Part shown: in pieces, positions 1 through 64,000 of the stretch
How the letters are laid out: the number at the start of each line of letters is the position of its first letter
Numbering within the stretch: the first letter of the stretch is position 1
Virus record (IMG/VR): IMGVR_UViG_3300025789_000018
DNA length: 64,000 nucleotides
DNA from: a virus
Taxonomy: Duplodnaviria > Caudoviricetes
Direction: 5' to 3' (one strand)
The notes under the pieces: generated by a model
What the model was told of the DNA's origin: nothing
Database searches by the model: none
Seen by the model: the letters and a program-made list of their open reading frames with translations, nothing else
Translations under genes and position numbers: made by a program

Positions 1-4
1 AATA

Positions 5-586
5 TTATTGTGAAACTCTAAAAGCAGAACTTACACCCAAGGTAAACTTGTGTTCGCTATAGCCAATGTCAAACTGTAGATTCTGTTTCTTAGGTGGAAC
101 CCATGAAACATAGATGCCAGTTTTGACCTTTGTGTCATAGTAGACAGAAGGCATGATTGTAAGTGTATCTGTTGGTGTAAAGTTGTATTCAGTCACATAT
201 GTCTGTGAATGTTTAGCAATCTGAACATCTGTACCAAAGTAAAAGTATTTGTTAAAAACATACTTTGATGGCACTTCAATGAAAACACCATTGTTATTAT
301 CGTATCCTAGCTTGGCTGATAAGTCAAACTTGTGATTATAAATGATAGCATACTTTGCACCAAAGCTGGTGTTATCTTTGGATACTTCTAAGTCCTTTGC
401 AATAGCCATTCTAAACTCATAACCATCAGTACCTATTTCAGCCTGAAAAGTTTTAAGTGGAATGACGTCAGCATCGATACCTACGCCTGGTCTATCAGCA
501 TTGATCTGTTGATCTTCCGCGAGTGCTGGAGCAGAGAACAGAAGTGTTAGTGCTACTATTACTGCTTTTGTTCTACGTAGCCACAT
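5..586 (-). CDS. Exported/outer-membrane protein, resembles Phenol_MetA_deg-type beta-barrel family (short version)
   Basis: Signal-peptide-like N-terminus (AVIVALTLLFSAPALA|ED). INADRPG..DVIP.KTFQAEIG resembles the TDRP..E...VP.G..Q.E.G start of that family. Aromatic-rich alternating strands follow. Confidence 0.5.
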   Translation of the reverse strand: MWLRRTKAVIVALTLLFSAPALAEDQQINADRPGVGIDADVIPLKTFQAEIGTDGYEFRMAIAKDLEVSKDNTSFGAKYAIIYNHKFDLSAKLGYDNNNGVFIEVPSKYVFNKYFYFGTDVQIAKHSQTYVTEYNFTPTDTLTIMPSVYYDTKVKTGIYVSWVPPKKQNLQFDIGYSEHKFTLGVSSAFRVSQ

Positions 587-921
587 CCTGCTTTGTCCTC
601 ATGGAGTGATGTTAGTTCGACATGCATTGCTTTGATTTCAGCAAACTCGGCCAAGATCGTTTCGTGATCTTGCTGGCTTCTAGCTTCTGTCTTTCTGGCT
701 TGAACTTCTTGACCTACCATGATTACACTAAGTAGAACTAGTTGAAGAAATGTCTGTGCGATCCATGAGATTGTAGCTGCAAGCCCAGCGTGAATAGCGT
801 CTGGTAGACTGATTAGAGCCAACAAAGCAAACGCATAAGCACACCACATGGTGCCTACTGTATCTGTAAGGGTCACTGCAACCATGTCGTTGAACTTAGT
901 GATGTTATCTTTGATAGACAT
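559..921 (-). CDS. DUF1003-like small membrane protein
   Basis: VGTMWCAYAFALLALI and SWIAQTFLQLVLLSVIMVGQ..Q two-TM pattern. GGGAG Shine-Dalgarno before the ATG. Confidence 0.6.
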   Translation of the reverse strand: MSIKDNITKFNDMVAVTLTDTVGTMWCAYAFALLALISLPDAIHAGLAATISWIAQTFLQLVLLSVIMVGQEVQARKTEARSQQDHETILAEFAEIKAMHVELTSLHEDKAGCGYVEQKQ

Positions 922-943
922 GATTATACTCCCTTTTTATTAT

Positions 944-951
944 TATTTATG
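944..951 (-). promoter_or_regulatory. Late promoter variant CATAAATA
   Basis: One mismatch to T4 late consensus TATAAATA, intergenic, just upstream of the RBS of 559..921. Confidence 0.5.
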
Positions 952-966
952 ATTTAGAGAGTTTGT

Positions 967-1051
967 GCGGGCGTGGGGGAATTGGTAGACCCGCGAGACT
1001 TAAAATCTTGTTGCTTCGGCAGTGCTGGTTCGATTCCAGTCGCCCGTACCA
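967..1051 (+). tRNA. trnL: tRNA-Leu (anticodon TAA)
   Basis: GCGGGCG/CGCCCGT acceptor stem, CGAGA-CTTAAAA-TCTTG anticodon arm, long variable arm, GGTTCGATTCC T-arm, encoded CCA. Confidence 0.95.
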
Positions 1052-1067
1052 AATAAGTAACGAATAC

Positions 1068-1141
1068 TGCCCTTTCGTCTAATGGTAGGACCACGCCCTT
1101 TGAAGGCGTTAATCTTGGTTCGAATCCAAGCGGAGCATCCA
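1068..1141 (+). tRNA. trnQ: tRNA-Gln (anticodon TTG), acceptor stem has two mismatches
   Basis: D arm GTCT/GGAC, ACGCC-CTTTGAA-GGCGT anticodon arm, CTTGG-TTCGAAT-CCAAG T arm, encoded CCA. Acceptor TGCCCTT/CGGAGCA is imperfect. Confidence 0.8.
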
Positions 1142-1147
1142 AAGTTT

Positions 1148-1182
1148 AAAGGGGAGTAGTTTTGCTACTCCCCCTTTTTTTA
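1148..1182. terminator. Bidirectional intrinsic terminator between tRNAs and protease gene
   Basis: AAA-GGGGAGTAG-TTTTG-CTACTCCCC-C-TTTTTT at the convergence point. Confidence 0.85.
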
Positions 1183-1959
1183 TTTACGGATTGTCCAAGC
1201 GTCTGTAGCTAACTTGGGATCTTCTAGATATCTTGCTGGAATCCAGAAGTGGCCATCGTCGCCCCAGTCTGTTCCCCAAGAGTTGCGTACTTCATAGTAT
1301 GGTTCTACTTTACCATCTGCACCATGCGCACTAGGATCAAAGTTATTATCATAACCAATGACTGTGACAGCATGACCACCTAAGCATTGTGTCCAGTATT
1401 CTGGCATTGCAATAACACCAGATTGTGCAACTTCTGGCGATTCAAAGTCTTGATAGATTTGAATGCCAATAATGAATGGGAATCCATCAGATAGACATTG
1501 ACGATATTCGATACCACTACCATCTGCTAGAGATGAGTAAGCAGAAATCTTGTTCTCCAATGCTTCTTGAACTTCGATTGCAGGAGGAGCAACAGCGAAC
1601 TTTGAGATATCGTATGGCCAATCTTTTTCTAGACCAACACCTTGTAGATTTAGAACCTTGATTGCATCGCGAAGAAATGCACCAGAGTCATGCTCGACTG
1701 TGCCTTCTAGAACTCGCTCTTGATAATAAAGTGCTAGTCTTGAATATGGACCACCATCATGAACAAAGGTAAAGGCTGCTGTGGCTGCTTGTGCAGAACA
1801 AGAACCTAGTTCGCCTTGATCGTATGGCTTTTCTTTAAACTTGCTTCTAAGACTGACCTTATCTGGTAAAGGTGCAGCTTTAGGAGCATGAATCGCACTA
1901 AACTTCCAGTCTCTAGGATCATATGGGTCTTTAATGTAACCATATTTTCTGGTAGGCAT
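1180..1959 (-). CDS. Papain-like cysteine protease (peptidase C1A family)
   Basis: QGELGSCSA (oxyanion Gln, catalytic Cys), GGHAV (His) and VRNSWGTDWGDDG (Asn) motifs in canonical order. Confidence 0.92.
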   Translation of the reverse strand: MPTRKYGYIKDPYDPRDWKFSAIHAPKAAPLPDKVSLRSKFKEKPYDQGELGSCSAQAATAAFTFVHDGGPYSRLALYYQERVLEGTVEHDSGAFLRDAIKVLNLQGVGLEKDWPYDISKFAVAPPAIEVQEALENKISAYSSLADGSGIEYRQCLSDGFPFIIGIQIYQDFESPEVAQSGVIAMPEYWTQCLGGHAVTVIGYDNNFDPSAHGADGKVEPYYEVRNSWGTDWGDDGHFWIPARYLEDPKLATDAWTIRK

Positions 1960-1973
1960 GTGCTTTCCTTTTC

Positions 1974-4205
1974 TTATGACATCGCTTCCTGTGCGATGAT
2001 GTGAACACCAACGTTTGCTGCGTTAGATCCTGTTGTAATAGCAACAGTCAACTGGTCAGTTAGGTTACCAGCAACAGTGTTATAGAGTGGGAAGAAATAT
2101 GATAGATCGATTTCTTGTAGACCAGAACCACCAGCAGGAGCAGTGAATGCGAACACAACTTCACCACCTGTCATCGCTGTAGCCGAAACGTCTCTCATTG
2201 CAAACGAGTAGTTTGACCCAAGACCGATAGAGTTTACAGTAGCACCATTAGCGAATGTAATACCATTTGCCTGTGTGATTGTACCAGCAGTTGTGTTTGA
2301 TGTTGTGGTGTTTGCTAGTGTGTAGAACTGCGCACCAGTCAATAGAATAGGGCTTGAAGTTGTTGACGTAATCAACTCAACAATACACTGAGCATCGGCT
2401 GATAGATACATCTTCTTTGGTAGTAGCTGACCACGATTGATTAGACCAATCTGGAAAGGAGTACCAGTCATGGATGCAGTATTTGCAATAGGTGCACCAG
2501 TGATAATATTGCCATATGTAATGACTGTTGAGTTACTTGAAGTGATACGTCCAGTTAACCCTGTGTTACTTGTTCCTTGTGCAGGAAAGTAAATGTGGCG
2601 ACCAGTAAATGTATTGTTAGTATACGTGTTGACTTGTGCACCTGTTTGTGTTACAGTAGCAGGAGCAGATAGTGTATATGCTGTTGTGTTCACAAAAGAT
2701 GTAACTGTAGTAGCAGGAATGCCCGTTAAGTTTGACGTAACTGTTTGCCCAACATAAACGTTTGCTGTACTACCAGAAGTGATAACAACAATATTATTAC
2801 CAGAAGTATAGTTACCGATCAATGATGATGTTTGAACACCATCAAATGAGGTATTTGCTGTTGTAAAATAAAGTGTTGAGTTTGTGCTTGTCGAGTTGAT
2901 AGCATTAAATGTTGAGTTACCACTCATTTCGATAGTTGCCATTGGGCGACTTGCCATAGTAAGAACAGGATAACGAGCAGTAGATCCAGAAATCGTTCTC
3001 TTAGGTGCAGTGTTTGCCATACCATATGGATATGTAAAGCCGCGTTGGTCATCTTGTCCGCCTTCAATAACAACAGAAACACCATAGTGAAACATATCGT
3101 TCTGTGAAGCAGTTACGCCAATATTGCGCTGTTCATAACGAACTGGAAGGTTACCAGTACGTGACCATGGGCTTTCTTGTGCTGGAATAACAATATTTCC
3201 AGTTTGTGGATTTGTCGTATTGATCGGACCTTTATTGCCGAAACCGATGTAATGTAGAACAATCCATTCACCATTGATGACTACACCCCAGCGTACCATA
3301 CCAGCCCCGTACCAAGTATATTCTTGCCAGATCATCTGAATACGTGACCAATCAAGAGAGTTGATTGTAGCTTGATCACCATTCCATGCTGGAAGAGGAA
3401 CGCGATAGTCTGTTGGAACACCTGCGTTGGTGCCGTGATTTACTACACCTGCTTGATTGACATCTGAGCGAACGACACAAAACATACCAAATGGATTGGC
3501 TTGTGTTGTGAACTGATAGCTGGTACCAGTTGTCGTTGAAGTTGTTGGTGAACTGATAGCAACTGCGGTACTATTGATGATATTTTGCACAACTGTTGTA
3601 TATGGAATGTTTAATGTTCCATTAGTATCTTTAACAGTAACACTTGGATTGATGTTTGGTCCAGTTACTGGCATACCAATGTACATAGTAGCAGTGCTTG
3701 ACAAACCAGTAATAAGATTTGAGTTTGCTGTACTGTTACCGGTAAATGCCGTAATAGAGTTTGCATACACAGGATCACCTTGTTCCAGGAACACACCATT
3801 GCCATCATCGAAGAAACCTACGCGCTGGCGCTGATTTGTCTGTGCTGCACCAAAGTTCATAGCAGTTGACATGATCATAGTCTTGCCTGGCTGATAACGA
3901 TGATATGGGCGTGTCTGGCGAATAGTTACATCACCACTTGCTGTGCCGAGACGCATACGAACACCACCAGAACCTGGTAGTTGCTGAATAGAAGAGTTGC
4001 CTGAAGGACTAATAACATAGTTTTCCCAGCGCATTGGCTGCGCGCCATATTCAAAGTCTGCTTCGTAAATATTCTGGTGACGCGAAGTGCGAACGCGCCC
4101 TAGATTGTCCATCGAACCAAAAGTTGGTTTAGACGAGATACCTACTGGCTGAATTACAGAGTTGTTTGCTGGTGTTTTAAATGTCATGAAAATCTCCTGG
4201 TACAC
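1974..4205 (-). CDS. Large putative virion structural protein with two copies of the 65-aa N/T/S-rich module
   Basis: DNLGRVRTS..RVGFFDDGNGVFLE..WYGAGMVRWG core resembles a conserved large-myovirus structural family. Has its own late promoter and lies downstream of gp23. Confidence 0.55.
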   Translation of the reverse strand: MYQEIFMTFKTPANNSVIQPVGISSKPTFGSMDNLGRVRTSRHQNIYEADFEYGAQPMRWENYVISPSGNSSIQQLPGSGGVRMRLGTASGDVTIRQTRPYHRYQPGKTMIMSTAMNFGAAQTNQRQRVGFFDDGNGVFLEQGDPVYANSITAFTGNSTANSNLITGLSSTATMYIGMPVTGPNINPSVTVKDTNGTLNIPYTTVVQNIINSTAVAISSPTTSTTTGTSYQFTTQANPFGMFCVVRSDVNQAGVVNHGTNAGVPTDYRVPLPAWNGDQATINSLDWSRIQMIWQEYTWYGAGMVRWGVVINGEWIVLHYIGFGNKGPINTTNPQTGNIVIPAQESPWSRTGNLPVRYEQRNIGVTASQNDMFHYGVSVVIEGGQDDQRGFTYPYGMANTAPKRTISGSTARYPVLTMASRPMATIEMSGNSTFNAINSTSTNSTLYFTTANTSFDGVQTSSLIGNYTSGNNIVVITSGSTANVYVGQTVTSNLTGIPATTVTSFVNTTAYTLSAPATVTQTGAQVNTYTNNTFTGRHIYFPAQGTSNTGLTGRITSSNSTVITYGNIITGAPIANTASMTGTPFQIGLINRGQLLPKKMYLSADAQCIVELITSTTSSPILLTGAQFYTLANTTTSNTTAGTITQANGITFANGATVNSIGLGSNYSFAMRDVSATAMTGGEVVFAFTAPAGGSGLQEIDLSYFFPLYNTVAGNLTDQLTVAITTGSNAANVGVHIIAQEAMS

Positions 4206-4225
4206 GCATAAGTCATTTGATACTG

Positions 4226-4233
4226 TATTTATA
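4226..4233 (-). promoter_or_regulatory. T4-type late promoter TATAAATA
   Basis: Exact consensus, intergenic upstream of 1974..4205. Confidence 0.8.
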
Positions 4234-4251
4234 TCAACAGATCATTAGACA

Positions 4252-4285
4252 TAAAGAAAGGGGGAGAACCTTTCGATTCTCCCCC
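4252..4285 (-). terminator. Intrinsic terminator after gp23/homing endonuclease
   Basis: GGGGGAGAA/TTCTCCCCC stem followed on the minus strand by TTTCTTTAT. Confidence 0.8.
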
Positions 4286-4319
4286 GAAGGTTTGTAATAT
4301 ATTTTATGTTATAGATTAC

Positions 4320-4913
4320 TTATGTAGATTCGACTTTTGATTTTCTAATCTGTTTGTATCCTGGTGTATTGCCACGTTGCTTTCTGCCTTCAGCGTATGC
4401 AAGTTTCAAAGATTCAGATTTCTTTCTCTTGGTTTCTTCTGATTGCTTTTTGCCTTTTTGTGCATTGCTCATATTAACAAGCATCTCTGGTGTTTTGATG
4501 TATGATCGAGAACGTTTAGTTTCTTTGATTTTATCTTTTACTTCCTGTGGTCTAGGTCCGTTTGATTTGCCTGTTTTGGCTTCTGATATCTTTTGACCCA
4601 CTGTTTTTATTTTATCTTCCTCTGTTGTCCAATGTCCGTTTAAATGTTTTGTTAAGTTGTAATACTTTTTGCCAAGTTGATCGTCTGGTATCATCGTTAG
4701 ATATTCATGTTCTATGTTTAACAAATCTTGACGATTTGTATATACTCTGATGATGATTCTGCGTTTGAAGTCCCTCTTTCTTCTATTATAGGAGTTTCTC
4801 ATCCACGTAGAACTACAGATGTAGCTGTCATCTTCTTTGCCCCAATGAGAACCAATGTAATATCTTTTGTGCTTACGATCAAACCAAATGTAAACGAAAC
4901 CATATTTCTGCAT
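4320..4913 (-). mobile_element. Free-standing GIY-YIG (Seg-like) homing endonuclease with NUMOD3-type repeats
   Basis: GFVYIW..RYYIGSH..Y..SS N-terminus. Basic C-terminus KISEAKTG / GKKQSEETKRKKSESLK. Confidence 0.8.
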
Positions 4914-4917
4914 ACAA

Positions 4918-4986
4918 AAATGCTCCCTTGATGTTATCGCGGGAGCATTAATGCTACTTTAGAATACTCTCGCAAGAGTATTTATA
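4918..4986 (-). promoter_or_regulatory. Late promoter (4979-4986) plus hairpins, the second occluding the endonuclease RBS
   Basis: Minus strand: TATAAATA; ATACTCT-TGCG-AGAGTAT; ATGCTCCC-N13-GGGAGCAT containing GGGAG 10 nt before the ATG. Confidence 0.7.
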
Positions 4987-4998
4987 TAAAGTGTATTT

Positions 4999-6387
4999 TT
5001 AAATGATGTTTGCGACAACGAAACGACGGTAGAAAACGTTCTGATTTTGAACGAGCGCACCAGTTGTAGTTGAAGCAGCACCGTTGATTGCACCAGCAGC
5101 GAATGGGTTAGCGACCATGCCGTAGCGTGTCTTGAACCCGATCTTTGGCTGGAAGGTATCCTGACCAACTGCACGAACCATCTGTAGTGGAACGTATGGG
5201 CAGTAGAACACACCAGCATCAAATGCTGATGAACCCTTGTAACCGACAACGGCGTAGTTACCACCAGCATATGGATCGATATAGACGCGAATGCGACCAT
5301 TTAGGACACCAGCAAAGGTGTTGCCTGTATCGTCAACCTGGAGGTTGTTGCTGTTTAGAGCAGGAGCGTAGTCAAGAACACCGGCCATCTGTAGAGCAGA
5401 AGCAACGTCTGATGAACAGATTAGGATGTTACCTTTACCACGACGAGTTGCCTTGGCAATAGCGTTAGCTTCACGTTCGATCTGGAACATTAGGCCCTTG
5501 AACTTTTCAACTGACCAACGGCCGTTTGAGTCAACGTCAAGGTCGAATACGCCTGGGTTAGTAGTATCAACAGCACCTGGGGCTGAAGTTAGAACAACTG
5601 TACGAACGACTTCACGGTTGATTTCAGCAAGGATTTCAGCAGAAAGAATGGTTGAAAGTTCTGTTTCTGCATCTAGACCATGGATTGCTTTTAGATCCTG
5701 GGCTAGTTCGATTGAATATTCAGCCTTTAGAGCGCGTGAGTTTGCAGTAACAGTAACCTTATCGATTGAGAAGGCCATCTGAGCAAAATCGTTGCCTAGT
5801 GTGGTTGAACCTAGCTGTTCAGCATATGAGGTCTGCATACCACCTTCAAAGTTGTAGGTCTGTGAGTTACCTGAAACAATGACAGTGTTTGAAACGCCAT
5901 AGACGCCACCAAGATCGCTTGAAGCACCACCGACAACCTGTGTGTTACCAACAGTTGTATTAGCAGTGATAGAAGCGTTTGAGCCGTAGTATGATGACTG
6001 GGCAGTGTTTGGTTCGTAGTAGAACGCATCGTTGCCAGCCTGGTTTGAATACTGTGGACGTAGAGCGAAGATTAGCCCAGTTGGACCAGTCATTGGCTGA
6101 ACACCGCAGATGTCATAAGCGATTAGGTTAGGCATCGCACGACGAACTAGTGAGATAAGCACTGGATCGTAGTTTAGTGAACCACCTGAAACGTTAGTTG
6201 GGGCTGAGTCTGAAGTTTCTAGAAGTGACTGCATTGAGCCTTGGGCACCAGCTTCGCGTAGAGCGGTTTCGGTGTTTTCAAGTAGCTGTGCAACAACCGA
6301 ACGCTTGTGTGCATCTTGGATCTTTGGAAGATCAGGATGTTCAAGCACTGGGCCCCACTTTGATTGGATCTGTTCGTTGAGTAACAT
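4999..6387 (-). CDS. gp23: Major capsid protein
   Basis: YDPVLISLVRRAMPNLIAYDICGVQPMTGPTGLIFALR, SRALKAEYSIELAQDLKAIHGLDAETEL, YCPYVPLQMVRA, FQPKIGFKTRYG. Confidence 0.99.
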   Translation of the reverse strand: MLLNEQIQSKWGPVLEHPDLPKIQDAHKRSVVAQLLENTETALREAGAQGSMQSLLETSDSAPTNVSGGSLNYDPVLISLVRRAMPNLIAYDICGVQPMTGPTGLIFALRPQYSNQAGNDAFYYEPNTAQSSYYGSNASITANTTVGNTQVVGGASSDLGGVYGVSNTVIVSGNSQTYNFEGGMQTSYAEQLGSTTLGNDFAQMAFSIDKVTVTANSRALKAEYSIELAQDLKAIHGLDAETELSTILSAEILAEINREVVRTVVLTSAPGAVDTTNPGVFDLDVDSNGRWSVEKFKGLMFQIEREANAIAKATRRGKGNILICSSDVASALQMAGVLDYAPALNSNNLQVDDTGNTFAGVLNGRIRVYIDPYAGGNYAVVGYKGSSAFDAGVFYCPYVPLQMVRAVGQDTFQPKIGFKTRYGMVANPFAAGAINGAASTTTGALVQNQNVFYRRFVVANII

Positions 6388-6423
6388 TGTGTTCTCCCTT
6401 TTTCTTTCTATTTGGGTTACAGT

Positions 6424-6431
6424 TATTTATA
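6424..6431 (-). promoter_or_regulatory. Late promoter for gp23
   Basis: Exact TATAAATA upstream of the GGAGA RBS. Confidence 0.85.
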
Positions 6432-6434
6432 TTT

Positions 6435-7730
6435 TTACTTTTTTGCAGATTGCGAAATTGCTCTCATGTATACTGACATTGGTCCAGATACGTCTGAATG
6501 ATCATCGTCATCAGTTTCATAGTCTGTTGCTTCGGTCAAAGCGACTGTTTTCTTTCCACCTTCAGTTGGGAAGTAGGTCTCTTTGATTACACCAAGCTTC
6601 TTAGTGAACTCAGTCACGTCTGAATATTCGATGCCTTCAACAAGTGAACGAAGCTTTTCTTGTTGTGTTAGAGGAAGTGTATCAACTGCTTCTGCGAATA
6701 CTCTATCAACTTCTAGAGAATCGACATAATCCTTCAACTCAACATTTTCTTTAACAACTGAGTTGACGCGGCTTTCAAGATCAATCACTTGCTGTGATAG
6801 TTCTTCGATAACATCAACTTTGTCTTCTGGAATATCAACATAGTTTTGTTCAAATAGATCCTTAAGACCATGAATGAAGCCTTCAACGACTTCAGCCTTT
6901 AGACCTGATTCAATAGCAATCTCATTATCTGCAACCCATTGTTCGACGGCATATGAGAGATACTTGTCAACGTTCTCTGATAGTTGTTCAATCTTGTCTG
7001 CTAGGGCTTCAACTAGATTTGATTCAAACTCTTCTTCGATGCGGGCAACTTCAGCGTATAAACGCGCATTAACAGCAGCTTCAAAAATGGTACGTGCTTT
7101 TTCACGTACTTCTTCTGATAGTTCTTCACCACCAAACATGATGTCTAGGTCTTCAGCAGCGATAGTAGCGGCTGATGAACCCTTAGCTGATGTTGGTGAG
7201 AGATGCATTTGTGCGATAGTTTCGCCGTCTGACATATCGTCCTTGGCCATTGCACCAGGATTACGGCGAGTAGCTTTGGCTTTTGATGCATCGTGCTTGA
7301 AGTTGTCGTCGGTTAGACCCTTGAAGATATCACCGATCTTCTGTGTTGGCATACCTGAAACGTGTGCCATAAGAGCATTGATAGCTTCTGCTTTAGTAGC
7401 AAACTGTGGCATTGCTTCTTGACCACCTGATAGCTTATCAGCATCACGACCTTTATGACCATCCTTACCTAGTGGATCGGCTGTGTGGCTGATACCATCG
7501 GAAGCGGCGAACTCTTGTAGATTTTCTTCTTTCATTGAACATACCTTTGCGTAGTGGCGTTTTCCGTGAGCAACAGCAGCAGCGTGTGGATGACCTTCAT
7601 TAGCATCTTCTACTTCATCATAGATATGCTGATGGGCTTCTTCTTTTGACATGCCAGATTTATGTGCATGTCGGGCTGCCTTCTCTGCGATATCGCGAAG
7701 ATCCTTATCTTGAATGGTCTTTTCTTCCAT
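6435..7730 (-). CDS. gp22: Prohead core scaffold protein with long N-terminal extension
   Basis: ELSEE.REKA.TIFEAAV, VDKYLSYAVEQW..DNE.AIESGLKAE, C-terminal MSVYMRAISQ. Sits between gp21 and gp23. Confidence 0.93.
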   Translation of the reverse strand: MEEKTIQDKDLRDIAEKAARHAHKSGMSKEEAHQHIYDEVEDANEGHPHAAAVAHGKRHYAKVCSMKEENLQEFAASDGISHTADPLGKDGHKGRDADKLSGGQEAMPQFATKAEAINALMAHVSGMPTQKIGDIFKGLTDDNFKHDASKAKATRRNPGAMAKDDMSDGETIAQMHLSPTSAKGSSAATIAAEDLDIMFGGEELSEEVREKARTIFEAAVNARLYAEVARIEEEFESNLVEALADKIEQLSENVDKYLSYAVEQWVADNEIAIESGLKAEVVEGFIHGLKDLFEQNYVDIPEDKVDVIEELSQQVIDLESRVNSVVKENVELKDYVDSLEVDRVFAEAVDTLPLTQQEKLRSLVEGIEYSDVTEFTKKLGVIKETYFPTEGGKKTVALTEATDYETDDDDHSDVSGPMSVYMRAISQSAKK

Positions 7731-7760
7731 GACTATTGCTTCCTTTTATTTACTATATGC

Positions 7761-7768
7761 TATTTATA
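7761..7768 (-). promoter_or_regulatory. Late promoter for gp22
   Basis: Exact TATAAATA. Confidence 0.75.
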
Positions 7769-8441
7769 AAAATGTTTTCGTCGCGAGAGAACTTAGATAG
7801 TTTTCGAAAAGACGCATTTGATTATTAGAAATCTCCGTCATCGACATCTTCTTTAGTTCTTTTTTGGTTTCTTCTAGTTTCTCTGCGGCTCTCCAAGAAC
7901 CAGCAGCAACGTCATAAACCCATTCAACGTTTTCCATTACGCCACGAACGAATGCATTGTGTGCGGAAGGATCAGCAACAATATCAGCAGCAGTGGCAAG
8001 CATAAAGTCATCTTGAACGCGCATGATGCCATCGACTGATTTTAGTGTTCCCATGCCACGCGATGAAACGCCTAAGTTTGCGCCTTCATCTAAAAGATTC
8101 TTTACAATCAATCCCATTGGTGTTTCTGTGATCTTTGCTTTACCAATGAAGTCTGACCCTTCTTGGCGAAGCGACTTGATCATCATGCAAACACGATCTA
8201 GATTGATTGATGGACCAGCAGGATGACCTAGTTCACCGTATGCGCGATTTGTTTCAATAAGTTCTTTTGTGTAACGAGCGACTTCTTTAGCAAGAACTTT
8301 TGACTCATAGATACGACCGTTCTTGTTAGGGCGATCACCCATGAGAAAAACACCTTCAACATGATATTGCTTCTTGCCACCTTCAGTGGCTTCTTTTAGA
8401 ACATCAAGTTTGCTGTCTAGCATTTCGCAAATGAGTTTCAT
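7764..8441 (-). CDS. gp21: Prohead protease
   Basis: NKNGRIY, AYGELGHP, LGVSSRGMG (catalytic Ser), DIVADPSA..AFV.G.ME. Confidence 0.98.
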   Translation of the reverse strand: MKLICEMLDSKLDVLKEATEGGKKQYHVEGVFLMGDRPNKNGRIYESKVLAKEVARYTKELIETNRAYGELGHPAGPSINLDRVCMMIKSLRQEGSDFIGKAKITETPMGLIVKNLLDEGANLGVSSRGMGTLKSVDGIMRVQDDFMLATAADIVADPSAHNAFVRGVMENVEWVYDVAAGSWRAAEKLEETKKELKKMSMTEISNNQMRLFENYLSSLATKTFL

Positions 8442-8442
8442 C

Positions 8443-9579
8443 TTACTTTACTCCGTGTGCTTTGCGAATCTTAGCGAGTATTGCACCAGCAACCTTTTCG
8501 CCGCTCTCTTTTGAACCGTATTTCTTACCAGCTTTAGCAGCAATCATAGCAAAGCTTTTGCCTGGTTTGCCCAAGTCTTTGCCTGCGCGACCAGCTTTAG
8601 CTGATAGGACTTCTTCTTTAGCTAGTGCTTGCTCACCGTTGTTTTTGAAAGCAGTTGGCTTTGCTGTATCGGTGTTGTCTTTGTTTTCTGAACCGTCATC
8701 GTCTTCATCGTCACTATCTTCGTCCTTAGTGTCCGAGATATGCTTTGCGACTGAGTTGACAAAGTTCTTGGCTAGTTCTAGTTTTTCTAGAACCCAATCA
8801 GGAAGCTTTGCGTTGTCTTCAATGTTTTCGTATAGTTCGGCGGCTTGTGTGGCAATCACTTCAAGATTGTCACGAGCGGCAGTTACAGTTTCGTCTGCAC
8901 CTTCGTCGCTGTCATCGTCGCCAGCATCTGAATCTGTGTTCTTGTTGCTGCCGTCTTTGCCCATTCCTGGCTGATCTGATGAAGATGATTGACCTGACCA
9001 ACCTGGGCTGTCTGAAGTTGCTGGAGCAGGAGCCATTGGCTCACCTAGTTCTGATAGATACGCTTCACTGGTAACAACCTGTGGTGGAATCTTTACATGA
9101 TGCTTCTTTTGTTGCGGTTCTGATGTATCATCACCAGCAACTTCTGAGGTTTCATGCTCTGAACCATGCGTAGACATTGCACCTTTCTTTTGTGCATTGA
9201 CTGGTTCTACCTTTACCTTACGTGCAGCCATAGCAACTACAGATTCGGCAACTTTCTTTTTGATTTTTTCTTTGTTTGTTTCGCCATGTCCGTTACGATA
9301 TGCAGCTTCGTCTTGGCCAGTTTCATAGTCGGCGCGGCGAGTTGTATCATCTTTTACGCTACCACCATCAAAAGTGTCTTCATTTTCTTTTGGAGACATA
9401 TTTGGCTGATTGCATCTAAGTGTTGGATGTGCTGCACCAAACTTCTTAATGCCAGCTTTAGCTGCATCACCAAGAACGTAGTTGGCAATGTCTTCAGCAG
9501 GAGCCTTGACTAGTTTACGAGCCAAGTCCTTAGGCTGATTTGGAATCGCCATCTTTGATTTGTTGTCTTGGTCAGCCAT
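8443..9579 (-). CDS. Acidic/low-complexity prohead core or internal protein (gp68 position)
   Basis: Between gp67 and gp21. D/E/S/G-rich, largely disordered, with a short helical segment (AAELYENI....KLPDWVLEKLELA). Confidence 0.5.
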   Translation of the reverse strand: MADQDNKSKMAIPNQPKDLARKLVKAPAEDIANYVLGDAAKAGIKKFGAAHPTLRCNQPNMSPKENEDTFDGGSVKDDTTRRADYETGQDEAAYRNGHGETNKEKIKKKVAESVVAMAARKVKVEPVNAQKKGAMSTHGSEHETSEVAGDDTSEPQQKKHHVKIPPQVVTSEAYLSELGEPMAPAPATSDSPGWSGQSSSSDQPGMGKDGSNKNTDSDAGDDDSDEGADETVTAARDNLEVIATQAAELYENIEDNAKLPDWVLEKLELAKNFVNSVAKHISDTKDEDSDDEDDDGSENKDNTDTAKPTAFKNNGEQALAKEEVLSAKAGRAGKDLGKPGKSFAMIAAKAGKKYGSKESGEKVAGAILAKIRKAHGVK

Positions 9580-9580
9580 A

Positions 9581-9742
9581 TTAGTCCTCTGTGTTAAAAA
9601 ACTTCTTTGCTACTTCAATCTTCTTATCGTCTAGGATTTCTGCAACGCGATCCTTTAGAATAGAATCAACGGCTGCTTGAACTCCGACGATATTACCGTC
9701 AATAGCAAAGTTAACGATATCTGATGAATCATAGTCTGACAT
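9581..9742 (-). CDS. gp67: Prohead core protein (53 aa, not in ORF track)
   Basis: Hand translation MSDYDSSDIVNFAIDGNIVGVQAAVDSILKDRVAEILDDKKIEVAKKFFNTED. GGAGA RBS; immediately downstream of the portal gene. Confidence 0.75.
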   Translation of the reverse strand: MSDYDSSDIVNFAIDGNIVGVQAAVDSILKDRVAEILDDKKIEVAKKFFNTED

Positions 9743-9768
9743 AATATTCTCCACTTTTTGATTATTCT

Positions 9769-9782
9769 TATTTATATTTATA
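9769..9782 (-). promoter_or_regulatory. Tandem overlapping late promoters TATAAATATAAATA
   Basis: Two exact consensus copies at 9769-9776 and 9775-9782. Confidence 0.75.
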
Positions 9783-9785
9783 GTA

Positions 9786-11387
9786 TTACTGACTTAGCTG
9801 AGGTTCTTCTGGCCCACTTTGTTGTTGTCCAGGAGGTCCAGCTGGTGCACCAGATCCGTCATCAGGCATTTGTGGCTGAGGAAGTTGTGCTTGAAGTTCC
9901 ATTTGTTGTTTCTGCAACTCAAAGTTCTTCTCTACATCTTCTTGCATTTCAATCTGCATCTGTGCAATATCATCATCTGATAGCTGTAGGATCTGCTTCT
10001 GTACCCACTCTTCTGAGTAATACTTACCAACATATGGATCAACTAGAGCAAGTGTATTGATTCTGTTTGTAATGATTTCAGCTTGCTTCAACTCTGCGAA
10101 GTAGTTGTCAACCTGAAAGTCAAAGTGAATCTTATTGTGAATGTCTTTCCAGTCTACGTCTGAAATAACACCAGTTAGAATAAGCTGCTTTTCAAGTGTC
10201 TTGTAGAATAGTTCTGCAAACTTGGTACGAAGGCGAAGAATGAACTTCTGAAACTTCAACTCATCGCGGCTGATTTCAGATGAACGCCCTAGATTGAATC
10301 CAGAGTCGCTGATCATGCGAGACACAGGAACGTTTAGCGACTGATAAAGTTTCTTTTCAAAATATTCAACGTCGGCTAGTTCGCCTAGGTTCTGACCTGA
10401 AGGCAATGTAGTAACCTGAGTACCACCACCATCAGCACGGCGAGGGAACCAGAAGTCTTCTAGCATCGTCATAAACTTACGATCATCACGAATGTTGCCT
10501 GTCGTGGCATCGTAGATCAAGCGGTTTTTGTGCTTGACCATGATGTCGCGAACATACTGCTCGGCTTTCATTTTTGGTAGATTGCCAACATCGATTGAGA
10601 AGATACGACGCTCTGGCGCACGAGAGATACGGTAGATGACCGTAGCGTCTTCTAGAATACGAAGCTGGTTAAGTGGCTTGATTGCTTTGTGTAGATAGCC
10701 AAGGACGATTTTATTATCTTTATCGACCACACCAGATGTGACGTGGACGATTGAGTCCTTGGCGATCTGTAGCCCCTGATTGTCCATACCGGTAGCAGAA
10801 GCGCCTTTGAAGCCGCGTTCATTATACATGTAGAACTCTGAGTCTGTTACGTTAGTGTAAATCTGACCTTTACGAACACGCTTGACTGGACGGATCTTTC
10901 TGATCTTACGTGGGTCAATATAGCGTAGTTCTTTGATGCCTGAACGAGGATCATTGATGTCGATCATCACGTGGTAGTATAGACGACCATCAACGTACCA
11001 ACGCTTGAAGATTTCGTAGCCGTAGTTATTAAAATCAAATAACTCTGAAACTTTTTCCCATTCTTGAGAAATGCGTTCTTTGATATTGTCGGCATATTCT
11101 AGATCGTCTAGATTGATTTCGACAATCTTTTTATTGTCTTCTTTGACAATCGCTTCCGAAACGATATCATTAACCGCCAGTTCTACTTCTGGCTGAATAG
11201 ACATTTCGCGATACTTGGCAACGATTTCGGCTTCAGTTCTAGCAGAACCTTCTAAGTCGAGATACGTACCGTAAGTACCACCAGCAGAAACAACTAGAGC
11301 CCCATCATCTGTCTCTCTAGGAGCAAATGATGGGATGTCTAGTTGTTCTTCTTCTCTCTTGAATTCCCAACCAAATAACTTTACCAT
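9786..11387 (-). CDS. gp20: Portal vertex protein
   Basis: WYVDGRLYYH, YLHKAIKPLNQLRILEDATVIYRISRAPERRIFSIDVGNLPKMKAEQY, MLEDFWFPRR.GG.GT.VTTLP.GQNLGE. Confidence 0.99.
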   Translation of the reverse strand: MVKLFGWEFKREEEQLDIPSFAPRETDDGALVVSAGGTYGTYLDLEGSARTEAEIVAKYREMSIQPEVELAVNDIVSEAIVKEDNKKIVEINLDDLEYADNIKERISQEWEKVSELFDFNNYGYEIFKRWYVDGRLYYHVMIDINDPRSGIKELRYIDPRKIRKIRPVKRVRKGQIYTNVTDSEFYMYNERGFKGASATGMDNQGLQIAKDSIVHVTSGVVDKDNKIVLGYLHKAIKPLNQLRILEDATVIYRISRAPERRIFSIDVGNLPKMKAEQYVRDIMVKHKNRLIYDATTGNIRDDRKFMTMLEDFWFPRRADGGGTQVTTLPSGQNLGELADVEYFEKKLYQSLNVPVSRMISDSGFNLGRSSEISRDELKFQKFILRLRTKFAELFYKTLEKQLILTGVISDVDWKDIHNKIHFDFQVDNYFAELKQAEIITNRINTLALVDPYVGKYYSEEWVQKQILQLSDDDIAQMQIEMQEDVEKNFELQKQQMELQAQLPQPQMPDDGSGAPAGPPGQQQSGPEEPQLSQ

Positions 11388-11416
11388 TACAATTCCTTAG
11401 TAGACGTTTTATAATC

Positions 11417-11424
11417 TACTTATA
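11417..11424 (-). promoter_or_regulatory. Late promoter variant TATAAGTA
   Basis: Intergenic between gp19 and gp20. Confidence 0.55.
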
Positions 11425-11429
11425 TGTCA

Positions 11430-11984
11430 TTATTGTGTAGATAGTGTTGATGTTGTACCAGAAACATTGTAGTAATCATATTGGAATGTAACATTGAACT
11501 CTTCAATCTGATCAGTTGCATTCCAATCTAGACCAATAGCAGTGATATCTTGTGGATAAATGCCATCGAATGTATAGGTACGAATTGTATTACCTTGACG
11601 GTCATACTGGTTTACAATAGCAGTAGATTTGTATGCTAATGTATCATTAAATCCAGCAGATCGAATGTTGGTCTGTAGAGAGTTGATCGCATTTGACCAA
11701 TTCTCCAAGGCGTCACGAATTAGAAAGTCTTCATCGTTGACTACAGTTACTTGCCATGGCTGAAACTGACGGTCGCCCGCTAGATTGATTTTACGACCAA
11801 AATAAGGAACTTGATAGTTTCCGAGTGAAACTTCTGGAATAGAAGATGCCTTTACAAGGAAAGGCACCTTAATGTCGGCAACTGTAGTTGCTGGATTAGT
11901 AAACTGTACGCTGAATAGCGACTGTCTAGCGCCTCCATATGTAAGTTGCGATTTGAAGTTATTGATATCAAAACTCTGAGCCAT
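11430..11984 (-). CDS. gp19: Tail tube protein
   Basis: GGAR.SLF.V, VPYFGRKINLAGDRQF.PW.VTV.NDEDF.IRDALE.W, IEEF.VTFQYDY. Confidence 0.98.
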   Translation of the reverse strand: MAQSFDINNFKSQLTYGGARQSLFSVQFTNPATTVADIKVPFLVKASSIPEVSLGNYQVPYFGRKINLAGDRQFQPWQVTVVNDEDFLIRDALENWSNAINSLQTNIRSAGFNDTLAYKSTAIVNQYDRQGNTIRTYTFDGIYPQDITAIGLDWNATDQIEEFNVTFQYDYYNVSGTTSTLSTQ

Positions 11985-12008
11985 TGTTTATTCTCCTATT
12001 TCTTTCTA

Positions 12009-14315
12009 TTAAAACTGTCCAACGATTTCAGAGAAATCAACACCTGACCTTACGGCGACGAAGTTCAACTGGATATAGTTGATTGATCGTGCTGGTTTAA
12101 TATAAATGTCGCCAACGAACTGATTTGCATTGATGACAGCAGGAGTATTGTTCGTAGAATCGCATACTACCTTAAAGTCTTGAATGCCTTGTAGCCCTTG
12201 AACTTGCTTCAAGAAAGGAGTGACAAGCGAAACAAACTGTGCTTGCGTGAATGAGTTGTTGAACTCAAATAGCAAGTTCTGTGCGGCTTGTGATATTGTC
12301 TTTTCAAGAATAATGAATAGACGACGGACGTTGATACGATCAAAGGCAGATGGATTTGATAGTGTTTTATCACCATTCAAGATTGTGCCCTGACCTGGGA
12401 ATGTCACAACTGGATTGACGCCTAGTGGATATAGAATATCGCGATCTGCTTTAGTTGGATTATAAGAAAGTTTAACGATATTCTTGATCTGGCCACGATT
12501 GAAACCAGCAGGTGACCACCATGGATCGCGAACATTATCGGTAAATACGCATAGACCAGCGATGTCTCCATTTAGTGGAACATAACGATATACGTCATTG
12601 TACTTGTCGTACTGATATTTGTAGCCAGAATCCATGACACCATATGAAGATGCTGTTAAGCCAGCACGGAAGTTTTGAACAGAAGCAAGTTCATTACCTA
12701 CGTTGTTGACAACTGATGAAGCATTTGGTGAAATGAACACAACGCAGTCCATACGTGGCTGAGCAATGTTCTGGATTAGATAGTTGCCAAGTAGCGTTCT
12801 ATTTGTTTCGTCTGATTTCCCGGTCATTAGAAGAGAAATCGAAGCGCGTTCGGTTGACTTATAAAGATCATAAGCGGCAGTGATTGCACCGATGTTTGAT
12901 CCAACATTGCTTTCTGAGAAGCCATCTTGACCGCCAGCAAAAGCGATAGTTGTAGGAACAACATCAGTTAGTGTTGTCATATTGGCTGAAGTATTGGCAT
13001 ATGAAGCAGTTGGCAGGTTTGTTACCCAAACATAGTTTGAGTTTTGATTTAAAACATTTAGATAGTAGCTAGTTGCGCCGTCAACGGTTTTCGCATCAGT
13101 TGCGCGTGATAGCCCCTGAAATACTTCTAGGATTTGCCCTGGAACACCAGTAAACTTGCCTAGTGTATCTGCGACAACAACGTGAATGCTATCGACAGCA
13201 GCACTATTGCCATAGTTCTGACCGTAGTAAGAAACCGCTGGTGCGCCAGTTACAGAACTGTAATACTGCCATAGACGACCAACATTGCCTGATGCAACAT
13301 ATGGAGTTGATAGTGTGTATGGAGTATAGAATGAAACGTTTAGGAACTCTTGTGCAGCCTTGAATGTTGCTGAACCGGTTGATCCTGTGAATGCGCTTGA
13401 TAGAACAACTGATGTTGAACTTGGAACTGAAACAATAGTTGTGTTGTTAGCAAGACCAGCAATAGAAGCACTTACAGAGAAACCAATGAGAGCATTTGAC
13501 ATTCCACTTAGGCCAGTAACAGTATTTGACGAAGCGGTAAAAGTTGCGCCAGCATTGATGACTAATGAAGGAGCAGTGCCTTTTGATGCAACTTGTAGTG
13601 TCTGTGTACCAATTGATGAGTTGCCAGCAGTAATCCAATCGCCAACAGTCAATGCTTGATATGCGGCATATGATGCTAGGTTAGCAGCAACAGTAGCAGC
13701 ATTGATGATTACTGAAGTATCGTTGAATGATAATACAGCAGTATTTGAGTTGAAAGCGAATGTGGTATTTGAGATATTCACCAAGTTTGATGAATATGCG
13801 TTAGCAGTATCAACCGTTGAGATTGTAAGGCTGCTACCGATTGCACCTGGATACTTTGCAGTATAGAGATATGTTGGATTTGAAGAAAACTGACCATTGT
13901 TTGCAGCAGTATTATATGCTGTCTGGTTTGTGATATTGAAGTTTGCGTTAACGTTCGAACCCCAATATGTATTACCAGCAACGTTAGCAACAATAGCGCC
14001 ACTTGTATCAGCGATAGCACTAAATGTACCATAACCGTCAGTTGTAGTATCTGTTGTGTTAGCAGCGCGACTTACGTATAGTGAGTTACCATAAGCAAGG
14101 AAGTTTGCGGCTGTGAAAAATGTTTCGGCATTAAGATTGGTTGGTTTACCGAATCTTTTCCACAAAGTTACTTCAGAATTTACTAGAACTAACTGACCGA
14201 TTGGTCCCCAGCGGAATACACCAGCAATAGCGCCAGTTGTAGTCGAAACGGTAGGTACTGTTGTGGTTGCATCGTATTCGGTTACGCTTACACCTGGACT
14301 GACTTGAATTGCCAT
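12009..14315 (-). CDS. gp18: Tail sheath protein with N/T/S-rich insertion domains
   Basis: SPGVSVTE.D, YDKYNDVYRYVPLNGDIAGLC, WWSPAGFNRGQI, FDRINVRRLF, DIYIKPARSINYIQLNFVAVRSGV.F.E. Confidence 0.99.
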   Translation of the reverse strand: MAIQVSPGVSVTEYDATTTVPTVSTTTGAIAGVFRWGPIGQLVLVNSEVTLWKRFGKPTNLNAETFFTAANFLAYGNSLYVSRAANTTDTTTDGYGTFSAIADTSGAIVANVAGNTYWGSNVNANFNITNQTAYNTAANNGQFSSNPTYLYTAKYPGAIGSSLTISTVDTANAYSSNLVNISNTTFAFNSNTAVLSFNDTSVIINAATVAANLASYAAYQALTVGDWITAGNSSIGTQTLQVASKGTAPSLVINAGATFTASSNTVTGLSGMSNALIGFSVSASIAGLANNTTIVSVPSSTSVVLSSAFTGSTGSATFKAAQEFLNVSFYTPYTLSTPYVASGNVGRLWQYYSSVTGAPAVSYYGQNYGNSAAVDSIHVVVADTLGKFTGVPGQILEVFQGLSRATDAKTVDGATSYYLNVLNQNSNYVWVTNLPTASYANTSANMTTLTDVVPTTIAFAGGQDGFSESNVGSNIGAITAAYDLYKSTERASISLLMTGKSDETNRTLLGNYLIQNIAQPRMDCVVFISPNASSVVNNVGNELASVQNFRAGLTASSYGVMDSGYKYQYDKYNDVYRYVPLNGDIAGLCVFTDNVRDPWWSPAGFNRGQIKNIVKLSYNPTKADRDILYPLGVNPVVTFPGQGTILNGDKTLSNPSAFDRINVRRLFIILEKTISQAAQNLLFEFNNSFTQAQFVSLVTPFLKQVQGLQGIQDFKVVCDSTNNTPAVINANQFVGDIYIKPARSINYIQLNFVAVRSGVDFSEIVGQF

Positions 14316-14365
14316 TGTTATCTCCCTTACACTTATCTTGGATTATGAATATGCTTCCTTTGATG

Positions 14366-14373
14366 TATTTATA
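14366..14373 (-). promoter_or_regulatory. Late promoter for gp18
   Basis: Exact TATAAATA. Confidence 0.85.
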
Positions 14374-14391
14374 AAAACACAATACTAGATG

Positions 14392-15537
14392 CTACATCAT
14401 CAACCACTGTCGGAAGGATGACTCGAAATCATCACCCGAATTGGGATCTTCCCATGCTTCATCAACATAACCAAATGGCACAAGATTTTCTTCAATAAGT
14501 CTCTGGTTGTTGGCCAAAACTTCAAGTCTTGCATCGTTGTTGCTTAGTTCTTTGAAATAGTCTTGATGTACTAACCAAGAGAACAGAACGCAACACATAA
14601 CAAGGTCATCATGACTTCCTTCTTCGGCTTGATACTTTGCATTGTGTTCAACAAAGCGATACATTTCTTGAAGAAGATCATAGTCATTGATTATCAGTTT
14701 ATCATTCTCAACCAAACTCTTAAAGTTGGCACAACCAATACGCTTGACTTGTGTTGTGGTACGAACACCCATAGCAAAACGAACACCGCCCATAGTGCCG
14801 CCGATCTTCTGGCCAGCGCGACCTTTAGTCTTTGTTGATAGTACGTTTTCATATTCTAGATCGTGCTGTAGAATGTCCACCACCTGTTGACCGACGTCAT
14901 TGATTTCAACTAGAACATATGCATCATTGTAATGTCGCGACACGTTGTAGATGATCGTAGGATAAACCAAAGATTCGATTTCATTATTACGATATTTTGC
15001 TACCACTCGATATGGTACGTCTGTGATGTCAAACACAATGAATGCAGAATAATCGATACCAGAACCACGGGAGGTATCAACCACAGTTGCATATACACGA
15101 GACTCATCCACATCTTCGTACATATCAACATCATTATTTGTTAGAATAGGATCAATGTAAGTAAGTTGTGCTAGTTTGTTACCATCAATCAGTGTATTAG
15201 ATGAACCAAGGAACTCTGTATTGTGTGACACAACATCATTAGAGTAGTATGTTTCAGATTCTTCAACGCCTACTGGATCATAAACTATATATGGTCCTTC
15301 TGTAAGTAGCGTAATCTTAGATATTTTTTTCCCAGTTATTGTTTGTCCTATTGACAAATCTTTTGCAAAAGAAAATCCACTATCTGTCAAAAAGACATGT
15401 TTAGGTGATACTCTAATAAACGTATCATCAAAATCAAAGCGAATCAAAGTATCTGTAGTTTTTGACACCACACCAGAAAAATCTTTATATCCTAAAGGAG
15501 TTTTTATTCTGTATCTTGTGTTTTCTTTATACTGCAC
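14392..15537 (-). CDS. gp17: Terminase large subunit C-terminal part, preceded by split-intein C-fragment (106 aa)
   Basis: IntC ends VVSHN, followed by TEFLGSSNTLI. Nuclease motifs VDTSRG.G.DYSAF, VLVEIND.G, YQAEEG.HDDLVM. Confidence 0.95.
   Translation of the reverse strand: MQYKENTRYRIKTPLGYKDFSGVVSKTTDTLIRFDFDDTFIRVSPKHVFLTDSGFSFAKDLSIGQTITGKKISKITLLTEGPYIVYDPVGVEESETYYSNDVVSHNTEFLGSSNTLIDGNKLAQLTYIDPILTNNDVDMYEDVDESRVYATVVDTSRGSGIDYSAFIVFDITDVPYRVVAKYRNNEIESLVYPTIIYNVSRHYNDAYVLVEINDVGQQVVDILQHDLEYENVLSTKTKGRAGQKIGGTMGGVRFAMGVRTTTQVKRIGCANFKSLVENDKLIINDYDLLQEMYRFVEHNAKYQAEEGSHDDLVMCCVLFSWLVHQDYFKELSNNDARLEVLANNQRLIEENLVPFGYVDEAWEDPNSGDDFESSFRQWLMM
15220..15537 (-). mobile_element. Split intein C-fragment (IntC), +1 residue Thr
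   Basis: IKTPLGYKDF (A/N2-like), VSPKHVF (block B TxxH-like), VYDP.GVE (block F), YYSNDVVSHN (block G). Confidence 0.92.
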
Positions 15538-16081
15538 TGAAACTTTTACCTGTTACTAGTTTTCTAATACATGCAGATGTTACGCCATATTCTTCTGCAT
15601 ACTTTTTACTAAATGCTTGTTCATATGATAAAACTTTACCATTCTTTTGAACTTTACCCACTCCATCAATATATGGTCTAGTGTTGTATAGTTCAAGTAT
15701 AGCGTCAACATTTTCACCAAGTTTGCTGTGATAAACTTTACCTCTCTTTGCTTCACTTGCTTTAGGTAAAGAATATCCACTGATGCCTTTATTCCAAGGT
15801 GTGGTTCCCTTTTTTACACCGCCAACACCAGGTCTTTTCTTACCTTTTTGTATATCACTAATATATGTCGGAGACATACCCATTCGTTTTGCTATCATTA
15901 CACAAGCGCCATAGTCACCCTGCGAATAGTGTATATCATAGTGTTCTTGTATACTCACGCAAGTAAGATTCATGATATCATTATTGGCATGGTTACCATC
16001 AACATGATGTATTTCATATGATCTACCTTCTGTATCTCTCGGAATAGGACCATACTCTTTTTCATATATTTTTCTATGCAT
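15527..16081 (-). mobile_element. HNH homing endonuclease between the two terminase halves
   Basis: HRKIYE..YGPIP....SYEIHHVDGNHANND.MNL.CVSIQEHYDIH. Own late promoter (16103-16110) and AGGAG RBS. Confidence 0.9.
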
Positions 16082-16102
16082 AAAAATCTCCTAGTTCTAT
16101 TG

Positions 16103-16110
16103 TATTTATA
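16103..16110 (-). promoter_or_regulatory. Late promoter for HNH gene and terL C-part
   Basis: Exact TATAAATA. Confidence 0.8.
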
Positions 16111-16128
16111 AAACCAAGAAACTCTATC

Positions 16129-17010
16129 TCAAAGTGTATTATATAGTTGACTTATAGGAATGCACATATATTCATTTGTTGTTGTATCGTAGACATCTAT
16201 CATAGTTTCTTCTGCAACACATTCAAATTCCTGTCTCCACTGACGTTCACTGGTGTTTTTGATATATTCATCTTTGAATGCTTCGTCGCGACCAGGAACG
16301 TCTCTCCAGTTAACAGAGCAGCGAACGTATGTGTTACGCCCTTGTTCTGAATCGGACCACAACTTATAGAATAAGTTCATCCCATTCGGTGTTGAAGTGA
16401 TGATAACTTTAGTTGTCTTACCTGAAGTGATCGTAGGATAAACTGAAGCGAAGAATGATTCTTGAATGTTGTTGGGAACGAACGCAAACTCATCAAGATA
16501 TAGAAGTGAGAACGTCTTACCACGAACAGCAGAACCACCTGTGGCTGATGCAAGTGCCTTTGATCCGTTCTCTAGTTCAATGTCGCCTTCATTCCAACGC
16601 TTCACGCCTTGCTGTAACCAGTTGGGAAGATGTTCAAACATCAACTTCACACGGTTAAGGATTTCTCGTGCCTGCATGTCTTTGTTGGCAAGAATAGCAA
16701 TAGCATAGTTTTTATTGAAAAGAAGTTTATGAAGCATGTAAGCGCAAACTGTAGTTGTCTTACCGCACTGGCGAAGTAGTTTACAAATAGAGAAACGATT
16801 TGTCTCAAATGTATTGACCATATTCTCCTGAAATGGCCAAAGATTGAAGTTGATTAGACCGTCGTCAACACTAACAATCTTACAGTATGTTTTGATAAAG
16901 TAAATCTGATCTTCAGCACATCTTTTAAACTCTTTTACCTTATCTAAATCCCACTCAACAGGAACGTTGACGGCTTTTAGATTTTGGTTATTATTATAGT
17001 ATTCTGCCAT
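16129..17010 (-). CDS. gp17: Terminase large subunit N-terminal ATPase part, ending in split-intein N-fragment (30 aa)
   Basis: Walker A region LLRQCGKTT, ILANK...AREIL, Walker B LLYLDEFAFVP, IITSTPNGMN.FYKLW, ending QEFE|CVAEETMIDV. Confidence 0.95.
   Translation of the reverse strand: MAEYYNNNQNLKAVNVPVEWDLDKVKEFKRCAEDQIYFIKTYCKIVSVDDGLINFNLWPFQENMVNTFETNRFSICKLLRQCGKTTTVCAYMLHKLLFNKNYAIAILANKDMQAREILNRVKLMFEHLPNWLQQGVKRWNEGDIELENGSKALASATGGSAVRGKTFSLLYLDEFAFVPNNIQESFFASVYPTITSGKTTKVIITSTPNGMNLFYKLWSDSEQGRNTYVRCSVNWRDVPGRDEAFKDEYIKNTSERQWRQEFECVAEETMIDVYDTTTNEYMCIPISQLYNTL
16132..16221 (-). mobile_element. Split intein N-fragment (IntN, 30 aa)
   Basis: CVAEETMIDVYDTTTNEYMCIPISQLYNTL: block A (C1..T.I.V) and I.I.QLY motif. 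Confidence 0.9.
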
Positions 17011-17447
17011 TATTCACCTTTGAGCAGTTTGTGCAACTCAGCGGTTGTTCCCACAAATAGGTTGTTAGTTACATTACCAGTAGTCTTTTCTGCTTCTTCT
17101 GGTGTTTTGTCCATCTTCTGGATCTCTTTGACTTGCTTGCTTAAGTTCAATAGCTTCTGGTTAGCTGTCACCAAGCCATTCACCAATGTGCCAACAACTT
17201 CGTATGCAGATGCCGACTGAGACTGCTTTGCGAACTCCAGCATGTCGGTGAGTGCTTCCTGACCAGCTTCGATGATGTCATAGAGATTCTTACGCGCAAA
17301 GTCGTAATCGTTCTCTGCATTGGTTTGCGATTCGTCTTGAACAAGAATAGCCTGTGTAGGCAACTTCTTTGTCGGAAACCCAACCGAGTCGTTCATTGGG
17401 CTAAGGCCTAGTTTTTGTGAAATGATTTGATTATTCGCTATTTTCAT
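17010..17447 (-). CDS. gp16: Terminase small subunit
   Basis: DYDFARKNLY.II..GQEAL..ML..A.QS....AYEVV, VTNNLFVGTTAEL.KLLK. Confidence 0.95.
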   Translation of the reverse strand: MKIANNQIISQKLGLSPMNDSVGFPTKKLPTQAILVQDESQTNAENDYDFARKNLYDIIEAGQEALTDMLEFAKQSQSASAYEVVGTLVNGLVTANQKLLNLSKQVKEIQKMDKTPEEAEKTTGNVTNNLFVGTTAELHKLLKGE

Positions 17448-17450
17448 ATA

Positions 17451-18464
17451 TCACCCGATGTTTGTAAACCAATCGTAAATGAAGCCATAGTTGCTGTTAG
17501 CTTCAATCTGAGACAGTGGAATAGAAATAGATGCATTGCTTGTTGGATTGCCATTTGCATCAAGACCAGGAGTAATCTGTACATATTCTGCAATAAGAGA
17601 GTTGCCAGAAGTTGTAAAGGTTACGTTAGAGTTTAAACCAGTATATATGTTGCTAAGTGAAACCGATGTCGTATTTACCGCGGTTACTGTTGTATTTGCT
17701 GGCAATCCTTGAACGTTTGCTGTAATCCTAGAACCAACATCGATAGCATCAATATCGGCATTTGTAAAGATTGTGTTACTGCCGTTACTGATTGTGCCAA
17801 CAAAAGTATCACTATCACCAGATACACGGAAGTTGATATCAACAGTATTGATGACGCCCTGTGTTGAGATTGGACCAAAGATATAGCCTTTGAGAACGAA
17901 CTGAAGTTCCCAAATGATAGCATAGCGGTCATTGAAACTGGCTTCGTAAGTATCTTCATACTGAATGTTTTTTAAAACAACAGGAATATCCATCACAATA
18001 CCCATTTCTGGAATGAGATTGATCGCTGTTGTCCACTCTGGCTTGAAGAATGGCAAAATCTGTTCTACAATGCGACAAGCATCATCGGCGTTTCTAGCAA
18101 GAATCGATAGATCGATGTTAAAGTTGTACGGAACAGGATTGTACTGATACCCGAGTGTGTTGCCCATATTTGTTAGATTGACATTCTTGCCAACCGTGTT
18201 TAACTTACGCGATGAATCGTATTCAACACTTTTGATTTCAAAAGACATTCTAGGTAGAACCTGATTGACCTGGCGTAGCAAGTCTGGGTTCTCTTGAAGT
18301 CGAACGAGATAACGATCTTTTGGACCATATGATAGTGGCACTTTCAGCGTATCAACAGCATCTCCTGCTTCATTGACGCGATCAATGAGAATGTCATTGA
18401 ACAACGAACCAAACAGAACAATATACTTTCTGATACTGCCAAAATAAAAGTTGTTGCCAAACAT
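17451..18464 (-). CDS. gp15: Tail sheath stabiliser/completion protein with C-terminal 65-aa module insertion
   Basis: FY.GSIRKYIVLFGSLFNDI, KVPLSYGPK, LPRMSFEI....YD..RK, PVPYN, EQILPFFKP. Confidence 0.95.
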   Translation of the reverse strand: MFGNNFYFGSIRKYIVLFGSLFNDILIDRVNEAGDAVDTLKVPLSYGPKDRYLVRLQENPDLLRQVNQVLPRMSFEIKSVEYDSSRKLNTVGKNVNLTNMGNTLGYQYNPVPYNFNIDLSILARNADDACRIVEQILPFFKPEWTTAINLIPEMGIVMDIPVVLKNIQYEDTYEASFNDRYAIIWELQFVLKGYIFGPISTQGVINTVDINFRVSGDSDTFVGTISNGSNTIFTNADIDAIDVGSRITANVQGLPANTTVTAVNTTSVSLSNIYTGLNSNVTFTTSGNSLIAEYVQITPGLDANGNPTSNASISIPLSQIEANSNYGFIYDWFTNIG

Positions 18465-19183
18465 TAAATCACATCTCCGAATGGATTGGTTATACTAAAG
18501 TCCACAAACGTATTTGCCAAAGCTACAAACTCTTCATTCTGTGTTGATGGATCGATTTCATCTAGAACAAAAGTTTCGTTGACAATATCATAACCAGCTT
18601 CGGTAATAAGATCGTAACTTGCTTCGGTGAGATACCAGAAGTTACTGTCTGCCACTGAATAGTTCTGTTGGATCGAATCGATGTTTGCGATGCCAGTGTT
18701 GAACTGTTCCGAATCGTAGTTGAACTTCTCTAGCTGCAACTCAAAGTATTGTAGCGATCCAGTCTGGTAGAAGGATCTTTCATGTTCAACGAACTTGATT
18801 TCAAAAATACCAGTTGTGAATGGAAAGTAAACAAGATCACCTTCTTGTGGGCGAATCAAGTTGTATATGCTACCAATGTCTTGTGCGAACCTGCGACGAC
18901 TCACCGATAGTGTAAGTTTGTCTGCTACGTTTAGACCGAACTTGCTGAGTAGATCGCCTTCACCTTGGAAACCTTCATAATCATTAATATACATTTCAAG
19001 TGGAATAGCCACGTTAAATGAAGACGTTGGTGCTTCATCAAATAACTTATCAATATAGTTTGTTGTTCTCGGAAGATAATAGCAATCGATACCAAAAATC
19101 TGAATCATTTCGTCTGCTAGATTCTGTAGCAGATTCTGCTCAGGATTGTAATCAGAGTTTCGAAAGAAAAACGATGTCGGCAC
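18464..19183 (-). CDS. gp14: Neck protein (GTG start)
   Basis: EQNL.QNL.DE.IQIFG.DCYYLPR, GEGDLLSKFGL, RPQEGDLVYFP, FEIKFVEHE..FYQ.G. Confidence 0.95.
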   Translation of the reverse strand: MPTSFFFRNSDYNPEQNLLQNLADEMIQIFGIDCYYLPRTTNYIDKLFDEAPTSSFNVAIPLEMYINDYEGFQGEGDLLSKFGLNVADKLTLSVSRRRFAQDIGSIYNLIRPQEGDLVYFPFTTGIFEIKFVEHERSFYQTGSLQYFELQLEKFNYDSEQFNTGIANIDSIQQNYSVADSNFWYLTEASYDLITEAGYDIVNETFVLDEIDPSTQNEEFVALANTFVDFSITNPFGDVI

Positions 19184-19189
19184 TTTTGA

Positions 19190-19250
19190 TGATCCTAAAG
19201 ATTGTTTTATGTTCTATTTATAGAATATCTATTGACAATCTTTAGGATCA
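19190..19250. promoter_or_regulatory. Perfect 15-bp inverted repeat enclosing the gp14 late promoter; one arm covers the gp14 RBS
   Basis: TGATCCTAAAGATTG (19190-19204) / CAATCTTTAGGATCA (19236-19250). TATAAATA on the minus strand at 19215-19222 in the loop. Confidence 0.8.
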
Positions 19251-19259
19251 GTGTATACT
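19232..19259 (+). promoter_or_regulatory. Sigma70-like promoter pointing antisense into the homing endonuclease
   Basis: TTGACA-16 nt-TATACT. Confidence 0.5.
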
Positions 19260-19283
19260 CAGTAATGTACTGTAAGATATAGG

Positions 19284-19988
19284 TTAGGTAGTATATCCAG
19301 CATCTATTAGTGTATTCCACTTTTCAGTGTTTGGTTTAGCCATCTTTCTGATGCCATCTTTGTACAATGCTCGTCTGCCACTCATAGAATCTGATTGTTT
19401 CTTTTTTTGATCTTCACTCTTCGGAACATCTTTCATTCTATTAGAAACCGAAACTCTATGATTTTCAGATTTATTATACTCAATCATTCTTTCTCTGGAT
19501 GCCTGTATATCCTCTTGTGTTTGAGGAGGAAGTATTCTTTTTGACATCCCTATATTAAACTTTTCAATATATGAAGGATTGGATTTCTGTTCTAAAGCTT
19601 TTCTTCTTATCTTTTCTTTATGTTCTTTTGTCTTAGCAATGCCTTTGCCCGTTGTGTTCTTTTGTATTTTGGTAAGAACTCCCTTTTCATAATCTATAAA
19701 CTTTGCTGTGTTTCCACCATCTAATCCGTTCTCTTCTCTTAAGTTTGCCCATAGATCAGATTCAACTATATTATTTTCTTTTGAGAACTTTAAAGCAAAC
19801 TCTGTCGCTTCATGTTGATTTTTGAAATGAAACGTTTCTAGCGTAATATGCTTTGCATTATGTTTGCTTAAGTGTGATTTCCAATAAACACCAGAACCGC
19901 CATATGCATATGGATTATCTTGCTCTGTTTTGCCAAAATACTTTAAATCACAGTGAGAACACTGTTTGACGTATAGATAAATATTCAT
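19284..19988 (-). mobile_element. Free-standing GIY-YIG-like (Seg-type) homing endonuclease; likely start at 19988 (MNIYLYVK)
   Basis: IYLYVKQC.HC.LKYFGKT...NPY.YGGSGVYW..HL.KH, WANLREENGLDGG. AGGAG RBS precedes 19988. Confidence 0.8.
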
Positions 19989-20054
19989 GCTGATTCTCCT
20001 GCATAGAGTTAGTGTGGGTGGATGCTCTAACATCGTGACCCACAACTACTTATA
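19989..20054 (-). promoter_or_regulatory. Structured leader (late promoter, stem-loop, CTAAC, AGGAG, ATCAGC), copy 1
   Basis: TATAAGTA GTT GTGGGT..ACCCAC A CTAAC N7 AGGAG AATCAGC ATG. Homologous copy at 56105-56177. Confidence 0.65.
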
Positions 20055-20088
20055 CAAATAGAAATCTTCAATCATATCACAGACGGGT

Positions 20089-20829
20089 TTATCCGATCAT
20101 GTCCGCGCAAGGCAATGACCACGTGGTATACATCTCTTGTTCTAGCCTATCAATCTCTTTTTGAGCATCATCTCTGATCTTATCACCGTTAAACTTGTTT
20201 CCACCTGGTAGATTGATACCTGTATACTTTGTTAAGTTGTCGCCCCATTGACGCTTGACTAGTGCAGCAGCATATTGTGTCAACCAACGATCTGACCATA
20301 CTCCACCATATACGGTTGGATCAATGATCTGATATGCTTCAACGATTAAGAAGCTTCCTGGTTGTACAATGTCCCAAGCCATATCTAGATATAGAATGTT
20401 GTTGTAACGATTGAAGCGAAGTGGCTGTTGACCGACTAGAAGCTGTTCAAGAAACTGAATATGCTGCATAGCAAGATAGTATGGTACCATCGTTGTAGCA
20501 GTCAAGTCATATAGATCGTTCAATGTGATCTGATAACGAATGTTGAACAGATTATTTGATGACAACGATTCACCAACAGGGAATAGATTGACTGCACCAA
20601 TGATGTTCGATGGTAGAGTGATATACTGATTTTCAATATCAGTTGGAGTTACCTGATACTTGTAATAGGTCTTTTCAGAACCTTCGAAGTGATAGTCCCA
20701 GAAGAATGTCAAAGCTTCATCAATACGATCAGAAACTTGATCGTCATCAACGTTGATATCAATAACAGGCGCACCTAGACGGCGAAGAATGTAATATTTA
20801 AATTCATCCCTATTAGTAGGTATTGACAT
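20089..20829 (-). CDS. gp13: Neck protein
   Basis: Y.LRRLGAPVI.INVDDDQ..DRI.EAL.FF.DYHFEG, W...Y..AL.KRQWG.NL.KY.G..LPGG...NG. Confidence 0.97.
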   Translation of the reverse strand: MSIPTNRDEFKYYILRRLGAPVIDINVDDDQVSDRIDEALTFFWDYHFEGSEKTYYKYQVTPTDIENQYITLPSNIIGAVNLFPVGESLSSNNLFNIRYQITLNDLYDLTATTMVPYYLAMQHIQFLEQLLVGQQPLRFNRYNNILYLDMAWDIVQPGSFLIVEAYQIIDPTVYGGVWSDRWLTQYAAALVKRQWGDNLTKYTGINLPGGNKFNGDKIRDDAQKEIDRLEQEMYTTWSLPCADMIG

Positions 20830-21430
20830 TTTCTATATTCCTCTTTGTCTTATACTTCTTGTTGTTTTCACCAACTTCTGGTCTAATCTTTCCGTGCATA
20901 GGATTATTAACGCCAGACATTCTTTCAGACATTTTACGTTTTCTTTCCTCTGACCATTTTGTTCCTTTCATAGGATTGTTGGTCAGTGCTTTTTGTCTTC
21001 TTTTTTCTATTATGTCCGGTCTTTTATTGAACTCTACAGTATCTGGTCTTTTTCTTCCATACATAGGATTCTTTTCACCTACGTGTTGTCCTGTTCTGGT
21101 TTTACTTATATTGCTTTTAACTTCTTCTGTAAATATGACAGCACGACCGTCGTGTTTGTTTAACCACACATTATTGGTTTCTCTAATTTTCAATCTTCTT
21201 AAAACTTTATGTTCCCATTCTATAGAATCTTTAGCATCTTTGAACGTTTTTCTTATCTCGAACTCAAAAGAATCGTCGCCATATTCTTTTCTTAGTGATT
21301 TAACGACATTAGAAGATGTGAAATACTTTGTCCAGAAATCGTCAGGATGACATCCTTCTTTATATCTTACACCATAATAGAACATATTTGTCGGTATATG
21401 ATGTAGTAAGTAGGTATATGGTGTTGTCAT
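20813..21430 (-). mobile_element. GIY-YIG-like homing endonuclease with NUMOD3 repeats, inserted in the 5' end of gene 13
   Basis: PYTYLL....T..FYYGVRY..GCHPDDFW.KYFTSS, GEKNPMYGRK, NNPMHGK. Paralog of 32882..33583. Confidence 0.8.
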
Positions 21431-21498
21431 ATAACAGGAGCGCCAAGTCTTCTGAGTAGATAGTATTTGAACTGTTCTCTTGAGTTTGGAACTGCCAT
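21427..21498 (-). pseudogene. Orphaned original 5' end of gene 13 (23-codon mini-ORF)
   Basis: Translates MAVPNSREQFKYYLLRRLGAPVI* versus gp13 MSIPTNRDEFKYYILRRLGAPVIDI. The stop overlaps the endonuclease ATG (ATGA). Confidence 0.85.
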
Positions 21499-21521
21499 TG
21501 CTTCTTCCTATTGTTTATTGT

Positions 21522-21529
21522 TATTTATG
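21522..21529 (-). promoter_or_regulatory. Late promoter variant CATAAATA upstream of the gene 13 region
   Basis: One mismatch to consensus, followed by AGGAAG RBS and the mini-ORF ATG. Confidence 0.55.
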
Positions 21530-21844
21530 TTATAACCATTGACCAAGAAGATCATCAACATGTGGCATAGGATTACGATATAAGTTCAATATGACTGTAT
21601 TGTCTTCTAGTGCTTTGATTTCGTGATGTTGTTTATCATCGGTGTAATATAAAAAATCTCCAGTATTGGCTTTATATAACCACTCTTTGTCTGGACCATA
21701 TGCTTCTATACTGCCGTTGATAACAACTGTATCATGATAGTTCTTTGGTCCATGTTGATGCATCTCTAATACATCTTCAGCTTTTGCGAATACCATTTTT
21801 AGCCAATATACATTTTCATGTTTTTGGAATTGAGATTTGATCAT
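21530..21844 (-). CDS. Small cupin-like protein downstream of fibre/adhesin genes
   Basis: H.H....HDTVVINGSI and HHEIKALEDNTVILN beta-barrel pattern. Confidence 0.55.
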   Translation of the reverse strand: MIKSQFQKHENVYWLKMVFAKAEDVLEMHQHGPKNYHDTVVINGSIEAYGPDKEWLYKANTGDFLYYTDDKQHHEIKALEDNTVILNLYRNPMPHVDDLLGQWL

Positions 21845-22482
21845 TATGAGTATGTAAAAGTAACTTGTCCAGCAGCACCAGCACCGCCTACGTTTCCGTT
21901 AGGATTACTAAAGTTACCGCCCGCACCACCACCACCTGGCGGATTACCAGACGATCCTTTTGTAGTCTGAGTAGCGCCACCGTTAGGAGATGCCGCGCCA
22001 TTTGATGTTTGTCCACCACCACCGCCGCCTGATGTATTAACGTCTCCTCCACTAGCTGTTCCTCCTGTGCCCTGAAATGCAGTACCAGATCCAGCAGCAC
22101 CACCAGTGCCACCGTTTGCAGTCAGAGAGAAAGAAGTAGTAAATGTATTCTGAGAAGATGTTGTCGTTCCTCCTGTGCCTCCAGCTGCGGAACTGCCGGC
22201 GCTACCAGCAGTTCCAACTGCATAGTTTAACGTTTGACCCCAGTTTGAAGAAGTTAGAGATATAGTTTTTTTTGAGTAAGCACCTGCTCCGCCGCCACCG
22301 CCAGGTTGAGTTATACAAATATTGCTACCATGACCACCACCACCGCCAGCACCCCAAGTTTCAATAACTACTTGTGATGCTCCAGTAGGAATAGAATCAG
22401 TTCCACTGCCTGATGTGTATGTTCTTGTTACTGGCGGAAAGTATTTCTTCGAACCAAGAAACGCCATCTGAATACCACTCAT
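21844..22482 (-). CDS. Glycine-rich tail-tip adhesin-like protein (gp38-like), paralog 1; probable start MSGIQMAF at 22482
   Basis: VIETWGAGGGGG.. and repeated GxGG motifs, ending GAAGQVTFTYS. Directly follows fibre 22484..25939. Confidence 0.6.
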   Translation of the reverse strand: MSGIQMAFLGSKKYFPPVTRTYTSGSGTDSIPTGASQVVIETWGAGGGGGHGSNICITQPGGGGGAGAYSKKTISLTSSNWGQTLNYAVGTAGSAGSSAAGGTGGTTTSSQNTFTTSFSLTANGGTGGAAGSGTAFQGTGGTASGGDVNTSGGGGGGQTSNGAASPNGGATQTTKGSSGNPPGGGGAGGNFSNPNGNVGGAGAAGQVTFTYS

Positions 22483-22483
22483 A

Positions 22484-25400
22484 TTATGATACTCCTGCTC
22501 CACCAACAAACCATCTATCAACAGCAACACGAATGCAAGTTGCAGTTGCACCAGCAACTAGAGTTCTGCTTCCTGTTGTTGTAGTTCCCGCTAACTGGAT
22601 TGTAACGTTACCAGCACCAGCAATCGTAAGTGTGGCAGTATTGCCATTGATTATGCTGATAGCAGCACCATTCGCCCAAGCAACTGTGGCGTTATTGGCA
22701 ATAGTGTATGTCAAAGTTCCTGTATTGGCTGCATTGAAGATATGACCACCAGAATCTGATGCTGCTGTTGTATAGCTTGTATTCTGAATATTCTGTGGAA
22801 TATCTCTGTAGCCAACTGCATATGCACCAGCACCATAGTTGACTGTTGTGCCTCCACCAGTGAATGCTTGGTTACCAGAGATTGTGTAGTTGCCTGAAGT
22901 GTTGACATAGCTTGCAGCCGCAACACCACCGAGATTTGTTGCATTGTTTGATGTCAACGTAGCTACATTCGCAGCAAGTGTTGAGTTTAGTTGATAAGAA
23001 GCTGCTGAGACACCACCGAGATTTGTTGCATTGTTTGCAGTGCCAGCAGTAAATGATAGTCCTGTACCAGTTAGACCTGAACCAGAACCAGTAAATGTAG
23101 TTGCCGTTACTGTGGTAAATGTAGCAGAGTTTGCGGTAGTACCACCAATAGCAGCAGGAGAAGCCCAAGAATATCCTGCAAACAAAGTAGCATTCGCCGC
23201 TGTACCACTAATACCTAAGCCGTTTGTTGAGTTTGCATAAGCTTGGCTTGTATTCGCGACAGCATTAGCAACAGCATTTGTGAATGCGGTAGCTGCAATA
23301 GTTGCTGCATATGATGTTGCGTTTGTGTAAGCTGCCGAAGCATTGCTTGTGATAGCTGTATTGACAGTTCCTAATGAAACACCACCAAGCTGTACTGCAT
23401 TTACACTCGTTACACTAGCGCCATTACCAGAAATGTTATTAGCATAAAGATTCCAGACAAAGCTTGTGTTGCCTAGATTTAGATTATTCGCAGCAGGAAT
23501 AAACGCAACGTTTGATTGCCATGCAGGAATAGCTGAGTTGTAAATCAAGTTAGCAAATGTGCCAACAACAATACCAGCATTGTTTGATGTAATGGCATTC
23601 GTTGCACTGTTCGCAAGTACAAGATTTAAATCATTTGTTGTGATAACAGTTGAGTTGATGAATGTTGTAGTACCAGCAAGTGTTAGATTTCCAGTGACAG
23701 TCAAGTTACCAGAAACAGTAGCACCACCCGAGACGTTTAGACTTGCTGCATTTAGTGTGGTAAAGTTTGCTGTGTTTGCTGTAGTTGTACCAATAGAACC
23801 TGGAGCAGCCCAAGCAGCACTATTGAGCGTGAAACCATTGGTCGAGTTTGCCCATGAGCCAGGATTTGTTGTTGCAATATATGCTGTATTGACTGAAACA
23901 CCAGTGGCTGATACTGCAATACTGTTATCCGCATTTGCAACATAGACTGTGCCCGATGATGTGATAGTACCACCATTCAAGCCATTGGCAAAAGCAATAG
24001 ATGTGACTGTTCCTGGATTTGTTGTTACTGTACCCCAATAAACACCACTGATCGAGTTCGACATTAGAACTTTGCCAGAAGCACCAGACAATGCACCGTT
24101 TGCTAGAACAATCGAGGTTGTGCTGAATACAAAACCATTTGCAATAGTATTGCCTGTGAATGTTGTATTGCCTGCAATCGTGAAAGCGGCTGTTGTGTTT
24201 ACGATGTTTGTTGGAAGCTGTGCATATGGCAAAGTACCAGATGACATGTTTGATGCATTGGTATAATAACTAGCTGGCTGACCATTGAAGTTGGTTGAGT
24301 TATTTGCAGTAAGTGTTGCTACGTTTGTAGATAGACCAGCAGTTGTCTGATAGTTTCCTAGATTTGCTGATAGTTGTGCGTTAGATACAACATTAGCGGC
24401 TGATACAGAACCTACAAAGTTTGCGCTATTTGATGTGCCAGTAAATGTTGTTGAGTTGATCGTAGCATTGACAGATGCGTTGCCGATAACGATTGTGTTT
24501 GTGTTTACAGCAACACTATTCGCTGCTGTTCCAACATAAACATTTGACGACGCATTAACAAAGCCAGCATTTAGATTGCCAGAGACAGTTGTTGCTATTA
24601 CGTTTGTGACGTAAATATTTGACCAAACATAACCAGTATTACCGAGTGTGTATGTGACGTTTGCTCCAGGAATGAAACTACCATTAGCAACGACTGTGTT
24701 TGAGTAAGTAACTGCACCAGTAACGTATAGATTGCCTGATACTGTAACATTAGCAGAAAAGGTAGAGTTGCCTGTGACGTTCAATAGACCACCGACTGTG
24801 ACATTAGCAGTAGCATTTACCTGAGCAGTATTGACTACTATAGCAGCAACGTTAGCTGTAACTGTTGTTGCCGAAACTGTTGTCGCAATAACATTCGCTG
24901 TGACTGTGGTACCAACCAAGTTAGCATTGACTGTTGTTGCATTCAACGTTGTGGCATTTACAGTTGTTGTATTGACGTTGCCTACGTTGGCGAGACCAGT
25001 TACTGTGATTGTCCCTGGAGTAAGAGTAGTAACGACAGATGTATTGCCAAGAACAACTGATGTTGTATTTGCTGAGAAACCATTTGTAGTACCGATTGTG
25101 CCAATAAGCAATGCGCCTGTAGCATTTGCAACAGCTACACCAGAAGAGTTGATTACAACATTACCAGCAGCAACAACACTAGCATTTGACGCATAGACTG
25201 TTGTGGTAGAAACGTTTGCCGTTGCATTAACAATCGATGTGACCACCGCTGTTGAGTTGATTACTGAGTTGGCAGTTGAGTTGCCAATAACAACGTTTGA
25301 TGCGGTTAGAACACCACTTGTGTTTGTTGTTAGATTATAAAGTGCTTCTACAACTGAGTTGCCATATCCATAAACTGTGCTATTACCAACATTGGCAGAA

Positions 25401-25939
25401 GATGAGTTGATTAGATATACACTGGTGTTTACCCCACCAGCCGCAGTAACTAAAGCGTCATATGTAGAGTTGCCAAAGCCATATGCTGTGGAGTTACCTG
25501 TAAAGAAGTGTGTTGTATTGATCTGTGTGTTTACGGTACTGTTACCTAAAGTAACTAGTGTTGCGTTTGCAGAGAAACCTTGAGTTGTTCCAATAGTTGA
25601 AACAAGAAGAGATCCAGTAGCATTTGCAACAGATACGCCAGAAGAGTTGATAACAACATTACCAGCAGCAACAACACTAGCATTTGTGGCATAGACTGTA
25701 ACAGTGTTGACATTGATTGTAGAGGTAAGAGAACCAGTGACGTTTACGTTTGCACCAGCATTCACTGTACCAGTGATTACAACGTTGCCTTGAACGTTTG
25801 CTGTACCAGTAACAGTAAGAGCAGCATCGGGAGAAGTGTTATTGATACCTACGTTAGTCGTACCACCCACAGCATAGATTAGACTGCCATTAGCGATGAT
25901 ACCATTCTTTGCGATGAATGTTGAGTTAGTAGATGACAT
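22484..25939 (-). CDS. Long tail-fibre protein (1151 aa) with internal repeats
   Basis: N/T/A/V/S-rich beta-repeat shaft, duplicated 50-aa block, NNATNLGGV repeats, C-terminal domain similar to that of 26650..28650. Confidence 0.75.
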   Translation of the reverse strand: MSSTNSTFIAKNGIIANGSLIYAVGGTTNVGINNTSPDAALTVTGTANVQGNVVITGTVNAGANVNVTGSLTSTINVNTVTVYATNASVVAAGNVVINSSGVSVANATGSLLVSTIGTTQGFSANATLVTLGNSTVNTQINTTHFFTGNSTAYGFGNSTYDALVTAAGGVNTSVYLINSSSANVGNSTVYGYGNSVVEALYNLTTNTSGVLTASNVVIGNSTANSVINSTAVVTSIVNATANVSTTTVYASNASVVAAGNVVINSSGVAVANATGALLIGTIGTTNGFSANTTSVVLGNTSVVTTLTPGTITVTGLANVGNVNTTTVNATTLNATTVNANLVGTTVTANVIATTVSATTVTANVAAIVVNTAQVNATANVTVGGLLNVTGNSTFSANVTVSGNLYVTGAVTYSNTVVANGSFIPGANVTYTLGNTGYVWSNIYVTNVIATTVSGNLNAGFVNASSNVYVGTAANSVAVNTNTIVIGNASVNATINSTTFTGTSNSANFVGSVSAANVVSNAQLSANLGNYQTTAGLSTNVATLTANNSTNFNGQPASYYTNASNMSSGTLPYAQLPTNIVNTTAAFTIAGNTTFTGNTIANGFVFSTTSIVLANGALSGASGKVLMSNSISGVYWGTVTTNPGTVTSIAFANGLNGGTITSSGTVYVANADNSIAVSATGVSVNTAYIATTNPGSWANSTNGFTLNSAAWAAPGSIGTTTANTANFTTLNAASLNVSGGATVSGNLTVTGNLTLAGTTTFINSTVITTNDLNLVLANSATNAITSNNAGIVVGTFANLIYNSAIPAWQSNVAFIPAANNLNLGNTSFVWNLYANNISGNGASVTSVNAVQLGGVSLGTVNTAITSNASAAYTNATSYAATIAATAFTNAVANAVANTSQAYANSTNGLGISGTAANATLFAGYSWASPAAIGGTTANSATFTTVTATTFTGSGSGLTGTGLSFTAGTANNATNLGGVSAASYQLNSTLAANVATLTSNNATNLGGVAAASYVNTSGNYTISGNQAFTGGGTTVNYGAGAYAVGYRDIPQNIQNTSYTTAASDSGGHIFNAANTGTLTYTIANNATVAWANGAAISIINGNTATLTIAGAGNVTIQLAGTTTTGSRTLVAGATATCIRVAVDRWFVGGAGVS

Positions 25940-25971
25940 TTCGGTTCCCTCTCCCCGATTGATATTCTACT

Positions 25972-25979
25972 TATTTATA
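25972..25979 (-). promoter_or_regulatory. Late promoter for the 1151-aa fibre cassette
   Basis: Exact TATAAATA upstream of the GGGAGAGG RBS. Confidence 0.8.
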
Positions 25980-25990
25980 ACAAACAAACA

Positions 25991-26650
25991 TTATGAATAA
26001 GTAAACTGAACTTGACCATTGGCACCAGCACCGCCAGGGCTACCAGATGAACCACCAAAGTTCCCACCAGCACCACCACCACCTGGTGGATTACCAGCGC
26101 CCCCACTAGTAGTTTGCGCAGAGCCACCTGGTGTTGTGCCATTTGGTGCAGCAGCGCCCGTTAAAGTCTGTCCGCCACTACCATTACCTGATGTGTTTGT
26201 ATCACCACCAGAAGCTGTACCGCCCGCACCCTGATTACCGGTACTACTTCCTTGAATGCCTCCCGAACCTCCAGTTGTCAATAGCGAAAATGATGTTGTA
26301 AATGTGCCCTGTGCTGTATTAGATGATCCACCAATACTACCAGGGCTTGCTGTTCCAGATCCACCTGCGCCACCTGCGCCGACTGAATATGTGAAAGTTT
26401 TGCCCCAGCTGGTCGAAGTTAGTGCAAACGTTTTTTTCGAATAGCCACCAGATCCGCCACCACCACCAGCAGTAGTGATACATAAACTAGAACCATGCCC
26501 ACCACCACCGCCAGCGCCCCACACTTCAATAATAACCTGTGATGTGTTTGTGGGTATTGTTTCAGTTCCTGTGCCTGACGTGGTGTACTTGTGTACGGTT
26601 GTAGAGGTTCTTCTCTTTTCAAGCCCAATCATAGATGGCATAATAAACAT
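25991..26650 (-). CDS. Glycine-rich tail-tip adhesin-like protein, paralog 2; probable start MFIMPSMIG at 26650 (TAATG overlap)
   Basis: IIEVWGAGGGGGHGSSLCIT.., ending GANGQVQFTYS. Clearly paralogous to 21844..22482. Confidence 0.6.
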   Translation of the reverse strand: MFIMPSMIGLEKRRTSTTVHKYTTSGTGTETIPTNTSQVIIEVWGAGGGGGHGSSLCITTAGGGGGSGGYSKKTFALTSTSWGKTFTYSVGAGGAGGSGTASPGSIGGSSNTAQGTFTTSFSLLTTGGSGGIQGSSTGNQGAGGTASGGDTNTSGNGSGGQTLTGAAAPNGTTPGGSAQTTSGGAGNPPGGGGAGGNFGGSSGSPGGAGANGQVQFTYS

Positions 26651-28650
26651 TAAGCAGTATCTCCACCAAGTACCCAAACAGCCGCGGCACCAGCATTTGA
26701 TCTTACGTACACTGTTGCTAATGCCCATTGACCACCAGTATTTGCACCAGTTGATCTATGAAAGAATGTTGTACCAGCAGCGTTAGCAAATGTAACGTTG
26801 CCTGTATTTACTTGAACGATTGTGCAAGTAAACCCAGCGGGCGCACTATTTGGAAGTGTTACGGTTGCAGCAGCAGTATTGTTTATTTCAAGTATTTTAC
26901 CAGAATCCGTATTTGCAAGAGTATAAGCTGTTACTGATTGTAAGTTTACGTTTGCAAGGAACCCTGTGATAATAGAGTTAGAGAACGTGGTCGCTGCGTT
27001 AGTGATAACCACGTTCTGTGTTGCATTTCCTACAGTAACGTTTGCTGTTGCGGTGTATATAGCAGCATTCACTACACCAGTTGTATTTGCTACGAATACA
27101 CCAGATGTATTTGCGATTACGTTAGATGATGCTAGATTAGATGATGTCGTTACAAACAACGTTGCTGTGTTTGTTTGACCAGTAATGTTGATTGCAGCAG
27201 TATTTACCAATGTAGAGTTAGCAGTAAATGTTGTGCTAACGTTGATAGAGCCTGTCGCGTATAACTTTGTAAGATTTAATGTACCAGATGAATCATTTTG
27301 TGTACCATTGCCTAGTGACAATGACGCGGCAGCAGAACGAGAAATACCCGAATCATTATTCCAAGATACTACTTGACCAGCAGCAACATTTACATAACCT
27401 GTTGTGGTTATACCTGTTGAGTTGGCAATAAATGAAGTACCGACAGAGTGTACAGCAGCGTTTACTACACCAGTTGTATTGGATACAAAGACACCGGCAG
27501 TATTAGCAATAACGTTAGATGACGCCAAGTTTGCTGATGTTGTTACAAACAATGTTGCTGTGTTTGTTTGATATATCACGTTTAATGAAGAAGCATTGAC
27601 CAGCGTAGAGTTGGCAGTAAGTGATATGCCTAGACCAGTTGAGTTGGCAATATAGAAACTATCACAACCAACCGCATATTTGTTGGTGGTAGTGATATTA
27701 GTTCCATTTGCTGGATTCTGAAAATATGTTCCAAAAAGATTCGTTACATTGTAAGTATTTAATGACGCAAGCGTTTGCGTAGCAAAATAGTTCATATACA
27801 AGGAATTGATATTGCTTGTCCCGAACGTATCTGTCCAAGTGGCGGGAAATTGACTTAACGAGAAGCTATAGTTTATAGCACCGGAGTTAACCTGACCACC
27901 ACCAGGAAATAAAGTAGTTTGACCGGCAAGTGTAACTGTACAGTTGGCATTTGCGGTTACTGTTCCGATTGCAATCGCAGTAGTTGTACCAGATCCGTTT
28001 AGGGCTCCCATCGTGATGGAGAGTTTATTTCCCGATGCGAGTGTGCCGCCACCAATATATATGGTTTGGTTTGCTGAAGATTGACCTAGAGTGATTGTTC
28101 CCCGACCTGTTGTTCCACCAATCGTTATTAAGCTTGTAGAGTTGCCAGTAACAAAAAAACCTGAGTTGACAGTCAAGTTGGAGTTAAATATTTGTGTGTT
28201 TGTCCAAGTATATTGTGCAGCAGTATTAATACCACTAACAGTGCCCCAATAAACATTGCCGACACCATTAGATGTCAGAACCTGGCCTACTGTGCCTTGT
28301 GATCCTGTCGAATCGATGATCTTAGAACCAGATGCAAAGGTTAAGTTAGCAGTGGATGTTAATCCAATGTTTGCTGTTGCAATGTAAATAGCAGCGTTTA
28401 CTACACCAGTCGTATTGGATACAAAGACGCCGGCTGAGTTGATCGATACGTTACCACCAGATACGCTGTATGATGGAGCATTTGCGCCCACTACCAACAA
28501 GTTTGTGCCGTCAGATGTATAGAGAATCTGATCTGGCATATTCAACGCAAGACCGCCAGCATTGATATACTGACTGTTGGTTGAAACCGTAGTATTAGGT
28601 TGTCTACCAGCAACAGATGTGCGGAAGACTTGCAACACAGTATTGGCCAT
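26650..28650 (-). CDS. Tail-fibre protein (666 aa)
   Basis: N-terminal LQVFRTSVAGRQP..GGLALN..DQILYTSDG resembles distal-fibre attachment motifs. Shaft repeats are shared with the 1094-aa protein. Confidence 0.75.
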   Translation of the reverse strand: MANTVLQVFRTSVAGRQPNTTVSTNSQYINAGGLALNMPDQILYTSDGTNLLVVGANAPSYSVSGGNVSINSAGVFVSNTTGVVNAAIYIATANIGLTSTANLTFASGSKIIDSTGSQGTVGQVLTSNGVGNVYWGTVSGINTAAQYTWTNTQIFNSNLTVNSGFFVTGNSTSLITIGGTTGRGTITLGQSSANQTIYIGGGTLASGNKLSITMGALNGSGTTTAIAIGTVTANANCTVTLAGQTTLFPGGGQVNSGAINYSFSLSQFPATWTDTFGTSNINSLYMNYFATQTLASLNTYNVTNLFGTYFQNPANGTNITTTNKYAVGCDSFYIANSTGLGISLTANSTLVNASSLNVIYQTNTATLFVTTSANLASSNVIANTAGVFVSNTTGVVNAAVHSVGTSFIANSTGITTTGYVNVAAGQVVSWNNDSGISRSAAASLSLGNGTQNDSSGTLNLTKLYATGSINVSTTFTANSTLVNTAAINITGQTNTATLFVTTSSNLASSNVIANTSGVFVANTTGVVNAAIYTATANVTVGNATQNVVITNAATTFSNSIITGFLANVNLQSVTAYTLANTDSGKILEINNTAAATVTLPNSAPAGFTCTIVQVNTGNVTFANAAGTTFFHRSTGANTGGQWALATVYVRSNAGAAAVWVLGGDTA

Positions 28651-28684
28651 ATGGCACCTCTAAGTCAACTGGTATGTACCAGTA

Positions 28685-28891
28685 TTAAAAATCTTCTTCA
28701 GTCTTCTTTGCTACTGACTTCTTTCCTGCTTTATCTAAAGCAATCCGAAGCTTTTCGTTCTCAATATTTAGTTCTTCAATCGCCTTTGTTTTGAAATGAG
28801 AGTCCGTCTCTAGAAACAAGACTCTCGTTTGCAAGTCGATTAATGTAGCTTTCATCTTTTCAATATAAACAGTGATAAACTCTTCAGTCAT
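28685..28891 (-). CDS. Small coiled-coil protein (possible fibre-assembly factor)
   Basis: Heptad-like LIDLQTRVLFLE..IEELNIENEKLRIAL. AGGA RBS. Confidence 0.45.
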   Translation of the reverse strand: MTEEFITVYIEKMKATLIDLQTRVLFLETDSHFKTKAIEELNIENEKLRIALDKAGKKSVAKKTEEDF

Positions 28892-28903
28892 AATATATCC
28901 TTA

Positions 28904-31900
28904 TTAGAATGTCCCGCCGTCGATACCTCCGAATGCTGGGATATTATTTAGAATCTGTAGAACAGTGCCGTTAGCACCAGCAGATGCTAGGCCAACTGGT
29001 CCAGAGCCGTTACCATAGAGAACAGCAGCAGAAGTTAGTGTCAGTAGACCAGTACCACCAGAACCTGCTCCAAGAGCAGTGGCAAGCGATAGTGTGTTAG
29101 CAGTGATGTTGACATTGACAGTCGAATTCGCTGTGATCGTAACACCAGACTGAGTTGATGTGACACCAAGGAATGACAATGGCATTGGTGACTGAGTAGC
29201 ACCAATCGTCGCACCAAATGGCGTTGTGTTCGCTGGATATGATGGGTTAGAAATCTGATTGTTTGAAACAAATAGTGAGAAGCTATTTGAAGATGCAACA
29301 CGAGCCAAGCCATAGAATGCTGTATAATAAGCATTCGCAGTACCAACAGAACTTGTACCAGAAGCAACCTGAGACATAATCAAGTTGGTCGAGTTGACCA
29401 CAGTAACAAATGTGTTCGCAGGAATGTTTGTACCAGTGATCAACTCACCGACATAGAAGCCAGCAGTTGTTGTCATCTGTACGTTAGCAGAGTTTAATGT
29501 TGTATTCGCTGTAATGTTGGTTGCAGACTGAATAGGCGCACTTGAAATGAATCCAGTGTCTATTACGTCGGCTGTGGTATTATATGCTATACCTGATGGT
29601 GAAACATAGTTAGGGCTATTTTCATCAGCAAGACCAATGATATTGTCATTGACGTTTAGATTGGTAGTATTGATTGAAGCAAGTGTGCCTTGGACATATA
29701 AGTTGCCAGAAATAATGGCATTCTGTACGCTAAGATTTGCTGATGTAGCTGAAACGTTACCGCCAGTAAACTGAAGAACTGAACTATTAACGTTGAAACC
29801 GTATGATGTTGCAACTGATGTTGTATTGATTGTTGTATTGCCAAGAGTGTTAGCAATCGCAATGTTTGTTGGACCTGTGACTGTTGAGTTACCAGAAACA
29901 TAGCCAGCAGTAGATACGTTTGTCGTTGGAGTAACAGCAGAACCAACCGAAGAGTGTATATTGGCTTGGACAACACCAGAAGTGTTGGCAACGAACACAC
30001 CAGAAGTATTAGCAATAACGTTAGATGATGCTATATTAGCTGATGTCGTAACGTATAATGTTGCTGTATTGATTTGATTTGTGACGTTTAGATATGAACC
30101 AACAGTAAGTGATGATCCAAAGTTAACGGCACCAGAGATGTTTGCAGTACCAGTGACGGCAAGTGTAGCATTAGGTGCAGTATTGCCAATACCAACGTTG
30201 CCGCTGTTTGTGATACGCATTCTTTCATTGGAAGCCAACTGACCACCAGTAAAGAAGTTGATGTAGTTTGTGCCACCACCTAGAGATGCAACACCGATCG
30301 ACAAGTTTGTATTAGCAGAATATAGATAAGCATCTGATGGCTGGCTGATCGTCCAAGAAGAGTTCGACCAGTTGACACCGACCATACCAAAGTCAGCGAA
30401 GTTATTGCCAGAAGGTCCATTACTATCAAAGACAATAAAGTCTGTCGATGACTGTGTGCCTGTGTTGGCATTCCACATAACCATTTCGACATAGCTGTTT
30501 TGATTACCAGCAAACTCTGCGATAGATGAATCACCAGCATTAAAGCCAATAACAACATTCATATAACTGTTGCCAGTAGCTAATACAGAAGTATTGGCGA
30601 GAGATCCACCACTTGATGTGCCGTATGAACCAGCTTTAAGTGCAAATGCGTTAACAACACCTGTAGCATTTGCGACAAACACACCAGAGGTATTTGCGAT
30701 TACGTTAGATGATGCGATATTGGCTGATGTAGTGACAAAAAGTGTTGCGGTATTTGTTTGACCAGTAATATTAACGGCAGCAGCATTAACTAGTGTAGAG
30801 TTAGCAGTAAATGTGGCACCAGTCTGTACTGTAGTCGCATTTACTGTGCCAGTGGTCCAAACGCCTGTTGCATTAAGCTGTACGGCTGATGCGATATTAG
30901 CTGATGTTGTTGCATAGATCGTAGCAGCATTCACCTGACCAGATACGTTGATGTATGGACCAGAGAAACCAGTAGTTGCATAGATCGTACCAGCATTTAC
31001 TGTAGCAGTATTGACTGATGAACCCTGAACAACTGTTGAGCCTATTGCCAATGTTGTCGATGATAGGTTAGCAATAGATGCACCACCCGTACCACTGATT
31101 ACCTGAACAAAAGTAGAACCAGTGTTTGATTGTACAACAATATTAGCACTTGATGTGATTGAACTGTTGCCGATTGCAAGACTTGCTGATGTTAAGTTTG
31201 CAACAGATGACGAGTTCTGAATGGTAAACTGTGGCGCACCAGAGATTGTGTTATTACCGTAAGAAACAGAAGTTGTACTGTTTGTTGTGATTGTAAAAGA
31301 TGGTGCAGTTGATGTATTACCAGCAACAGAAATCGATGTTGTGTTGATCTGTACGTTACCAACGTTGGCATATACACCAATAGAAACGTTAGAACTAAAA
31401 GTAATAGTGTTCTGGAATGTCTGAGTATTTGACCAGTTCCAGTTGTTTGCAGCGATCTGGGCACCAGTTAGACCAGCAGAAGCAGCAGCCCAGTAAGGAG
31501 CGCCTGTGGCACCATTTGTTGTTAGAACATAACCAGCAGTACCAGTTGAACCGTTAGCATTTAATGGAATACCAGAAATAGTGACCTGAGTTGTATTTGC
31601 AACAAAAGTCGCACCATTTGTGCTGAGTGAGTTTGCTTGGACTGTGTTGGCCGCAATCGCAGTTACAGAACTATTACCACCAGAGAATGTGATGCTGTTT
31701 CCAGAGAACGTCTGGTTATTTGTCCATGTATATGCAAAGCTAGTGTTAGCACCGCCAGAAGCGATCTTACCAGAGACATATGTGATAATAGCTTGTGATG
31801 TTACAAGTTCTGAACCAGAACCGCCACCAGATGCATTTGCACCAAGTATTGATGATGATGTTGAGTTAGAAATAGAAGTGATTAGAACGTTTGATGGAGT

Positions 31901-32188
31901 CAAAGCAGATGTTGTGATCATCAACCCTGAAGTCAGTGTATTTGAAATGAATGAGTTGGCGTCAACGACTACCGTAGCATTAGCGGCAAGAGTACCAGGC
32001 GTAACTACGTTATTGACATATCCGTATTTGGTACCACCAATGAGCAAAGCAGTTGTACCAACGCCAGTCTGAGCGCCGATGAAGAATCCGTTTGATGAAT
32101 ACGAATAAGCAAGTTCACCGCCATTCAACGTAGTAGTTGGTGTAGCTGATGTGTTACTACGTCTGATTTGAACGATTGTATTTGACAT
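28904..32188 (-). CDS. Tail-fibre protein (1094 aa)
   Basis: N-terminal IVQIRRS..ATPT..LNGGELAYS, ERMRITNSGNVGIGNTAP repeat, LNVNDNIIGL domain, C-terminal IDGGTF. Confidence 0.75.
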   Translation of the reverse strand: MSNTIVQIRRSNTSATPTTTLNGGELAYSYSSNGFFIGAQTGVGTTALLIGGTKYGYVNNVVTPGTLAANATVVVDANSFISNTLTSGLMITTSALTPSNVLITSISNSTSSSILGANASGGGSGSELVTSQAIITYVSGKIASGGANTSFAYTWTNNQTFSGNSITFSGGNSSVTAIAANTVQANSLSTNGATFVANTTQVTISGIPLNANGSTGTAGYVLTTNGATGAPYWAAASAGLTGAQIAANNWNWSNTQTFQNTITFSSNVSIGVYANVGNVQINTTSISVAGNTSTAPSFTITTNSTTSVSYGNNTISGAPQFTIQNSSSVANLTSASLAIGNSSITSSANIVVQSNTGSTFVQVISGTGGASIANLSSTTLAIGSTVVQGSSVNTATVNAGTIYATTGFSGPYINVSGQVNAATIYATTSANIASAVQLNATGVWTTGTVNATTVQTGATFTANSTLVNAAAVNITGQTNTATLFVTTSANIASSNVIANTSGVFVANATGVVNAFALKAGSYGTSSGGSLANTSVLATGNSYMNVVIGFNAGDSSIAEFAGNQNSYVEMVMWNANTGTQSSTDFIVFDSNGPSGNNFADFGMVGVNWSNSSWTISQPSDAYLYSANTNLSIGVASLGGGTNYINFFTGGQLASNERMRITNSGNVGIGNTAPNATLAVTGTANISGAVNFGSSLTVGSYLNVTNQINTATLYVTTSANIASSNVIANTSGVFVANTSGVVQANIHSSVGSAVTPTTNVSTAGYVSGNSTVTGPTNIAIANTLGNTTINTTSVATSYGFNVNSSVLQFTGGNVSATSANLSVQNAIISGNLYVQGTLASINTTNLNVNDNIIGLADENSPNYVSPSGIAYNTTADVIDTGFISSAPIQSATNITANTTLNSANVQMTTTAGFYVGELITGTNIPANTFVTVVNSTNLIMSQVASGTSSVGTANAYYTAFYGLARVASSNSFSLFVSNNQISNPSYPANTTPFGATIGATQSPMPLSFLGVTSTQSGVTITANSTVNVNITANTLSLATALGAGSGGTGLLTLTSAAVLYGNGSGPVGLASAGANGTVLQILNNIPAFGGIDGGTF

Positions 32189-32532
32189 TAGAAGTTCCCG
32201 CCATCGATGCTAGTTATGTTTAAGTTATTTGGAGATTCCAGAATAAACTTTTCTTCTTCAGCATTATATACGAGAGTATTACCATCAGACTCGTCAAGTA
32301 GTTCAACGTCTAATAGACCACGTAACTCATTTGCGGCAATCAATGCATCATTTCTTATTACAATAGGTGTCGCGTTTGTTGAAAATCGAATAGGATTAGT
32401 TACTGGAGCAGATACTTCTGCTTCAATGTTTTCATGTTCTGCACCAACCTTAACCGATTTTGGTGCAAATGTATTTGTTCCGATTTTAATATTCGAATTG
32501 CCCGTAGGGCTAATTCTTACATTAATCGCCAT
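32188..32532 (-). CDS. Small virion/fibre-associated protein ending DGGNF
   Basis: L.GLLDV.....DGNTLVYN...KFI and a terminal IDGGNF motif like the adjacent fibre. Confidence 0.5.
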   Translation of the reverse strand: MAINVRISPTGNSNIKIGTNTFAPKSVKVGAEHENIEAEVSAPVTNPIRFSTNATPIVIRNDALIAANELRGLLDVELLDESDGNTLVYNAEEEKFILESPNNLNITSIDGGNF

Positions 32533-32878
32533 ATGTCACTCCAGAAAGATGAGTGACTTCAGGTGTAACTGTCAAGATGCCTTCAACAACTCGGACAATG
32601 TTATTGCTTGTGTCGATGGTGATTACGTCATAGACATACCTACCATACCACAAAGCCGCAGTTGTGTTTGCGTCTAGTGATAACTCAATGATTCCATTTG
32701 TTGGTTGAGGTATCGAAACATTAAATGATACAGAGTTGGAAGACGTATACCACTTGCGAACTTGTGCCTGGGCAGTGTAGCCAGTCAAGTCTAATGGTTG
32801 ACCACTATCGCCAGTCAAGTTCAATGTTGTATTGAACGTTGTGCCTTGATCTAAAATGATGTCTGCATGGGCCGCCAT
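32522..32878 (-). CDS. Small baseplate/virion protein (BppU-N-like)
   Basis: IILDQGTTF...L......PLDLTGYTAQAQVRK..GRYVYDV....RVVEGILTVTPEVT. Confidence 0.6.
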   Translation of the reverse strand: MAAHADIILDQGTTFNTTLNLTGDSGQPLDLTGYTAQAQVRKWYTSSNSVSFNVSIPQPTNGIIELSLDANTTAALWYGRYVYDVITIDTSNNIVRVVEGILTVTPEVTHLSGVTYGD

Positions 32879-32881
32879 ATT

Positions 32882-33583
32882 TTATCCTTTTACCGATATT
32901 TTATTATAGTTGTGTTTGCATTTGTCACCGTGCCATCTAGTCATATTTGGCGCATCCACCATTACGTGACAATATACACATTCTTCTTTAGGACGAACGT
33001 AACCCATACTATATGCAGATTTTCTATTTTTCAATTTCAATTTTTGTTCTTCTGTTCTAGTTTTACCCAGATTTTTGCCAATCATAGAAATTGATCTTTT
33101 ATGTTTATGCTCTTCTGATTGATTTTTGCCAAAATTAGGATTATTACTTCCTTTTAGAGATTCGCTTATTCTTTTTTTAGATTCGGATGTATGTAATTTG
33201 TCTAAACGAGGATGCTTTCTGCCGCCGGCGTCAACATTCCAATTTTGATTTCTCATCCAATTATCATCTCCGAAATGACGACTACTCGATGGATCAATTG
33301 ATATGTTGTCTGTTTTATTTAGAAAGTTGGCGCGATTGACAACATTCATTCTTTTCAATACTTTATTTTCCCATTTTCGAGCAGAATCAATATCATCGAA
33401 TGTTTTTCTTATTTGTATCACATTTGGTGCACCATTTTCTTGACAAAATGATGATACGTGTTTTGATGATGTGAAATATGTTTTCCACAATTCGCCAACG
33501 TTGCAACCTCTAGCATATCTTACACCATAATACCAGACATCAAGTTCTTTCCAACCTATCAGATATGTATACGCAACAACCAT
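32882..33583 (-). mobile_element. GIY-YIG-like homing endonuclease with NUMOD3 repeats
   Basis: AYTYLIGW....WYYGVRYA.GC...ELWKTYFTSSKHV, KGSNNPNFGK.QSEEHK, terminal C..C..RWHGDKCK. Confidence 0.8.
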
Positions 33584-33605
33584 AACACTTTCCTATCTTT
33601 TCTTT

Positions 33606-33613
33606 TATTTATA
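33606..33613 (-). promoter_or_regulatory. Late promoter for endonuclease 32882..33583
   Basis: Exact TATAAATA directly after the upstream stop codon. Confidence 0.75.
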
Positions 33614-34186
33614 TTAGATAGACAGTGAAGTTCTTTCAAAGTTGACATTACCCGTAGTCTGTGTTGGCGATACTAGAAGATTGACATAACCAGAAGAGAT
33701 ATTGGCTGAGAAAGTGCCCATAACGCCATTAGTTTGTAACGTTGCGTATTCTGTAATAAAAACATTTGCTCCACCATCCTGTAAAACCATGATTTCGGTG
33801 CATTGGTGTCCAATACCCGTATCAATCTGAAGTAGATACTTTGCGCTACGAAAAGAAGTAAGTGGAAACTTGTCAACAATCTGATTTGCTGTGCCTGTCG
33901 TTAATACTGTTTGACCAGCAACATATGTGGCAGTGTTCATTGTGACATTGCTTGTGACAATAAGTGTGTTTGATACAGTATTGTTTCCACCTTGAATGCT
34001 ACCAAGTGCAATCAAAGTGTTGGCTGAAAACTGTCCATTCACATAAGCATTACCTGAGGTGACACCAAGAGTTGAGTTTGCCGTTAAAATACTAAGTGAC
34101 AAGTTCGCGCACAACTGATTCGTTGTCTGAATCCAGTTATAGAATGTGCCTGTTGTGGTACTAACGTTAGCTGTTGCTATTGACAT
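33614..34186 (-). CDS. Virion structural protein
   Basis: TF.NWIQ.TNQL N-terminus and RSAKYLLQI......Q.TEI.VL.DG......EYA C-terminal domain typical of large-myovirus fibre proteins. Confidence 0.55.
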   Translation of the reverse strand: MSIATANVSTTTGTFYNWIQTTNQLCANLSLSILTANSTLGVTSGNAYVNGQFSANTLIALGSIQGGNNTVSNTLIVTSNVTMNTATYVAGQTVLTTGTANQIVDKFPLTSFRSAKYLLQIDTGIGHQCTEIMVLQDGGANVFITEYATLQTNGVMGTFSANISSGYVNLLVSPTQTTGNVNFERTSLSI

Positions 34187-34397
34187 CTTTATTTGCTACC
34201 AAAAGTTTGAGAAGATTTTTTATTTCATTAACATCATTTGAAAGATCATCGATACGCTTATTTGTTTTTTCATTTTCAAGTAAACGATTGCGTTCTGTCA
34301 AATGCTGATTTAACTCGCCAATGTTTTTATTTATGATAGCACCCGTTCGTGAATCTCTGCATAGTCCAGGCACATTGGTCTGAATAAGAGTTTGCAT
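34167..34397 (-). CDS. Conserved small T4-like protein following the DUF4815 cluster
   Basis: GL.RD..TGAIIN.N and L..DVNEIK.LLKLL pattern. Confidence 0.55.
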   Translation of the reverse strand: MQTLIQTNVPGLCRDSRTGAIINKNIGELNQHLTERNRLLENEKTNKRIDDLSNDVNEIKNLLKLLVANKDVNSNS

Positions 34398-36691
34398 TAT
34401 GAACTTGTACCGATAGCAGTTAGACTTGCAACACGAGGTGTTACCGAAGTGCTATTTGAAACCAATACAAGCTTGACTTGTAAAGTATCATATCCATCAA
34501 CAGGTGTTAACGAAGTATTGTAATATCTTGCAATATTCTGATTTTGTGGATTATTAAATGTCTGTGATGGATCATTGATCAGATCGATATAATAACCAGG
34601 TTGACCGAGAATACTTGTGTTTGATACTGCGGTGTCAAGGGTTAGCACAGTATTACTGGTAACAGAAGTTACGGCAGCAATAACGTAGTTTGATGGAATA
34701 AGTGGATTCCAAATCTTGACAACACTATTGACTGGGATTTCAGTACCAAAGTTAGTATTAGCGCCAGTCACTACCGCGTTTGCTGTAGCTGAGAATGCAA
34801 CACCAACAGTCACAGAACCATTTGCTGTGTATGCGCTTGGTGGAAATGCAGGAAGACCCCAACTCTGAGCAATATAGTTGTTGGTTACTGGTGAACTGAC
34901 AGCATTAGATGATGCGTTTGCTGGATACAGAAGCGTCCATTCTTTTGCATTAAATCCATCTGAATCGTGTGAGTTGTAAATCTTTGCATAAGGCTGAACA
35001 TATGTGCCAGCGGGAATATAAGAAATCGTTTGTACAACAAGATCCTGTGCAGGATAAGTCGAATCAAAGTTGATCTTGGTTGTGATGTGTCTAGACGCGG
35101 CTAAGCCAGAAGCAGGAGCAGTTTCACCAACTAGTGTATTGTTGATTGTCACCGCGCTAGAATAAACGTCTAGACCCTCTGAGGTAACAACAGGGCTGCT
35201 ATAGATAGAACCGCTAGTGTTTTGAGCGAGAGTGATGTTCAATACACCAGATTTATTTCTCACGCCGTAGAGCGTGTTAGTAGCTGCCACAACTTCATGT
35301 GATCTTGATGCCACAACAGCGTTATAACCAGAAACTGTATTGTTTGCGTAGTTTACGGCTGCTTGCACTGGAGTTAGTGCATATGTGTTCGAACTTGAAT
35401 ATGCAAACTGAGAACTTAATGCATATGTTGCGCTTTGTGGAGTATTGATAACGATTTCTGGCTGAAACGATCCAACAGGAAAGTTAACAATAGATGAAAT
35501 GTATGCAGTAGATCCCGTGAACTCACCAACAACAGGCGTCAATGAATATACCTGAGCAGTACCAGTTGTGCCTGTAAATGAAGTTGAGACATTGATCGCT
35601 GAAGTATTGATGATAGCCGAGATTGTTGTTCCCGTAGTAATACCAGCAACGTTTGCGGTGATTGGCTGACCAACAAATAGATTTGTCGTTGATGACAATC
35701 CAGTATATTGGTTATTGCCATTTGTCAAAGTAGCAGTAAAGTATGTTCCTCTATTAAAGAGGTAGTTTGAGTTTGATGCCGTCGAGTTGGACAGATACAA
35801 AACGTTAGCTGATTGGTTGTTATAATAAGACACACCAATAGGAGCAGTAAAGAAACTTGCTGAAGTGTTTGTGCTTGGAAAAGCCTGATCGACAGTCATT
35901 GTTGTATTATTGGCAATCGCAACAACATTACGGACTAGATAAGTGTTCGCGCTTGTATACACGATAAGCTGAGTATTAGTCGCGAATGTGCTTTGGAATG
36001 ATGTTCCTGTTCCGATTACCGTATTGCTACCTGAACTGAATGCAACTGTACCAGTAAGATTTGCGACTAGAGGAAAAACTCTTTCGCCACCCAAGAATGA
36101 ACCTGTTTGATTTGTGATAACAAAAAACTCATAATCACCATTGACAAGTTGATATGTCGCGTTATTTGAACTAAACTGTGCAACACTAACACCATACTTC
36201 AACTGTGCATTATTGACAGGAGTAATGTTGCCACTATTGCCGTAATCAAATAGTTGCCCTGGTGTACCGCCAGCGAAGCCAGTAAACCCTGTGTTCTGTG
36301 CAGCGCCTACAATATCATTGCCTACTTGTGCAGTCCAAAGAATATATGCAGGGTCATCTGCTTGAACGTTGATAGCATATGTTTTTCCAGTATTTAACTG
36401 GAGTGGAGCAGGAAACGTAAAAGTTGTTTTAGTTGCTGATGTTGCATCTACGTTAATAGATGCATATGGAAGATTTGCAACCGAACCACTGAGAACAGAG
36501 TTGAATAGTGGAGCACCATTAGAATCTGTAGGCGAAACGCTGATCGTTACTGTTGGATTATTAATCCCAGATGCATTGTTTGTAGCACTAGGTTTTGCCT
36601 GAAAATACAAATCAACGCTTGTCAGAAATACCGTAGCACTCTGATTGACTGAGTTTGGATCCAAATAAAATGTTTGCGAGTTGATATACAT
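34397..36691 (-). CDS. Baseplate/virion structural protein (C-terminal DUF4815/VrlC-like region)
   Basis: SQTFY....VFLTSVDLYFQAKP start and FD.LQVKLVL.SNS...TPRV..L.AI-like end. Confidence 0.7.
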   Translation of the reverse strand: MYINSQTFYLDPNSVNQSATVFLTSVDLYFQAKPSATNNASGINNPTVTISVSPTDSNGAPLFNSVLSGSVANLPYASINVDATSATKTTFTFPAPLQLNTGKTYAINVQADDPAYILWTAQVGNDIVGAAQNTGFTGFAGGTPGQLFDYGNSGNITPVNNAQLKYGVSVAQFSSNNATYQLVNGDYEFFVITNQTGSFLGGERVFPLVANLTGTVAFSSGSNTVIGTGTSFQSTFATNTQLIVYTSANTYLVRNVVAIANNTTMTVDQAFPSTNTSASFFTAPIGVSYYNNQSANVLYLSNSTASNSNYLFNRGTYFTATLTNGNNQYTGLSSTTNLFVGQPITANVAGITTGTTISAIINTSAINVSTSFTGTTGTAQVYSLTPVVGEFTGSTAYISSIVNFPVGSFQPEIVINTPQSATYALSSQFAYSSSNTYALTPVQAAVNYANNTVSGYNAVVASRSHEVVAATNTLYGVRNKSGVLNITLAQNTSGSIYSSPVVTSEGLDVYSSAVTINNTLVGETAPASGLAASRHITTKINFDSTYPAQDLVVQTISYIPAGTYVQPYAKIYNSHDSDGFNAKEWTLLYPANASSNAVSSPVTNNYIAQSWGLPAFPPSAYTANGSVTVGVAFSATANAVVTGANTNFGTEIPVNSVVKIWNPLIPSNYVIAAVTSVTSNTVLTLDTAVSNTSILGQPGYYIDLINDPSQTFNNPQNQNIARYYNTSLTPVDGYDTLQVKLVLVSNSTSVTPRVASLTAIGTSS

Positions 36692-36706
36692 TATAGCCCT
36701 ATCAGA

Positions 36707-37258
36707 TTAAAAAAACGTTCCGTGTGGACCCAGGCTGGGTTCTCGACGGCGCCAAGACCGTGGTGTTGGTTGTGCGATAGTGATTGTCACCTGAGCAGTT
36801 GACGTGCCATCTGCGCTACTCAACAGCCCTATCTTATTACCAATCAGATTATTTATCAATGATTGTGTGGCGGTCACGTTAGTCCCAGTTGAAATGCCTG
36901 AGTTGTAGAAATAAGTGAAAGAGATTGCACCATTAGCATCTGTGATTAACTGACCACCAAGAACACCACCTGTCGGCTGACACATAGAAGAAACGTTTGT
37001 TCCGTTGAATGTGAATGTATGAATAGTGTTTGGCTTCAATCCAGTAGCAGAAAGATTGAATGCTTGATTTGATGCGGTATAGTTGCTGGCACGAGCAAGT
37101 TGTTCTACAGCAACAGTTACACCGAGTGGTGTTGTGAGTGGTGTATCTGGACCAATAGTTGGTGGAGTTATAATAGAACCTTGAGGTACAGCCAAGTTTG
37201 TGTACCCGTTTGGTAATCCTACAACACCATTAGTTACTGAGTAAATAGAACCTGCCAT
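36707..37258 (-). CDS. Structural protein of the DUF4815 cluster; probable start MAGSIYS at 37258
   Basis: F.LSATGLKPNT.H.F.FNG.NVS....P......L.TDANG...F matches the mid-region of VrlC-like proteins. Confidence 0.6.
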   Translation of the reverse strand: MAGSIYSVTNGVVGLPNGYTNLAVPQGSIITPPTIGPDTPLTTPLGVTVAVEQLARASNYTASNQAFNLSATGLKPNTIHTFTFNGTNVSSMCQPTGGVLGGQLITDANGAISFTYFYNSGISTGTNVTATQSLINNLIGNKIGLLSSADGTSTAQVTITIAQPTPRSWRRREPSLGPHGTFF

Positions 37259-37260
37259 TA

Positions 37261-40200
37261 TTATGTTCCTACTGCTTGTGCTGATGACCACAAGATTGTG
37301 CCGTTTGGATTATATATTACCAATGCACCACCAGCAGCAACTGGAATAGTATTTGTGATTGACATAATGATAGTATGCTGACCAGCGGAAACTGAATGTG
37401 ATGCGGTTTGTATAGTGTTATACGAAACGCCTGATATCAGAACAGTTGAGTCGAGTGTAACGCTGCCCGTATCATCTGCCGCAAACTGGAATGAATATGT
37501 ACCAGTTGTCGGGAAGTTCACAACAGTTTGAAAAACATTTGTTATAATATCATAACCAGAACCGATCCAGATTGCATATGAACGCAAGAATGAACTCCAG
37601 CCACCTAGATCCATACCACTTGCACTACACAAGTACCAACCAGTTGATGGATATCCTAGTGAAGAATATGTCGTGCCTAGTGTTGATTGTACGTTTGTTA
37701 GAATGGTAAATGTTGCTGGTGATACTGACATTGTACCTGTATATGTCACTGGTGGTGGAACATATGCAGTAGAGTTAGTTGCAACCAACTGTTGAAATAG
37801 TGGCACAGAACTATACGGAAGCGTCAATAGTGAACCAGTAACACCGGATTGTGTGTCATCGGCAGTATCAAAGTTAAAGCCTACATTGTAAGAAGATACA
37901 GTTGCAACTACTTCGTTGTTAACAATCATTGTTGTGTTCTGTGGATTGTTCACATCGGTGTAGTTGTTGCTCTGAAAAGTATCAGCGAAGAAGCCATACT
38001 TGAAGCGATTGATAGCACCATTGATTGATGATGGAATCGCTAGACCGCTTACGCTCTGTTCTAGTGCAGATAGACTTGCTTGCTGTTCTAGTGCAGCAAT
38101 ACGATTCGCAAGGCTATTGATATCAGACATAGTATAAACAAGTGGCTGACTGATTTGTGTATTTGTTGTAGAAGATGTTGGCACAGAAATCGTGTGATTT
38201 GCAACACGAGCAAATGAATAGATTTCGTTAGCAACATGCTTATCAATAATATTTGTATAGTTCTGATCTAGCTTCTGTGGTACAGAAGGATATGGTGGAA
38301 CGAATACCAGATTGATTGTCATCGTATTCGCTGGTTCAGCAGGTGGTACCAACTTAGTTGAACCAGGTGTGCCAGGAATAGAAACGATATTTGCATTTGT
38401 ATCAACTACCAGACGATCAACGCGCCCCTGATAGTTCACAAGGTTTGCAGAGTGTGCGGTACCTGGTGTTGGGAACTGATACGAAGTGCTAAGTGGTTCT
38501 GTACCGAACTTGACAACTTCACCACTGAAGATTAGATTTGCTGAACCACTTGAGGTAGCGGCTGAAGAAATATTAATCGCAGTAGAGTTGACAATAGACA
38601 CAACAGTTGCATCAACTGGAATGCCAAAGTTGGTTGCGAATACTGAAGTACCGACGGTGATTACAGATGTATTTGAGATAGCATTGACTGTTACGTTGCC
38701 GCTTGTCAATGTACCAGTTAGAATCTGTGTAGTCAATGCACCGTAGTCGATAGGATTGATTGTTGACTTGGCAGTATTAGCTACTGTAATACTAGCAGTA
38801 TTTGCAATACTTGGACGGAAGTCAACATAATCGATTAGATCGTAGTAGTTGCCCTGACTGTCATACATCTCAGAGATTTCAAGAGTGTTGATATAACCAC
38901 TTGAAGTTGCTGTAATGTTTGCATATGGTTGAGCATCATTTACTGGATATGAACTACGTGTATAGAAGCCACCACCAGTTTCGGTGAAGTGATCAAACTG
39001 TACTACCAATGCATCTGTTGTATTGATTGCAAGCTGTGACGTTGGAGTTAAATGTAGATACCCCATATCATAGAAGTCTGGATTTTGTTTGTGATCAACA
39101 TAGAAGTTTGTTGTGACATCAATCCAAGTTGAAGGAATAGATGCAGAGTTTGCTACGTTTGCTGTAACAACTGTGCTACCAGAAATAACACTTGAAGCAG
39201 GTGCTTTATAGACTTTCTTCATACGGAAGATGTCTGGGAAGCCTAGTGCCCATGGACCAGTATTTGAGTTGACAGCATTTGCAACGTTGATTGCTACAGT
39301 GGTATCGCGATTTGGTGTCTTTTGTGTGACTGACTGGCCAGTGGCATATACTGGTGTAACAATAGATACGTTTGATGATGTGGTGTTAATCGCTGCTCCA
39401 AGGTTGATGGAGAGTTTTGAACCATTCGCTGATACTGTGACTGAACCAGTAGGCAAAGCCACTGGTACGTTCTTTGGATAGAACACCACAACGTTTGCAG
39501 AAGTGTTTGCATTTGCTGGGAATGTATCAACAGTGATTGCACCACCACTAGCATTAGCGGTTGCAACTCTCTTGATTTCTCCACCAGTATTTGAGTAGAT
39601 TTTGAGATATTCGCCAGCATAAAGTGATGATGTAGATCCAGCATTTACCGTAACGATTGTGTTAGATGTGCTGGTAATCAAAGTCAATGAACTTACGTTA
39701 GCATTTGCCTGTGCATTCGAACCAGTGAACACTAGACTTAGTTCTAGCATCTGATTGTTTGATAGTGTTGCACCATTACCGTATGGGAAGATTTCTCCAG
39801 CACCAAGCTGAAGCGTGATAACACCCGAAGCAGCGTTAACAGCAACGTTAGATGTTCCTGTTGAGAACAAGCCTTGATAGTTGAACGAGTGGTTCGCAGT
39901 GCTTAAAACGTTATTTGCGCCAACTGGGAATAGCATTGTCGAGTTGGTGGCTGATGAAAGAATCGCAACGTTCGTTGAACTTATTGTTGGATTGCTTACG
40001 AGAACAATATCAGCAATACCCTGGTTGATACCATTGTTATAATAAACAGATTGTGCGTTTAGAAAGTTCTTGCCAGGATATAGATCGATATCATAAAGAT
40101 ATAGCGAAGCAACATAGCTTGGGCTGCCTGGTGTTCCAGACTGTGGCACTAGCGAACGAATACGCGCTGTACCGATTGCGTTACCAACTGGTGTTGTATT

Positions 40201-42012
40201 ACCTGATGAATAAGCAGCATTGTTTGAAAGGAATGTCTTTGCAGTATCGTATAGTGTTACGTAGTCACCAGTATTGAATGCAAACATACCACCAATCTGT
40301 TGAATATTGATGTAGTTGCCATAGTTCAATGTGGTGAATAGTGCGTTCGATGTTACAGTATTTGTGCCTTGGTTGGCTTGTAGAAAGAAGCTTGAATACG
40401 TCTGGACTTTATAACCAGAAATGTATGCTTCGCCTGGATCAACAACAAGATTGAATGTCTGTGATTGTGAAGTTGAGTTCGTTGAACTGTCTAGTGCAGT
40501 TACAGTTGAAGCAAATGTAAATGGATCAACCAAGAAGTTGCCATTTGTGTCAAACGATCTAGATGCAATATTGTCACCAATGGCGCTGTAGATTGTTTGC
40601 TGATTCTGTAGATATGGCTGACCATTCGAGAATGCAGTGATTGGGAAGAATAGTGTGTTCGCTGAAGCAGAAGCCGCATTGATGACAACGAGTGTTGGTG
40701 TTAACTGAAGACGATCAGCACCAGGTGCAGCGAAGTTTGGTTGACCTGTTGCATTATCAAGCAGAGTTTCATCAATATTACTATTGATGATTGTTTCGGA
40801 TGTATTAAATCCAACAACAACTTGGTCAGGATATTGACTGTAGCTTGATACCACAACAGATTGTGGTGCAACGTTAACGAAGTACCCTTTCTGATAGATC
40901 ACGCCACCAGAGACGGAGAACGCATATCCAAAGCCAACTGGTCCAGTGCTACCAGATGTTGCAGTGTTTGCAACAGTAACCTGCACGGCATAGTTCTGTG
41001 CAGTAAGAAGCGATGTGTTGCCTGCGATCTGCGCGACAGTAGCATTACCATTTGCAGTCTTGACTGTAACATAAGGAGGAATGACATATCCATTACCTTG
41101 AGTTACCATCGAAGCAGAAAGGATTTGACCTGTAGCCGAAGTAGATACAACAGCATTTGCACCAGAACCAATAATACCAGTAATCGTGGCAGAAGGATCA
41201 ACTGTTACTGATGAGTTACCAATCTTAATCGCTGCACTATTTGCGAATGTCCATGCACTTGCAGTTACAGAAGTATTTGAGATATCGTATGATGAACTGT
41301 TTGAGAATGGTGCAAGATTGAGGACAATCGTATTTACAATCGCAGTTGTATTTACGCCAACAACAGTTGCGCGAACTGTACCTGGATAAGTTCCTGTGTA
41401 AACAGTATTACCAACAAGTGCTTGACCACTACCAAGTGATGCTGAGTTCTGTACGGCAATAGCTGACAAGAACACAACAGAATCTGAGTTAGAAATACCA
41501 GCAGCGACACCACCAACAGGAACATTGACCGCGAAGATCGAAACGTTTGCGTCTGTGAGTGTTAGAATATCATTCTGCAAATATGCAGTCTGGTTGTTAT
41601 TTGCACCAGAGTTCGTATAGTTGACAAACAACGTATTAAGAAATGGTGCTTGTGATAGATAACCAGTATTTGAACCGACGATATATGACGTTAGATTAGT
41701 CGAAGAACTGGTGGCGAATAAACCAACATAGTTATTAACTAAAGCTTTTCCGCCGGCGACAGTAAGGTCATTGATCTTTACATAAGGATAACTGGTAAAG
41801 TATTGGAAGTTACATCCCTTGACGATAGTACCTCTATCAAAGATGTTGTCACCAAACTGTTCAATCTGATTCTGAACAATACTCTGAAGAACGTTAAGTT
41901 CACGAGTTTGTACCGCCACACTTGGCTTGAATAGAACCTGATAATAGTTCTGTTCGTTTGCGACATAATCGTCAAAATATGGTGATACGGAAAGATCAGT
42001 ATTGATTGGCAT
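37261..42012 (-). CDS. DUF4815-family large baseplate-associated protein with C-terminal PA14-like domain
   Basis: DLSVSPYFDDY..Y.VLFKP..AVQ.RELN.LQSI.QNQIE.FG, NFAAPGADRLQL, RFKYGFFAD.F, GTYSFQFAADD. Confidence 0.85.
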   Translation of the reverse strand: MPINTDLSVSPYFDDYVANEQNYYQVLFKPSVAVQTRELNVLQSIVQNQIEQFGDNIFDRGTIVKGCNFQYFTSYPYVKINDLTVAGGKALVNNYVGLFATSSSTNLTSYIVGSNTGYLSQAPFLNTLFVNYTNSGANNNQTAYLQNDILTLTDANVSIFAVNVPVGGVAAGISNSDSVVFLSAIAVQNSASLGSGQALVGNTVYTGTYPGTVRATVVGVNTTAIVNTIVLNLAPFSNSSSYDISNTSVTASAWTFANSAAIKIGNSSVTVDPSATITGIIGSGANAVVSTSATGQILSASMVTQGNGYVIPPYVTVKTANGNATVAQIAGNTSLLTAQNYAVQVTVANTATSGSTGPVGFGYAFSVSGGVIYQKGYFVNVAPQSVVVSSYSQYPDQVVVGFNTSETIINSNIDETLLDNATGQPNFAAPGADRLQLTPTLVVINAASASANTLFFPITAFSNGQPYLQNQQTIYSAIGDNIASRSFDTNGNFLVDPFTFASTVTALDSSTNSTSQSQTFNLVVDPGEAYISGYKVQTYSSFFLQANQGTNTVTSNALFTTLNYGNYINIQQIGGMFAFNTGDYVTLYDTAKTFLSNNAAYSSGNTTPVGNAIGTARIRSLVPQSGTPGSPSYVASLYLYDIDLYPGKNFLNAQSVYYNNGINQGIADIVLVSNPTISSTNVAILSSATNSTMLFPVGANNVLSTANHSFNYQGLFSTGTSNVAVNAASGVITLQLGAGEIFPYGNGATLSNNQMLELSLVFTGSNAQANANVSSLTLITSTSNTIVTVNAGSTSSLYAGEYLKIYSNTGGEIKRVATANASGGAITVDTFPANANTSANVVVFYPKNVPVALPTGSVTVSANGSKLSINLGAAINTTSSNVSIVTPVYATGQSVTQKTPNRDTTVAINVANAVNSNTGPWALGFPDIFRMKKVYKAPASSVISGSTVVTANVANSASIPSTWIDVTTNFYVDHKQNPDFYDMGYLHLTPTSQLAINTTDALVVQFDHFTETGGGFYTRSSYPVNDAQPYANITATSSGYINTLEISEMYDSQGNYYDLIDYVDFRPSIANTASITVANTAKSTINPIDYGALTTQILTGTLTSGNVTVNAISNTSVITVGTSVFATNFGIPVDATVVSIVNSTAINISSAATSSGSANLIFSGEVVKFGTEPLSTSYQFPTPGTAHSANLVNYQGRVDRLVVDTNANIVSIPGTPGSTKLVPPAEPANTMTINLVFVPPYPSVPQKLDQNYTNIIDKHVANEIYSFARVANHTISVPTSSTTNTQISQPLVYTMSDINSLANRIAALEQQASLSALEQSVSGLAIPSSINGAINRFKYGFFADTFQSNNYTDVNNPQNTTMIVNNEVVATVSSYNVGFNFDTADDTQSGVTGSLLTLPYSSVPLFQQLVATNSTAYVPPPVTYTGTMSVSPATFTILTNVQSTLGTTYSSLGYPSTGWYLCSASGMDLGGWSSFLRSYAIWIGSGYDIITNVFQTVVNFPTTGTYSFQFAADDTGSVTLDSTVLISGVSYNTIQTASHSVSAGQHTIIMSITNTIPVAAGGALVIYNPNGTILWSSAQAVGT

Positions 42013-42020
42013 TATAATCC

Positions 42021-43889
42021 TCAGTAGTTTAGAAGCAACTGAATGGTCTCAGATTGTGTATTTGCTCTATTGATCGCCGTAAAGTTTTCAATATAAAGAA
42101 CATCGCCGCTTTCTGGTACCAAATCTGGTGGTGTTACTGTATTTATAGTGAATGATTGAGTGTCTTGTGATGTGACAGTGCCATTAGCGGCCACAGAGAA
42201 TGAGTTGATCGTATTGCTTGAATAGATTGGACCAAACTTGTCTGTGACATATACGGTTGTTGCATTACCTGCATAATAGATTGCATTTGCCACAAGTTGA
42301 CTTGTCGAGTTAGCAATAGAGTTTACCGTTGGATTGCCTTGATAAACAGATTGACCAGAACTAAAAGTGCTTGTGGTATAATATCCACTATATTGATAGA
42401 ACTGTGTGAATGTGGTAAATGGTTTTGTTTTGCCACTAATAGTAAATGCTGTAATCTGAGCATATGTATTTGAAGTTGTGCCGTGGATCAGACCAGAAGA
42501 ACTATTTGTTGACACTGCCCATGTAGAACTTGCATTGGTGATTTCTAATGGCGAAGCATCTTTGACAATACCAGTCGAAACAGTATTACCGATTGTTTGT
42601 GTGACTGTCTCACCTACAGTGAATAATCCTGTATTTCCAGAAACAGTAAACGTAACATTAGAGAATAATGGATTGCGAATAATACCAATAGACTGATAAT
42701 CGCTTACCGTCGGGATTGTATTACTTTCTGAGTTGGCGAATGTGATGCTTAGGCCAACTGTATTGCAAAACAACTCGGCTGCTACGTTGGAACCATGGCC
42801 ACCTTCTGGACCAGCGATGACGCGAATCGTTGCGGTGTTTGACACACCAACAGCAGGAGAAACGTTTACATACGCTCCAGCAGCATATACACCAGTACCG
42901 CGATTTAGAACCTGGATCTGATAGATACTATTACCAGCAGCCGCATTGACTAGAGCGATTGCAGCCGCAGAGGTATTTGCATCACTGCTATTCAGAATCG
43001 TAACAGCAGGAGCAATAATATACTGAGAGCCATTGGTTGGTGCGGTAGAAAACTGTGAAGCAAGTGTTAGATATGTGCCACTTGTGTTTGAATAGTGGCT
43101 TGTGACTTGCTTATATTGACCAGCACCTGTGCCTGAAGTCACATATAGATAGCAGCCATTATAATACTGATTAGTCTTCGATGCGTCTGTCGGAAGAACA
43201 ATCAAAGGATATGTGGTATTTGTCACAGATGACGCTGAAAATGTATTATTGTAATAGTTGTTATATCCAGAGCCAGTTGTTGCTGTGATATTATTATTTC
43301 CATCAACAGGAACAATAACGTCGATTGCACCAGAAACTGCATTGCTTGTTACGTTGGCATCAGGTAAAACTGGAATATATCCGCCAGTAGCAAAAGTATT
43401 ATACAACGAAGCGGGGAACTTGTACATATATTTCCACTGATATCCATCAGATGTTTCATAATATGGATCACCAGCAATCGTATCGCTGTATAGTGGCTGT
43501 GCTGTAGATGCTGCACCGTTATTGTTGTATAGACACTTCCATACATAATAATAAGTCGCTGGTGTGCCTATTGATGTGTATACATAAAAGTTTTCATTAA
43601 TAAGATTTGTATTCTGGTCATCATACATTGCATAAACTGAGCCAGAGCCCCATGCAACACCACTAATCATCAATGAAGCATCTGAGGAGTTCAATGCTTT
43701 ACCGAACAGCATTGTGTTGTATGCAGTAAACTCGGTCGTGTTTGGATTATCGTATAGTGTAGGAACACCATTTGTCCATGTGCCAGCTTGACCCGCAAAT
43801 ACATAATATCCAGAAGACACAGAGTTAACAAACGCCTGAGCATTCTGAAGTCTATATTTGTTTGTGAGTAGTTGAGTAGTAGTTCCCAT
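42021..43889 (-). CDS. gp8: Baseplate wedge subunit
   Basis: YYVWKCLYNNNG..ST.QP, DGYQWKYMY, GGHGSN...EL, EN...INRA..QSETI.LLL. Confidence 0.9.
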   Translation of the reverse strand: MGTTTQLLTNKYRLQNAQAFVNSVSSGYYVFAGQAGTWTNGVPTLYDNPNTTEFTAYNTMLFGKALNSSDASLMISGVAWGSGSVYAMYDDQNTNLINENFYVYTSIGTPATYYYVWKCLYNNNGAASTAQPLYSDTIAGDPYYETSDGYQWKYMYKFPASLYNTFATGGYIPVLPDANVTSNAVSGAIDVIVPVDGNNNITATTGSGYNNYYNNTFSASSVTNTTYPLIVLPTDASKTNQYYNGCYLYVTSGTGAGQYKQVTSHYSNTSGTYLTLASQFSTAPTNGSQYIIAPAVTILNSSDANTSAAAIALVNAAAGNSIYQIQVLNRGTGVYAAGAYVNVSPAVGVSNTATIRVIAGPEGGHGSNVAAELFCNTVGLSITFANSESNTIPTVSDYQSIGIIRNPLFSNVTFTVSGNTGLFTVGETVTQTIGNTVSTGIVKDASPLEITNASSTWAVSTNSSSGLIHGTTSNTYAQITAFTISGKTKPFTTFTQFYQYSGYYTTSTFSSGQSVYQGNPTVNSIANSTSQLVANAIYYAGNATTVYVTDKFGPIYSSNTINSFSVAANGTVTSQDTQSFTINTVTPPDLVPESGDVLYIENFTAINRANTQSETIQLLLNY

Positions 43890-43897
43890 TATTAATC

Positions 43898-46800
43898 CTA
43901 ATGTGTAGTCGGACCAGTGTTAGCGTTAGATATTTCCACTTGCTTGGATATTGTACTTGTTTTTACAACAGCGCCAAACAACTTAGTTCCTGCCATGTGA
44001 ACAACATCTTCTACCATTTGTTCATACTGACTTGGATCGAGTGATGATTTAATCTCATAAGAAAATGTCTGATAATATTCACCGTCTTGTAGATACTTAT
44101 CAGCAGACAAAAAGCCCTTTGTCGATGAGTAGAACCCAGCGCCAACACCTTGTTTGCCTAGATTGACAATAGCTGTACCAGTTCTTGTTCCATCATTCGA
44201 TGAGAATGTAACAGTTTCAGCATTGACATAACCAATACCAGATGTTTGAACGGCAAGTGATGTGACAGTACCTGTTTCTGTAACAACGTTTGCCGTTACA
44301 TTTGCATTATCGCCTGCATAGCTTGATATTGTGTTTGCGGCGACATAAACAACATTTGCGGAAGTACCACTCTGTACACCAACAATATTGTTTCCAGTTA
44401 CACTAAAATCTTGATTGACAGACCAACGACGAACACTCATCACATTATTATTTACAGATAGAACTTTACCAATCGCTGTGCCATATGATGTGAGACCGAC
44501 TGAACTTACATTTGATGTTGCGAGTGACGTTAATCCGAAAACATTCTGTGAAGCCACAAATGTTGTTGTATTCGAAACGTTGGCGGTATTAATAGGGCTA
44601 GAGACATAAAGAACATTCGCTTGTGGAATATTCGATACCACACCAATAGAAGATAGAATAGACACAGAAGATGCGACATTCTCGGTGCTTGGTGCTGATG
44701 CTAGTTGTAATGCCGTTGAGTTGATAACACTAGTGACAAATCGTAAGTCTTTACCGCCGATTAGAATATAGTTATTCGCAGCAAAGGTAGAAGTAAAGTT
44801 TGGTGCACCTGTATTGGCCAACAGAATAGAACTAACGCTATTTGCAAGATATGTGCCAGCAGGTGTACTGTTTACTTGATATACAGACTCACCAACAGTA
44901 AATGAAGGCTTTGTGGTGAGATTTACAGTTATGGCATTATTTGTTGCAACATTCTGCGTGACTTCTTCATTTAAGAGGAAAGAACCGCTAGAGTTTGCAA
45001 TAGTGATTACATAATCTTGTTTGTTAAGTGCCGCCACATATGGCTGATAGATTTCGACATATGGTGAATGATTATAGTTTTCACCAGGATTTGTCTGTAA
45101 AATAGATTCAATCTCGCCAACTTGTAGAACGCTGAACGATAGAATATCATTTAAATAACCAACAGTCAAGTTTGCCGATGGAAACTTAGGGAATCCATAA
45201 CTAATAGCATTTAATGATAATGAAAGATATAGCTGACCGTTACTATTATATCCACCAATCATATCGGTGTAATCAAAGATCGTTTCAGATGAGTTGATTA
45301 CTCCCAACACCATATTCGCATAAGTGCCAGTTGAAATGCTGATGATATTGGCCGAAACGTTCTGTGCAGCAGAGACAGCAGAAATAACAGCATTTGCGCT
45401 AGACACATTGCCTTCTACTTGATACGTAGTGACGAACGCACCGTTTGATACGTTCAATGTCAACTGCGAGGAGTTTGCTGCTAATAGAATACCTGTGGCA
45501 ACATTCGCGCTACCATTACTCTGATAGATTAGTTCACCAGGAACAAATGCGGCAGTGTTGCTTGTAACTGTCAAGTATCGTGGATAGTTCGCTACAACAT
45601 ATGTGTATGCGTTTGTGAGCGCGCCAGTCAATCCAATAACACCAATCTCTGTGGTGAAGTTGTTTACTGTAGCAGTGGCACCAGATGTTTGACCTGTTAC
45701 TGTAACACCAGTACCAAAATAGCTATTTGATAATCCAGTAACAACAAGAGTATTTGATGAATATGTTATTACATTCGCTGTAATGCCATCTGATGTAGTA
45801 ACTGTCTCGCCTGTTGTAAATGATCCAGTAACACCATAAACAGCAACAGCAGCATTTGCACCATAAGCAAAAGAGTTTGCATATAGATTTGCAGATAGAT
45901 TTGATGGATTAACAAAAGTTACGTTAGAGAACTTTTCAAATGGCGCCTGACTTGTAGGTAGTGTTGTGTGAACGTTCGACAGACCAATGACAGTGTTTGA
46001 TATTAAAACATTTGCATTATTTGCATATCCCCAGCCACCATCATTTCTTATGAAACTAACGATACCAGTTACGTCTGAAATACCAGTAACACGACCTGTG
46101 CCCTGTGCCCCGAACTGTCCATTAAGTGGAACAATATCACCAACATTGAAACCATATCCGCCTTCTTGCACGATAAGTTCGCTGAGTGAACCAAGGACAA
46201 AAGGAACGTTGGTTAGATCGTTATCATAGCTGAGTAGTTCACCAGTCTGAAAGTTCTTTTCAGAAACATTTGTGATATAAAATAGATTGATTAGCTGTGC
46301 GCCGATCTTGCGCTTGACAATATGATCAACGAATGCAGTTGCACCAGACGAAACACCAGTTACAGTCTTGCCGACAAAGCTTGCGTTACGTGGTGATGCA
46401 GTGACTTCTAGATACTGTGGAACAATCCATGTGCCAGAAGATGTTGTGAAAATATCTTCTCCTGGTAGATAAACAGTGATATCTTCACCAAACACCAGAT
46501 TGAACAAAAGCTTTAGCCCGCGAATGTTACCCTTTGCTCTGTATAGATCAAGGACTTTCTTTACGGTAAGTCTTTTGTCTGCTAGTGATGTGTACTGGAT
46601 GCCACTTAGATATGTGTCGGTAAAATACACCAGGAAGTCATCCAGAGTGGTATCCACGTCAGCATAAGACATTAGCTGTCTAGCCATATAGATAGGATTA
46701 CCAAGCAGCACAGGCGCACCAGCGACAGCTACAGAACCAACAGCACCTGACGCTGCACCATATATTTGTGTATTAGATAAAAAAGTACCAGAAATGTTCT

Positions 46801-47062
46801 TGACAGTGATAGTGGAACCTGATATACTCACAACTGTGCCAGATGATATGATATTACCTGTTGAGTCTGATTGGTATACAACTTCGTTATTAGCAAACTC
46901 ACTAGTCGAATCAATAACAGTTAGTTGTATCACATCATATGACTGTTCCATCCATTCATAATATGCGGTTATAAATGCAATCAGATTAGGTCCCTGTTCA
47001 TTATAGAATGAAGGGAACTGTGATGGAATCAGATTCGATATAGTTTGTTCGACTTGGCTCAA
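43898..47062 (-). CDS. gp7: Baseplate wedge protein (gp7-like)
   Basis: ISNLIPSQFP.F...GP..I.FI.AYYEWME, LYRAKG..RG.KLLF, KYLQDGEYYQ.FSYEIKS, H.AG.KLFG. Between gp6 and gp8. Confidence 0.75.
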   Translation of the reverse strand: MSQVEQTISNLIPSQFPSFYNEQGPNLIAFITAYYEWMEQSYDVIQLTVIDSTSEFANNEVVYQSDSTGNIISSGTVVSISGSTITVKNISGTFLSNTQIYGAASGAVGSVAVAGAPVLLGNPIYMARQLMSYADVDTTLDDFLVYFTDTYLSGIQYTSLADKRLTVKKVLDLYRAKGNIRGLKLLFNLVFGEDITVYLPGEDIFTTSSGTWIVPQYLEVTASPRNASFVGKTVTGVSSGATAFVDHIVKRKIGAQLINLFYITNVSEKNFQTGELLSYDNDLTNVPFVLGSLSELIVQEGGYGFNVGDIVPLNGQFGAQGTGRVTGISDVTGIVSFIRNDGGWGYANNANVLISNTVIGLSNVHTTLPTSQAPFEKFSNVTFVNPSNLSANLYANSFAYGANAAVAVYGVTGSFTTGETVTTSDGITANVITYSSNTLVVTGLSNSYFGTGVTVTGQTSGATATVNNFTTEIGVIGLTGALTNAYTYVVANYPRYLTVTSNTAAFVPGELIYQSNGSANVATGILLAANSSQLTLNVSNGAFVTTYQVEGNVSSANAVISAVSAAQNVSANIISISTGTYANMVLGVINSSETIFDYTDMIGGYNSNGQLYLSLSLNAISYGFPKFPSANLTVGYLNDILSFSVLQVGEIESILQTNPGENYNHSPYVEIYQPYVAALNKQDYVITIANSSGSFLLNEEVTQNVATNNAITVNLTTKPSFTVGESVYQVNSTPAGTYLANSVSSILLANTGAPNFTSTFAANNYILIGGKDLRFVTSVINSTALQLASAPSTENVASSVSILSSIGVVSNIPQANVLYVSSPINTANVSNTTTFVASQNVFGLTSLATSNVSSVGLTSYGTAIGKVLSVNNNVMSVRRWSVNQDFSVTGNNIVGVQSGTSANVVYVAANTISSYAGDNANVTANVVTETGTVTSLAVQTSGIGYVNAETVTFSSNDGTRTGTAIVNLGKQGVGAGFYSSTKGFLSADKYLQDGEYYQTFSYEIKSSLDPSQYEQMVEDVVHMAGTKLFGAVVKTSTISKQVEISNANTGPTTH

Positions 47063-47063
47063 C

Positions 47064-48851
47064 TTACTGCCTTACGATTTGGACGTTGACAATGATTTCG
47101 TCATTTGGAATCTCAAAGATAACATTCTGTGATGTTGAAACATCTTTGACATTTTCTGGCAACTGACAATAGAAACGAATAGCATCACCTACATATGAGT
47201 CAACAAAGAAGTTGGTTAGTGTAATGACACCGTTAGTGAAGTCAACAGTACCAACAACATTCGATGGCTGACCAGATACGATCAGATTGCCTGTGTATGT
47301 TTGTGTAATGGTATTAAATGAAGCGCCTGTGTCTTCAATGGTATAATAAACACCATCAACAATATACTGAGTGCTGGTTACAGTAGTTCCTGATTGCCCT
47401 TCAGTGTTGAATGGCATGTTATACGTTAATGTATAGTTCTGTGTTGCAGATGTTGGCAATAGTTTCTTCATAACAGAATATTCTGTCTGATTTGAAATGA
47501 TGCTTGGATGTGCAGAATCGATTGCTTCTACCAGACGCGAATATAGTAGAGTTGATGCAAAGTTGTCAAGGTACTGTAGATTGTAAGTCTGAATAGCAGA
47601 TGTAACGAATGTAGAGATATCTGCTGGCTGTAGTGTTGTCTGATTGATATTGTACTTGACAGTGGTAGCAACAGAAGCATACGTGTAGTCTGGTTCAACG
47701 AACACAGAAATAATAGTCAATGGCGCACGAGTTGCAAGGAACTGTGAATATTCTGTGACTTTATCTTGTGGAATATTATCAAAGTTATATAGCTTCAATG
47801 AGATGAACACTTTGCCGTATTGTGGAGGTGTTACTGTTTCTCCCCCATACACCGATACTGATTCGATTTCTGGATATGTTACTTGAAGAAGTGTTTCATA
47901 GTCTGATGTTGTGACCGCACGTTCTTGTGTCGCATAATAGCGAGGAGCATTAAACCTGATTGATTCAATGTCTTCGCCAATGTCACCGCCTTGTGCTGGT
48001 GATAATGTAGATACTGTGATGTTTGATGAACCACCAATTGTGCCATTTGGAGTAAACAATGAGATACCATTTGGTAACTGACCGTTTGTTGTTAGATAAG
48101 TTGCAACAATAGCAGCACCATCTATCGGTCTTCTACCAACAACATTGTCACCAAAGATGATTTGATATTGACTGTTATCTGCTCCTTGTAAGAAGTAAAC
48201 AGCAGAGTTTGAGTTTAGATCAAGTAGAGAAGTTGATTGAATATACGGAATAACATTCGCGCCATTATTCTCAACAGAGATTACAGTCAATGATGTTGTA
48301 TCAATCGTTGGATTTGACAATGTGAAGTATTGGACATTGGTGTTTGTCTGTGGTTGCATTATAAAAGTGTCGGTTACAGAAGTTCCTTCATATATTTCCA
48401 CATTGGAAAAGTAAAAGTTTCCATCTGTATTTGCCTGAACAACAATATTCTGGTTTGTAGAAAATGTGTAGTTGTTTGATCCTGCTTTACCAGTAAACGA
48501 TGTGCCCGCTGGAATAGTCAGAATGACTGGATTGTTTGGAACATTCGCAACAACAATATCAATTAGAGCATATGATGATCTAAACGAACGAGGTACATAA
48601 TTGAGTTCTTTTGCACGAAGAACAACCGAGTCGCGTTGTTGTGCAGTATCCAAAAACATTTCTGATGCGACCATATTCATATAGAACGCATTTAGATATG
48701 TGTTGTATGACAATAGGTCTAGAATTACACTGAGGTTCGAACCATCAAAGTTATAGTCCTGAAACTGCTGCTGTGACTGCAAATAAGTCTTCAGGCTGTT
48801 TTTATAATCAGCGAAGTCTAATGAAGTCAATGTAATGCTGGTATTTGCCAT
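47064..48851 (-). CDS. gp6: Baseplate wedge subunit
   Basis: LDF..YK.SLK.YL..Q..F.DYNFDGSNLS..LDLLSYNTY, E.IESIRFNAPRYYATQERAVT..DY, PPQYGKVFIS. Confidence 0.97.
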   Translation of the reverse strand: MANTSITLTSLDFADYKNSLKTYLQSQQQFQDYNFDGSNLSVILDLLSYNTYLNAFYMNMVASEMFLDTAQQRDSVVLRAKELNYVPRSFRSSYALIDIVVANVPNNPVILTIPAGTSFTGKAGSNNYTFSTNQNIVVQANTDGNFYFSNVEIYEGTSVTDTFIMQPQTNTNVQYFTLSNPTIDTTSLTVISVENNGANVIPYIQSTSLLDLNSNSAVYFLQGADNSQYQIIFGDNVVGRRPIDGAAIVATYLTTNGQLPNGISLFTPNGTIGGSSNITVSTLSPAQGGDIGEDIESIRFNAPRYYATQERAVTTSDYETLLQVTYPEIESVSVYGGETVTPPQYGKVFISLKLYNFDNIPQDKVTEYSQFLATRAPLTIISVFVEPDYTYASVATTVKYNINQTTLQPADISTFVTSAIQTYNLQYLDNFASTLLYSRLVEAIDSAHPSIISNQTEYSVMKKLLPTSATQNYTLTYNMPFNTEGQSGTTVTSTQYIVDGVYYTIEDTGASFNTITQTYTGNLIVSGQPSNVVGTVDFTNGVITLTNFFVDSYVGDAIRFYCQLPENVKDVSTSQNVIFEIPNDEIIVNVQIVRQ

Positions 48852-48854
48852 GGT

Positions 48855-49286
48855 TTACCTAATGCGATAAAGGATTGTAGAAAGCGTAACAGGTTTATTT
48901 ATGTTTACAATATAGAATGTGATAGTGATCGCATATGCATTTTGCTCTTCATATGGAGTAGCAATAACAGAGATTAATTTTGCTCTTGGTTCATGGTTTG
49001 CGATAATGTTTTCTATTTCAATCTGAATACCACTTTGAGTGATAGAACTAATAGGTTCGAACAAATAGTTGCGCAAGTTTCCTCCTATATCTGGTTGAAA
49101 CGGGCGGTCATATTTGTTTGTTAAAATAAGATTTAGAATCGACTGACTTACCGCGTCTTCGTTCTTTTTTATGACAAGATCATGCAATTCTGGATGCACC
49201 ACAAAGTTGTCGAACAGATCGCTATAAAGAAGCGACTGTGAGGCTGTAGGTGTGAACTTGTCTTGGTTAAACGATGACTGTGCCAT
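48855..49286 (-). CDS. gp25: Baseplate wedge subunit
   Basis: YSDL...F..HP..DL...KNEDAV.QSI.NLILT...DRPFQP..G..LR..LFEP, EPRA.L..V. Confidence 0.95.
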   Translation of the reverse strand: MAQSSFNQDKFTPTASQSLLYSDLFDNFVVHPELHDLVIKKNEDAVSQSILNLILTNKYDRPFQPDIGGNLRNYLFEPISSITQSGIQIEIENIIANHEPRAKLISVIATPYEEQNAYAITITFYIVNINKPVTLSTILYRIR

Positions 49287-49287
49287 A

Positions 49288-50748
49288 TTATGTTCCTGCT
49301 ACGGGAATTGGTATTTGATTGAATGTAATACTTGCACTTGTATTTGATGATGTAGCATTATTAGACATAATAATAGCATTTACAATATAGTTTAAAGTAA
49401 TCGTGTTTGGTGTTGTTCCTAAATAAGGAGCAGAAACAGTAACTAGATTGTTATATACGTTCGTAACTGTACAACCATTAGCAAATGCGGGATCAGTTGA
49501 TGTCAATGCCAAACCAATCACAACATTACTATCTATAGGCGACATCGTTAAGACAGAGGACTGTGATGTACTGATAGTTGCAGAGAATGAACCAGGCGTA
49601 TTACTTATAGACACTGCTGTTGTATTTGCTGGAATAGATCCATCGGCTGCAACCAACACTTGACCGATTGATACGGCCGTGTTTACATCATAGTGTATAA
49701 TCTGATTATTGCCAGAAGTCACGGTGCCAGTAAATGGAGAAGATGTTATTGTCACGTTTGATACGTAATTTTGCAAAAACTCTGCGTGTGTGTTTCCAAT
49801 AGCAACCGCGCTAGTTAAGAAGTTCGCAGTGTTTGAAGTGTCGTATATAGGATATCCATTTGAGCCAGATGATCCTAATAAAGTTGTGACTTGTTGTTGC
49901 ATCTGGCTTACTCTTTGTAGAGCAGGAGCAGCGGCAGATGAAACTGTTGATTGTATGCCATTAACAACACTTAATGCAGCAGTACCTGTTGTAATATCAA
50001 CTGCTTTTGATACTGCATTGATTTGACTGACAAGTGTATTTGTCACAATATTATTATTGCCTAAAGCACCTGTAACTGCGCTAATAGCAGCATTTTGCAA
50101 CTGAGATACCGCCGTATCAATGTTATTTATAACTGTATTGATTGGTTTAGTTACGGCAGATATTGCTTGATTTTCTAGATTTAGAATCTCGTTCTGTAGT
50201 TGATGTAAAGTCTGAATAGCACATGCTTCAAGTCTAGGCGCTGCCGCCTCAACGGCAACTACTAGTTTTTCTACTGCAATTCCAAGTTTGACAATAGCAA
50301 GTGTATACTTGATCTGTGCTTCAAGTTGTGGTGATATTGGACCAAGTATCAATTTTCCCAACCATGTAACAATAGATACAGGATTAGGTGAAGGTAAACT
50401 AGAAATGGGAAGATATTGCTTTACAATATCCAGTTCATGTTGTATTGCTTTTTTAGCTTTTGATTCAATGCCTGCCAGATTACGCTTTACAATCTTCTGT
50501 AAGTTATCACAATTCGTTGTATATTGAATCTGTGCAGTGAGTTTGTTGATATGTTCAATATTAACATCGATGTCTTGAATGTCACTATTGATCTTGGCAA
50601 TCTGTAAAGAAGTCTGCACAGATGCAGTAATCAAGTCAATTTCGCTTTGACTAAATGGAGGAATATTAATAGCCAAAGGAGCAGTAGCATTTAGTGCTGT
50701 TATCGAATCCGTAAGATTTGATGTAGTTACTGGTGGAGTTGATGCCAT
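49288..50748 (-). CDS. Unknown protein between gp5 and gp25: helical N-part plus nested 65-aa modules
   Basis: Long helical/coiled N-half; C-terminal module copies. Family not recognised. Confidence 0.45.
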   Translation of the reverse strand: MASTPPVTTSNLTDSITALNATAPLAINIPPFSQSEIDLITASVQTSLQIAKINSDIQDIDVNIEHINKLTAQIQYTTNCDNLQKIVKRNLAGIESKAKKAIQHELDIVKQYLPISSLPSPNPVSIVTWLGKLILGPISPQLEAQIKYTLAIVKLGIAVEKLVVAVEAAAPRLEACAIQTLHQLQNEILNLENQAISAVTKPINTVINNIDTAVSQLQNAAISAVTGALGNNNIVTNTLVSQINAVSKAVDITTGTAALSVVNGIQSTVSSAAAPALQRVSQMQQQVTTLLGSSGSNGYPIYDTSNTANFLTSAVAIGNTHAEFLQNYVSNVTITSSPFTGTVTSGNNQIIHYDVNTAVSIGQVLVAADGSIPANTTAVSISNTPGSFSATISTSQSSVLTMSPIDSNVVIGLALTSTDPAFANGCTVTNVYNNLVTVSAPYLGTTPNTITLNYIVNAIIMSNNATSSNTSASITFNQIPIPVAGT

Positions 50749-50750
50749 GG

Positions 50751-51584
50751 TTAATCTATTCCTGTAATAATACCACTATCAAAATATACGTTATCGCCTG
50801 TCGGTGTTGTGAATGTTCCTGATGGGTATAAATCAGAAACAATGGCGCCGCTTGTAGTTATACCAGAACCTAGAACATGCAATCCACCTGGAGCATACAT
50901 TGAAATGTCTGTTGCAGACGTCATTGTAATACTATTAGCAATCATGTTGCAGTTTCCAGTTACAATAACTGTAGTGTCGCCTCCAACAAAAACATGTTTA
51001 TTCTTGACTATGATTTCCCATCCATCATCAACAATCTTGGAAACACTTTGTCCTGCACTATTTATTTCAGTGTATGTGCCTGATTTATGAAATACGCGGA
51101 CTCTTTCGTGACCAGGAGTATCGTCATATTCTATAACATGACCAGATCGTGTGACTGTCACTTGATTGTACGGATACTTTGCTGCATATGCTGAGTCTGG
51201 TTCTGTGCCAAACTTCTGTATATTAAGTGTGTTGATACCACGAGCAAGACCAGGCACATCATTCGTTGCTTGTGTGCCATCTGGTAGTTTAGCATACGTG
51301 CCCCAGATCATCGGCAATTGCTTTTCTTGCCCGTCTAGAAAGAATCCAAACACCTGAGAACCTACTAGTATACCTGTAGGAGATTTGCCTACTCCATTAT
51401 GACCAGCAGATGTTATATCTTGAATGGGTGTTGCCCAGAGTAATTCATTTGTTTGAATCGAAGGATCATCGTGTTCGTTGATGATACGAACGCGCACACG
51501 CCCAAGTTGCTGTGGATCGTTGACGTCTTCTACAGTTCCGATAAACCAACGAAACTGCTCTTCGCCCATTCTTTTTGTTGTCAT
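50751..51584 (-). CDS. gp5: Short baseplate hub/spike protein lacking a lysozyme domain
   Basis: WFIG.VED.NDP.QLGRVRVRI (OB fold), G..VFGFFLDG...Q.P.I.G, YPYN....RSGHVIEYDDTPG.ER....HKSGTY.EI. Confidence 0.92.
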   Translation of the reverse strand: MTTKRMGEEQFRWFIGTVEDVNDPQQLGRVRVRIINEHDDPSIQTNELLWATPIQDITSAGHNGVGKSPTGILVGSQVFGFFLDGQEKQLPMIWGTYAKLPDGTQATNDVPGLARGINTLNIQKFGTEPDSAYAAKYPYNQVTVTRSGHVIEYDDTPGHERVRVFHKSGTYTEINSAGQSVSKIVDDGWEIIVKNKHVFVGGDTTVIVTGNCNMIANSITMTSATDISMYAPGGLHVLGSGITTSGAIVSDLYPSGTFTTPTGDNVYFDSGIITGID

Positions 51585-51596
51585 AGAATATCTCCA

Positions 51597-52856
51597 TTAT
51601 GCATAATCATCATAGAAGCCCTTGATCAATTCCATTGACACCATATATGATTTTGGATTAGGCGCATTGTTTATGATGATGTGTCTGATTCTAGATATTA
51701 TATAGTTGCCATTGATAAGTCTGTTATCATCTGGCTTATCAGTAGCACCAGTTGGATTTGGTGTATTGATTGTGATGATATCACCAGCAGTCAATGCAAT
51801 ATCACCATATGTGAATGCTTGAAATATATTTTGTGATAACTTGTTCACAAATCCCATTCTAGCACCGATTGTTGAATCAATATAATTCTCCGGCAAATCG
51901 CTTGAATGCGGAACCAATAGTGCAGTCGATTTTGTGTTGCCATATTTGTTTTCAAACTGGGATGTGTTCAATGCCTTTGGATTAGAAGAAGCAAACTTGA
52001 ATTGCTGTTGCTTCTCGGCATTGATATATTGAGTCAACGATACTTTACCAGTAAGCAAATCGAAACGCTTTACAGTATTGTTAAGCCCACCTTGTGCCAG
52101 TTTTTGTGTGTTGTTCACCTGAGATACGGTTTTGAAGTCAATGAGACTTCGTGTGTTCAAGTTTCTTACATCTGTATTCTGTGTGGTATCATAGAAGAAC
52201 TGTTTGTCGTTGACATTATCTTGCAATTGATTCAGTAGGTACTCAATTGAACAAAAGTTGAATCCACGTTTGTTTTCAAAAAATACATATGATGATGAGA
52301 TGTAATCTTGTGACACGGCGCGTTTGCGAAGCATATCAATCGCTTGAAGTGGGCGCATACGACTCAAAAGAATATTCTGTGTGCCCTTTGTAGGATCACC
52401 TATTGATAATGTTTTTTTCGATTGCAATGTTGTGTTGAAGATTGCTCTTACAACATCATCAGTAGCGCCTTGATATTTGCTCACCAGAAATTGCTTCGAG
52501 TTCGTGATAAACTCTTCGCTGACACAAGACAAAGTGTACATCTTTGACTTGCCTTGAGACATAGTTTTCTGTTGTTCTATAGCCTTGACGTGAAAGGTAT
52601 AAGAGTTTGTGAAACTAAACCCTTCTTGACCAAATTCAATATCAATGGTTTCTTCACCCACAATAGGAAAAGAAGTCAATAGCCCGATAGCATCTATGAT
52701 TTTGATTTCTGCACGAATGCATGGAAACATTATATCTTCGTAAATATCAAAGGACAAGACCTGGCTACTAAGATCATACGACTTTGATCCGTCGAGCGAA
52801 TAAAGCGTGAGGTCAAGTATATTGATATTGTCGGATTTTACATAAGAGGCTGTCAT
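51597..52856 (-). CDS. Baseplate hub protein (gp27-like)
   Basis: IYEDI.FP..RA...I.DA..LL...PIVGEE, YVFFEN.RGFNF.SI..L, GNY.ISRIRH. Between gp53 and gp5. Confidence 0.7.
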   Translation of the reverse strand: MTASYVKSDNINILDLTLYSLDGSKSYDLSSQVLSFDIYEDIMFPCIRAEIKIIDAIGLLTSFPIVGEETIDIEFGQEGFSFTNSYTFHVKAIEQQKTMSQGKSKMYTLSCVSEEFITNSKQFLVSKYQGATDDVVRAIFNTTLQSKKTLSIGDPTKGTQNILLSRMRPLQAIDMLRKRAVSQDYISSSYVFFENKRGFNFCSIEYLLNQLQDNVNDKQFFYDTTQNTDVRNLNTRSLIDFKTVSQVNNTQKLAQGGLNNTVKRFDLLTGKVSLTQYINAEKQQQFKFASSNPKALNTSQFENKYGNTKSTALLVPHSSDLPENYIDSTIGARMGFVNKLSQNIFQAFTYGDIALTAGDIITINTPNPTGATDKPDDNRLINGNYIISRIRHIIINNAPNPKSYMVSMELIKGFYDDYA

Positions 52857-52857
52857 G

Positions 52858-53790
52858 TTATGTCAACAACAATGCTTTAAGTTCTTTGGTTGCTTGGGTG
52901 GCATATTTGTTGTCAAGAAGATTTATTGACTTGTTGGCTGTATTCTTTGCTGTCTCATAGTCATATGCTGTGACTGGGCTCCAGTAAATGAGTTCGTCAG
53001 AAGGAATATTTGTACTCAGAGTAACTGGAGTTGATGAAACAGTTGCAGATGCACCAGAAGTCAAGCCAACTATTGGACCAACTGTTGGTGTAACTGCGAT
53101 GTGTTGTATTAGAATATATTGATCATTGGGATCAACATAACTCACTGTTCCCAGAGTAACTCCGTTTTGAGCAACAAGTTCTCCTACGACAAATGAGATA
53201 AACTCGGATCCACCTTCTGGTGCAGTAATATCATATCCGTTTTCTGTGTCTAATACAAGACCACTTTCTGTCGTAATCTCTGTTGAATACTGAAGCGGAA
53301 CTTGTTGGACCATATTGGTCGTAACAATCCAATCTTCCTGTTTTCTCACATACTCATAGATGTTGTTGTTCTGATCTATATTTGGATCCCAATACTTCTG
53401 TTGCCCAACTCCTAGTGATGCATAGTAAGTTGGTGAAATGTTGGATTCGTCTATCGCCCAGTTAGTTTGAAAATAAAGAATCTTTTGTTGTGCTGCTGCA
53501 ATGCTGCCATACTTTTGAATGATGAAGTTGTTCAGATCATAGTCATCCAATGGGTAATCATAATAAGGATCATTGATTTGATTTGAAAGCGCAATAAGCC
53601 ACACATAATCTGGGTTGTCATAATAGTTGTACGATAGACTATCTGGTCTCATGCCATCTGGAATCACATAAGAATAATAGGCTTGCTTTGAGTTCAAAGC
53701 CATCTTCGTCATGTTTACACGAGACATGATATTCACCGCGGAGGTGTTATTATAATTGATGACTGGAAACTTTGCAAAGTATTGTGTCAT
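52858..53790 (-). CDS. gp53: Baseplate wedge protein
   Basis: YFAKFP.I.Y, Y.IPDG.RPD.LSY.YY.NPDY.WLI.L.N.I.DPYYDYPL, YDYE...N......LL...Y. Confidence 0.92.
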   Translation of the reverse strand: MTQYFAKFPVINYNNTSAVNIMSRVNMTKMALNSKQAYYSYVIPDGMRPDSLSYNYYDNPDYVWLIALSNQINDPYYDYPLDDYDLNNFIIQKYGSIAAAQQKILYFQTNWAIDESNISPTYYASLGVGQQKYWDPNIDQNNNIYEYVRKQEDWIVTTNMVQQVPLQYSTEITTESGLVLDTENGYDITAPEGGSEFISFVVGELVAQNGVTLGTVSYVDPNDQYILIQHIAVTPTVGPIVGLTSGASATVSSTPVTLSTNIPSDELIYWSPVTAYDYETAKNTANKSINLLDNKYATQATKELKALLLT

Positions 53791-55091
53791 TGACCGTTTC
53801 CTCCGCTACCAGGATTTTGTTGTCCGCCTATGCCATTTAAACCAGTGACAACCTGAGTTGCGTCGCTCGTTCCTTTTGTGAAACCTTTAGCCAATGATGA
53901 AACGGCAGAAGAAAGCGTGCCAGTCAAAACACCTAACAATGCAGAATCGGCATTCGTGCCTCCCATATTAGTGGATGCACCGTAATCTGTTGGCAGTCTG
54001 TATTCCATTTCTTCTAGTTCCATAGTCAAAGCTATAAAAACAGGAGAGTTTATTCCAGCATAAAATGCTGGCGCAACATCTTGTGGAGAATAGTTGACGT
54101 TTATGGATTTTATAACGCACCACTTAAAGTCCGTCATGTATGTTTCTGTTTGTGAAGGATTGATTTTAGGCTTCACTATACAAGGATATTGAAACAAAAG
54201 ACTTGATCCACCGGCGGTGAAACTTGGCAAATGTAACTGTTTCATTGTTTTGATTATATTATTCAATGTTACACTTTCTGATGGCGTTTTAGGTGAGAAT
54301 AGCCAATTGAAAGTGAACGATCTGAAATTAATACCAGTGAACATCATAGATAAGCTAGGATTAGGTGCAACGCCGGCAGCAGATTGACCAAGATTAGAAG
54401 CTTCTGCTCCCATAGTTCCCGCTTGAGATATTGCATATAATGCACCAACTGCGGCCGCATCAGAAGCTATATTTGCGGCACTGGCTGGGCTTGTAGAAGT
54501 AAGACTATCGTATATATTACCTAAAGAACCTAATTCTGCTTCTGCCCAGCGCGCGGAAGTATTGTCAACAAGGCCGCTGCCGTCTGGTAGAGGAAGATTG
54601 ACAGTATAAACGGGATTGATAGTTGTGTTTCCTAGCGGATTGGTTCTCACATAATTTGCAAAAGAAAGAGTCATGAAATATTTACTAGAACCTAAGTCTT
54701 CTGGATAATGATCGTCCGGATCATTAGTTGTAAGTTGATTAGAGTTTACTTTTATCTCTGGATTAGATTGCTCTTGTGATGCGAAGTTTCTATTCTGCAA
54801 TGCGTTTGATGTGATTCGCTCTGGAGAACCAGATGTATAGAATGAACTTGATCCAGATATTAGTTTGTCAACACCAGCGGCAACTAAACCTCCTACAGAC
54901 ACACTACTAGCGCCAGCAGCGGTAAGTGAAGTTGCTGTAGAACTAGCAATAGATCCAGAAGATCCCAATGCACCTTGTGTGTTCTTGGTGATATTGTTCA
55001 CCGTTCCTGTGGCAGATGATGTGATGTTACTCAATATTGTCTGGTTTACAGGTTGAACGTAAGGATTATTGGTTATATTGGAGACAGCCAT
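53787..55091 (-). CDS. gp48: Baseplate tail-tube cap
   Basis: LPLPD, NP....F.GI.FRSF.F.W..SPK...ES, F.YP, F..CVI.SI.VNY.P, L.MEL.E. Confidence 0.85.
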   Translation of the reverse strand: MAVSNITNNPYVQPVNQTILSNITSSATGTVNNITKNTQGALGSSGSIASSTATSLTAAGASSVSVGGLVAAGVDKLISGSSSFYTSGSPERITSNALQNRNFASQEQSNPEIKVNSNQLTTNDPDDHYPEDLGSSKYFMTLSFANYVRTNPLGNTTINPVYTVNLPLPDGSGLVDNTSARWAEAELGSLGNIYDSLTSTSPASAANIASDAAAVGALYAISQAGTMGAEASNLGQSAAGVAPNPSLSMMFTGINFRSFTFNWLFSPKTPSESVTLNNIIKTMKQLHLPSFTAGGSSLLFQYPCIVKPKINPSQTETYMTDFKWCVIKSINVNYSPQDVAPAFYAGINSPVFIALTMELEEMEYRLPTDYGASTNMGGTNADSALLGVLTGTLSSAVSSLAKGFTKGTSDATQVVTGLNGIGGQQNPGSGGNGQ

Positions 55092-55127
55092 TTATTTCCC
55101 TATAAGTATAGCATCACGCTTATGTAT

Positions 55128-55135
55128 TATTTATA
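55128..55135 (-). promoter_or_regulatory. Late promoter for gp48
   Basis: Exact TATAAATA. Confidence 0.75.
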
Positions 55136-55165
55136 GAGAAAAAATGAAAGGCAAGTTCATCTTCT

Positions 55166-56104
55166 CTATTTTGAGTAAAGTTCTCTTTCCGTCATCACAA
55201 CAAACTCCCATCCTTTGTCATCCGCGTGTTCTTTCGCTGCTTTCCATTTGGCTTGGTTAACAACATACGTCTTTACTTCTTCAATGTATCGCTTTGTTTG
55301 TGTTTTAGGTCTTTTTGGTTCCTGTGTTTGCGCATATGGTTTGATTTCAACCAATATAACTTTGCCGTCTTTTTTCTTTATTAGTACGTCTGGAAAGTAT
55401 CGGTGATATCTACCGTCTATAGGAGAGACATAAGGTATTGTCATTTCTTCTGATGCCCATCCTGATATCTCTGGATGCTTGTCACAATACATAAAGAAGT
55501 GTAGTTCCCAAGAACTTCTGTATATTATGTTTGTGGGATCTCCCATATACTTACTTGGATTTTTGGGAGTGAACTTACCTTTTGACATGGATACGTATCC
55601 AGCTTTTCCTGTTGTTATATTATTAATACATTGTTCTGCGCCTGTTTTATTTAGTCTAGCGATAGTTTCTTCATCACAGGTGTAGTATCTACTGTATCGC
55701 TCTTTTCGTTCTTGCGGAGAAAGATGAGAGGCAGTATTGCTTTCTCTCATCTTTTCTTTTAGTTCGACAATACTGCCATCCGCATAACGTTCTTTCCATA
55801 TTTTAGTTTGATTTGTTTTGACTTTATCGATAAACTTATCATAGCGTATATCATCATTTTTTAGATTTTCTCTAAAAAACTTTGCGCCGCATTTGTGTCC
55901 ACATGTGGATGAAAATCCAACTCCTAGTCCTTTGAACTTGGTATGAGACGAACAGATCGCACATTTGTTGTCGCCGATGTAAGTAAGATAATATGTCTCT
56001 GATGATATATTGTGTTTTTGTAATATGTGTCTAGCTAGAGATAGAGTAGACTTGAAATCTCGAAAACATATTCGACATTCCATATCAGATGTATAAATAG
56101 ACAT
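55166..56104 (-). CDS. gp4: Head completion nuclease (TnsA-like) fused to an N-terminal zinc-finger region
   Basis: C-half KGKFTPKNPSKY.GDPTNIIYRSSWE..RYFPD..VEIKP..QT..P..VNQAKW.AA. N-half CRIC..HILQKH and CAIC..CGHKC. Confidence 0.9.
   Translation of the reverse strand: MSIYTSDMECRICFRDFKSTLSLARHILQKHNISSETYYLTYIGDNKCAICSSHTKFKGLGVGFSSTCGHKCGAKFFRENLKNDDIRYDKFIDKVKTNQTKIWKERYADGSIVELKEKMRESNTASHLSPQERKERYSRYYTCDEETIARLNKTGAEQCINNITTGKAGYVSMSKGKFTPKNPSKYMGDPTNIIYRSSWELHFFMYCDKHPEISGWASEEMTIPYVSPIDGRYHRYFPDVLIKKKDGKVILVEIKPYAQTQEPKRPKTQTKRYIEEVKTYVVNQAKWKAAKEHADDKGWEFVVMTERELYSK
56092..56099 (+). promoter_or_regulatory. Late promoter for the + strand block, lying inside the first codons of the gp4 fusion
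   Basis: Exact TATAAATA on the + strand. Confidence 0.6.
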
Positions 56105-56177
56105 AGCTGATGCTCCTTGTAAGCGTTAGAGTAGATGGGTTTCTTGGCGGTCACCGCGATCTACATTATTATTTATA
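56105..56177 (-). promoter_or_regulatory. Structured leader copy 2 (late promoter 56170-56177)
   Basis: TATAAATA ATAAT GTAGAT..ATCTAC T CTAAC N7 AGGAG CATCAGCT ATG. Confidence 0.65.
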
Positions 56178-56797
56178 GTTTTAGGATATTCGACATCGCA
56201 ATAGGATTATTCGACCAGACATTAGCACAAGGCATTCGTCAGGGGCAAGTTCCTGGGCGAACCGAAGAAGCACGCAACTGGTTCAGAGACACCGCGAGAA
56301 AACTCTCCAACATTACCGAAACGCGACTTCTAGCGAACAAAACAGCACTGACGAATCAGATACAGGTTGGTCGAATGTATATGTTCCAGTACGATCCAAA
56401 GCACAAAAAGACTTTGCCCTACTACGATAGATTCCCATTGATCTTCCCACTGAAAAAGACTCCAGACGGCTTCCTCGGTATCAATATGCACTATCTACCA
56501 CCAGTTCTGAGAGCGAAGTTGATGGACATGCTCTATCCGTATGTTAATGATGCAAATCTGAGCGATAACGCCAAGTTAAACATCAGTTATAACATATTGA
56601 ATGCTGCGGCTACGAATAAGTACATCAAGCCTTGCATCAAGCAGTATTTGTCGGATCACTTGCGATCAAAGTTTATCTATGTCGTGCCAGCAGAATGGGA
56701 CATCGCATTGTTTCTACCTGTTGAAAACTTTGCTAAGGCAAGTAAAGATCAAGTCTGGAAAGATTCTAGAGCAATCATCAATAGAGGTTCAAGGTAA
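56135..56797 (+). CDS. gp2: DNA end protector protein (true start uncertain, possibly 56195)
   Basis: G.MYMF.YDPKHK.TLPYYDRFPLIF, GFLGIN.HYLPP.LRA.L.D.L, KPC.K.YL..H.RS, W.IAL.LP.E.F. Confidence 0.93.
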   Translation: MGFLAVTAIYIIIYSFRIFDIAIGLFDQTLAQGIRQGQVPGRTEEARNWFRDTARKLSNITETRLLANKTALTNQIQVGRMYMFQYDPKHKKTLPYYDRFPLIFPLKKTPDGFLGINMHYLPPVLRAKLMDMLYPYVNDANLSDNAKLNISYNILNAAATNKYIKPCIKQYLSDHLRSKFIYVVPAEWDIALFLPVENFAKASKDQVWKDSRAIINRGSR

Positions 56798-57573
56798 TGG
56801 CATACGGAGATGGATTTGATATCTCGGCATTCAAGACGCAACTACATAACGGTCTTGTTAAGCCTTCTTTATACCAAGTCGATTTCACTTCTTCGGCTAC
56901 GCTATCGAACAAACTGTCATTCTTCACAGACAACTTCAATATTCCAAGTATTGATCTTGATACTCAAATGATTAGAAGATATGGATACGGACCTATTGAA
57001 TATGTTCCCTTTAGACCTATATTCGGGCCCATATCAATGTCTTTCATGGTAGAAGCAGAGCAAGAAAACGTTCTTTATGATGTAATAGGAACGATGTCTG
57101 CCACTTCACCATTCATGAACTACAACACATTAAATGATGGAGTTCCTTTATTTGGAGGTGCTGGCAGCCCTTATGAAGTGGCATATAAGGGTGATGTTGT
57201 GTTCAATTTGTCCGTTTATATATACAACGAATCACAACAGAAGATAACAACAGTATCATTTAGAGATTGTTTTGTCAAGTCTATTGGAAGCATAAATCTA
57301 TCTTGGGCATCAACAGACCAGTATTTGAAAACAGATGTTACCTTTATTGCCACAAACTACAGCATATCAACCGCTGATGCGGATTCTTCTGGTAATGCAG
57401 GTTTGTCTAATATTGGTATACCAAATCCACAATCTTCTTCTCCATCACAGTTCGTAAATGATACACAAAACATTGCATCAGCCAGTCAAATTGCAGCGAC
57501 TACGATCACCAATCCTGGTGCTGGTGGTGGAGTAAGCACAAATTCATTAGTACAACAAACAACGTTGACTTAA
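56797..57573 (+). CDS. gp54: Baseplate tail-tube initiator (gp19-like fold)
   Basis: F.I..FK..L..GL..P.LY.V.F, P.I.L.T...RRYG.GP....P, ....F..C....I..I.L.W....Y....VTF. Synteny with gp2 and gp26. Confidence 0.7.
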   Translation: MAYGDGFDISAFKTQLHNGLVKPSLYQVDFTSSATLSNKLSFFTDNFNIPSIDLDTQMIRRYGYGPIEYVPFRPIFGPISMSFMVEAEQENVLYDVIGTMSATSPFMNYNTLNDGVPLFGGAGSPYEVAYKGDVVFNLSVYIYNESQQKITTVSFRDCFVKSIGSINLSWASTDQYLKTDVTFIATNYSISTADADSSGNAGLSNIGIPNPQSSSPSQFVNDTQNIASASQIAATTITNPGAGGGVSTNSLVQQTTLT

Positions 57574-57589
57574 ATTATAGGAGAATATA

Positions 57590-58309
57590 ATGGCTTTACC
57601 TAAACTAAAAACACCACTATTTGATGTGACTATACCATCGACCAAGAAAGACATCAAGTTTCGCCCATTTCTTGTGAAAGAAGAAAAGATTTTGCTTATG
57701 GCACAAGCAAGCGGCGATAGAAAGAGTTTGATCAGTGCGCTTCAGCAGATCATCAACAACTGTGCTGTCTTTCCTGACGGAAAGAAAGTTGACATTGATA
57801 CGCTAACTTCTTTTGATATTGAATATCTCTTTCTGAAGATTCGTGCGAAGTCTGTGGATAACGTGGTCGAGTTGGTTTATACTGACAACGAAGACGGCAA
57901 AGAATACAAGTTTAAGATTTCACTGGACGAAATTGAAATCAAAACAGAAAAAAATCATAACAACAAGATCAAACTTGACGATGGTGTTGGGCTCATTCTG
58001 AAGTATCCTTCAGCCACGGAACTCAATAAGATCAGCGATGAACTTTCTTTGGCTGAGATTTCTGTTGAAGTTGTCAAGAATGCAATTGAACAGATTTATG
58101 ATTCGGAAACTGTTTATGAAATAAAAAATGTGAAGAAAGAAGAACTAGATGAGTTTGTTGATAGTCTTCCTGTCAAAGCATACGAAGACATTCAAAAGTT
58201 CCTAGAAACGATGCCTAAGATGTATCACAAGATCGAATACAAGAACTCTAAAGGAACAGAACGAGTAATCGAACTGACTACGTTAGAAGATTTTTTTACG
58301 TTGGTCTAA
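57590..58309 (+). CDS. gp26: Baseplate hub assembly protein
   Basis: MALPKL..P......PST...IKFRPFLVKEEKILLMA, FDIEYLFL.IRAKSV, KYPS, FLETMPK, L..LEDFF. Confidence 0.95.
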   Translation: MALPKLKTPLFDVTIPSTKKDIKFRPFLVKEEKILLMAQASGDRKSLISALQQIINNCAVFPDGKKVDIDTLTSFDIEYLFLKIRAKSVDNVVELVYTDNEDGKEYKFKISLDEIEIKTEKNHNNKIKLDDGVGLILKYPSATELNKISDELSLAEISVEVVKNAIEQIYDSETVYEIKNVKKEELDEFVDSLPVKAYEDIQKFLETMPKMYHKIEYKNSKGTERVIELTTLEDFFTLV

Positions 58310-58461
58310 GCCATACAAACTTGGCCAACTACTATTCCACCATCTTCTTTATGGTTCATCATCATAAATATTCTATTGCTGAAATTGAAAATCTGATACC
58401 ATTCGAGCGTGACATCTATGTGAACATGATCAAAGACCTGTTAGAACAAGAACAAAGGTAG
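58291..58461 (+). CDS. gp51: gp51-like frame (not in ORF track), probably reached by -1 frameshift from gp26; ATG at 58351 gives only 36 aa
   Basis: FFYVGLSHTNLANYYSTIFFMVHHHKYSIAEIENLIPFERDIYVNMIKDLLEQEQR matches the T4-like NYY..F..M.HHKYS..E.EN..P.ERDIY pattern. Confidence 0.8.
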   Translation, partial: FFYVGLSHTNLANYYSTIFFMVHHHKYSIAEIENLIPFERDIYVNMIKDLLEQEQR

Positions 58462-58464
58462 AAA

Positions 58465-61400
58465 ATGCCAAATCCTATTGAAGAAGCCGAAGGTGTAGCG
58501 AAACTAGGCGGTAAGATCGCAGAATGGGTAAAAGGTGGCGCGAAGGCGGTATCTAAAGGTGCCGTAAAGTTAGGCAAATTGGGCCTAGAGTCAGAACTTA
58601 TCAAGTCTATGCTAGGCAAAGATAATGATAAAGACGACAGCGCTACAAACACCAATTCGAACAATACATCAGGCGTTACATCTGGCAACAAATCTTCCGC
58701 TGGTTCGGCAACTTCTCCTAATCTAGCAGGAATTTATAACTTTGTAAAAAAAATTGATGAAACACCTTTTAAATCTGATGATACAAAAATCAGTACAGAT
58801 GATATGCAATTCCGCCAAACTGTGTCTAGAAAACTAAATGAAATAGATAAAAAAATTTCGCGCGTTGGAAACATATCTATTGCCATAAAACAAACGCTTG
58901 ATGCGCAGATGATAGCGATGCGAAAAACTGCCGAAACCTTGGGGATTCAATCACAAGAAAACTCATTGAAGCAGAATCAAAATGGTTCAAATGGTTCAAG
59001 TTCTGACAAAGGACTAATACAACAGGCACAAAAAGCATACAGCACATCAATGGGCAAAGTCGCGGCCGCGATTGCTTTACTTGGATTGGGCCTACTCGCT
59101 AAAGGAGGAGGCGGCGGTGGACCTGACGGCACTGTTACTTCTAGTAACAAAACAGAAGGAGCAGAATGGCAGAGAGCAGAGCATGTCACAGCAATGGGCG
59201 CGCGGCAGTTCTCTATGTTTATGGATAGAAAATCCGCATTAGACAACAAAGCATACACTCGTCTTGAAGAAAGGGCTTTGGCAAAAGAAGGTATTGTTGC
59301 TAGTGGAATATGGTATAAAAAAGATGGAAAAGCCATCTCTAAAGAAGAGATAGATAAAGAATTACAAAGAATGAGGTCTGGTCATATTTCGACCAAGGCT
59401 TTTAATAGTGCCAAATCTGGTATCACTAAAGTTGGTAACATTATCAAAGATAAACTGCAACTTGCAAGAATAAAAGCATTTATCCAGGAAGTTAAGCCTG
59501 TTTTTAAAAAAGCAGAAACTCTAAGAAAGGCTATATCTCCTGTAGAGAATTATCTGAAAAGGGTTGGAGTGAGCATAGGCGGAAGTTTAGGCAATATAAT
59601 GAAAATTGTTTTAGTCCTTCTTCAGTTTATGGACACAATAGAAGACGCGCTTGCAAAGGGAGTTCTATCAGAACAAACATTTAAAGACTTTTGTATGAAC
59701 TTGGGACAGTTAGGTGCGGCTATCTTGACAACTTGTTTCGTCAAACCTTTACAAAAAGGCGGAATGTGGATAGGAGAAGAACTAGGTGGTCTCATAGGAA
59801 TCGCTATAGGCGCGATTTTTCCTCCAGCAGAAGTGATAACAACTCCTTTAGGTATTGCACTTGGATTCTTGGCCACTTTAGCAATAGATGATATTGCTAT
59901 GTTCGTCGCGCAAGAGTTTGGTGGCGATTTTGGTCTATTTTTCTTTGATTGGATGTCAAAAGGATCTATTGTTTCCGCCGCTGAAAAGTTTGTCGGTAGA
60001 ATTTGGCAAGCAGGAAAAACAACAGTAAAGAAAGGAATTACTGGAGCGATACATAGAGTTGCCAGTGATCTTTTTATTCCTCAAATATCAAGTTTTGTTG
60101 GTGGTTTGTTTGGATTTGGAAAAAAGAATCCAGATGTAAAAACCACTTCACAACCATCTGTTGCGCCCACAGGTATTACACCTAGCAATGCTTCTATTGG
60201 TAATCAAAATAGAGGATTTCCAGCGGGAGGTACCGCTGTTAGCGGTGCTGCGGCGATTTATAAGAAGTTGGCTCCTACTTTAAACTTCGATAAAAAGTTC
60301 AAAGAATTGTCTAGAGAAGACCAAGACAAATATTTAACCGCGATGGCCGAGAATGAAGGCAGAAGCAAGAATAACATAAATCACCGTAACAACAATCCTG
60401 GAAACATTCTATGGAGTTCTGGTGATCGTTCGTTGCTAGAGAAATACGGAGCAAAACCAGGAACAAGAGCAAACGGGCTGATCTATGCAGAGTTTCCGTC
60501 TTGGCAAGCGGGATGGGAATGCGCTAGAGAAAAATTGATGAACGGTAGATACGCTAATATGACATTAGCGCAAGATGCTCAATTGTGGACAGGTGGCGGC
60601 GGTGGGGTTATTACAGATCCAAACGAACCTAAGACTGTCTCTCCAGGTTCAACAGGATCAACTCCAGTTGGAGCAGATGGTAAACCATTAGCAGTACACG
60701 GACCAGTGGCAGTCAAAACTCCTGGATTTAGACGATATGATACTGAAGCTGTAATAAAGGATAAAATGAGTAAAGCAGGAGCGGGGTCCGGAGCAGGACC
60801 AGCGGGGTCCGGAGCAGGACCAGCGAAGTCCGGAGCAGGACCAGCAACTTCTGATAAAAAGTTTAGCGGTACTGGTGCAGTCAATCGCAAGTTCGTAGGC
60901 AAAACTAATGGTGTTGATACTCATACATTAGATTTGTTTGCAAAAGTTCAAGGCGAATTGGGGCTAACAATTCCTGTCACTAGTGGCGCAAGACCAGCAG
61001 GATGGATAACACCAAGAGGCACAAAATCTGCATCAAACAATCCACACGTTCTTAGAAAGGCACTTGACCTTGGAGTTACTGGTGATCAGACAAAGATCGC
61101 CGAGGCGGCTATCGCAGCAGGATTCACTGGCATCGGTGGTGAAGGCAATCACCTTCATATTGATAACTCACATTCAAAACTAACAGCATGGGGACCAGAC
61201 TATCACGGTTCATCTACTCCAGGCTGGTTAAAGAGTGTCATCGCAAAGCATGGAGGAAGCACCAGCGGCGGGTCAGATATGGCAAGTAGCAGTGACGCGA
61301 AAGCATCACCAAACACTGGAACATCGTTCTCCAGCGGGTCTGGCGCCAGTTCTGGAAGCGGTTCCATGTCTAGTTCTATGGGCAAAGGTTCAACAAGTTC

Positions 61401-61587
61401 TAGTGAAATGGCATCTGCTACAATGCCACAGAAAAAGCCAACTACAAGACCTACACCCAAGAAACCAAACACAAGTACACAGTGGGGCATACCAGATCCA
61501 ATGTATCCACACAATAGAGCGGATGAATATTCAGTGTTCTTCAATGCGAATGAACCGGCATTTGGTACTCCGATGCATTTAGTTTAA
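58465..61587 (+). CDS. Tape-measure/gp29-like protein with peptidoglycan-hydrolase-like domains
   Basis: Follows gp26/gp51. Contains RNNNPGNI lytic-enzyme-like motif, an M15-type VTSGAR..H....A.D..GIG....HLHID motif and long low-complexity linkers. Confidence 0.65.
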   Translation: MPNPIEEAEGVAKLGGKIAEWVKGGAKAVSKGAVKLGKLGLESELIKSMLGKDNDKDDSATNTNSNNTSGVTSGNKSSAGSATSPNLAGIYNFVKKIDETPFKSDDTKISTDDMQFRQTVSRKLNEIDKKISRVGNISIAIKQTLDAQMIAMRKTAETLGIQSQENSLKQNQNGSNGSSSDKGLIQQAQKAYSTSMGKVAAAIALLGLGLLAKGGGGGGPDGTVTSSNKTEGAEWQRAEHVTAMGARQFSMFMDRKSALDNKAYTRLEERALAKEGIVASGIWYKKDGKAISKEEIDKELQRMRSGHISTKAFNSAKSGITKVGNIIKDKLQLARIKAFIQEVKPVFKKAETLRKAISPVENYLKRVGVSIGGSLGNIMKIVLVLLQFMDTIEDALAKGVLSEQTFKDFCMNLGQLGAAILTTCFVKPLQKGGMWIGEELGGLIGIAIGAIFPPAEVITTPLGIALGFLATLAIDDIAMFVAQEFGGDFGLFFFDWMSKGSIVSAAEKFVGRIWQAGKTTVKKGITGAIHRVASDLFIPQISSFVGGLFGFGKKNPDVKTTSQPSVAPTGITPSNASIGNQNRGFPAGGTAVSGAAAIYKKLAPTLNFDKKFKELSREDQDKYLTAMAENEGRSKNNINHRNNNPGNILWSSGDRSLLEKYGAKPGTRANGLIYAEFPSWQAGWECAREKLMNGRYANMTLAQDAQLWTGGGGGVITDPNEPKTVSPGSTGSTPVGADGKPLAVHGPVAVKTPGFRRYDTEAVIKDKMSKAGAGSGAGPAGSGAGPAKSGAGPATSDKKFSGTGAVNRKFVGKTNGVDTHTLDLFAKVQGELGLTIPVTSGARPAGWITPRGTKSASNNPHVLRKALDLGVTGDQTKIAEAAIAAGFTGIGGEGNHLHIDNSHSKLTAWGPDYHGSSTPGWLKSVIAKHGGSTSGGSDMASSSDAKASPNTGTSFSSGSGASSGSGSMSSSMGKGSTSSSEMASATMPQKKPTTRPTPKKPNTSTQWGIPDPMYPHNRADEYSVFFNANEPAFGTPMHLV
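60781..60843 (+). repeat. 3 x 21-nt tandem repeat encoding AGSGAGP
   Basis: GCGGGGTCCGGAGCAGGACCA twice, then GCGAAGTCCGGAGCAGGACCA. Confidence 0.9.
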
Positions 61588-61596
61588 GGTATTTCT

Positions 61597-61872
61597 ATGA
61601 CAAAAATATTCACATGGCTATTCCAGTTCTTTCCATGGATAGCAGCCGTACTCAAAGATATTGATGGCTTTCCATCGTCAAAGCGTGTAATCGCATTTCT
61701 ATCAACATTCTTCATGATAGCATTAGGTATTGCCAATACATTCTTTCATCTACACGTTGAACAGTTCATCTTTGAATCATTTCGTGATATCGTGATTGCT
61801 GGTATTGGTTTTGCTGGTGCTGAGAAGTTTACTAACAGACCAAACGATCCATCAGACGATTCATCACAATAA
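61597..61872 (+). CDS. Small two-TM membrane protein (holin-like)
   Basis: PSSKRVIAF plus two hydrophobic segments, ending GAEKF and a charged tail. Confidence 0.55.
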   Translation: MTKIFTWLFQFFPWIAAVLKDIDGFPSSKRVIAFLSTFFMIALGIANTFFHLHVEQFIFESFRDIVIAGIGFAGAEKFTNRPNDPSDDSSQ

Positions 61873-61896
61873 AAAGGGGTAGCCGAAGCTACCCCT
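61871..61896 (-). terminator. Intrinsic terminator with C(UUCG)G loop
   Basis: Minus strand GGGGTAGC-TTCG-GCTACCCC-TTTTT at the convergence point. Confidence 0.9.
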
Positions 61897-61905
61897 AAGT
61901 TACTC

Positions 61906-61997
61906 TGGAGGAAGAAGTGGGATTCGAACCCACGGAACCTTTTCAGGTTCTCTCGCTTTCAAGGCGAGTGCAATAAACCAGACTCTGCCATTCTTCC
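61906..61997 (-). tRNA. trnS: tRNA-Ser (anticodon TGA)
   Basis: GGAAGAA/TTCTTCC acceptor stem, CTCGC-CTTGAAA-GCGAG anticodon arm, long variable arm GAACCT/AGGTTC, GTGGGTTCGAATCCCAC T arm, encoded CCA. Confidence 0.95.
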
Positions 61998-62007
61998 AGT
62001 ATTCTAT

Positions 62008-62931
62008 TTAGTCTGATGCCAGCTTCTTGAAATAAGCTAGATCATCGTCTTCATCATCTGTTGCCCATGGCACATCATCTTGTGCGGCTGCAATCTTTGG
62101 TGCAGCAGCTTGACGCTGTACAGGTGCTTCAGCACGAGCGATAGGATCTTCGAAGACTTCACGACGAGCCGCAGCCGCTTCATTCAAGCCAAGAACCGCG
62201 TGCAACTTACGCTTCAGTGTATCATAGTCCTTGAAGTTCCTTGGATCAACAAACTCTTGTAGAGAATGCTCTGACTTCCAAATCTGTTCAAGCTTATTGT
62301 CATCCTTTGACAGAGGACCAGCAGCTTCAAACTCTGAAGAGTCGTAGTTGCGATAACCAGCAACTTGACGAATCTTGATCTTGAAGTTAGCGCCAGTCCA
62401 AAGATCAAATGGATTGATTGCTTCTTCATCCGCAAAAGCAGGATTCATTGATTCGTTGATCTTATCAAAAATCTTCTTACCATACTTGAAAAGCTTAACC
62501 TGGCCTTCATTCTCTGGGTTCGCAGGATCCTTGATAACATAGATGTTCGAAACGTAGTTTAGCTTACGCTTCTGTTCACGAGCCTGCTTACGGGCTGGTG
62601 ACTGCTCATCGGTAGTTGAGTTCCAGAGTTGAGTGTTATACTCAGAAACTGGATCGTTCTGACCTAGTGTGGTCAGAGACTTTTCGATATACCAAGTGCC
62701 GCTTGGGCCCTTGAAGCCATGTTCAAACACACGAACGAATGGCACATCTTCTTCGCCTGGAGCAGGAAGGAAGCGGATAACAGCATAGCCATTACCAGTC
62801 TTATCTGTTGAGGGATACCAGAAGCGGTCATCTTTGCTCGACTGATTTTCGTTTGTGTTGAGTTTCTTTAGCTGGTCGTTAAGCTTGTTGATGCTTGAAC
62901 CGCTGTTACGCTTGAGATTGCTAAAGTCCAT
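62008..62931 (-). CDS. gp32: Single-stranded DNA-binding protein
   Basis: DDRFW....DK.GNGYAVIRFLPAP, HGFKGP.G.WYIE.SLTTLG..DPVSE, FKYGKKIFDKI, PFDLW.GANFK.KIR, acidic tail. Confidence 0.99.
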   Translation of the reverse strand: MDFSNLKRNSGSSINKLNDQLKKLNTNENQSSKDDRFWYPSTDKTGNGYAVIRFLPAPGEEDVPFVRVFEHGFKGPSGTWYIEKSLTTLGQNDPVSEYNTQLWNSTTDEQSPARKQAREQKRKLNYVSNIYVIKDPANPENEGQVKLFKYGKKIFDKINESMNPAFADEEAINPFDLWTGANFKIKIRQVAGYRNYDSSEFEAAGPLSKDDNKLEQIWKSEHSLQEFVDPRNFKDYDTLKRKLHAVLGLNEAAAARREVFEDPIARAEAPVQRQAAAPKIAAAQDDVPWATDDEDDDLAYFKKLASD

Positions 62932-63030
62932 ATATATTCTCCGTATGATTGTATAGTTGTTGTATGTTTATTATCCACAGTATTCATAATGTATATCTTG
63001 TTGTACACCATATATCTTCTGGTGTCAATG

Positions 63031-63038
63031 TATTTATA
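63031..63038 (-). promoter_or_regulatory. Late promoter upstream of gp32
   Basis: Exact TATAAATA overlapping the gp33 stop codon. Confidence 0.7.
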
Positions 63039-63267
63039 CAGGCAATCTGGCGACTTTTGGCAGAAAGTTTAAGTTCTCTGCATCACTCTGCATTCGTGAC
63101 TTCAGATTGGCATTGCCCTTTACTAGAGACGCCACTGTCTCAACTTCTAGATTGTTTCGTTCACAGTATAGCATAACAGCATCAATATAATCAATATCAT
63201 ACTGCCATACTAACTCTTCAATCTCTTCAGCAAACTCTGCTGGTGTTTTGATCTTCAACTCATCCAT
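63034..63267 (-). CDS. gp33: Late-transcription co-activator
   Basis: F...IE.LV....I.YIDAV..YCE.N..E.E.VA.L....LK..MQ.DA..LNFLPK...LP. Adjacent to gp32. Confidence 0.9.
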   Translation of the reverse strand: MDELKIKTPAEFAEEIEELVWQYDIDYIDAVMLYCERNNLEVETVASLVKGNANLKSRMQSDAENLNFLPKVARLPV

Positions 63268-63712
63268 TCACGTTCTCCTTAATAATGAACTTATCTCCTT
63301 TTACCACAATCTCAACAGTTTTGCAACAGTTTGTTTTGGTATAATCTCTACCACCATCAATCATTGCGCCTTTAGTCTCTTGATAGTCATGGCGATATCG
63401 TGATACAATCACTTCGCCATCATCACATACAGCACCAACAAGTGGATTAGAGAATACGGAAGAAGCCTCAGTGATCATCACACGATCCGCTGCATCACAA
63501 TAGACGCCGAAGTAATGTGTATGACCTTTGCTTGTGTCTGGATTAGGTTGATAGAATACATCTACTGGAGTTTCATGCCAGTTGCCACCTAGACGTTTGG
63601 TGCACCAGTAACCCATGTACCGTGCACCATATTTTTCTTCAATGATCTTGATGCCTTTGCTACCAAAGTGATAGCCAACATTTTCATTATGTGGCTTAAA
63701 GTACAGGTTCAT
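63260..63712 (-). CDS. Hypothetical conserved phage protein
   Basis: Clean ORF with AGGA RBS. SRYRHDY..MIDGGRDY motif; function unknown. Confidence 0.6.
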   Translation of the reverse strand: MNLYFKPHNENVGYHFGSKGIKIIEEKYGARYMGYWCTKRLGGNWHETPVDVFYQPNPDTSKGHTHYFGVYCDAADRVMITEASSVFSNPLVGAVCDDGEVIVSRYRHDYQETKGAMIDGGRDYTKTNCCKTVEIVVKGDKFIIKENVNG

Positions 63713-63719
63713 AATGTAT

Positions 63720-63999
63720 CCTTAGAAAACGGGGTGCCCTATATCCACCGAGTAGCCAGAAGACATTATCTCTTACTCTGCCGGCACCCAACAGAGTCGT
63801 ATCACTATCTACAATCGGACCTAGCCGTGCAATGTACCGCGATAGGAGACAGTACAAAGTACATAACTTAGATGAACACTGACTGATACCTGCACTTCTC
63901 ACCGTGTGCTTTTCGAGTCGCGATCCCTAGATATCCGCGTGGCGTTATTCGTTGTCAGTGTTCATCAAAGTTTGCTGGGTACTATCGCTCCGTTTAAGG
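63720..63999. ncRNA. Candidate large structured non-coding RNA (strand unresolved, minus favoured by context)
   Basis: GC-richer intergenic tract with nested helices: perfect 13-bp GATGAACACTGAC/GTCAGTGTTCATC, GCGATAG/CTATCGC, ACTCTG/CAGAGT and end-closing AAACGG/CCGTTT. Confidence 0.55.
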
Positions 64000-64000
64000 G

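Follow-up and report, generated by a model that had tools for sequence, protein, structure and literature searches.

In the tail sheath protein gp18 of phage T4, domains I and II are exposed to solution, and domain I is a six-stranded barrel that protrudes from the sheath, makes no inter-subunit contacts and provides a binding site for the baseplate and for long tail fibres in the retracted state (PMC3004832). Extra sheath domains have been proposed to cement the tail (PMC9230969). In Arthrobacter phage Bridgette, the decoration protein Gp7 forms dimers on the capsid exterior, around the pentons (bioRxiv 10.1101/2022.09.09.507160), and on siphophage tail tubes an E1 FCCH-like barrel faces outward, as in NBD2 gp39 and MED16 gp13 (PMC13576161). 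Ig-like accessory domains of phage structural proteins were described by Fraser et al. (2006), as cited in PMC10385173 and PMC9230969.

The window analysed here is a stretch of 64,000 nucleotides from a virus of the Caudoviricetes. A sequence-only reading had described nine copies of a 65-aa module in seven of its structural proteins. The host open reading frames, which are all encoded by the minus strand, are real (743, 768 (gp18), 337 (gp15), 1094, 764, 1583 and 486 aa), and the copies translate to the motif described. We found the module of ~65 aa at these positions, in eight clear copies within seven minus-strand virion genes; the ninth copy is weak and degenerate. The host genes are as follows.

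1974..4205, minus strand: 743-aa virion structural protein (phrog_1645 'virion structural protein', 5.8e-42)
12009..14315, minus strand: tail sheath protein gp18, 768 aa (Pfam Phage_sheath_1, Phage_sheath_1C and Gp18_domIII_N; phrog_23)
17451..18464, minus strand: tail sheath stabiliser/terminator gp15, 337 aa (T4-gp15_tss, PF16724, 1.9e-71, residues 6-216 only)
28904..32188, minus strand: 1094-aa protein of the fibre region (no match in Pfam or PHROG)
34397..36691, minus strand: 764-aa protein (phrog_358 and phrog_877, both annotated as function unknown)
37261..42012, minus strand: 1583-aa DUF4815 protein (PF16075, 1.3e-41; phrog_358, 1.5e-146)
49288..50748, minus strand: 486-aa protein encoded between gp5 (hub/lysozyme) and gp6 (wedge) (no family match in Pfam or PHROG)

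The gene of the 743-aa protein lies downstream of the gp23 major capsid gene; its 'head' assignment comes from gene position and PHROG category only and is unproven. That of the 1583-aa protein directly follows baseplate wedge gene gp8 and has gp6, gp7 and gp8 as neighbours. For the module copies, the score with HMM m2 is followed by that with a model built from unrelated proteins and by the best score of the shuffled copy.

3495..3746, minus strand: copy 1 in the 743-aa protein, residues ~154-237; 50.0 bits; 54.5 vs <=5.5 shuffled
2613..2822, minus strand: copy 2 in the 743-aa protein, residues ~462-531; 49.3 bits; 45.5 vs <=5.2 shuffled
13350..13547, minus strand: copy in tail sheath gp18, residues ~257-322 of 768; 39.7 bits; 42.5 vs <=5.1 shuffled
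17601..17807, minus strand: copy in neck/tail-terminator gp15, residues ~220-288 of 337; 39.7 bits; 41.1 vs <=7.5 shuffled
29318..29515, minus strand: copy in the 1094-aa fibre-like protein, residues ~892-957; 43.0 bits; 45.4 vs <=4.5 shuffled
35540..35740, minus strand: copy in the 764-aa protein (the copy folded), residues ~318-384; 52.5 bits; 56.4 vs <=2.0 shuffled
38518..38721, minus strand: copy in the 1583-aa DUF4815 protein, residues ~1098-1165; 48.2 bits; 51.2 vs <=5.8 shuffled
49537..49734, minus strand: copy in the 486-aa protein, residues ~339-404; 22.4 bits; 22.5 vs <=7.5 shuffled
49309..49527, minus strand: degenerate ninth copy, 486-aa protein, residues ~408-480; 12.3 bits vs <=5.0 for 300 shuffles

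The eight copies can be aligned across ~65 residues, with pairwise identities of 20-35% (alignment A1); copy 1 of the 743-aa protein has a loop insertion of ~13 aa within the module. Such similarity might be a by-product of the low-complexity, Thr/Ser/Asn-rich composition of fibre-like proteins, without homology. The module is 57% S/T/N/Q/G, Ser and Thr making up 32-35% of its residues, and has 2.2% charged residues vs 8.1% in the remainder of the host proteins. A compositional origin would fit the large HMMER composition bias terms (16-28 bits), as well as the results of leave-one-protein-out models built from the window copies alone, which recovered five of the seven proteins (23-39 bits; shuffled ORFs <=8.3 bits) but missed the copies of the 1094-aa and 486-aa proteins. 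However, with the model of 439 domain instances taken from database proteins only, orthologues of the window proteins being left out, the eight copies score 22.5-56.4 bits, whereas none of 300 same-composition shuffles per copy exceeds 7.5 bits. An iterative search of three rounds converged on exactly these eight copies and yielded 0 matches in a five-fold shuffled decoy set. The existence of a homologue with a solved structure and the clean boundaries of the gp15 and gp18 insertions, both presented below, also speak against mere composition, whose probability we regard as negligible; it is refuted by the shuffle scores, the decoy search and the confident AlphaFold barrel. The analysis supports a single autonomous domain that has been shuffled into many virion proteins.

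As for the ninth copy, the core VIG...ANG.TVTNV...VSAP is recognisable and the first hairpin is not. Its hhalign probability is 62%, over 30 columns, and a second unit is present in the G002 orthologue of the 486-aa protein (E 0.0036). It appears to be degenerate, its first hairpin having decayed beyond recognition.

[quoted passage not shown] With VIA-align, the same chain was aligned at Z 9.2-9.3 and rmsd 1.9 A over 68 of 72 residues (29% identity), and it is the sole chain with Z>=8 among 48,161 representatives. An hmmsearch of PDB sequences with profile A1 also identified 8eci_1, 'Decoration protein' (E 6e-5, 26.1 bits), profile positions 5-65 corresponding to chain residues 13-73. The module and the N-terminal barrel of Bridgette Gp7, a capsid decoration protein, are homologues. 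The nearest solved relative of the module is thus located on the outside of a capsid, in line with the surface display that had been proposed from the sequence. Farther away are the tail tube of Acinetobacter phage Mystique (9N71, Z 7.9) and Uba1/UBA6 FCCH chains (Z 6.2-6.8, rmsd 2.3-2.7 A, 9-15% identity), the latter in the range of common small-barrel topology. None of the nine copies matched PF16190 (E1_FCCH) in hmmscan at E<=10, and an ESM Atlas feature match to a viral E1_FCCH cluster (0.87) was under the 0.9 lead threshold. The same fold is predicted in sheath, tube, nozzle, collar and adaptor proteins and in cyanophage virion structural proteins. The module has no Ig Pfam matches and is a six-stranded barrel, not an Ig-type fold; Big_13 matches in carrier proteins fall outside it.

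The insertions described for gp15 and gp18 were borne out by comparison with relatives. In gp18, the module is a clean insertion of ~65 aa with respect to five named relatives (alignment A2). It sits in the segment that stands in place of domains I/II of T4 gp18, and therefore in the solvent-exposed part of the protein. In gp15 it is internal, and the conserved C-terminal segment picks up again behind it (alignment A3); among 2099 matching phage records, no gp15 spans >=80% of the window protein. In both proteins the conserved core is intact on either side of the insert and family HMMs match, namely PF04984, PF17482 and PF22671 for gp18. DLP6, Cr30, phiM12, HTVC008M and RHph_I1_18 are devoid of any module copy. 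Judged from these alignments, gp15 and gp18 do not need the module for their core function, since it is missing from close relatives. Among 80 other metagenomic gp18 homologues, 14 harbour the module, and in 10 of the 80 it is found at ~residues 97-194, at about the place that domain I has in T4 gp18. In the window gp18, by contrast, it lies further along (257-322), as an extra nested insertion. The module has no sequence match to T4 gp18 domain I (residues 98-188), and no gp18 chain is among the structural matches listed, which is compatible with a shared fold.

The family to which the module belongs comprises 1177 representative clusters (E<=1e-3) among 1.84 billion proteins and has no model in Pfam or NCBIfam. 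The module is not unique to this phage: besides the gp18 homologues just mentioned, it is common in tail-collar and tail-fibre proteins. Many members are tail-collar, tail-fibre or sheath proteins, and others are secreted bacterial proteins. In a set of 78 carriers, we identified Tail Collar (18), Big_13 (5), DUF3383 sheath (4) and Baseplate_J (2) domains, plus tail-fibre PHROGs. In the bacterial carriers, PEP-CTERM or TAT signals are present, and the module occurs in tandem arrays of up to 13-14 copies, with a median linker of 7 aa. The conserved family columns (G, I, P, T, S, A) look structural; aromatic and charged residues, which would point to a shared sugar-binding site, are not among them.

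Orthologues differ in whether they contain the module, where it lies and in how many copies. It is found at the N-terminus of gp8 in G002 and G003 but not in the window gp8, and additional copies occur in certain orthologues of the 764-aa and 743-aa proteins; for the 764-aa protein, orthologues in other viral contigs are 45-55% identical. The mobility initially suggested for this domain is thus supported in an evolutionary sense. Recent mobility is not supported: the copies share no extended DNA similarity, and their GC content is that of the host genes. Compared with the protein around it, the module is the less conserved part in the 743-aa protein but the better conserved one in the 764-aa protein, and given this inconsistency there is no uniform sign of host-driven diversification.

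A role as glycan carrier had also been envisaged; glycans might be borne by the N-x-S/T sequons or by the Ser/Thr-rich surface. Each copy does contain at least one sequon and is rich in Ser and Thr, and in a relative lineage, contigs that carry P0193, an orthologue of the 764-aa protein (51% identical), encode a GT1/GT2 glycosyltransferase and an FkbM-type methyltransferase in the structural gene block. Nevertheless, the 23 sequons observed compare with 19.9 expected from the modules' own composition, with no single copy significant. Across the family, only 18% of members have N at the two 'sequon' columns, where G (67%) and S (42%) predominate, and no glycosyltransferase was found among the window ORFs scanned. 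The sequons are thus neither enriched nor conserved in the family, and we consider glycosylation of the virion through the module very improbable.

Most likely, the module would serve as decoration or in adhesion, facing outward and without being essential, much as phage Ig-like domains do. It is an autonomously folding six-stranded barrel of ~65 residues with hardly any charge and much Thr, Ser, Asn and Gly, and belongs to a large unnamed family of accessory domains of phage virion proteins and secreted bacterial surface proteins. Domain shuffling in the T4-like lineage has put it into seven virion proteins: gp18 and gp15 have it as a loop insertion, and five large proteins of the baseplate and fibre regions as an internal domain. 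All copies may face outward, as analogy suggests for gp18 and, more conjecturally, for gp15 and the five large proteins. As non-essential decoration, they might engage in weak, multivalent, hydrogen-bond-type contacts with polysaccharide-rich surfaces, for instance the host envelope or EPS, and thereby help adsorption. We are highly confident of the identity and structure part of this explanation. The adhesion role is more tentative and falls slightly short of an even chance, and the explanation as a whole, an accessory barrel family serving as outward decoration that aids adsorption, stands at about even. That the conserved columns look structural, without a common sugar-binding mark, runs against adhesion.

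The same structural-looking positions and almost uncharged surface would suit an inert structural element, that is, a spacer, stalk or cement with no ligand of its own. Such an element would lengthen or thicken parts of the virion, or stabilise adjacent subunits. The bacterial tandem arrays with their short linkers resemble stalk domains, Gp7 dimers surround the capsid pentons of Bridgette, and tail cementing by extra sheath domains has been put forward (PMC9230969). However, close relatives without the module have working sheaths and necks, T4 gp18 domain I makes no inter-subunit contacts (PMC3004832), and the family occurs preferentially in tail-fibre, collar and tailspike-type proteins. On balance we find an inert role unlikely. 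Alternatively, the copies might form a common docking system, in which one partner protein, or modules borne by fibres, recognise those of the sheath, neck and baseplate. Fibres could thereby be held in the retracted state alongside the tail, much as gp18 domain I binds the long tail fibres of T4. One virion does carry the module on its sheath, its neck, a baseplate-region protein and a fibre-like protein, the T4 domain I barrel binds both retracted fibres and baseplate (PMC3004832), and Gp7 is dimeric. Yet there is no candidate partner, and the set of module-bearing proteins is not constant across related phages. In addition, a single shared partner is hard to reconcile with copies that are only 20-35% identical and have little conserved surface. 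Docking is thus improbable in our view, and we give no more credit to the idea that the 8-9 barrels are one coordinated surface system, with either a common docking code or a uniform, uncharged, hydroxyl-rich coat of the whole tail. If true, a docking code could control fibre retraction and deployment, like T4 gp18 domain I.

Returning to the accessory barrel, this work defines a large, unnamed domain family with one solved homologue, and a named model would allow segments of many 'hypothetical' tail-fibre, collar and sheath proteins of phages, and of bacterial surface proteins, to be annotated. Sheath and terminator proteins of the T4 type can accommodate nested barrels at defined sites, a property of use in phage display and engineering. 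The lineage is unusual in how densely a single accessory domain occurs across the proteins of one virion, from sheath and neck to the baseplate and fibre regions. This makes it a good system for asking whether such barrels are adhesins, spacers or docking sites.

The closest known system is Gp7 of Bridgette (PDB 8ECI), which has the same six-stranded barrel and the GIPxGTT...S...LS..AT core in common with the module and is located outside the virion. However, Gp7 is a separate 126-aa protein whose dimers dock at capsid pentons, whereas the window barrels are fused to or inserted in seven larger tail, neck, baseplate-region and fibre-region proteins. All of them are internal to proteins of 337-1583 aa, and none is a stand-alone protein. 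The E1 FCCH-like barrels of siphophages are likewise six-stranded, closed and antiparallel, and fused to a conserved virion protein, but at 9-16% identity the Z scores of 6-8 may reflect small-barrel topology only. Small barrels are also inserted in conserved phage structural proteins in the P22 coat protein (I-domain) and in tailspikes and endosialidases (LKA1 gp49, phi92 gp150, K1F endoNF). With these, the likeness is topological only (Z 5-7.5), and the roles differ (capsid stability, sugar binding). As the module belongs to a widespread unnamed family of surface 'decoration' domains, we view it as one more instance of a known trick and not as a system of a new type. The phage Ig-like domains (T4 Hoc, Big_2, I-set, FN3) are comparable in being small, promiscuous and non-essential, in occurring on many kinds of virion proteins and being exchanged among phages, and in being present in bacterial surface proteins, with weak adhesion as their proposed role. 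They are Ig beta-sandwiches and the module is a closed six-stranded barrel, and, unlike them, it is here found in seven proteins of a single virion.

The structural gene block of a T4-like myophage makes up the window, and nearly all genes lie on the minus strand. PHROG and Pfam scans recognised gp4 (head closure), gp48, gp53, gp5, baseplate wedge gp6, gp7 and gp8, as well as gp14, gp15, gp18, the portal, the scaffold and the major head protein gp23. Translation of the window agrees with the coordinates, motif and ORF sizes from which a sequence-only reading had proposed a repeated module of about 65 residues in seven virion proteins (gp18, gp15 and proteins of 743, 1094, 764, 1583 and 486 aa), all of them encoded on the minus strand. 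Eight copies can be aligned over ~65 residues, at 20-35% identity. HMMs built from window copies only, leaving out one protein at a time, found five of the seven proteins at 23-39 bits, against at most 8.3 bits for shuffled ORFs. We also used an independent model of 439 instances from unrelated database proteins, with 300 same-composition shuffles per copy as the control. With this model the copies stood clearly above the shuffles (22.5-56.4 bits versus at most 7.5 bits for the best shuffle), as expected of a genuine repeat. An iterative search converged in three rounds on exactly the eight copies, with zero decoy matches. The ninth copy, a degenerate second unit of the 486-aa protein (about 49309-49527), is marginal yet above its own shuffles (12.3 versus at most 5.0 bits). 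For this unit hhalign gives a probability of 62% over 30 columns, and a second unit is also detected, at E 0.0036, in the orthologue of the 486-aa protein in the related viral record G002. AF2 modelling of the C-terminal 152 residues, which hold the ninth copy, was too low in confidence to bear on it (pLDDT 39.9 from a 3-row alignment).

Folding the module, a check named in the sequence-only reading, yielded a six-stranded beta-barrel (AlphaFold2 on the eight-row alignment, pLDDT 90.8), and structure searches led from it to a decoration protein, Gp7 of Arthrobacter phage Bridgette (8ECI; Z 9.3, rmsd 1.9 Å, 68 residues). This is the only solved chain at Z≥8 among 48,161 representatives, and it also matches the module by sequence (E 6e-5). 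Bridgette Gp7 forms dimers around the pentons, on the capsid exterior (bioRxiv 10.1101/2022.09.09.507160). Lower-scoring structural hits, at Z 5-8, include the domain of the Mystique tail tube that faces outward, tailspike barrel inserts and the P22 I-domain. In predicted-structure libraries, matches at TM 0.8-0.9 and rmsd 1.1-1.8 Å place the same barrel in predicted sheath, tube, nozzle, collar and adaptor proteins, in cyanophage 'virion structural' proteins and in pectate-lyase-type proteins. T4 gp18 domain I was not among the matches listed in these fold searches.

Orthologues of the 764-aa protein (P0174, P0175 and P0193) have a weak extra unit resembling the module (10-12 bits), which lies upstream of their main copy and corresponds to residues ~215-281 of the 764-aa protein (window 34397-36691, minus strand). 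A similar pattern, G-S-x-V-T-G...V-G-D-I-V...T-L-T-L, is found in its C-terminal part (~620-690). Other, more divergent barrels of this broad kind may lie beyond the reach of the profile.

That the module is an insertion in gp18 and gp15 was borne out by alignment. In gp18, it is a clean addition of ~65 residues relative to five named relatives. The conserved parts, residues 5-87 and 468-766, correspond in the alignment to residues 4-86 and 343-655 of T4-type sheaths, which places the insert in the counterpart of T4 domains I/II, a solution-exposed region (PMC3004832). In gp15, the module is internal, after about residue 216, and the conserved C-terminal segment resumes beyond it. Of 2099 phage records that matched for gp15, none covered at least 80% of the window protein. 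The related fragments G002-G004 contain neither gp18 nor gp15.

Among named phages, those with the most similar gp18 are Stenotrophomonas DLP6 (52% identity), Caulobacter Cr30 and Sinorhizobium phiM12. The profile of the eight window copies detected no copy in these three phages, HTVC008M or RHph_I1_18, and a broader profile none in DLP6, Cr30 or Melnitz. The broader profile matched cyanophages ACG-2014e (five matches, spread over four giant structural ORFs) and S-BM3 (one). Two IMG/VR relatives, complete or nearly so, gave no module match. A tblastn search with one module against 50,697 phage records also matched nothing, but this negative carries no weight because the low-complexity filter was on. 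A close IMG/VR record, G001, has the identical module set in the same host proteins. The module is present in 14 of 80 other IMG/VR gp18 homologues (39-50% identity) at positions differing from that in the window gp18, namely about 97-194 in ten and 280-332 in one. It is also found at the N-terminus of gp8 in the divergent relatives G002 and G003 and is absent from the window gp8, and an additional or tandem copy occurs in some of the 764-aa and 743-aa orthologues. We rejected an intragenomic burst: the copies are generally no nearer one another than to instances in unrelated proteins, in a database set gathered with a profile built from the window copies. The gp18 and 764-aa pair, which is closer, is the exception. 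As nucleotide matches between copies are short only (≤47 nt, none above 30 bits) and their GC content is that of the host genes, the copies are old.

The family extends well beyond this virus: the profile of the eight window copies matches, at E≤1e-3, 1177 representatives in a set of 1.84 billion proteins. Tandem arrays reach 13-14 copies per protein, with a median linker of 7 aa. A Phage Tail Collar domain is present in 18 of 78 carriers scanned, Big_13 in five, a DUF3383 sheath domain in four and Baseplate_J in two, and many match tail-fibre PHROGs. Bacterial carriers include PEP-CTERM and TAT-signal proteins. Scans of the window copies and of tandem-array proteins returned no Pfam or NCBIfam model for the module, and in PHROGs it is present, with weak matches, only inside full-length 'virion structural protein' or unknown-function families. 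The module family merits a name.

The large terminase gene (14392-17010, minus strand) is seemingly split, which could reflect an intron or a homing-endonuclease insertion, and three more homing-endonuclease-like ORFs lie within the structural block:
16129-17010, minus strand, terminase N-terminal ATPase part, 293 aa
15527-16081, minus strand, HNH endonuclease ORF (PF13392, 6.8e-12), between the terminase parts and overlapping the start of the second
14392-15537, minus strand, terminase C-terminal part, 381 aa
4320-4913, minus strand, homing-endonuclease-like ORF (phrog_314)
20813-21430, minus strand, homing-endonuclease-like ORF (SegE-like GIY-YIG plus NUMOD3)
32882-33583, minus strand, homing-endonuclease-like ORF (NUMOD3)

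The match of the gp4 homologue (phrog_218; 55166-56104, minus strand) is confined to residues 174-311, and its N-terminal ~170 residues form an unexplained extension. A T4_baseplate (PF12322) gene (57590-58309) precedes that of a plus-strand 1040-aa protein (58465-61587) with a Peptidase_M15_3 domain at residues 814-900, a candidate virion-associated lysin or tape-measure-like protein. Each of two Gly_rich_2 (PF21722) paralogues (21844-22557 and 25991-26728, minus strand) overlaps a large fibre-like ORF at that ORF's 3' end (1151 and 666 aa, both unannotated), and these may be fibre tip or chaperone pairs. Directly downstream of the module-bearing 743-aa protein is a papain-family cysteine protease (Peptidase_C1, 3.3e-14; 1180-1959, minus strand), a pairing kept in four metagenomic contigs.

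The promiscuous surface domain proposed in the sequence-only reading is upheld. As for its function, charged residues (D/E/K/R) make up 2.2% of the module versus 8.1% of the rest of the host proteins, S/T/N/Q/G account for 57%, and Gly, Ile, Pro, Thr, Ser and Ala occupy the conserved columns. We favour a non-essential, outward-facing decoration that would add weak multivalent contacts with polysaccharide surfaces, a logic already proposed for Ig-like phage domains and extra sheath domains (PMC9230969). Because there is no conserved binding pocket, an inert spacer or cement is a serious rival. T4 gp18 domain I binds retracted fibres (PMC3004832), and a shared docking role of the copies is possible by analogy, but our analysis lends no support to this idea or to the shared decoration protein of the sequence-only reading. 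A glycan carrier, suggested earlier from N-x-S/T sequons in nearly all copies, did not stand up: 23 sequons were observed versus 19.9 expected, Asn is a minority state at the key columns and no glycosyltransferase was found among the window ORFs scanned.

In a related lineage (contigs carrying P0193; ENA ERZ1426735 and others), a glycosyltransferase lies inside the structural block. This GT1/GT2 enzyme of 680 aa is encoded, together with an FkbM-type methyltransferase, on the opposite strand next to the 764-aa orthologue, and a collagen-repeat protein is found there too. Glycosylation of virions might merit a check in these phages.

The biology is not categorically new. A comparable six-stranded Greek-key barrel, termed 'FCCH', has been described on the tail tube proteins of siphophages, to which it is fused and from which it points outward (PMC13576161, 2026); the likeness may reflect only a common small-barrel topology. 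The module adds a new and dense case to a known class, that of accessory barrels or decoration domains carried by phage virion proteins.

Follow-up and report, generated by a model that had tools for sequence, protein, structure and literature searches.

Background

Fractured genes were described by Dassa, London, Stoddard, Schueler-Furman and Pietrokovski in 2009, with one gp17 terminase locus from Lake Gatun among them, and the presence of an HNH endonuclease in such genes was predicted, though not observed, in the same work (PMC2677866). The atypically split inteins of the terminase large subunit (TerL), namely Cat-TerL, AceL-TerL and GOS-TerL, are the closest described inteins (Thiel 2014; Bachmann and Mootz 2015; Stevens 2018; PDB 6DSL), as reviewed in PMC11766414 and PMC13014065. 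The Cat intein is a consensus of the atypically split TerL inteins.

The locus analyzed here comprises three genes on the minus strand of a freshwater T4-like phage, which occupy nt. 14392-17010 of a 64,000-nt stretch of DNA (the window) according to its list of open reading frames. T4-like phages normally have one terL. To our knowledge, the characterized atypically split TerL inteins (AceL, GOS and Cat) all need Cys at the +1 position.

Organization of the fractured terL locus

The original prediction held that terL is fractured into two ORFs with an HNH gene between them, as is borne out by the three ORFs and their successive Pfam domains (Terminase_6N, HNH_3 and Terminase_6C; Table 1). It also described an atypically split intein with a 30-aa N-terminal fragment (IntN) and a 106-aa C-terminal fragment (IntC), and these lengths are found on the separate ORFs. 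From the sequence, we consider it probable (roughly 0.85) that terL is a fractured gene in which a mobile element, combining a class-1 intein that is split by nature with a free-standing HNH homing-endonuclease gene, lies at the conserved site QEFE/TEFLGS. The insertion site falls between the two TerL Pfam domains, near the end of the ATPase domain. The N-extein aligns with an intein-free TerL (P0178) as far as the junction, and the C-extein shares 97% identity with the corresponding part of this protein over the region searched. A spacer of 47 nt separates the TerL-N/IntN ORF from the endonuclease gene, which has its own ribosome binding site (RBS) and lies in a different frame from terL. The start codon of IntC is preceded by a weak AGGT only which, together with the GTG start itself, makes the expression level of the C-terminal half uncertain.

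Table 1. Coordinates of the features of the fractured terL locus in the window.
Feature	Position (nt.)	Strand	Details
terL N part + IntN ORF	17010..16129	(-)	293 aa; ends ...WRQEFE/CVAEET...LYNTL, stop
terL N-extein	16222..17010	(-)	TerL residues 1-263, ATPase domain, ends ...RQEFE; Terminase_6N 5.3e-25, phrog_5989 1.8e-63
IntN	16129..16221	(-)	30 codons (16221..16132), Cys1 = TGT 16221..16219, TGA stop 16131..16129
Copy of the empty terL junction	16112..16135	(-)	F-E-I-E-F-L-G in another frame; overlaps the IntN stop codon
T4-type late promoter TATAAATA	16103..16110	(-)	Precedes the HNH gene
HNH gene RBS AGGAG	16092..16088	(-)	
Free-standing HNH_3 homing-endonuclease gene	15527..16081	(-)	184 aa; PF13392 HNH_3 6.8e-12, phrog_12324 'intron-like DNA endonuclease' 7e-27
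IntC + terL C part ORF	15537..14392	(-)	381 aa, GTG start; MQYKEN......DVVSHN/TEFLGS
IntC	15220..15537	(-)	106 codons; GTG start, 11-nt overlap with the end of the HNH gene; ends ...VVSHN
terL C-extein	14392..15219	(-)	Thr+1 (ACA 15219..15217), nuclease domain, stop codon; Terminase_6C 5.9e-15

Both terL parts share one frame, and phage group I introns often house HNH genes, two points that favor a joining of the halves at the level of RNA or translation (i.e., by a group I intron with an HNH ORF, read-through or frameshifting) with protein splicing uninvolved. However, the terL frame is interrupted by ten stop codons between the two parts, and both edges of the insert code for a conserved HINT domain under purifying selection at the protein level, which an intron would not need. 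A related locus that has lost the endonuclease gene (L033) still has a separate stop and start. A scan of nt. 13500-18000 against Rfam, introns included, matched no family at E ≤ 1, and the intron reading was dropped on this ground. RNA splicing or read-through, which the original prediction had named as the finding that would speak against it, is thus unlikely on the sequence, and we give it hardly any credence.

The same three-gene layout, with identical junctions, was found on independent contigs and in ~17 further freshwater sequencing runs, indicating that it is not an artefact of assembly or sequencing. These runs are independent and span 2012-2017, and an identical IntC-TerL-C protein is present on 16 contigs. 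The dN/dS of IntC came to ~0.12-0.27 in ten pairs, rough values given that dS was saturated (>1 or undefined) in all pairs. These observations bear on whether terL is a dead gene in a defective phage or decaying population, with the intein halves as relics. While no isolate of the phage is known and its sequences are solely metagenomic, none of the three ORFs is disrupted, nor are the neighboring structural genes, and the same arrangement recurs without change on many contigs and in runs of several years. It is also kept in relatives that have diverged deeply, where dN is lower than dS (roughly, with dS saturated). Furthermore, a related split occurs in a cultured phage, VP-1. We therefore regard a dead terL as highly improbable.

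The split intein

IntC matched the C-terminal fragment of the Cat intein (CatC, 6DSL_B) using phmmer, with an E-value of 2.7e-10. The same structure was the best PDB match of the AlphaFold model of IntC (pLDDT 73) via Foldseek (E 1e-6, TMt 0.78, 33% identity), and the top 50 PDB matches of the model were all inteins, BIL or hedgehog HINT domains, giving IntC the HINT fold of a class 1 intein. The original prediction had matched the architecture to the AceL-TerL and GOS-TerL inteins, and homology to the AceL, GOS and Cat-TerL family is upheld in both sequence and fold. IntC-related proteins form 642 clusters at 50% identity, mostly IntC-TerL-C proteins. None of the Pfam intein models reached E 0.1 on IntC, and PF14890 appeared as a faint precomputed match on some relatives only. 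For the short IntN, a phmmer search of the PDB with the fragment plus nine extein residues gave no match, the query being too short, and a homologue search with residues 225-293 of the TerL-N/IntN protein (P0001) returned the query itself alone; the IntN homologues were accordingly gathered from the related loci.

All of the class-1 catalytic positions are present, namely Cys1, the block B T/S-x-x-H motif, Asp87, His105-Asn106 and Thr+1. All of 17 IntN relatives, which are 30-33 aa in length, share Cys1, the Thr at intein position 6 (block A), Asp12 and Ile23. Block B of IntC reads S44-P-K-H47, of which His47 is invariant and Ser44 is present in at least 90% of 21 relatives; the same 21 show no variation at Asp87 (block F), Ser104, His105 or Asn106. 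The first residue of the C-extein is Thr107 of the IntC-TerL-C protein (P0003), one of the residues (Cys, Ser or Thr) that class 1 requires there. IntC contains no cysteines. The length of IntN and its ...DLY.. tail are compatible with an S2 split after the first helix (PMC13014065).

The complex of IntN and IntC was predicted with a score of 0.74, compared to 0.00 for the best of three controls, passing a mark that 58 of 80 solved complexes and 2 of 110 mismatched pairs attain. Agreement in contacts between runs was at least 83%, with a partner pLDDT of at least 70. In the model, the contacts include those of IntC residues 41-48, 83-89 and 104-107 with the segment from N-extein E13 through IntN, and IntN is set against blocks B, F and G of IntC. 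Given that the like complex 6DSL is already solved, this pass may reflect likeness and not independent evidence.

Taken by sequence and model, IntN and IntC together are a class-1 HINT intein of the atypically split TerL family, with splicing activity predicted. The two intein halves might instead dock the TerL pieces non-covalently, or cleave without ligating, which would result in a two-chain motor akin to the mobE-split NrdA of Aeh1. In favor of this reading, Thr is less nucleophilic than Cys, the insertion lies between the two TerL Pfam domains, and split genes that work without ligation occur in T4-like phages (Aeh1 nrdA, as cited in PMC2677866). However, relatives at only 35-55% identity have all kept Cys1, the His of block B, the Asp of block F, the His-Asn at the terminus and a Thr or Cys at +1, residues that would not be needed for mere docking; moreover, splicing is fast in Cat, the nearest relative with a solved structure (PMC11766414). 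A motor of two unligated chains is improbable on this evidence.

The Thr+1 clade

The original prediction presented Thr at +1 as the novel aspect of this intein. A threonine codon (ACA) indeed occupies the position; however, it is not peculiar to this locus but clade-wide, being common to ~25 protein clusters at 90% identity. Among the clusters of IntC relatives, 22 of 24 have Thr+1, and in the IntC tree the Thr+1 forms stand as a separate branch (27 rows, 25 with Thr; SH-aLRT 90). The wider family has Cys at +1 in 92 of 119 rows, Thr in 26 and Ser in one. The insertion site EFE/xEFLG, as originally predicted, is the same in the members of this wider family that were retrieved, Cys+1 members included. 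AceL-TerL and GOS-TerL presumably occupy this site as well.

The splice product put forward in the original prediction, QEFETEFLGS, has an identical natural counterpart, as several intein-free TerLs read QEFE-T-EFLGS (P0222, P0224, P0276 and P0294, and many IMG/VR loci); the intein-free P0178 likewise has Thr at the junction position. By these comparisons, the Thr at +1 belongs natively to the extein in this TerL lineage. The predicted tryptic junction peptide of spliced TerL is QEFETEFLGSSNTLIDGNK.

The pairing of Cys1 with Thr+1 is common among inteins in general (PMC11766414), so the chemistry here is unsurprising. The combination of Thr+1 with the atypical TerL split is an uncharacterized branch within the literature accessible to this analysis, where we found no characterized Thr+1 member of the atypical TerL family. 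We assume by analogy, from other families (Mxe GyrA and Neq Pol; PMC11766414), that splicing with a secondary alcohol would be efficient.

Homing, endonuclease and junction copy

Intein-free alleles were noted in two close relatives, L009 (with the TerL P0178) and L040 (G001), which show natural junction variants, QEFL/T in L009 and QEFC/C in G001. Identity to G001 falls from 94.5% upstream of terL to 77.9% in the N-extein and rises to ~98-99% beyond +300 nt; this mosaic break is clear against G001 only. No simple co-conversion tract is apparent at the junction in the comparison with L009, where the mismatches are evenly spread. The site thus shows the two marks of an active homing element, namely intein-free alleles and signs of exchange, with cleavage by the HNH enzyme being putative.

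The HNH protein shares 56% identity with its counterpart at the same place in L001, and homologues fill this position in no fewer than 13 related loci, while L028 and the VP-1 phage have a GIY-YIG gene there. In two loci, L013 (Thr+1) and L033 (Cys+1), the endonuclease gene is lost and the split intein kept, and in L026 only a remnant of the endonuclease persists. The TerL intein family displays nearly all steps of the life cycle proposed for these elements, including contiguous mini-inteins, fractured genes with HNH or GIY-YIG genes, decaying endonucleases, endonuclease-free split inteins, and intein-free alleles with altered target codons.

With 3.5 copies expected, the late-promoter motif TATAAATA occurs 17 times in the 64-kb window, and 16 of these copies lie on the coding strand. 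We also noted that a conserved copy of the empty junction lies between IntN and the late promoter of the endonuclease. The empty junction was reconstructed as GAATTTGAA-ACAGAGTTCCTTGG, with which this copy agrees in 18 of 21 nt, no other site on either strand of the window matching better. Most related loci have such a copy in the corresponding position, carrying TGT in the Cys+1 loci, and in relatives the late-promoter motif is kept directly after it. It accompanies both HNH and GIY-YIG (L028) endonucleases.

Tentatively, and with considerable doubt, we suggest that the junction copy may be not simply a scar but a mimic of the homing site bound by the endonuclease, which would silence its own late promoter and, through co-transcription, the TerL-C half as well; such autorepression would resemble the I-TevI operator. 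As the copy also lies beside the GIY-YIG gene in L028, this operator reading is not attributable to the HNH enzyme specifically.

Proposed mechanism and implications

In the fractured-gene reading, two polypeptides would be made late in infection, TerL(1-263)-IntN(30 aa) and IntC(106 aa)-TerL(264-538). The second half of TerL would probably be translated by coupling to the HNH frame, as the frames overlap and the second half has no late promoter of its own. The short IntN would dock into the incomplete HINT fold of IntC, after which Cys1 would form a thioester and attack by the Thr+1 hydroxyl would give a branched oxyester; cyclization of Asn106 and an O-to-N shift would then release full-length TerL (538 aa, ...QEFE-TEFLGS...). 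The HNH enzyme presumably cuts intein-free terL alleles of co-infecting relatives, into which the element would be copied. If this is true, a natural and persistent freshwater phage population relies on protein trans-splicing for an essential and presumably single-copy motor gene.

Short-IntN inteins are used for protein semisynthesis. The Thr+1 branch with its cysteine-free IntC would leave a Thr scar only, and the recombinant partner would stay without obligatory cysteines, with Cys1 on the synthetic peptide alone, which would be useful if splicing is fast enough. A separate and similarly doubtful suggestion is that the Thr+1 clade may be the first atypically split intein in which the long fragment and the splice scar are both free of cysteine.

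Comparison with known systems

The locus shares with the fractured genes of Dassa 2009 (PMC2677866) the order on one strand of N part-IntN, short spacer, endonuclease gene and IntC-C part, as well as the length of the spacer (27-51 nt there, 47 nt here). It differs in its endonuclease, which is HNH_3 here and GIY-YIG or Vsr-like there, in the overlap of IntC with the end of the endonuclease gene, and in the split itself, given that most inteins in that work have the canonical long-IntN split (PMC2677866).

The Vibrio phage VP-1 (MH363700, Ackermannviridae), a cultured phage, has terL split at the equivalent site, with a short IntN and an IntC of ~110 aa in separate, overlapping ORFs; its record labels the terL pieces 'terminase large subunit' and 'terminase like family protein'. 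In contrast to the locus described here, VP-1 has Cys+1, an in-frame fusion of IntN with a GIY-YIG endonuclease in place of the separate HNH gene, and a second mini-intein in the P-loop. The Mxe GyrA and Neq Pol inteins also pass a thioester or ester to the hydroxyl of Thr+1, using Cys1/Thr+1 or Ser1/Thr+1 (PMC11766414); however, they have unrelated hosts and sites, are canonically split or contiguous, and share homology only in the HINT fold.

The likeness to the Cat, AceL and GOS inteins extends to the host protein, which is the TerL of T4-like phages on both sides, and to the fragment lengths, with an IntN of 25-37 aa there and 30 here and an IntC of 104-115 aa there and 106 here. As in AceL and Cat, the chemistry begins at Cys1. 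The difference lies in the +1 residue, Cys in those inteins and Thr here, together with the lack of cysteine in the IntC of this phage. The Thr+1 TerL intein is, in sum, a natural branch of an already known kind (Dassa 2009; AceL/GOS/Cat-TerL).

Organization and expression of the split terL locus

The terL locus comprises three consecutive open reading frames on the minus strand (P0001-P0003, table below), with families named using Pfam and PHROGs. P0001 runs to ...WRQEFE and continues with 30 residues (CVAEET...LYNTL, the IntN) before its stop codon, and P0003 begins with 106 residues ending in ...DVVSHN (the IntC), with TEFLGS... next. Our ORF listing agrees exactly with the coordinates and lengths in the original prediction. 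The genes flanking the split terL form the usual T4-type module. We also noted a 253-aa ORF between structural genes (minus strand, 19284-20045), which, from a motif resembling GIY-YIG (…YFGKT…YGGSG…), is possibly another candidate free-standing homing endonuclease.

Features of the split terL locus and neighboring genes
Feature	Coordinates	Strand	Description
Small terminase subunit	17447..17010		Neighbor of split terL
gp15-like protein			Neighbor, upstream of split terL
P0001 (TerL-N + IntN)	17010..16129	minus	293-aa ORF; Pfam Terminase_6N, 5e-25 (TerL ATPase domain)
Empty-terL-junction copy	16135..16112	minus	TTTGAx-NNN-GARTTYYTWGG; overlaps IntN stop codon
T4-type late promoter	16110..16103		TATAAATA; of the HNH gene
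P0002 (HNH endonuclease)	16081..15527	minus	184-aa ORF; Pfam HNH_3, 7e-12; phrog "intron-like DNA endonuclease"
P0003 (IntC + TerL-C)	15537..14392	minus	381-aa ORF, GTG start; Pfam Terminase_6C, 6e-15 (TerL nuclease domain)
Tail sheath	14315..12009		Neighbor, downstream of split terL

Joining of the TerL halves by RNA splicing or read-through was considered as an alternative to protein splicing, and the check came out against it: a scan of 13500-18000 gave no Rfam match at E ≤ 1, and the terL frame contains ten stop codons between the two parts. Either route, RNA or translational, is thus very unlikely.

The late-promoter motif occurs 17 times in the window (3.5 expected), 16 of them on the strand of the split terL. 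The HNH gene has its own AGGAG ribosome-binding site as well as its own late promoter; the IntC-TerL-C gene lacks such a promoter. Given this, and the overlap of its start with the HNH stop codon (11 nt in the window, 8 nt in the related loci L001 and L002), the IntC-TerL-C gene is probably transcribed together with the HNH gene, with coupled translation.

Identity of the intein

The first 125 residues of P0003 matched PDB chain 6DSL_B ("Consensus engineered intein CatC", E 2.7e-10) and, weakly, gp41-1. An AlphaFold model of the IntC, built on 21 relatives (pLDDT 73), returned the same chain as its top Foldseek match (E 1e-6, TMt 0.78, 33% identity), and every other match was to an intein or another HINT domain. 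Within the alignment of 21 IntC relatives, His47 of block B, Asp87 of block F, and Ser104-His105-Asn106 never vary, with Ser44 and Thr107 kept in at least 90%; all 17 IntN relatives share Cys1, the block A Thr, Asp12, and Ile23. The predicted IntN-IntC complex scored 0.74 (best of three controls, 0.00), a level that 58 of 80 solved complexes attained, as did 2 of 110 mismatched pairs, although this indicates likeness rather than independent proof, given the Cat complex has already been solved. Contact agreement between runs was at least 83% and partner pLDDT at least 70, with the N-extein end and IntN contacting IntC residues 41-48, 83-89, and 104-107. The insert is an intein of the atypically split TerL family, as first proposed from its likeness to AceL and GOS; the original observation holds and its interpretation is supported, protein splicing being predicted.

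Distribution and origin of Thr+1

A word-indexed search for IntC-TerL-C yielded 24 clusters at 90% identity, 22 of which carry Thr as the first C-extein residue. Among members of the 642 related clusters (50% identity) found by exhaustive search of cluster representatives, Cys+1 is dominant at the xFLGS site. In a 119-sequence IntC tree, one branch (27 rows, 25 Thr and 2 Cys, SH-aLRT 90) holds the Thr+1 forms, apart from a single Thr+1 row elsewhere; this tree comes from a quick search over about 109 columns, and its deep order is not to be read. Intein-free TerLs of the same lineage (P0222, P0224, P0276, P0294, and some 40 IMG/VR loci) read QEFE-T-EFLGS, whereas most other T4-like aquatic TerLs read QEFE-C-EFLGS, indicating that the +1 residue follows the extein lineage and that the product foreseen in the original prediction, QEFETEFLGS, is a naturally occurring TerL sequence. 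Thr+1 is thus genuine and conserved, and it is the host protein's own residue. The Cys1/Thr+1 chemistry is ordinary: a review (PMC11766414) assigns this pairing to 12% of inteins and cites Mxe GyrA and Neq Pol for Thr+1. The IntC in the window contains no cysteines.

Intein-free alleles and possible homing

An intein-free TerL of 544 aa (P0178), present on 24 contigs, shows 97% identity over the part of the C-extein that was searched, and its DNA is about 90% identical to the window exteins. Every base of its -1 codon differs (GAA to CTG), which gives QEFL/T (L009-L011, junction near 3800). The nearest virus record among those searched (G001, with 32% of the window's 31-mers in common) is likewise intein-free and reads QEFC/CEFLGS, where GAA ACA in the window is TGT TGT. 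More distant intein-free alleles retain QEFE/T, and the changed -1/+1 codons in the closest ones may reflect escape from the endonuclease. Compared with G001 over 11683-18482, identity is 94.5% upstream of terL (gp15, TerS), 77.9% across the TerL N-extein, and about 98-99% starting roughly 300 nt past the junction. This mosaic is the pattern expected of homing with co-conversion of flanks, and suggests that the element arrived together with diverged flanking DNA.

Across the entire window, a 21-nt reconstructed empty junction was matched best (18/21; all others ≤16) at the IntN stop codon, directly preceding the endonuclease's late promoter, a placement shared by most related loci. The copy also occurs just after the IntN stop in L001, L002, L013-L027, L028, L033, and L036, alongside HNH and GIY-YIG (L028) genes alike; compared with the junction of the locus in which it lies, it agrees at 14-19 of 24 nt. 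The three Cys+1 loci have TGT as its middle codon, and Thr+1 loci have ACx or a decayed codon. The copy could be a scar of an endonuclease cassette entering a contiguous intein. It could instead, by analogy with I-TevI, which uses a homing-site mimic as operator, serve that same role.

Persistence in populations

The element persists in a population. Identical IntC-TerL-C protein was read on 16 contigs, and 77-100% of the words of the 2.6-kb locus were present in 20 freshwater runs from 19 studies (3 of the 20 possibly the window's own source). The three-gene layout recurs in deeply diverged relatives, where the HNH homologue shows about 56% identity, and in ten pairs IntC dN was clearly lower than dS, which was saturated. 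A deletion has removed the endonuclease gene from L013 (750-816) and L033 (3454-3490); the gene is reduced to a 3′ remnant in L026 (3305-3480), and L028 has a GIY-YIG gene in its place. As L013, L026, and L033 keep separate IntN and IntC ORFs, the halves are kept for their own sake.

Two further arrangements were noted. In L002 and L003 (1492-3387), a second intein, contiguous and of the LAGLIDADG type, lies in the P-loop of the 631-aa TerL-N half (…SGK/ALPLDE…THN/TITT…), placing two inteins in one terL. In L004 (Logan SRR23823970 contig), a Cys+1 IntC-TerL-C gene (4001-5125) has neither TerL-N nor an endonuclease gene within 4 kb upstream, where genes lie on the opposite strand; the two terL halves may be far apart in this genome.

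Comparison with known systems

Loci of this kind are already known, both as fractured genes (Dassa 2009) and as atypically split TerL inteins. The novel features here are modest: the locus belongs to an uncharacterised, abundant Cys1/Thr+1 branch whose IntC is free of cysteine, its central gene encodes an HNH-type endonuclease, and it carries the conserved junction copy. In the cultured Vibrio phage VP-1 (MH363700, 843-4185), terL is likewise interrupted at this site by a split intein; however, its IntN is fused in frame to a GIY-YIG endonuclease domain and its IntC starts in an overlapping ORF, in contrast to the separate HNH gene in the window. The VP-1 terL also carries a P-loop mini-intein, and its products are labeled "terminase large subunit" (738 aa) and "terminase like family protein", the second annotated from a later start. 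Among the characterized atypically split inteins, AceL and Cat have Cys1/Cys+1, GOS has Ser1/Cys+1 (a pairing also seen in the GOS-like loci L030 and L039), and PolB16 has Ser1/Ser+1 (PMC11766414, PMC13014065, PMC10189870), whereas the window has Thr+1.

Follow-up and report, generated by a model that had tools for sequence, protein, structure and literature searches.

The two loci described here are copies of a widespread, undescribed cassette of ~85 bases carried by uncultured T4-like phages, the conserved structure of which lies on the strand opposite the mRNA and which probably encodes a small antisense RNA that holds a nuclease down. Both are in a 64,000-nucleotide stretch of DNA from a virus of the Caudoviricetes (the window; IMG/VR record IMGVR_UViG_3300025789_000018), within its structural gene block, one between gp13 and gp14, the other between gp2 and gp4:

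19284..19988, minus strand: gene for a 234-aa GIY-YIG-type homing endonuclease, inserted between gp13 and gp14 (Shine-Dalgarno site 20000->19996).
19976..19983, plus strand: copy 1 inner late-promoter-like box, GATAAATA, within ORF codons 2-5 and pointing away from the nuclease gene.
19989..20013, plus strand: copy 1 antisense helix A (plus-strand fold, R2 alignment and family covariation).
20014..20043, plus strand (20043->20014 on the minus strand): copy 1 bulged hairpin B (fold and R2 alignment).
20055->20048, minus strand: copy 1 outer (sense) late-type box, TATAAGTA; its plus-strand reading is the U-rich tail after hairpin B.
55166..56104, minus strand: 312-aa zinc-finger/gp4 ORF, downstream of copy 2.
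56092..56099, plus strand: copy 2 inner box, exact TATAAATA, within codons 2-5 of the zinc-finger/gp4 ORF and facing gp2.
56107..56129, plus strand: copy 2 antisense helix A (8 pairs, two of them G.U; loop CCUUGUA).
56131..56164, plus strand (56164->56131 on the minus strand): copy 2 hairpin B, long-loop form (fold and R2 alignment).
56170..56177 (56177->56170), minus strand: copy 2 outer (sense) late promoter box, TATAAATA.

A first-pass annotation of the window had noticed a layout shared by the two loci, and this holds on the minus strand, which reads CTAAC, 7 nt, AGGAG (20000->19996), AATCAGC and ATG (19988) in copy 1, and CTAAC, 7 nt, AGGAG (56117->56113), CATCAGCT and ATG (56104) in copy 2. 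CTAAC and ATCAGC make up the arms of helix A, an 8-bp helix that forms on the opposite strand only and displays an anti-Shine-Dalgarno sequence in its loop; in copy 1, where it is the reverse complement of CTAAC...AGGAG...ATCAGC, it has nine pairs, three of them G.U, and a 7-nt loop beginning with CCU. Hairpin B of copy 1 comprises a 6-bp outer stem (GTGGGT/ACCCAC), a 4-bp inner stem (GATG/CATC) and a 6-nt loop, with facing bulges of 1 nt and 3 nt (CAC bulge). In hairpin B of copy 2 the outer stem is GTAGAT/ATCTAC, the bulge is CGC, and the gp2 ORF has its ATG (56135) within the 5' arm. The suggested pairing of the copy 1 loop GTTAG with CTAAC is not a family feature, as other copies have no counterpart and their loops differ. 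Hairpins are lacking at the ordinary late genes of the window, which do have a box and a Shine-Dalgarno site. The 24-nt pattern common to both copies occurs at no third place in the window, and 0.02 times in shuffles when two mismatches are allowed, but this test is post hoc. The real proof comes from IMG/VR data outside the window.

When IMG/VR was scanned with no constraint on the outer stem, at least 119 stretches matched; of 51 distinct variants, 43 had perfect complementarity at the six unconstrained stem positions. Covariance-model searches gave 153 matches, of which 132 are distinct; the cassette family comprises 132 distinct copies, in 138 IMG/VR loci. The covariation first proposed from two stems is borne out, with 48 distinct covarying versions of the hairpin B outer stem among the 132 distinct copies. 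The annotation had recognised no named family, and neither do we: at gathering thresholds Rfam identifies only three tRNAs in the whole window, and permissive scans of both loci gave chance snoRNA noise, with no relationship to RNA-OUT or any other curated family. None of the cultured phages tested, cyanophage S-PM2 among them, has a copy.

The genes that follow the cassette are predominantly homing endonuclease genes. Among 105 distinct downstream proteins, 60 match a GIY-YIG homing-endonuclease family and 35 an HNH family, and the cassette fronts genes of both types at many genomic sites, the only exceptions to nuclease association being the zinc-finger/gp4 gene of the window and its close relatives. 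The data thus support a conserved, covarying, unnamed element that moves with selfish nuclease genes. In the window, the 234-aa endonuclease ORF has no Pfam or PHROG match of its own, but shares 39% identity (E = 5e-18) with the L007 ORF, itself a match to homing-endonuclease phrog_314; in a relative, G001, the gp13/gp14 site has a different endonuclease gene. The 312-aa ORF has C2H2-like and Cys-rich motifs in its N-terminal ~170 residues, followed by a gp4 head-completion (TnsA-like) domain (residues 174-311). In a relative the zinc-finger part has been lost by in-frame deletion, and in Stenotrophomonas phage Marzo this part is a separate, unannotated ORF. The label 'selfish nuclease cassette', proposed for both loci, fits copy 1 and does not strictly cover copy 2, because the gene downstream of the latter is zinc-finger/gp4 and not a homing endonuclease. 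As had been stated, the two window ORFs are unrelated (BLASTP E = 0.19), yet both begin M-x-I-Y, and this start belongs to the cassette.

The two strands are asymmetric. When 23 antisense-oriented copies are aligned with MAFFT, 98.8% of cells are paired, with two-sided changes in 10 of the 18 pairs; slid controls gave 31-42% pairing and none of 500 shuffles reached the observed score. For 101 distinct copies the proportion of paired cells is 97.7%, and covariation is seen in 14 of the 18 pairs; the pairing figures of the A8 alignment are inflated by its having been fitted to the antisense model. For the 23 copies RNAalifold gives -21.2 kcal/mol with both helices present on the antisense strand, and -13.7 kcal/mol with helix A reduced to 3 bp on the sense strand. 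For the Shine-Dalgarno segment the mean MFE is -6.2 kcal/mol antisense versus -2.2 sense, the antisense strand folding better in 126 of 132 copies, and the mean z-scores against shuffles are -2.1 and -0.2, respectively, though a GU-rich strand outfolds its AC-rich complement by composition alone, for which shuffle z-scores correct only partly. The non-Watson-Crick cells point the same way: G.U outnumbers A.C on the antisense strand by 170 to 7, or by 72 to 7 when an invariant G.U pair is set aside. In helix A ~20% of pairs are G.U on the antisense strand, and these are A.C mismatches on the sense strand. Independently, in a model of hairpin B built on the sense strand there are no G.U cells and ~15 A.C cells, all non-Watson-Crick cells being A.C. 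Of the two structures, the sense strand forms the bulged hairpin B alone, and the sense folds revealed no mRNA hairpin hiding the Shine-Dalgarno site or start codon (3 bp in the consensus). The conserved structure is thus on the opposite strand and not on the mRNA.

These observations bear on the possibility, which we consider unlikely, that the cassette is a cis-regulatory leader acting on the sense strand, with hairpin B at or near the 5' end of the late nuclease mRNA, where it would give protection from 5'-end-dependent decay or bind a regulator, and with the remainder serving as a translation-initiation region. Hairpin B does form on the sense strand too, where the consensus pairs also covary, and the copy 1 leader folds better than shuffles (z = -2.7), but the copy 2 leader does not (z = -0.07). 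In nearly all copies an outer late-type box lies 2-5 nt before the hairpin. T4-type late transcription starts about one helical turn past the box (PMC2988020); with spacers of 2-5 nt and the box upstream of hairpin B, the predicted start is at stem positions 1-4, i.e. at the stem base, though at spacers of 2-3 nt the transcript would begin inside the stem and lose part of it. There is precedent in seg43(25) of Aeromonas phage 25, which has a stable hairpin upstream of an unsequestered ribosome-binding site (PMC2988022). A sense leader, however, leaves helix A unexplained, its formation on that strand being barred by the ~20% A.C pairs, as well as the total absence of G.U beside ~15 A.C cells in the sense hairpin B and the conservation of an inward-facing box. 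Of the proposal in the first-pass annotation, a cis-regulatory RNA or mobility signal, what survives is that the element travels with selfish nucleases and that its leaders are mosaic; a structured mRNA leader is not supported, because helix A forms on the opposite strand only and the sense hairpin B never uses G.U.

The inward-facing box is a second late-promoter box, located inside codons 2-5 (T-ATT-TAY, read M-x-I-Y) and oriented towards the first. Codon 2 ends in T in 78% of copies, versus ~40% at later wobble positions. Conservation of the box is partly at the protein level in GIY-YIG genes, where I-Y also starts the GIY motif, but 22 of 23 HNH-type genes, in which I-Y is no catalytic motif, retain the box, and it persists in another reading frame (M-Y-L) too. 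The window has 22 ATAAATA motifs on the minus strand and three on the plus strand (~8 per strand in shuffles); two of the plus-strand motifs, at positions conserved family-wide, are the cassette boxes, and the third is upstream of a plus-strand gene. Within 56 kb of minus-strand genes the inner boxes of the cassettes are thus the only antisense ATAAATA motifs, and that of copy 2 is the sole TATAAATA on the plus strand of the window. At the level of motifs, the 5' end of the gene is therefore bracketed by facing promoters, as in IS10-type control. No sigma-70-like site was called on the cassette sense strand at either copy; the sigma-70-like calls, including one over copy 2 on the opposite strand, are all chance-level 9-of-12 matches, and what is conserved is the 8-bp late box.

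An antisense-strand fold followed by a U-rich stretch might instead be selected as a terminator or insulator against opposite-strand transcription entering from downstream, e.g. early 'anti-late' transcripts or those of a divergent neighbour, with no dedicated small RNA gene involved. A divergent structural gene does lie just past the cassette at copy 2 and at one copy in G001. Across the family the 9 nt of tail that follow hairpin B contain 5.2 U on average, the tail of copy 1 being U-poor (~3 U in the 8 nt after the stem). The hairpin B stem is bulged. A simple terminator scan made no call on either strand at either copy, and the anti-Shine-Dalgarno sequence in the helix A loop would be superfluous for a plain terminator. 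We regard this explanation as very doubtful, since it also does not account for an inward-facing box that is at a fixed distance from helix A, is conserved at the nucleotide level and is of a motif otherwise absent in antisense orientation from 56 kb of minus-strand genes.

The cassettes have also been exchanged between genes. Leaders are mosaic, with an identical hairpin B and an identical 242-aa ORF found with two different helix A/Shine-Dalgarno segments, both helix A subtypes occur with GIY-YIG and with HNH genes, and in one case a cassette has been joined to a non-endonuclease gene, which has thereby gained seven codons ahead of its likely original start. As with the promoter-early stem-loop (PeSL) elements, the mobile regulatory cassettes of T4-type phages (PMC2839356, PMC4122927), the repeated unit comprises a stem-loop, a Shine-Dalgarno site and a start codon, and copies recombine. 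PeSLs are conserved promoter and stem-loop units that mediate such shuffling (PMC2839356, PMC4122927), and it may be asked whether the cassette is mainly their late-promoter counterpart at the DNA level, ~85 bp of portable homology in which the hairpins are only insulators or terminators. This seems quite improbable, in that homology requires neither compensatory changes (14 of 18 pairs) nor a strand-specific G.U pattern, and the stems, with 48 outer versions, are the least conserved parts in sequence and so offer poor homology. Such exchange is in any case compatible with an antisense RNA, rather than exclusive of it.

On balance, it is reasonably probable that each locus is a portable ~85-bp control cassette, organised around a pair of facing late-promoter boxes of T4 type, that makes a cis-antisense RNA (~65-70 nt) comparable to RNA-OUT of IS10. 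In this proposal, which takes promoter activity and both the 5' and 3' ends of the putative RNA from motifs, the outer box would drive the nuclease mRNA, the 5' UTR of which is predicted to be largely unstructured around the Shine-Dalgarno site, and the inner box would fire in the opposite direction, starting a ~65-70 nt RNA right beside the start codon. The putative RNA would fold into helix A (~8 bp, with CCU at the start of its 7-nt loop) and the bulged hairpin B, and would end after the latter with a U-rich tail that is the complement of the outer promoter box. With perfect complementarity to the entire 5' UTR, this RNA would anneal to the nuclease mRNA, block ribosome binding and so repress, while the facing promoters may interfere with each other as well; together these effects would keep the selfish nuclease low late in infection. 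The conserved cassette sequence would let copies recombine, so that the cassette could move between unrelated nuclease genes. At copy 2 the inner box, facing gp2, may double as the gp2 promoter, but the transcript must then read through hairpin B, a poor fit to a terminated small RNA. The missing terminator calls and the U-poor tail of copy 1 likewise count against the proposal.

The closest known systems include cis-antisense RNAs that control a mobile element's own enzyme. In IS10, RNA-OUT (69 nt) is antisense to the translation-initiation region of the transposase (PMC5006887), and IS200 has the antisense art200 (PMC4513863). With RNA-OUT and RNA-IN of IS10/Tn10 and with art200 the cassette shares facing promoters and a structured, here predicted, ~70-nt RNA perfectly complementary to a translation-initiation region, the structure over that region comprising, in silico, two covarying helices. 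As with RNA-OUT, the selfish element's own enzyme would be controlled, the expected outcome being that ribosome binding is blocked, and the effects of several cassette copies per genome could add up, as in IS10 multicopy inhibition. Unlike RNA-OUT, to which it has no sequence or Rfam relationship, the cassette uses phage late boxes in place of sigma-70 promoters, has two hairpins in its putative RNA with an anti-Shine-Dalgarno sequence in a loop, would control homing endonucleases of two unrelated families and is exchanged between genes.

Homing endonuclease genes of T-even phages, i.e. I-TevI, I-TevII, I-TevIII, segB and Aeh1 mobE, have a late promoter and a hairpin sequestering the ribosome-binding site; the hairpin masks this site on read-through transcripts, and late transcription starts inside it (PMC2988022). 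The cassette likewise has a late promoter directly upstream of a homing endonuclease gene, an RNA hairpin and a presumed restriction of the nuclease and, like seg43(25), a hairpin immediately upstream of a free ribosome-binding site. By contrast with the T-even hairpins, which are gene-specific, the cassette is one conserved family in which the mRNA has no structure at the Shine-Dalgarno segment (z = -0.2), the box is upstream of the hairpin, selection acts on the fold of the opposite strand and an additional box faces inwards. PeSLs are similar in being short, repeated, conserved promoter/stem-loop/Shine-Dalgarno/start-codon cassettes that flank accessory genes and recombine with one another, but their early promoters are of the sigma-70 type, their GC-rich terminator stems vary in position and they lie in hyperplastic regions before ORFans, whereas the cassette has late boxes on both strands, conserved bulges and a fixed architecture and lies before homing endonuclease genes in the structural gene block. 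An antisense RNA opposite a homing endonuclease gene has been detected experimentally in a T4-like phage, i.e. CfrI of cyanophage S-PM2 (Millard et al. 2010, as described in PMC2984593); it is ~225 nt long and links the endonuclease gene to psbA, unlike the ~65-70 nt RNA predicted for the cassette.

More broadly, and more tentatively, T4-like phages of lakes and other waters may share a modular, exchangeable 'RNA-OUT-like' gene, consisting of two promoters and a two-hairpin antisense RNA, as a common brake for unrelated homing endonuclease families. If so, the RNAs could also act in trans across all cassette copies of a genome or across co-infecting phages, because the anti-Shine-Dalgarno loop and the helix A ends are common to copies, and homing could be damped in a copy-number-dependent or cross-phage manner. 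Structural genes, e.g. gp2 and gp4, could in addition recruit the cassette as a late promoter that works in both directions.

The window is DNA of an uncultured T4-like phage, its gene content including T4-type neck, head-completion, baseplate and tail proteins. Nearly all of its genes up to 56104 are carried on the minus strand, and the closest cultured homologues of its gp4 are from cyanomyoviruses (~50-60% amino-acid identity). The nearest record is a 62-kb IMG/VR fragment, referred to here as G001. Three tRNA genes are present in the window:

967-1048, plus strand, tRNA gene
1068-1138, plus strand, tRNA gene
61909-61997, minus strand, tRNA gene

Read on the minus strand, two loci show the layout that the first-pass annotation described, i.e. 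a late promoter, a stem, CTAAC, AGGAG and ATCAGC leading to a start codon. These are the window's two copies of the cassette, an element of ~85 bp:

20055 to 19986, minus strand, copy 1, upstream of a 234-aa ORF, an insertion between gp13 and gp14
56177 to 56102, minus strand, copy 2, upstream of a 312-aa ORF (gp4 fusion)

As also proposed there, the downstream ORFs are unrelated, but each of the two proteins has an M-x-I-Y start. The 234-aa ORF, for which no match of its own was found in Pfam or PHROG, is 39% identical (E = 5e-18) to an ORF matching the homing-endonuclease family phrog_314. In the 312-aa ORF, residues 174-311 are a gp4 head-completion domain and the first ~170 residues contain C2H2-like and Cys-rich motifs.

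That the cassette is a real element can scarcely be doubted. The first evidence from outside the window was in G001, where copy 2 is kept at 95% identity, the gp13/gp14 site holds an endonuclease gene that differs from the window's, and an additional leader copy precedes a third endonuclease gene. Scanning IMG/VR with a degenerate pattern gave 28 loci, of which 27 have a late box ahead of the hairpin at a distance of 2-5 nt; a scan with six outer-stem positions left free gave at least 119 stretches, and among the matches listed these positions were perfectly complementary in 43 of 51 distinct variants, with very different sequences. A covariance model, R1, was built, then searched against the window and IMG/VR. 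In the window it finds the two copies only, other late genes scoring 17 bits or less (box and Shine-Dalgarno sequence, no hairpin), which rules out a chance likeness of two strong translation starts. The R1 matches number 153 (132 distinct, in 138 loci) and have 48 different outer stems; one complete 283-kb phage record has four copies. The covariation claimed initially from two stems extends across a family, and homologs in other phage genomes, which the first-pass annotation had proposed seeking with a covariance model, are plentiful. In agreement with its failure to recognise a named element, no known RNA family in Rfam matched at gathering or permissive thresholds. Megablast and blastn searches of GenBank phages found no cassette match, and R1 found nothing in S-PM2, QB2, S-SSM6b, ACG-2014b or Marzo. 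The suggested pairing of a GTTAG loop with CTAAC is real in copy 1, but other copies have different loops, ruling out such a pseudoknot as a family feature.

The fold is very probably selected on the strand opposite the nuclease gene, as argued by four lines of evidence: the type of mismatch, a second helix, unbiased folding and consensus folding. When the bulged hairpin (hairpin B) is read in the sense orientation, its nine reliable pairs depart from Watson-Crick ~15 times, in ~11 independent stems, always as A.C and never as G.U; on the opposite strand the same cells are G.U. The CTAAC and ATCAGC blocks are complementary only via G.U pairs on that opposite strand, where they are the arms of helix A, of ~8 bp, with a 7-nt loop starting with CCU, i.e. 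an anti-Shine-Dalgarno sequence. At least one G.U pair is present in helix A of 96% of distinct copies, ~20% of all helix-A pairs are G.U, 98 of 100 copies have G.U as the third pair, and the middle of the helix covaries freely. For the segment from hairpin to start codon, the mean minimum free energy is -6.2 kcal/mol antisense versus -2.2 sense, the antisense fold is better in 126 of 132 copies, and the mean z against shuffles is -2.1 antisense and -0.2 sense. When RNAalifold was run on both strands of 23 MAFFT-aligned sequences, both helices formed in the antisense consensus (-21.2 kcal/mol), compared with -13.7 kcal/mol for the sense strand, on which the second helix was reduced to 3 bp. 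Antisense, 98.8% of cells in that alignment pair (31-42% in slid controls), with two-sided changes in 10 of 18 pairs; among 101 distinct model-aligned copies the values are 97.7% and 14 of 18 covarying pairs. G.U outnumbers A.C by 170 to 7 among antisense-strand cells.

Directly after the start codon, the family keeps T-ATT-TAY, which on the opposite strand reads as the late-box core ATAAATA, giving an inward-facing late box (inner box) in codons 2-5. TAC synonyms of TAT occur in the motif. At codon 2, 78% of copies have T in the third position, compared with ~40% at later wobble positions, although the encoded amino acid is variable. Of 23 HNH-type genes, 22 retain the motif, M-x-I-Y there simply preceding the HNH motif, and some copies keep it in another reading frame (M-Y-L). 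The 22 minus-strand occurrences of ATAAATA in the window mostly lie a short way ahead of minus-strand genes; the plus strand has three, and shuffles give ~8 per strand. The plus-strand sites are:

19977, plus strand, ATAAATA in copy 1
56093, plus strand, ATAAATA in copy 2
58364, plus strand, ATAAATA upstream of a plus-strand gene

From this census, the antisense box is avoided throughout the 56 kb in which genes lie on the minus strand, the two cassettes being the only exceptions. Late transcription starts about one helical turn after the box (PMC2988020); a start at that distance from the inner box would fall on the conserved G that opens helix A and is complementary to the CAGC ahead of the ATG.

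The best mechanism, and on balance a probable one, would be a transcribed, repressing antisense RNA. In such a model the cassette would comprise two facing late promoters ~75 bp apart. The outer, from the sense late box (outer box), would give rise to nuclease mRNA whose Shine-Dalgarno site is open; transcription from the inner would yield an RNA of ~65-70 nt, consisting of helix A with its anti-Shine-Dalgarno loop, hairpin B and a U-rich tail. The tail following hairpin B contains on average 5.2 U in 9 nt and is the complement of the outer box; a simple terminator scan called no canonical terminator on either strand of either copy. Pairing of the RNA with the 5' UTR and interference between the promoters would together limit how much nuclease is made late in infection.

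Control of T-even homing endonuclease genes is by late promoters that lie within hairpins, and on the mRNA these hairpins conceal the ribosome-binding site, although the hairpin of seg43(25) leaves that site unhidden (PMC2988022). By contrast, mRNA sequestration is not a feature of the cassette. It also differs in promoter class, position and gene class from PeSLs, sigma-70 promoter and stem-loop cassettes that shuffle ORFans (PMC2839356, PMC4122927). By mechanism, IS10 RNA-OUT/RNA-IN and IS200 art200 are closest (PMC5006887, PMC4513863). An antisense RNA opposite a phage endonuclease gene has a precedent in CfrI of S-PM2 (PMC2984593), but the model search gives S-PM2 as being without the cassette.

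The idea that the element travels with selfish nuclease genes holds for most downstream proteins, but not for copy 2, which heads the gp4 fusion. Tabulation of the downstream genes, another step proposed at the outset, shows GIY-YIG and HNH types dominating 105 distinct proteins: 60 match phrog_314 (GIY-YIG type), 35 phrog_655 (HNH type) and 12 phrog_12324, with gp4 downstream in only three, from the window's close relatives. Pfam domains in representatives are GIY-YIG, HNH, HNH_3 and NUMOD3, and some cassettes head decayed remnants of 15-56 codons. Two different helix-A segments were found with an identical hairpin B and the same 242-aa ORF, and the GIY-YIG and HNH families are each seen with both helix-A subtypes. 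A G001 copy (L042 1501-1661; G001 46360 onward), heading a 30-codon HNH-type remnant and with a decayed inner box, shows a picture of a dying cassette.

The different gene at the G001 gp13/gp14 site encodes a 219-aa GIY-YIG protein (L002 863-1522). In its leader (~815-862) the late box directly joins the post-hairpin motif, so that it looks like a cassette version without the hairpin. The window has, in its region 20813-21530, a second GIY-YIG/NUMOD3 endonuclease gene (20813-21430, minus strand, 205 aa), without a cassette. Upstream of the gene are a late box (CATAAATA, with its end near 21521) and 23 codons that are a diverged duplicate of the gp13 N-terminus. The stop codon of this fragment and the start of the endonuclease gene overlap (ATGA), and gp13 itself, intact, comes next at 20089-20829. 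The arrangement looks like a homing scar that provides promoter, ribosome-binding site and translational coupling.

In Stenotrophomonas phage Marzo (MZ326868; L045 2492-3103), the zinc-finger region forms an ORF of its own, 203 aa long and unannotated, that lies just upstream of the annotated gp4-like gene and overlaps it; the GenBank record seems to miss one gene. This ORF, starting M-S-H-C-L-E-C, has its homologue in the N-terminal zinc-finger part of the gp4 fusion in the window. The fusion has seven extra residues, M-S-I-Y-T-S-D, ahead of M-E-C-R-I-C, as though a cassette had been grafted on together with its first codons. In a close relative (L071 4037-4597, minus strand; compared with window 55166-56104), ~125 codons lying between two short I/L-A-R repeats are deleted in frame. 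Most of the zinc-finger region is lost, the cassette and gp4 domain are retained, and the zinc-finger part therefore seems dispensable. That the gp4 N-terminal region is a decayed cassette-linked endonuclease was considered and rejected, BLASTP against cassette-linked proteins giving only its own orthologues; Pfam gave weak C2H2 matches only. For residues 1-172 of the window protein (P0002; 55589-56104), Protein Atlas leads point to DUF7487 (small viral proteins), to a cluster labelled 'endonuclease family' and to a viral cluster of 303 aa in which a TnsA-like gp4 domain is combined with NUMOD3. N-terminal DNA-binding additions to gp4 may, as a lead only, be recurrent.

The inner box of copy 2, exactly TATAAATA, faces gp2 on the opposite strand, and the only plausible gp2 start, the ATG at 56135, is inside the 5' arm of hairpin B; this copy may act as a late promoter in both directions. 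In the gp2 ORF (56135-56797, plus strand), the opening ~10 codons, M-G-F-L-A-V-T-A-I-Y, are the cassette hairpin in reverse, and M-G-F-x-Q-V-T-A-I-Y occurs as a 22-codon extension of a structural gene beside another G001 copy (L004 1509-2588). A cassette in reverse can give a neighbouring ORF a new start or lengthen its existing one, and this explains odd extensions at the starts of such ORFs.

Homing endonuclease genes make up as much as a tenth of some T4-like genomes and, to our knowledge, how phages tolerate them is understood for a few T-even genes only, by mRNA hairpins, autorepression and promoter choice. The cassette is a practical annotation marker: its many IMG/VR copies each mark the start of a nuclease gene. 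If the proposal is true, one conserved, portable antisense-RNA cassette would serve GIY-YIG and HNH genes alike, which would amount to a general means of control recognisable from sequence. It would also constitute a new family of phage RNA, unusually rich in covariation, and would show clearly that regulatory DNA can move separately from the genes under its control.

What the first reader, a model, noticed from the sequence alone, without database searches (positions are those of the whole stretch)
20760..21498. Homing endonuclease inserted inside gene 13 brings a recoded replacement 5' end
Seen: the promoter and RBS lead to a 23-codon ORF MAVPNSREQFKYYLLRRLGAPVI that stops at the endonuclease ATG (ATGA). 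The endonuclease 3' end overlaps a second start, MSIPTNRDEFKYYILRRLGAPVI, that continues into full gp13. The copies are near-identical in protein but heavily recoded (AGA AGA CTT GGC GCT versus CGC CGT CTA GGT GCG). Inference: an intron-free way to invade an essential gene. The element destroys its target, repairs the gene with a cleavage-immune start and gains translational coupling from the orphaned leader.
Basis: partly seen in the sequence, partly recalled or inferred. Interest (0 to 1): 0.75.

Follow-up and report, generated by a model that had tools for sequence, protein, structure and literature searches.

The report
Homing endonuclease cassette replacing gene-13 start
A selfish DNA-cutting-enzyme gene sits 64 bases into the essential neck gene 13 of an uncultured lake T4-like phage. 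It keeps the gene whole by bringing a foreign copy of the gene's first ~100 bases and leaves the original 23-codon start behind as a leader that probably drives its own translation. This is a clear phage example of a trick described so far mainly in fungal mitochondria and yeast.

Summary
A g13 late-promoter-like box and SD lead to a 23-codon ORF (21498..21427). Its TGA overlaps the ATG of a 205-aa SegE-like GIY-YIG/NUMOD3 endonuclease gene (21430..20813). The last 17 nt of that gene overlap a second start, which gives full-length gp13 (20829..20089).

The decisive evidence is three HEG-less relatives (L011-L013), which carry an uninterrupted g13.
- Their promoter and first 64 nt are 100% identical to the window's upstream copy.
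- The window's functional g13 differs from theirs at 36 of the first 99 nt, but at only 4 of the next 601 (Fisher p 3e-29).

So the upstream copy is the native start. The mobile unit is the endonuclease gene plus ~100 nt of a foreign g13 5' end. The same left junction occurs in several upstream contexts, with two different patchy conversion tracts.

No intron signature was found. The "recoding" is no greater than in natural g13 orthologues of similar protein identity.

Cleavage site, immunity and translational coupling remain inferred.

The architecture mirrors fungal mitochondrial mORF gene hybrids and yeast WHO elements, but at the 5' end. This scan has already noted the same design in other phages.

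Verdict: real, first reading supported; a new variant of a known kind.

The parts
21522..21529 (-). T4-type late-promoter-like box CATAAATA of gene 13. It now drives the leader, the endonuclease gene and g13.
   Evidence: Sequence. An ATAAATA box stands at the same distance upstream of g13 in most relatives. TATAAATA occurs 17 times in the window against 3.5 expected.
21501..21509 (-). Native g13 Shine-Dalgarno (AGGAAGAAG).
   Evidence: Sequence. Identical in HEG-less L011-L013.
21427..21498 (-). Orphaned native g13 start: a 23-codon leader ORF ending in TGA, which overlaps the endonuclease ATG (ATGA).
   Evidence: ORF list. Nt 1-64 are 100% identical to uninterrupted g13 of L011-L013.
21431..21435 (-). 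Left junction. Identity to the HEG-less allele ends after ...GCTCCTGT (nt 64 of g13, window 21435).
   Evidence: the blastn alignment with L011 stops at window 21431. The junction is identical in all HEG+ contigs.
20813..21430 (-). SegE-like GIY-YIG + NUMOD3 homing endonuclease gene, 205 aa.
   Evidence: Pfam NUMOD3 36.2 bits; SegE_GIY-YIG E 1.2e-4. PHROG 314 'homing endonuclease' E 6.6e-14. Invariant Y7, Y18-Y19-G20, R60, E73, N91 in the family alignment. Best fold match is the I-TevI catalytic domain, prob 0.99, TM 0.68.
20839..20845 (-). Replacement SD (AAGAGGA) for g13, inside the 3' end of the endonuclease ORF.
   Evidence: Sequence.
20731..20829 (-). Imported foreign g13 5' segment (nt 1-99 of the functional gene), which moved together with the endonuclease gene.
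   Evidence: 36/99 differences from L011 against 4/601 in nt 100-700. Two HEG+ haplotypes carry different patchy tracts.
20089..20829 (-). Functional chimeric gene 13 (neck protein / head-tail adaptor Ad2), 246 aa.
   Evidence: PHROG 211 E 3.8e-37. tblastn to annotated neck proteins; Stenotrophomonas phage DLP6 60%.

Best explanation
This is an intron-less homing cassette in an uncultured freshwater T4-like phage. The mobile unit is a SegE-like GIY-YIG endonuclease gene joined to about 100 nt of a foreign gene-13 5' end. That segment carries its own ribosome-binding site inside the endonuclease gene's last codons. The unit sits after nt 64 of the resident gene 13.

Shown:
- The upstream 23 codons are the resident gene's original start, now cut off.
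- The functional g13 is a chimera of a foreign first ~100 nt and a native remainder.
- Close relatives lack the insert at exactly this point.

Inferred:
- During co-infection the endonuclease cuts uninterrupted g13 near codons 20-30, a strongly conserved block.
- The break is repaired from the cassette-bearing genome. The orphan leader and promoter serve as the left homology arm and g13 as the right arm, so the endonuclease gene and a variable stretch of the foreign 5' end are copied in.
- The carrier is immune. The leader copy is truncated at the site, and the functional copy differs at 36 of 99 positions.
- The endonuclease has no SD of its own. It is translated by termination-reinitiation (ATGA) behind the well-initiated leader, on the g13 late transcript.
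- gp13 is then made from the imported SD and start.
For: - HEG-less alleles L011-L013 have continuous g13. Their 70 nt upstream and first 64 nt are 100% identical to the window's leader region. The flanking 1464 nt are 99.2% identical.
- Differences from L011 in the functional g13 are 36/99 in nt 1-99 and 4/601 in nt 100-700, Fisher p 2.7e-29.
- Polarity: the leader-type start (MAVP/MAIP...) occurs in all 30 sampled HEG-less g13 loci, and L011's nt 93-99 state recurs in the outgroup L014. No sampled locus has the MSIPTNRDEF type.
- The same left junction occurs behind at least three different upstream sequences. There are two differently patched conversion tracts...PVIDINV in the window, L006 and L065, and ...PVINIDV in L007-L010, L066 and L067.
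- The endonuclease ORF is intact in every contig (98.5-100% aa). It has GIY-YIG invariant residues, an I-TevI-like fold and a NUMOD3 motif.
- No SD-like motif lies in the 20 nt before its ATG, and there is no significant RNA structure there.
- No Rfam family is matched, so no intron.
- The insertion site lies in one of the most conserved blocks of gp13: aa 15-40 score 0.88-0.92 against a gene mean of 0.76.
- A related SegE-like gene in L072 is flanked by a full gp2 gene and an orphan copy of its 3' half.
- The same logic is established for yeast WHO elements (PMC7282813) and fungal mitochondrial mORFs (PMC3630166).
Against: - No cleavage data exist. GIY-YIG Seg enzymes can cut at a distance from their insertion site, so the true target may lie elsewhere in or near g13.
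- No donor genome with the MSIPTNRDEF-type g13 was found. The next endonuclease homologue is at most 67% identical over half its length. The original assembly of the cassette is therefore unknown.
- The g13 promoter and start is also duplicated in G001 around an inserted glycine-rich gene that has no endonuclease. Non-homing rearrangements therefore also duplicate this region.
- Only 23 codons are involved, so the 'immunity by recoding' idea cannot be separated from plain orthologue divergence.
Confidence: 0.8

Rival explanations
1. Passive scar of module shuffling. The endonuclease gene and foreign g13 start arrived once by illegitimate or promoter-mediated recombination. The endonuclease does not target g13, and the arrangement simply persists by descent.
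For: G001 carries a further partial copy of the g13 promoter and first 29 nt around an inserted glycine-rich gene with no endonuclease. No donor was found and no cleavage data exist.
Against: An identical junction occurs behind different upstream sequences, with two different patchy conversion tracts. The ORF is intact with conserved catalytic residues in all contigs. The insert sits in a highly conserved coding block, as homing sites usually do. Two further endonuclease genes occupy variable sites in the same neck module.
Confidence: 0.13
2. The HEG-less allele is derived. L011-type genomes lost the cassette by recombination between the two copies, so the MSIPTNRDEF start would be the ancestral one.
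For: Direct repeats flanking an insert can mediate deletion. G001-type tracts show native-like patches.
Against: All 30 sampled HEG-less g13 loci, down to 37% identity, start with the leader type. Outgroup L014 shares L011's states at nt 93-99, where both HEG+ haplotypes differ. Deletion between copies that are 61% identical would leave a chimeric 5' end, yet L011 nt 1-64 are purely leader-type.
Confidence: 0.03
3. The insert is removed at the RNA or translation level (group I intron splicing or ribosomal bypass), so that gp13 begins with the upstream start.
For: Joining leader codon 23 to codon 24 of the functional copy would be in frame.
Against: No Rfam family, and so no intron model, matches at E<=1 over 19000-22600. 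Because of the repeat, the last base of the would-be 5' exon and of the would-be intron are the same base, so the U/G rule of group I introns cannot be met. The downstream copy has a complete SD, ATG and 23 redundant codons. A 669-nt bypass has no precedent (T4 gene 60 skips 50 nt; own knowledge).
Confidence: 0.02
4. In-situ tandem duplication of the g13 start, followed by divergence, with later insertion of the endonuclease gene between the copies.
For: The two copies share the rare KYY motif, which is absent from other sampled g13.
Against: The functional copy differs from the HEG-less allele at 28/69 nt, while flanks on both sides are 99% identical to it. That is incompatible with divergence after a recent local duplication.
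Confidence: 0.02

Closest known systems
Yeast WHO elements at FBA1 (Coughlan et al. 2020, eLife, PMC7282813)
   Same: The endonuclease gene travels with a resistance-conferring replacement end of the target gene. The displaced native end persists as an orphan fragment on the far side and serves as a homology arm. The host gene becomes a chimera with a sharp identity break at the site.
   Different: WHO replaces the 3' end, whereas here the 5' end is replaced together with its SD and start. The enzyme is a GIY-YIG Seg-type protein, not an intein-like LAGLIDADG protein. The host is a phage, not a nuclear genome. Here the orphan fragment is still translated and appears to drive endonuclease translation.
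Fungal mitochondrial mobile ORFs (mORFs) creating gene hybrids (Allomyces atp6; Glomus atp6/atp9/cox2/nad3; PMC3630166)
   Same: An endonuclease ORF, including GIY-YIG types, is inserted in a gene with a foreign duplicate of the gene end. The native duplicate matches close relatives and the inserted one is divergent: 91-98% against 64-81% there, 100% against 59% here.
   Different: Those replace C-terminal ends, often with the ORF fused in frame. Here the N-terminal end is replaced, and the endonuclease is a separate, out-of-frame, ATGA-coupled ORF.
T4 SegF/SegG/SegB 'intronless homing' of free-standing GIY-YIG endonucleases (reviewed in PMC2988022)
   Same: Free-standing GIY-YIG gene in a T4-like phage. 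It shows presence/absence polymorphism between relatives, co-conversion of flanking sequence, and late expression signals.
   Different: Classical seg genes lie between genes. This one lies inside a coding sequence and compensates with a replacement gene start. The 2010 review contains no mention of such duplications.
Genes-in-pieces: Aeh1 nrdA-a/mobE/nrdA-b and T4 39/mobA/60 (PMC2988022)
   Same: An endonuclease gene is inserted within a phage coding sequence without an intron or intein. ATGA/UAAUGA-type coupling to the upstream ORF is proposed for mobE.
   Different: In those cases the host protein is split into two polypeptides that reassemble. Here gp13 is made whole from the new start, and the upstream piece is a redundant 23-codon remnant.

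Membership tests
GIY-YIG homing endonuclease, SegE-like with NUMOD3 | GIY-YIG motif and catalytic Arg/Glu/Asn | tested here: met
   Y7, Y18-Y19-G20, R60, E73 and N91 are invariant in an alignment of 23 family members.
GIY-YIG homing endonuclease, SegE-like with NUMOD3 | Pfam SegE_GIY-YIG (PF19835) above the curated cut-off | tested here: inconclusive
   22.7 bits against a cut-off of 25, E 1.2e-4. Many homologues carry PF19835 in precomputed annotation. PHROG 314 'homing endonuclease' E 6.6e-14.
GIY-YIG homing endonuclease, SegE-like with NUMOD3 | GIY-YIG alpha/beta fold | tested here: met
   In the AF2 model, residues 1-90 have pLDDT 80-90 except for a dip to 59-68 over residues 21-40. The top PDB matches are the I-TevI catalytic domain 1MK0/1LN0: prob 0.99, TM 0.68, rmsd 2.6 A over 100 columns. 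The E-value is only 0.07.
GIY-YIG homing endonuclease, SegE-like with NUMOD3 | NUMOD3 DNA-binding motif | tested here: met
   PF07460, 36.2 bits against a cut-off of 20.4.
GIY-YIG homing endonuclease, SegE-like with NUMOD3 | Site-specific cleavage of the endonuclease-free allele | not testable with these tools
   Needs enzyme and substrate.
Free-standing endonuclease, intronless homing (Seg type) | Presence/absence polymorphism at one site among close relatives | tested here: met
   L006-L010 and L065-L067 carry it. L011-L013 (flanks 99% identical) lack it.
Free-standing endonuclease, intronless homing (Seg type) | Co-conversion tract of flanking DNA | tested here: met
   36/99 against 4/601 differences. 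Two patchy tract variants exist.
Free-standing endonuclease, intronless homing (Seg type) | Biased inheritance in mixed infection | not testable with these tools
   Uncultured phage.
End-replacing homing elements (WHO, mitochondrial mORF hybrids) | Endonuclease gene linked to a foreign copy of the host gene's end that is read as part of the host gene | tested here: met
   The imported nt 1-99 are continuous and in frame with native g13.
End-replacing homing elements (WHO, mitochondrial mORF hybrids) | Displaced native end kept as an orphan fragment that matches element-free relatives | tested here: met
   Leader nt 1-64 are 100% identical to L011-L013.
End-replacing homing elements (WHO, mitochondrial mORF hybrids) | The replaced end is the 3' end of the gene | tested here: not met
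   Here the 5' end with SD and start is replaced. It works like these elements but is a mirror-image variant with an unrelated nuclease.
Group I intron with encoded endonuclease | Ribozyme core and U/G splice-site rule | tested here: not met
   No Rfam match at E<=1. The repeat geometry forbids exon-end U together with intron-end G (sequence).
Genes-in-pieces (Aeh1 nrdA/mobE) | Host protein made as two complementary polypeptides | tested here: not met
   The downstream ORF encodes all 246 aa of gp13. The leader duplicates residues 1-23 and does not complement them.

The most novel reading that the evidence does not exclude
Phage free-standing homing endonucleases may commonly exist as three-part elements. 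The parts are an orphan native gene start that is still translated, the nuclease gene, and a resistant replacement start. The orphan start would be a selected component, serving both as the left homology arm and as the translation driver of an SD-less nuclease. That would make it a 5'-end mirror image of yeast WHO elements and a general intron-free and intein-free route into essential genes. The same nuclease family also shows the 3'-end version (L072 gp2). Unchecked notes from this scan report the same logic for RNA genes in this very genome.
Probability: 0.45. Interest if true: 0.7.

Novelty: new variant of a known kind. Interest (0 to 1): 0.55.

Why it matters
It gives a clean natural before-and-after pair showing how a homing endonuclease can enter the coding sequence of an essential structural gene. 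The empty and occupied alleles are 99% identical in their flanks. No intron, intein or split protein is needed, because the element carries a replacement gene start.

It also shows how conserved phage structural genes become mosaics a few dozen bases at a time. The window's g13 has a foreign 5' end, and its 3' end is also divergent next to a second endonuclease-like gene.

The case suggests a testable rule for expression of SD-less nuclease genes, namely coupling to the orphaned leader.

For annotation, such short leader ORFs and 'duplicated starts' mark homing cassettes and should not be mistaken for frameshifts or pseudogenes.

Tried and rejected
- Megablast of the region against GenBank phages: no match.
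- The window's own assembly is not held. The nearest record, G001, was used instead.
- Sequence and profile searches of the endonuclease against PDB: nothing. Only the fold search found I-TevI.
- Rfam at E<=1 over 19000-22600: nothing.
- Donor search for the cassette (viral contigs, metagenome contigs, 5.8 billion proteins): only the >=99% cluster, then at most 67% over half the length. No genome with MSIPTNRDEF-type g13 was found.
- Sequencing runs: no RNA holder listed.
- Contigs of four DNA runs carry the occupied allele in one piece. No joint corresponding to the empty allele was seen, and a divergent g13 bubble in X16 belongs to another phage.
- RNA fold around the endonuclease start is not better than shuffles (z 0.64). 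The fold around the new g13 SD is only weakly unusual (z -1.8).
- A survey of ATGA at the starts of family members was uninformative, because the second codon often begins with A.
- The two-piece gp13 matches in cyanophages are a longer gp13, not an insertion.
- Flank-to-flank duplication scan of 22 homologous endonuclease loci: only L072 (gp2 3' half) and L060 (a fragment of another endonuclease gene) scored. The window's other two endonuclease genes show no duplication.
- Literature searches for a phage description of this architecture found none. The library is incomplete.

Full report
**What is there.**
The feature lies on the minus strand. Reading 5' to 3':
- a T4-type late-promoter-like box CATAAATA (21529..21522) and the SD AGGAAGAAG;
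- a 23-codon ORF MAVPNSREQFKYYLLRRLGAPVI (21498..21427);
- a 205-aa ORF (21430..20813) whose ATG overlaps the leader's TGA as ATGA;
- a 246-aa ORF (20829..20089) whose start lies 17 nt before that ORF's stop. It follows its own SD AAGAGGA and begins MSIPTNRDEFKYYILRRLGAPVI.

The two 23-codon copies share 16/23 residues and 42/69 nt. tblastn gives E 2e-7 within the window.

**Identity of the genes.**
- The 246-aa protein is the T4-type neck protein gp13 (head-tail adaptor Ad2). PHROG 211 scores E 3.8e-37, and it is 60% identical to the annotated neck protein of Stenotrophomonas phage DLP6.
- gp14 (PF11649) and a gp15-like ORF follow it.
- The 205-aa protein is a SegE-like GIY-YIG endonuclease.
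  - NUMOD3 scores 36.2 bits. SegE_GIY-YIG scores E 1.2e-4, just under the curated cut-off. PHROG 314 'homing endonuclease' scores E 6.6e-14.
  - Y7, Y18-Y19-G20, R60, E73 and N91 are invariant across 23 relatives.
  - The predicted N-terminal domain best matches the I-TevI catalytic domain, with prob 0.99 and TM 0.68.
- The phage is uncultured and comes from freshwater metagenomes.

**The decisive comparison.**
A search of viral contigs with gp13 gave 38 loci at 37-100% identity. Five of them (>=98% gp13) carry leader, endonuclease gene and g13 as in the window. L011-L013, at 95% gp13 identity, carry neither the endonuclease gene nor the duplication.

In L011-L013, g13 is continuous.
- The 70 nt upstream and the first 64 coding nt are 100% identical to the window's upstream copy. 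Identity ends after ...GCTCCTGT.
- blastn aligns window 22950..21431 to L011 at 99.1%, then resumes inside g13.

Against L011, the window's functional g13 differs as follows:

| g13 nt | differences |
|---|---|
| 1-99 | 36 of 99 |
| 100-700 | 4 of 601 |

Fisher's exact test gives p 2.7e-29.

Hence the upstream copy is the resident gene's own start. The endonuclease gene arrived together with about 100 nt of a foreign g13 5' end.

**Polarity.**
All 30 sampled HEG-less g13 loci, down to 37% identity, start with the leader type (MAVP/MAIP...) behind an ATAAATA box. None has the MSIPTNRDEF type. The outgroup L014 shares L011's states at nt 93-99, where both occupied haplotypes differ. The empty allele is therefore ancestral and is not a deletion derivative.

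**Signs of repeated movement.**
- The left junction is identical in all occupied contigs.
- The sequence upstream of the leader differs. It is a 104-aa ORF in the window and L006, a glycine-rich gene in G001, L007, L066 and L067, and a third sequence in L065.
- The imported tract exists in two patchy versions. The window, L006 and L065 are foreign through nt ~99. L007-L010 revert to the native sequence at nt 58-83 and are foreign again at nt 84-99.

Such variable tracts are what double-strand-break repair with heteroduplex correction produces. This is inference from established homing biology (PMC2988022).

**Is the copy 'recoded'?**
The imported 69 nt are 59% identical to the native allele, at 70% protein identity, and 13 of 15 synonymous positions are changed. 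Natural g13 orthologues of 70-78% protein identity show 55-71% nt identity and 6/15 to 16/16 synonymous changes. The segment therefore looks like an ordinary diverged orthologue. Its nearest sampled relative is only 72-75% identical, so the donor is unsampled. It still provides many mismatches to any target sequence that spans the site.

**Not an intron.**
No Rfam family matches at E<=1. The repeat geometry cannot give an exon-end U together with an intron-end G. The downstream copy has a complete SD, a start and 23 redundant codons.

**Expression (inferred).**
No SD-like motif precedes the endonuclease ATG, and no significant structure is predicted there. The ATGA overlap with a leader that keeps g13's own late promoter and SD suggests termination-reinitiation. 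The same mechanism is proposed for T4 mobE behind nrdA (PMC2988022). The paralogous endonuclease gene at 33583..32882 has its own TATAAATA box instead.

**Target (inferred).**
The insertion point lies within LRRLGAPVI(D/N)I(N/D)VDDD. This is one of the most conserved blocks of gp13, scoring 0.88-0.92 against a gene mean of 0.76. That is typical of homing sites.

**Generality.**
In L072, a marine T4-like contig, a SegE-like gene lies between a complete gp2 DNA-end-protector gene and an orphan copy of its last ~100 codons. The copies are about 80% identical in nt. This is the 3'-end version of the same design.

The design equals that of yeast WHO elements (PMC7282813) and fungal mitochondrial mORF gene hybrids (PMC3630166), which replace 3' ends. 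The 2010 review of T4-family mobile elements does not mention duplications of this kind.

Earlier notes of this scan describe the same 5'-end design in other phages: gp10 and ninB of P22-like phages, a DNA polymerase gene, and gene 46 of T2/T6-like phages. They also describe replacement parts for a tRNA and the tmRNA in this same genome. These are unchecked leads, not evidence.

**Verdict.**
Insertion, boundaries, the foreign 5' end and polarity are shown. Cleavage, immunity and coupling are inferred. It is a new variant of a known kind: a 5'-end, phage, GIY-YIG version of end-replacing homing elements.

Noticed in passing
window 19284..20045 (-) and g13 3' end 20090..20122: A second endonuclease-like gene (253 aa) lies between g13 and g14. 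It has a GIY-YIG-like motif by eye but no Pfam or PHROG hit. The last ~35 nt of g13 next to it differ from L011 at 13/41 positions, against 4/601 in the gene core (p 8e-14). Only genomes carrying this gene (window, L006) show this. It looks like a second conversion tract, which would make g13 a three-part mosaic.
   Followed up: partly
L005 (G001) 4139..4798; L011 4593..5321 (-); L011 3738..3781: The neck module is a hot spot with three variably occupied sites. G001 has a different 219-aa endonuclease gene between g13 and g14. L011 and L007 have a reverse-strand 242-aa one at the g14/g15 junction, where the window has none. L011 has only a 43-nt g13/g14 spacer.
   Followed up: partly
L005 (G001) 1689..1878: There is a third, partial copy of the g13 late promoter, SD and first 29 nt. 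It is followed by a tail-fibre-like C-terminal fragment (...LIEAIKELKAEIDELKGYK*), which is ATGA-coupled to an extra glycine-rich gene (1878..2654). No endonuclease gene is present. This is either an older displaced fragment or a separate rearrangement.
   Followed up: partly
L072 2062..3840 (LFIK01000465.1): A SegE-like endonuclease gene (2468..3244, +) lies between a full gp2 DNA-end-protector gene (3247..3840, -) and an orphan 107-aa copy of its C-terminal half (2062..2385, -). This is an independent 3'-end version of the replacement design.
   Followed up: partly
window 32882..33583 (-), promoter box 33606..33613: A paralogous SegE-like endonuclease gene (35% identity) has its own TATAAATA box and no flanking duplication. 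TATAAATA is five-fold enriched in the window (17 against 3.5 expected) and lies mostly just upstream of minus-strand genes.
   Followed up: partly
window 20770..20900 (-): In the predicted RNA fold, the imported g13 SD pairs with nt ~40-48 of the imported coding segment (z -1.8). This might make g13 initiation depend on ribosomes that are finishing the endonuclease ORF.
   Followed up: no
L053, L059, L075, L080, L085, L089 (about 30 nt before the endonuclease ATG): Several distant family members share a conserved leader (GGACTCC..C.TCCCA...TCTATT.T ATG) without an SD. It may be the structured leader that another note of this scan reports. It is absent from the g13 cassette.
   Followed up: no
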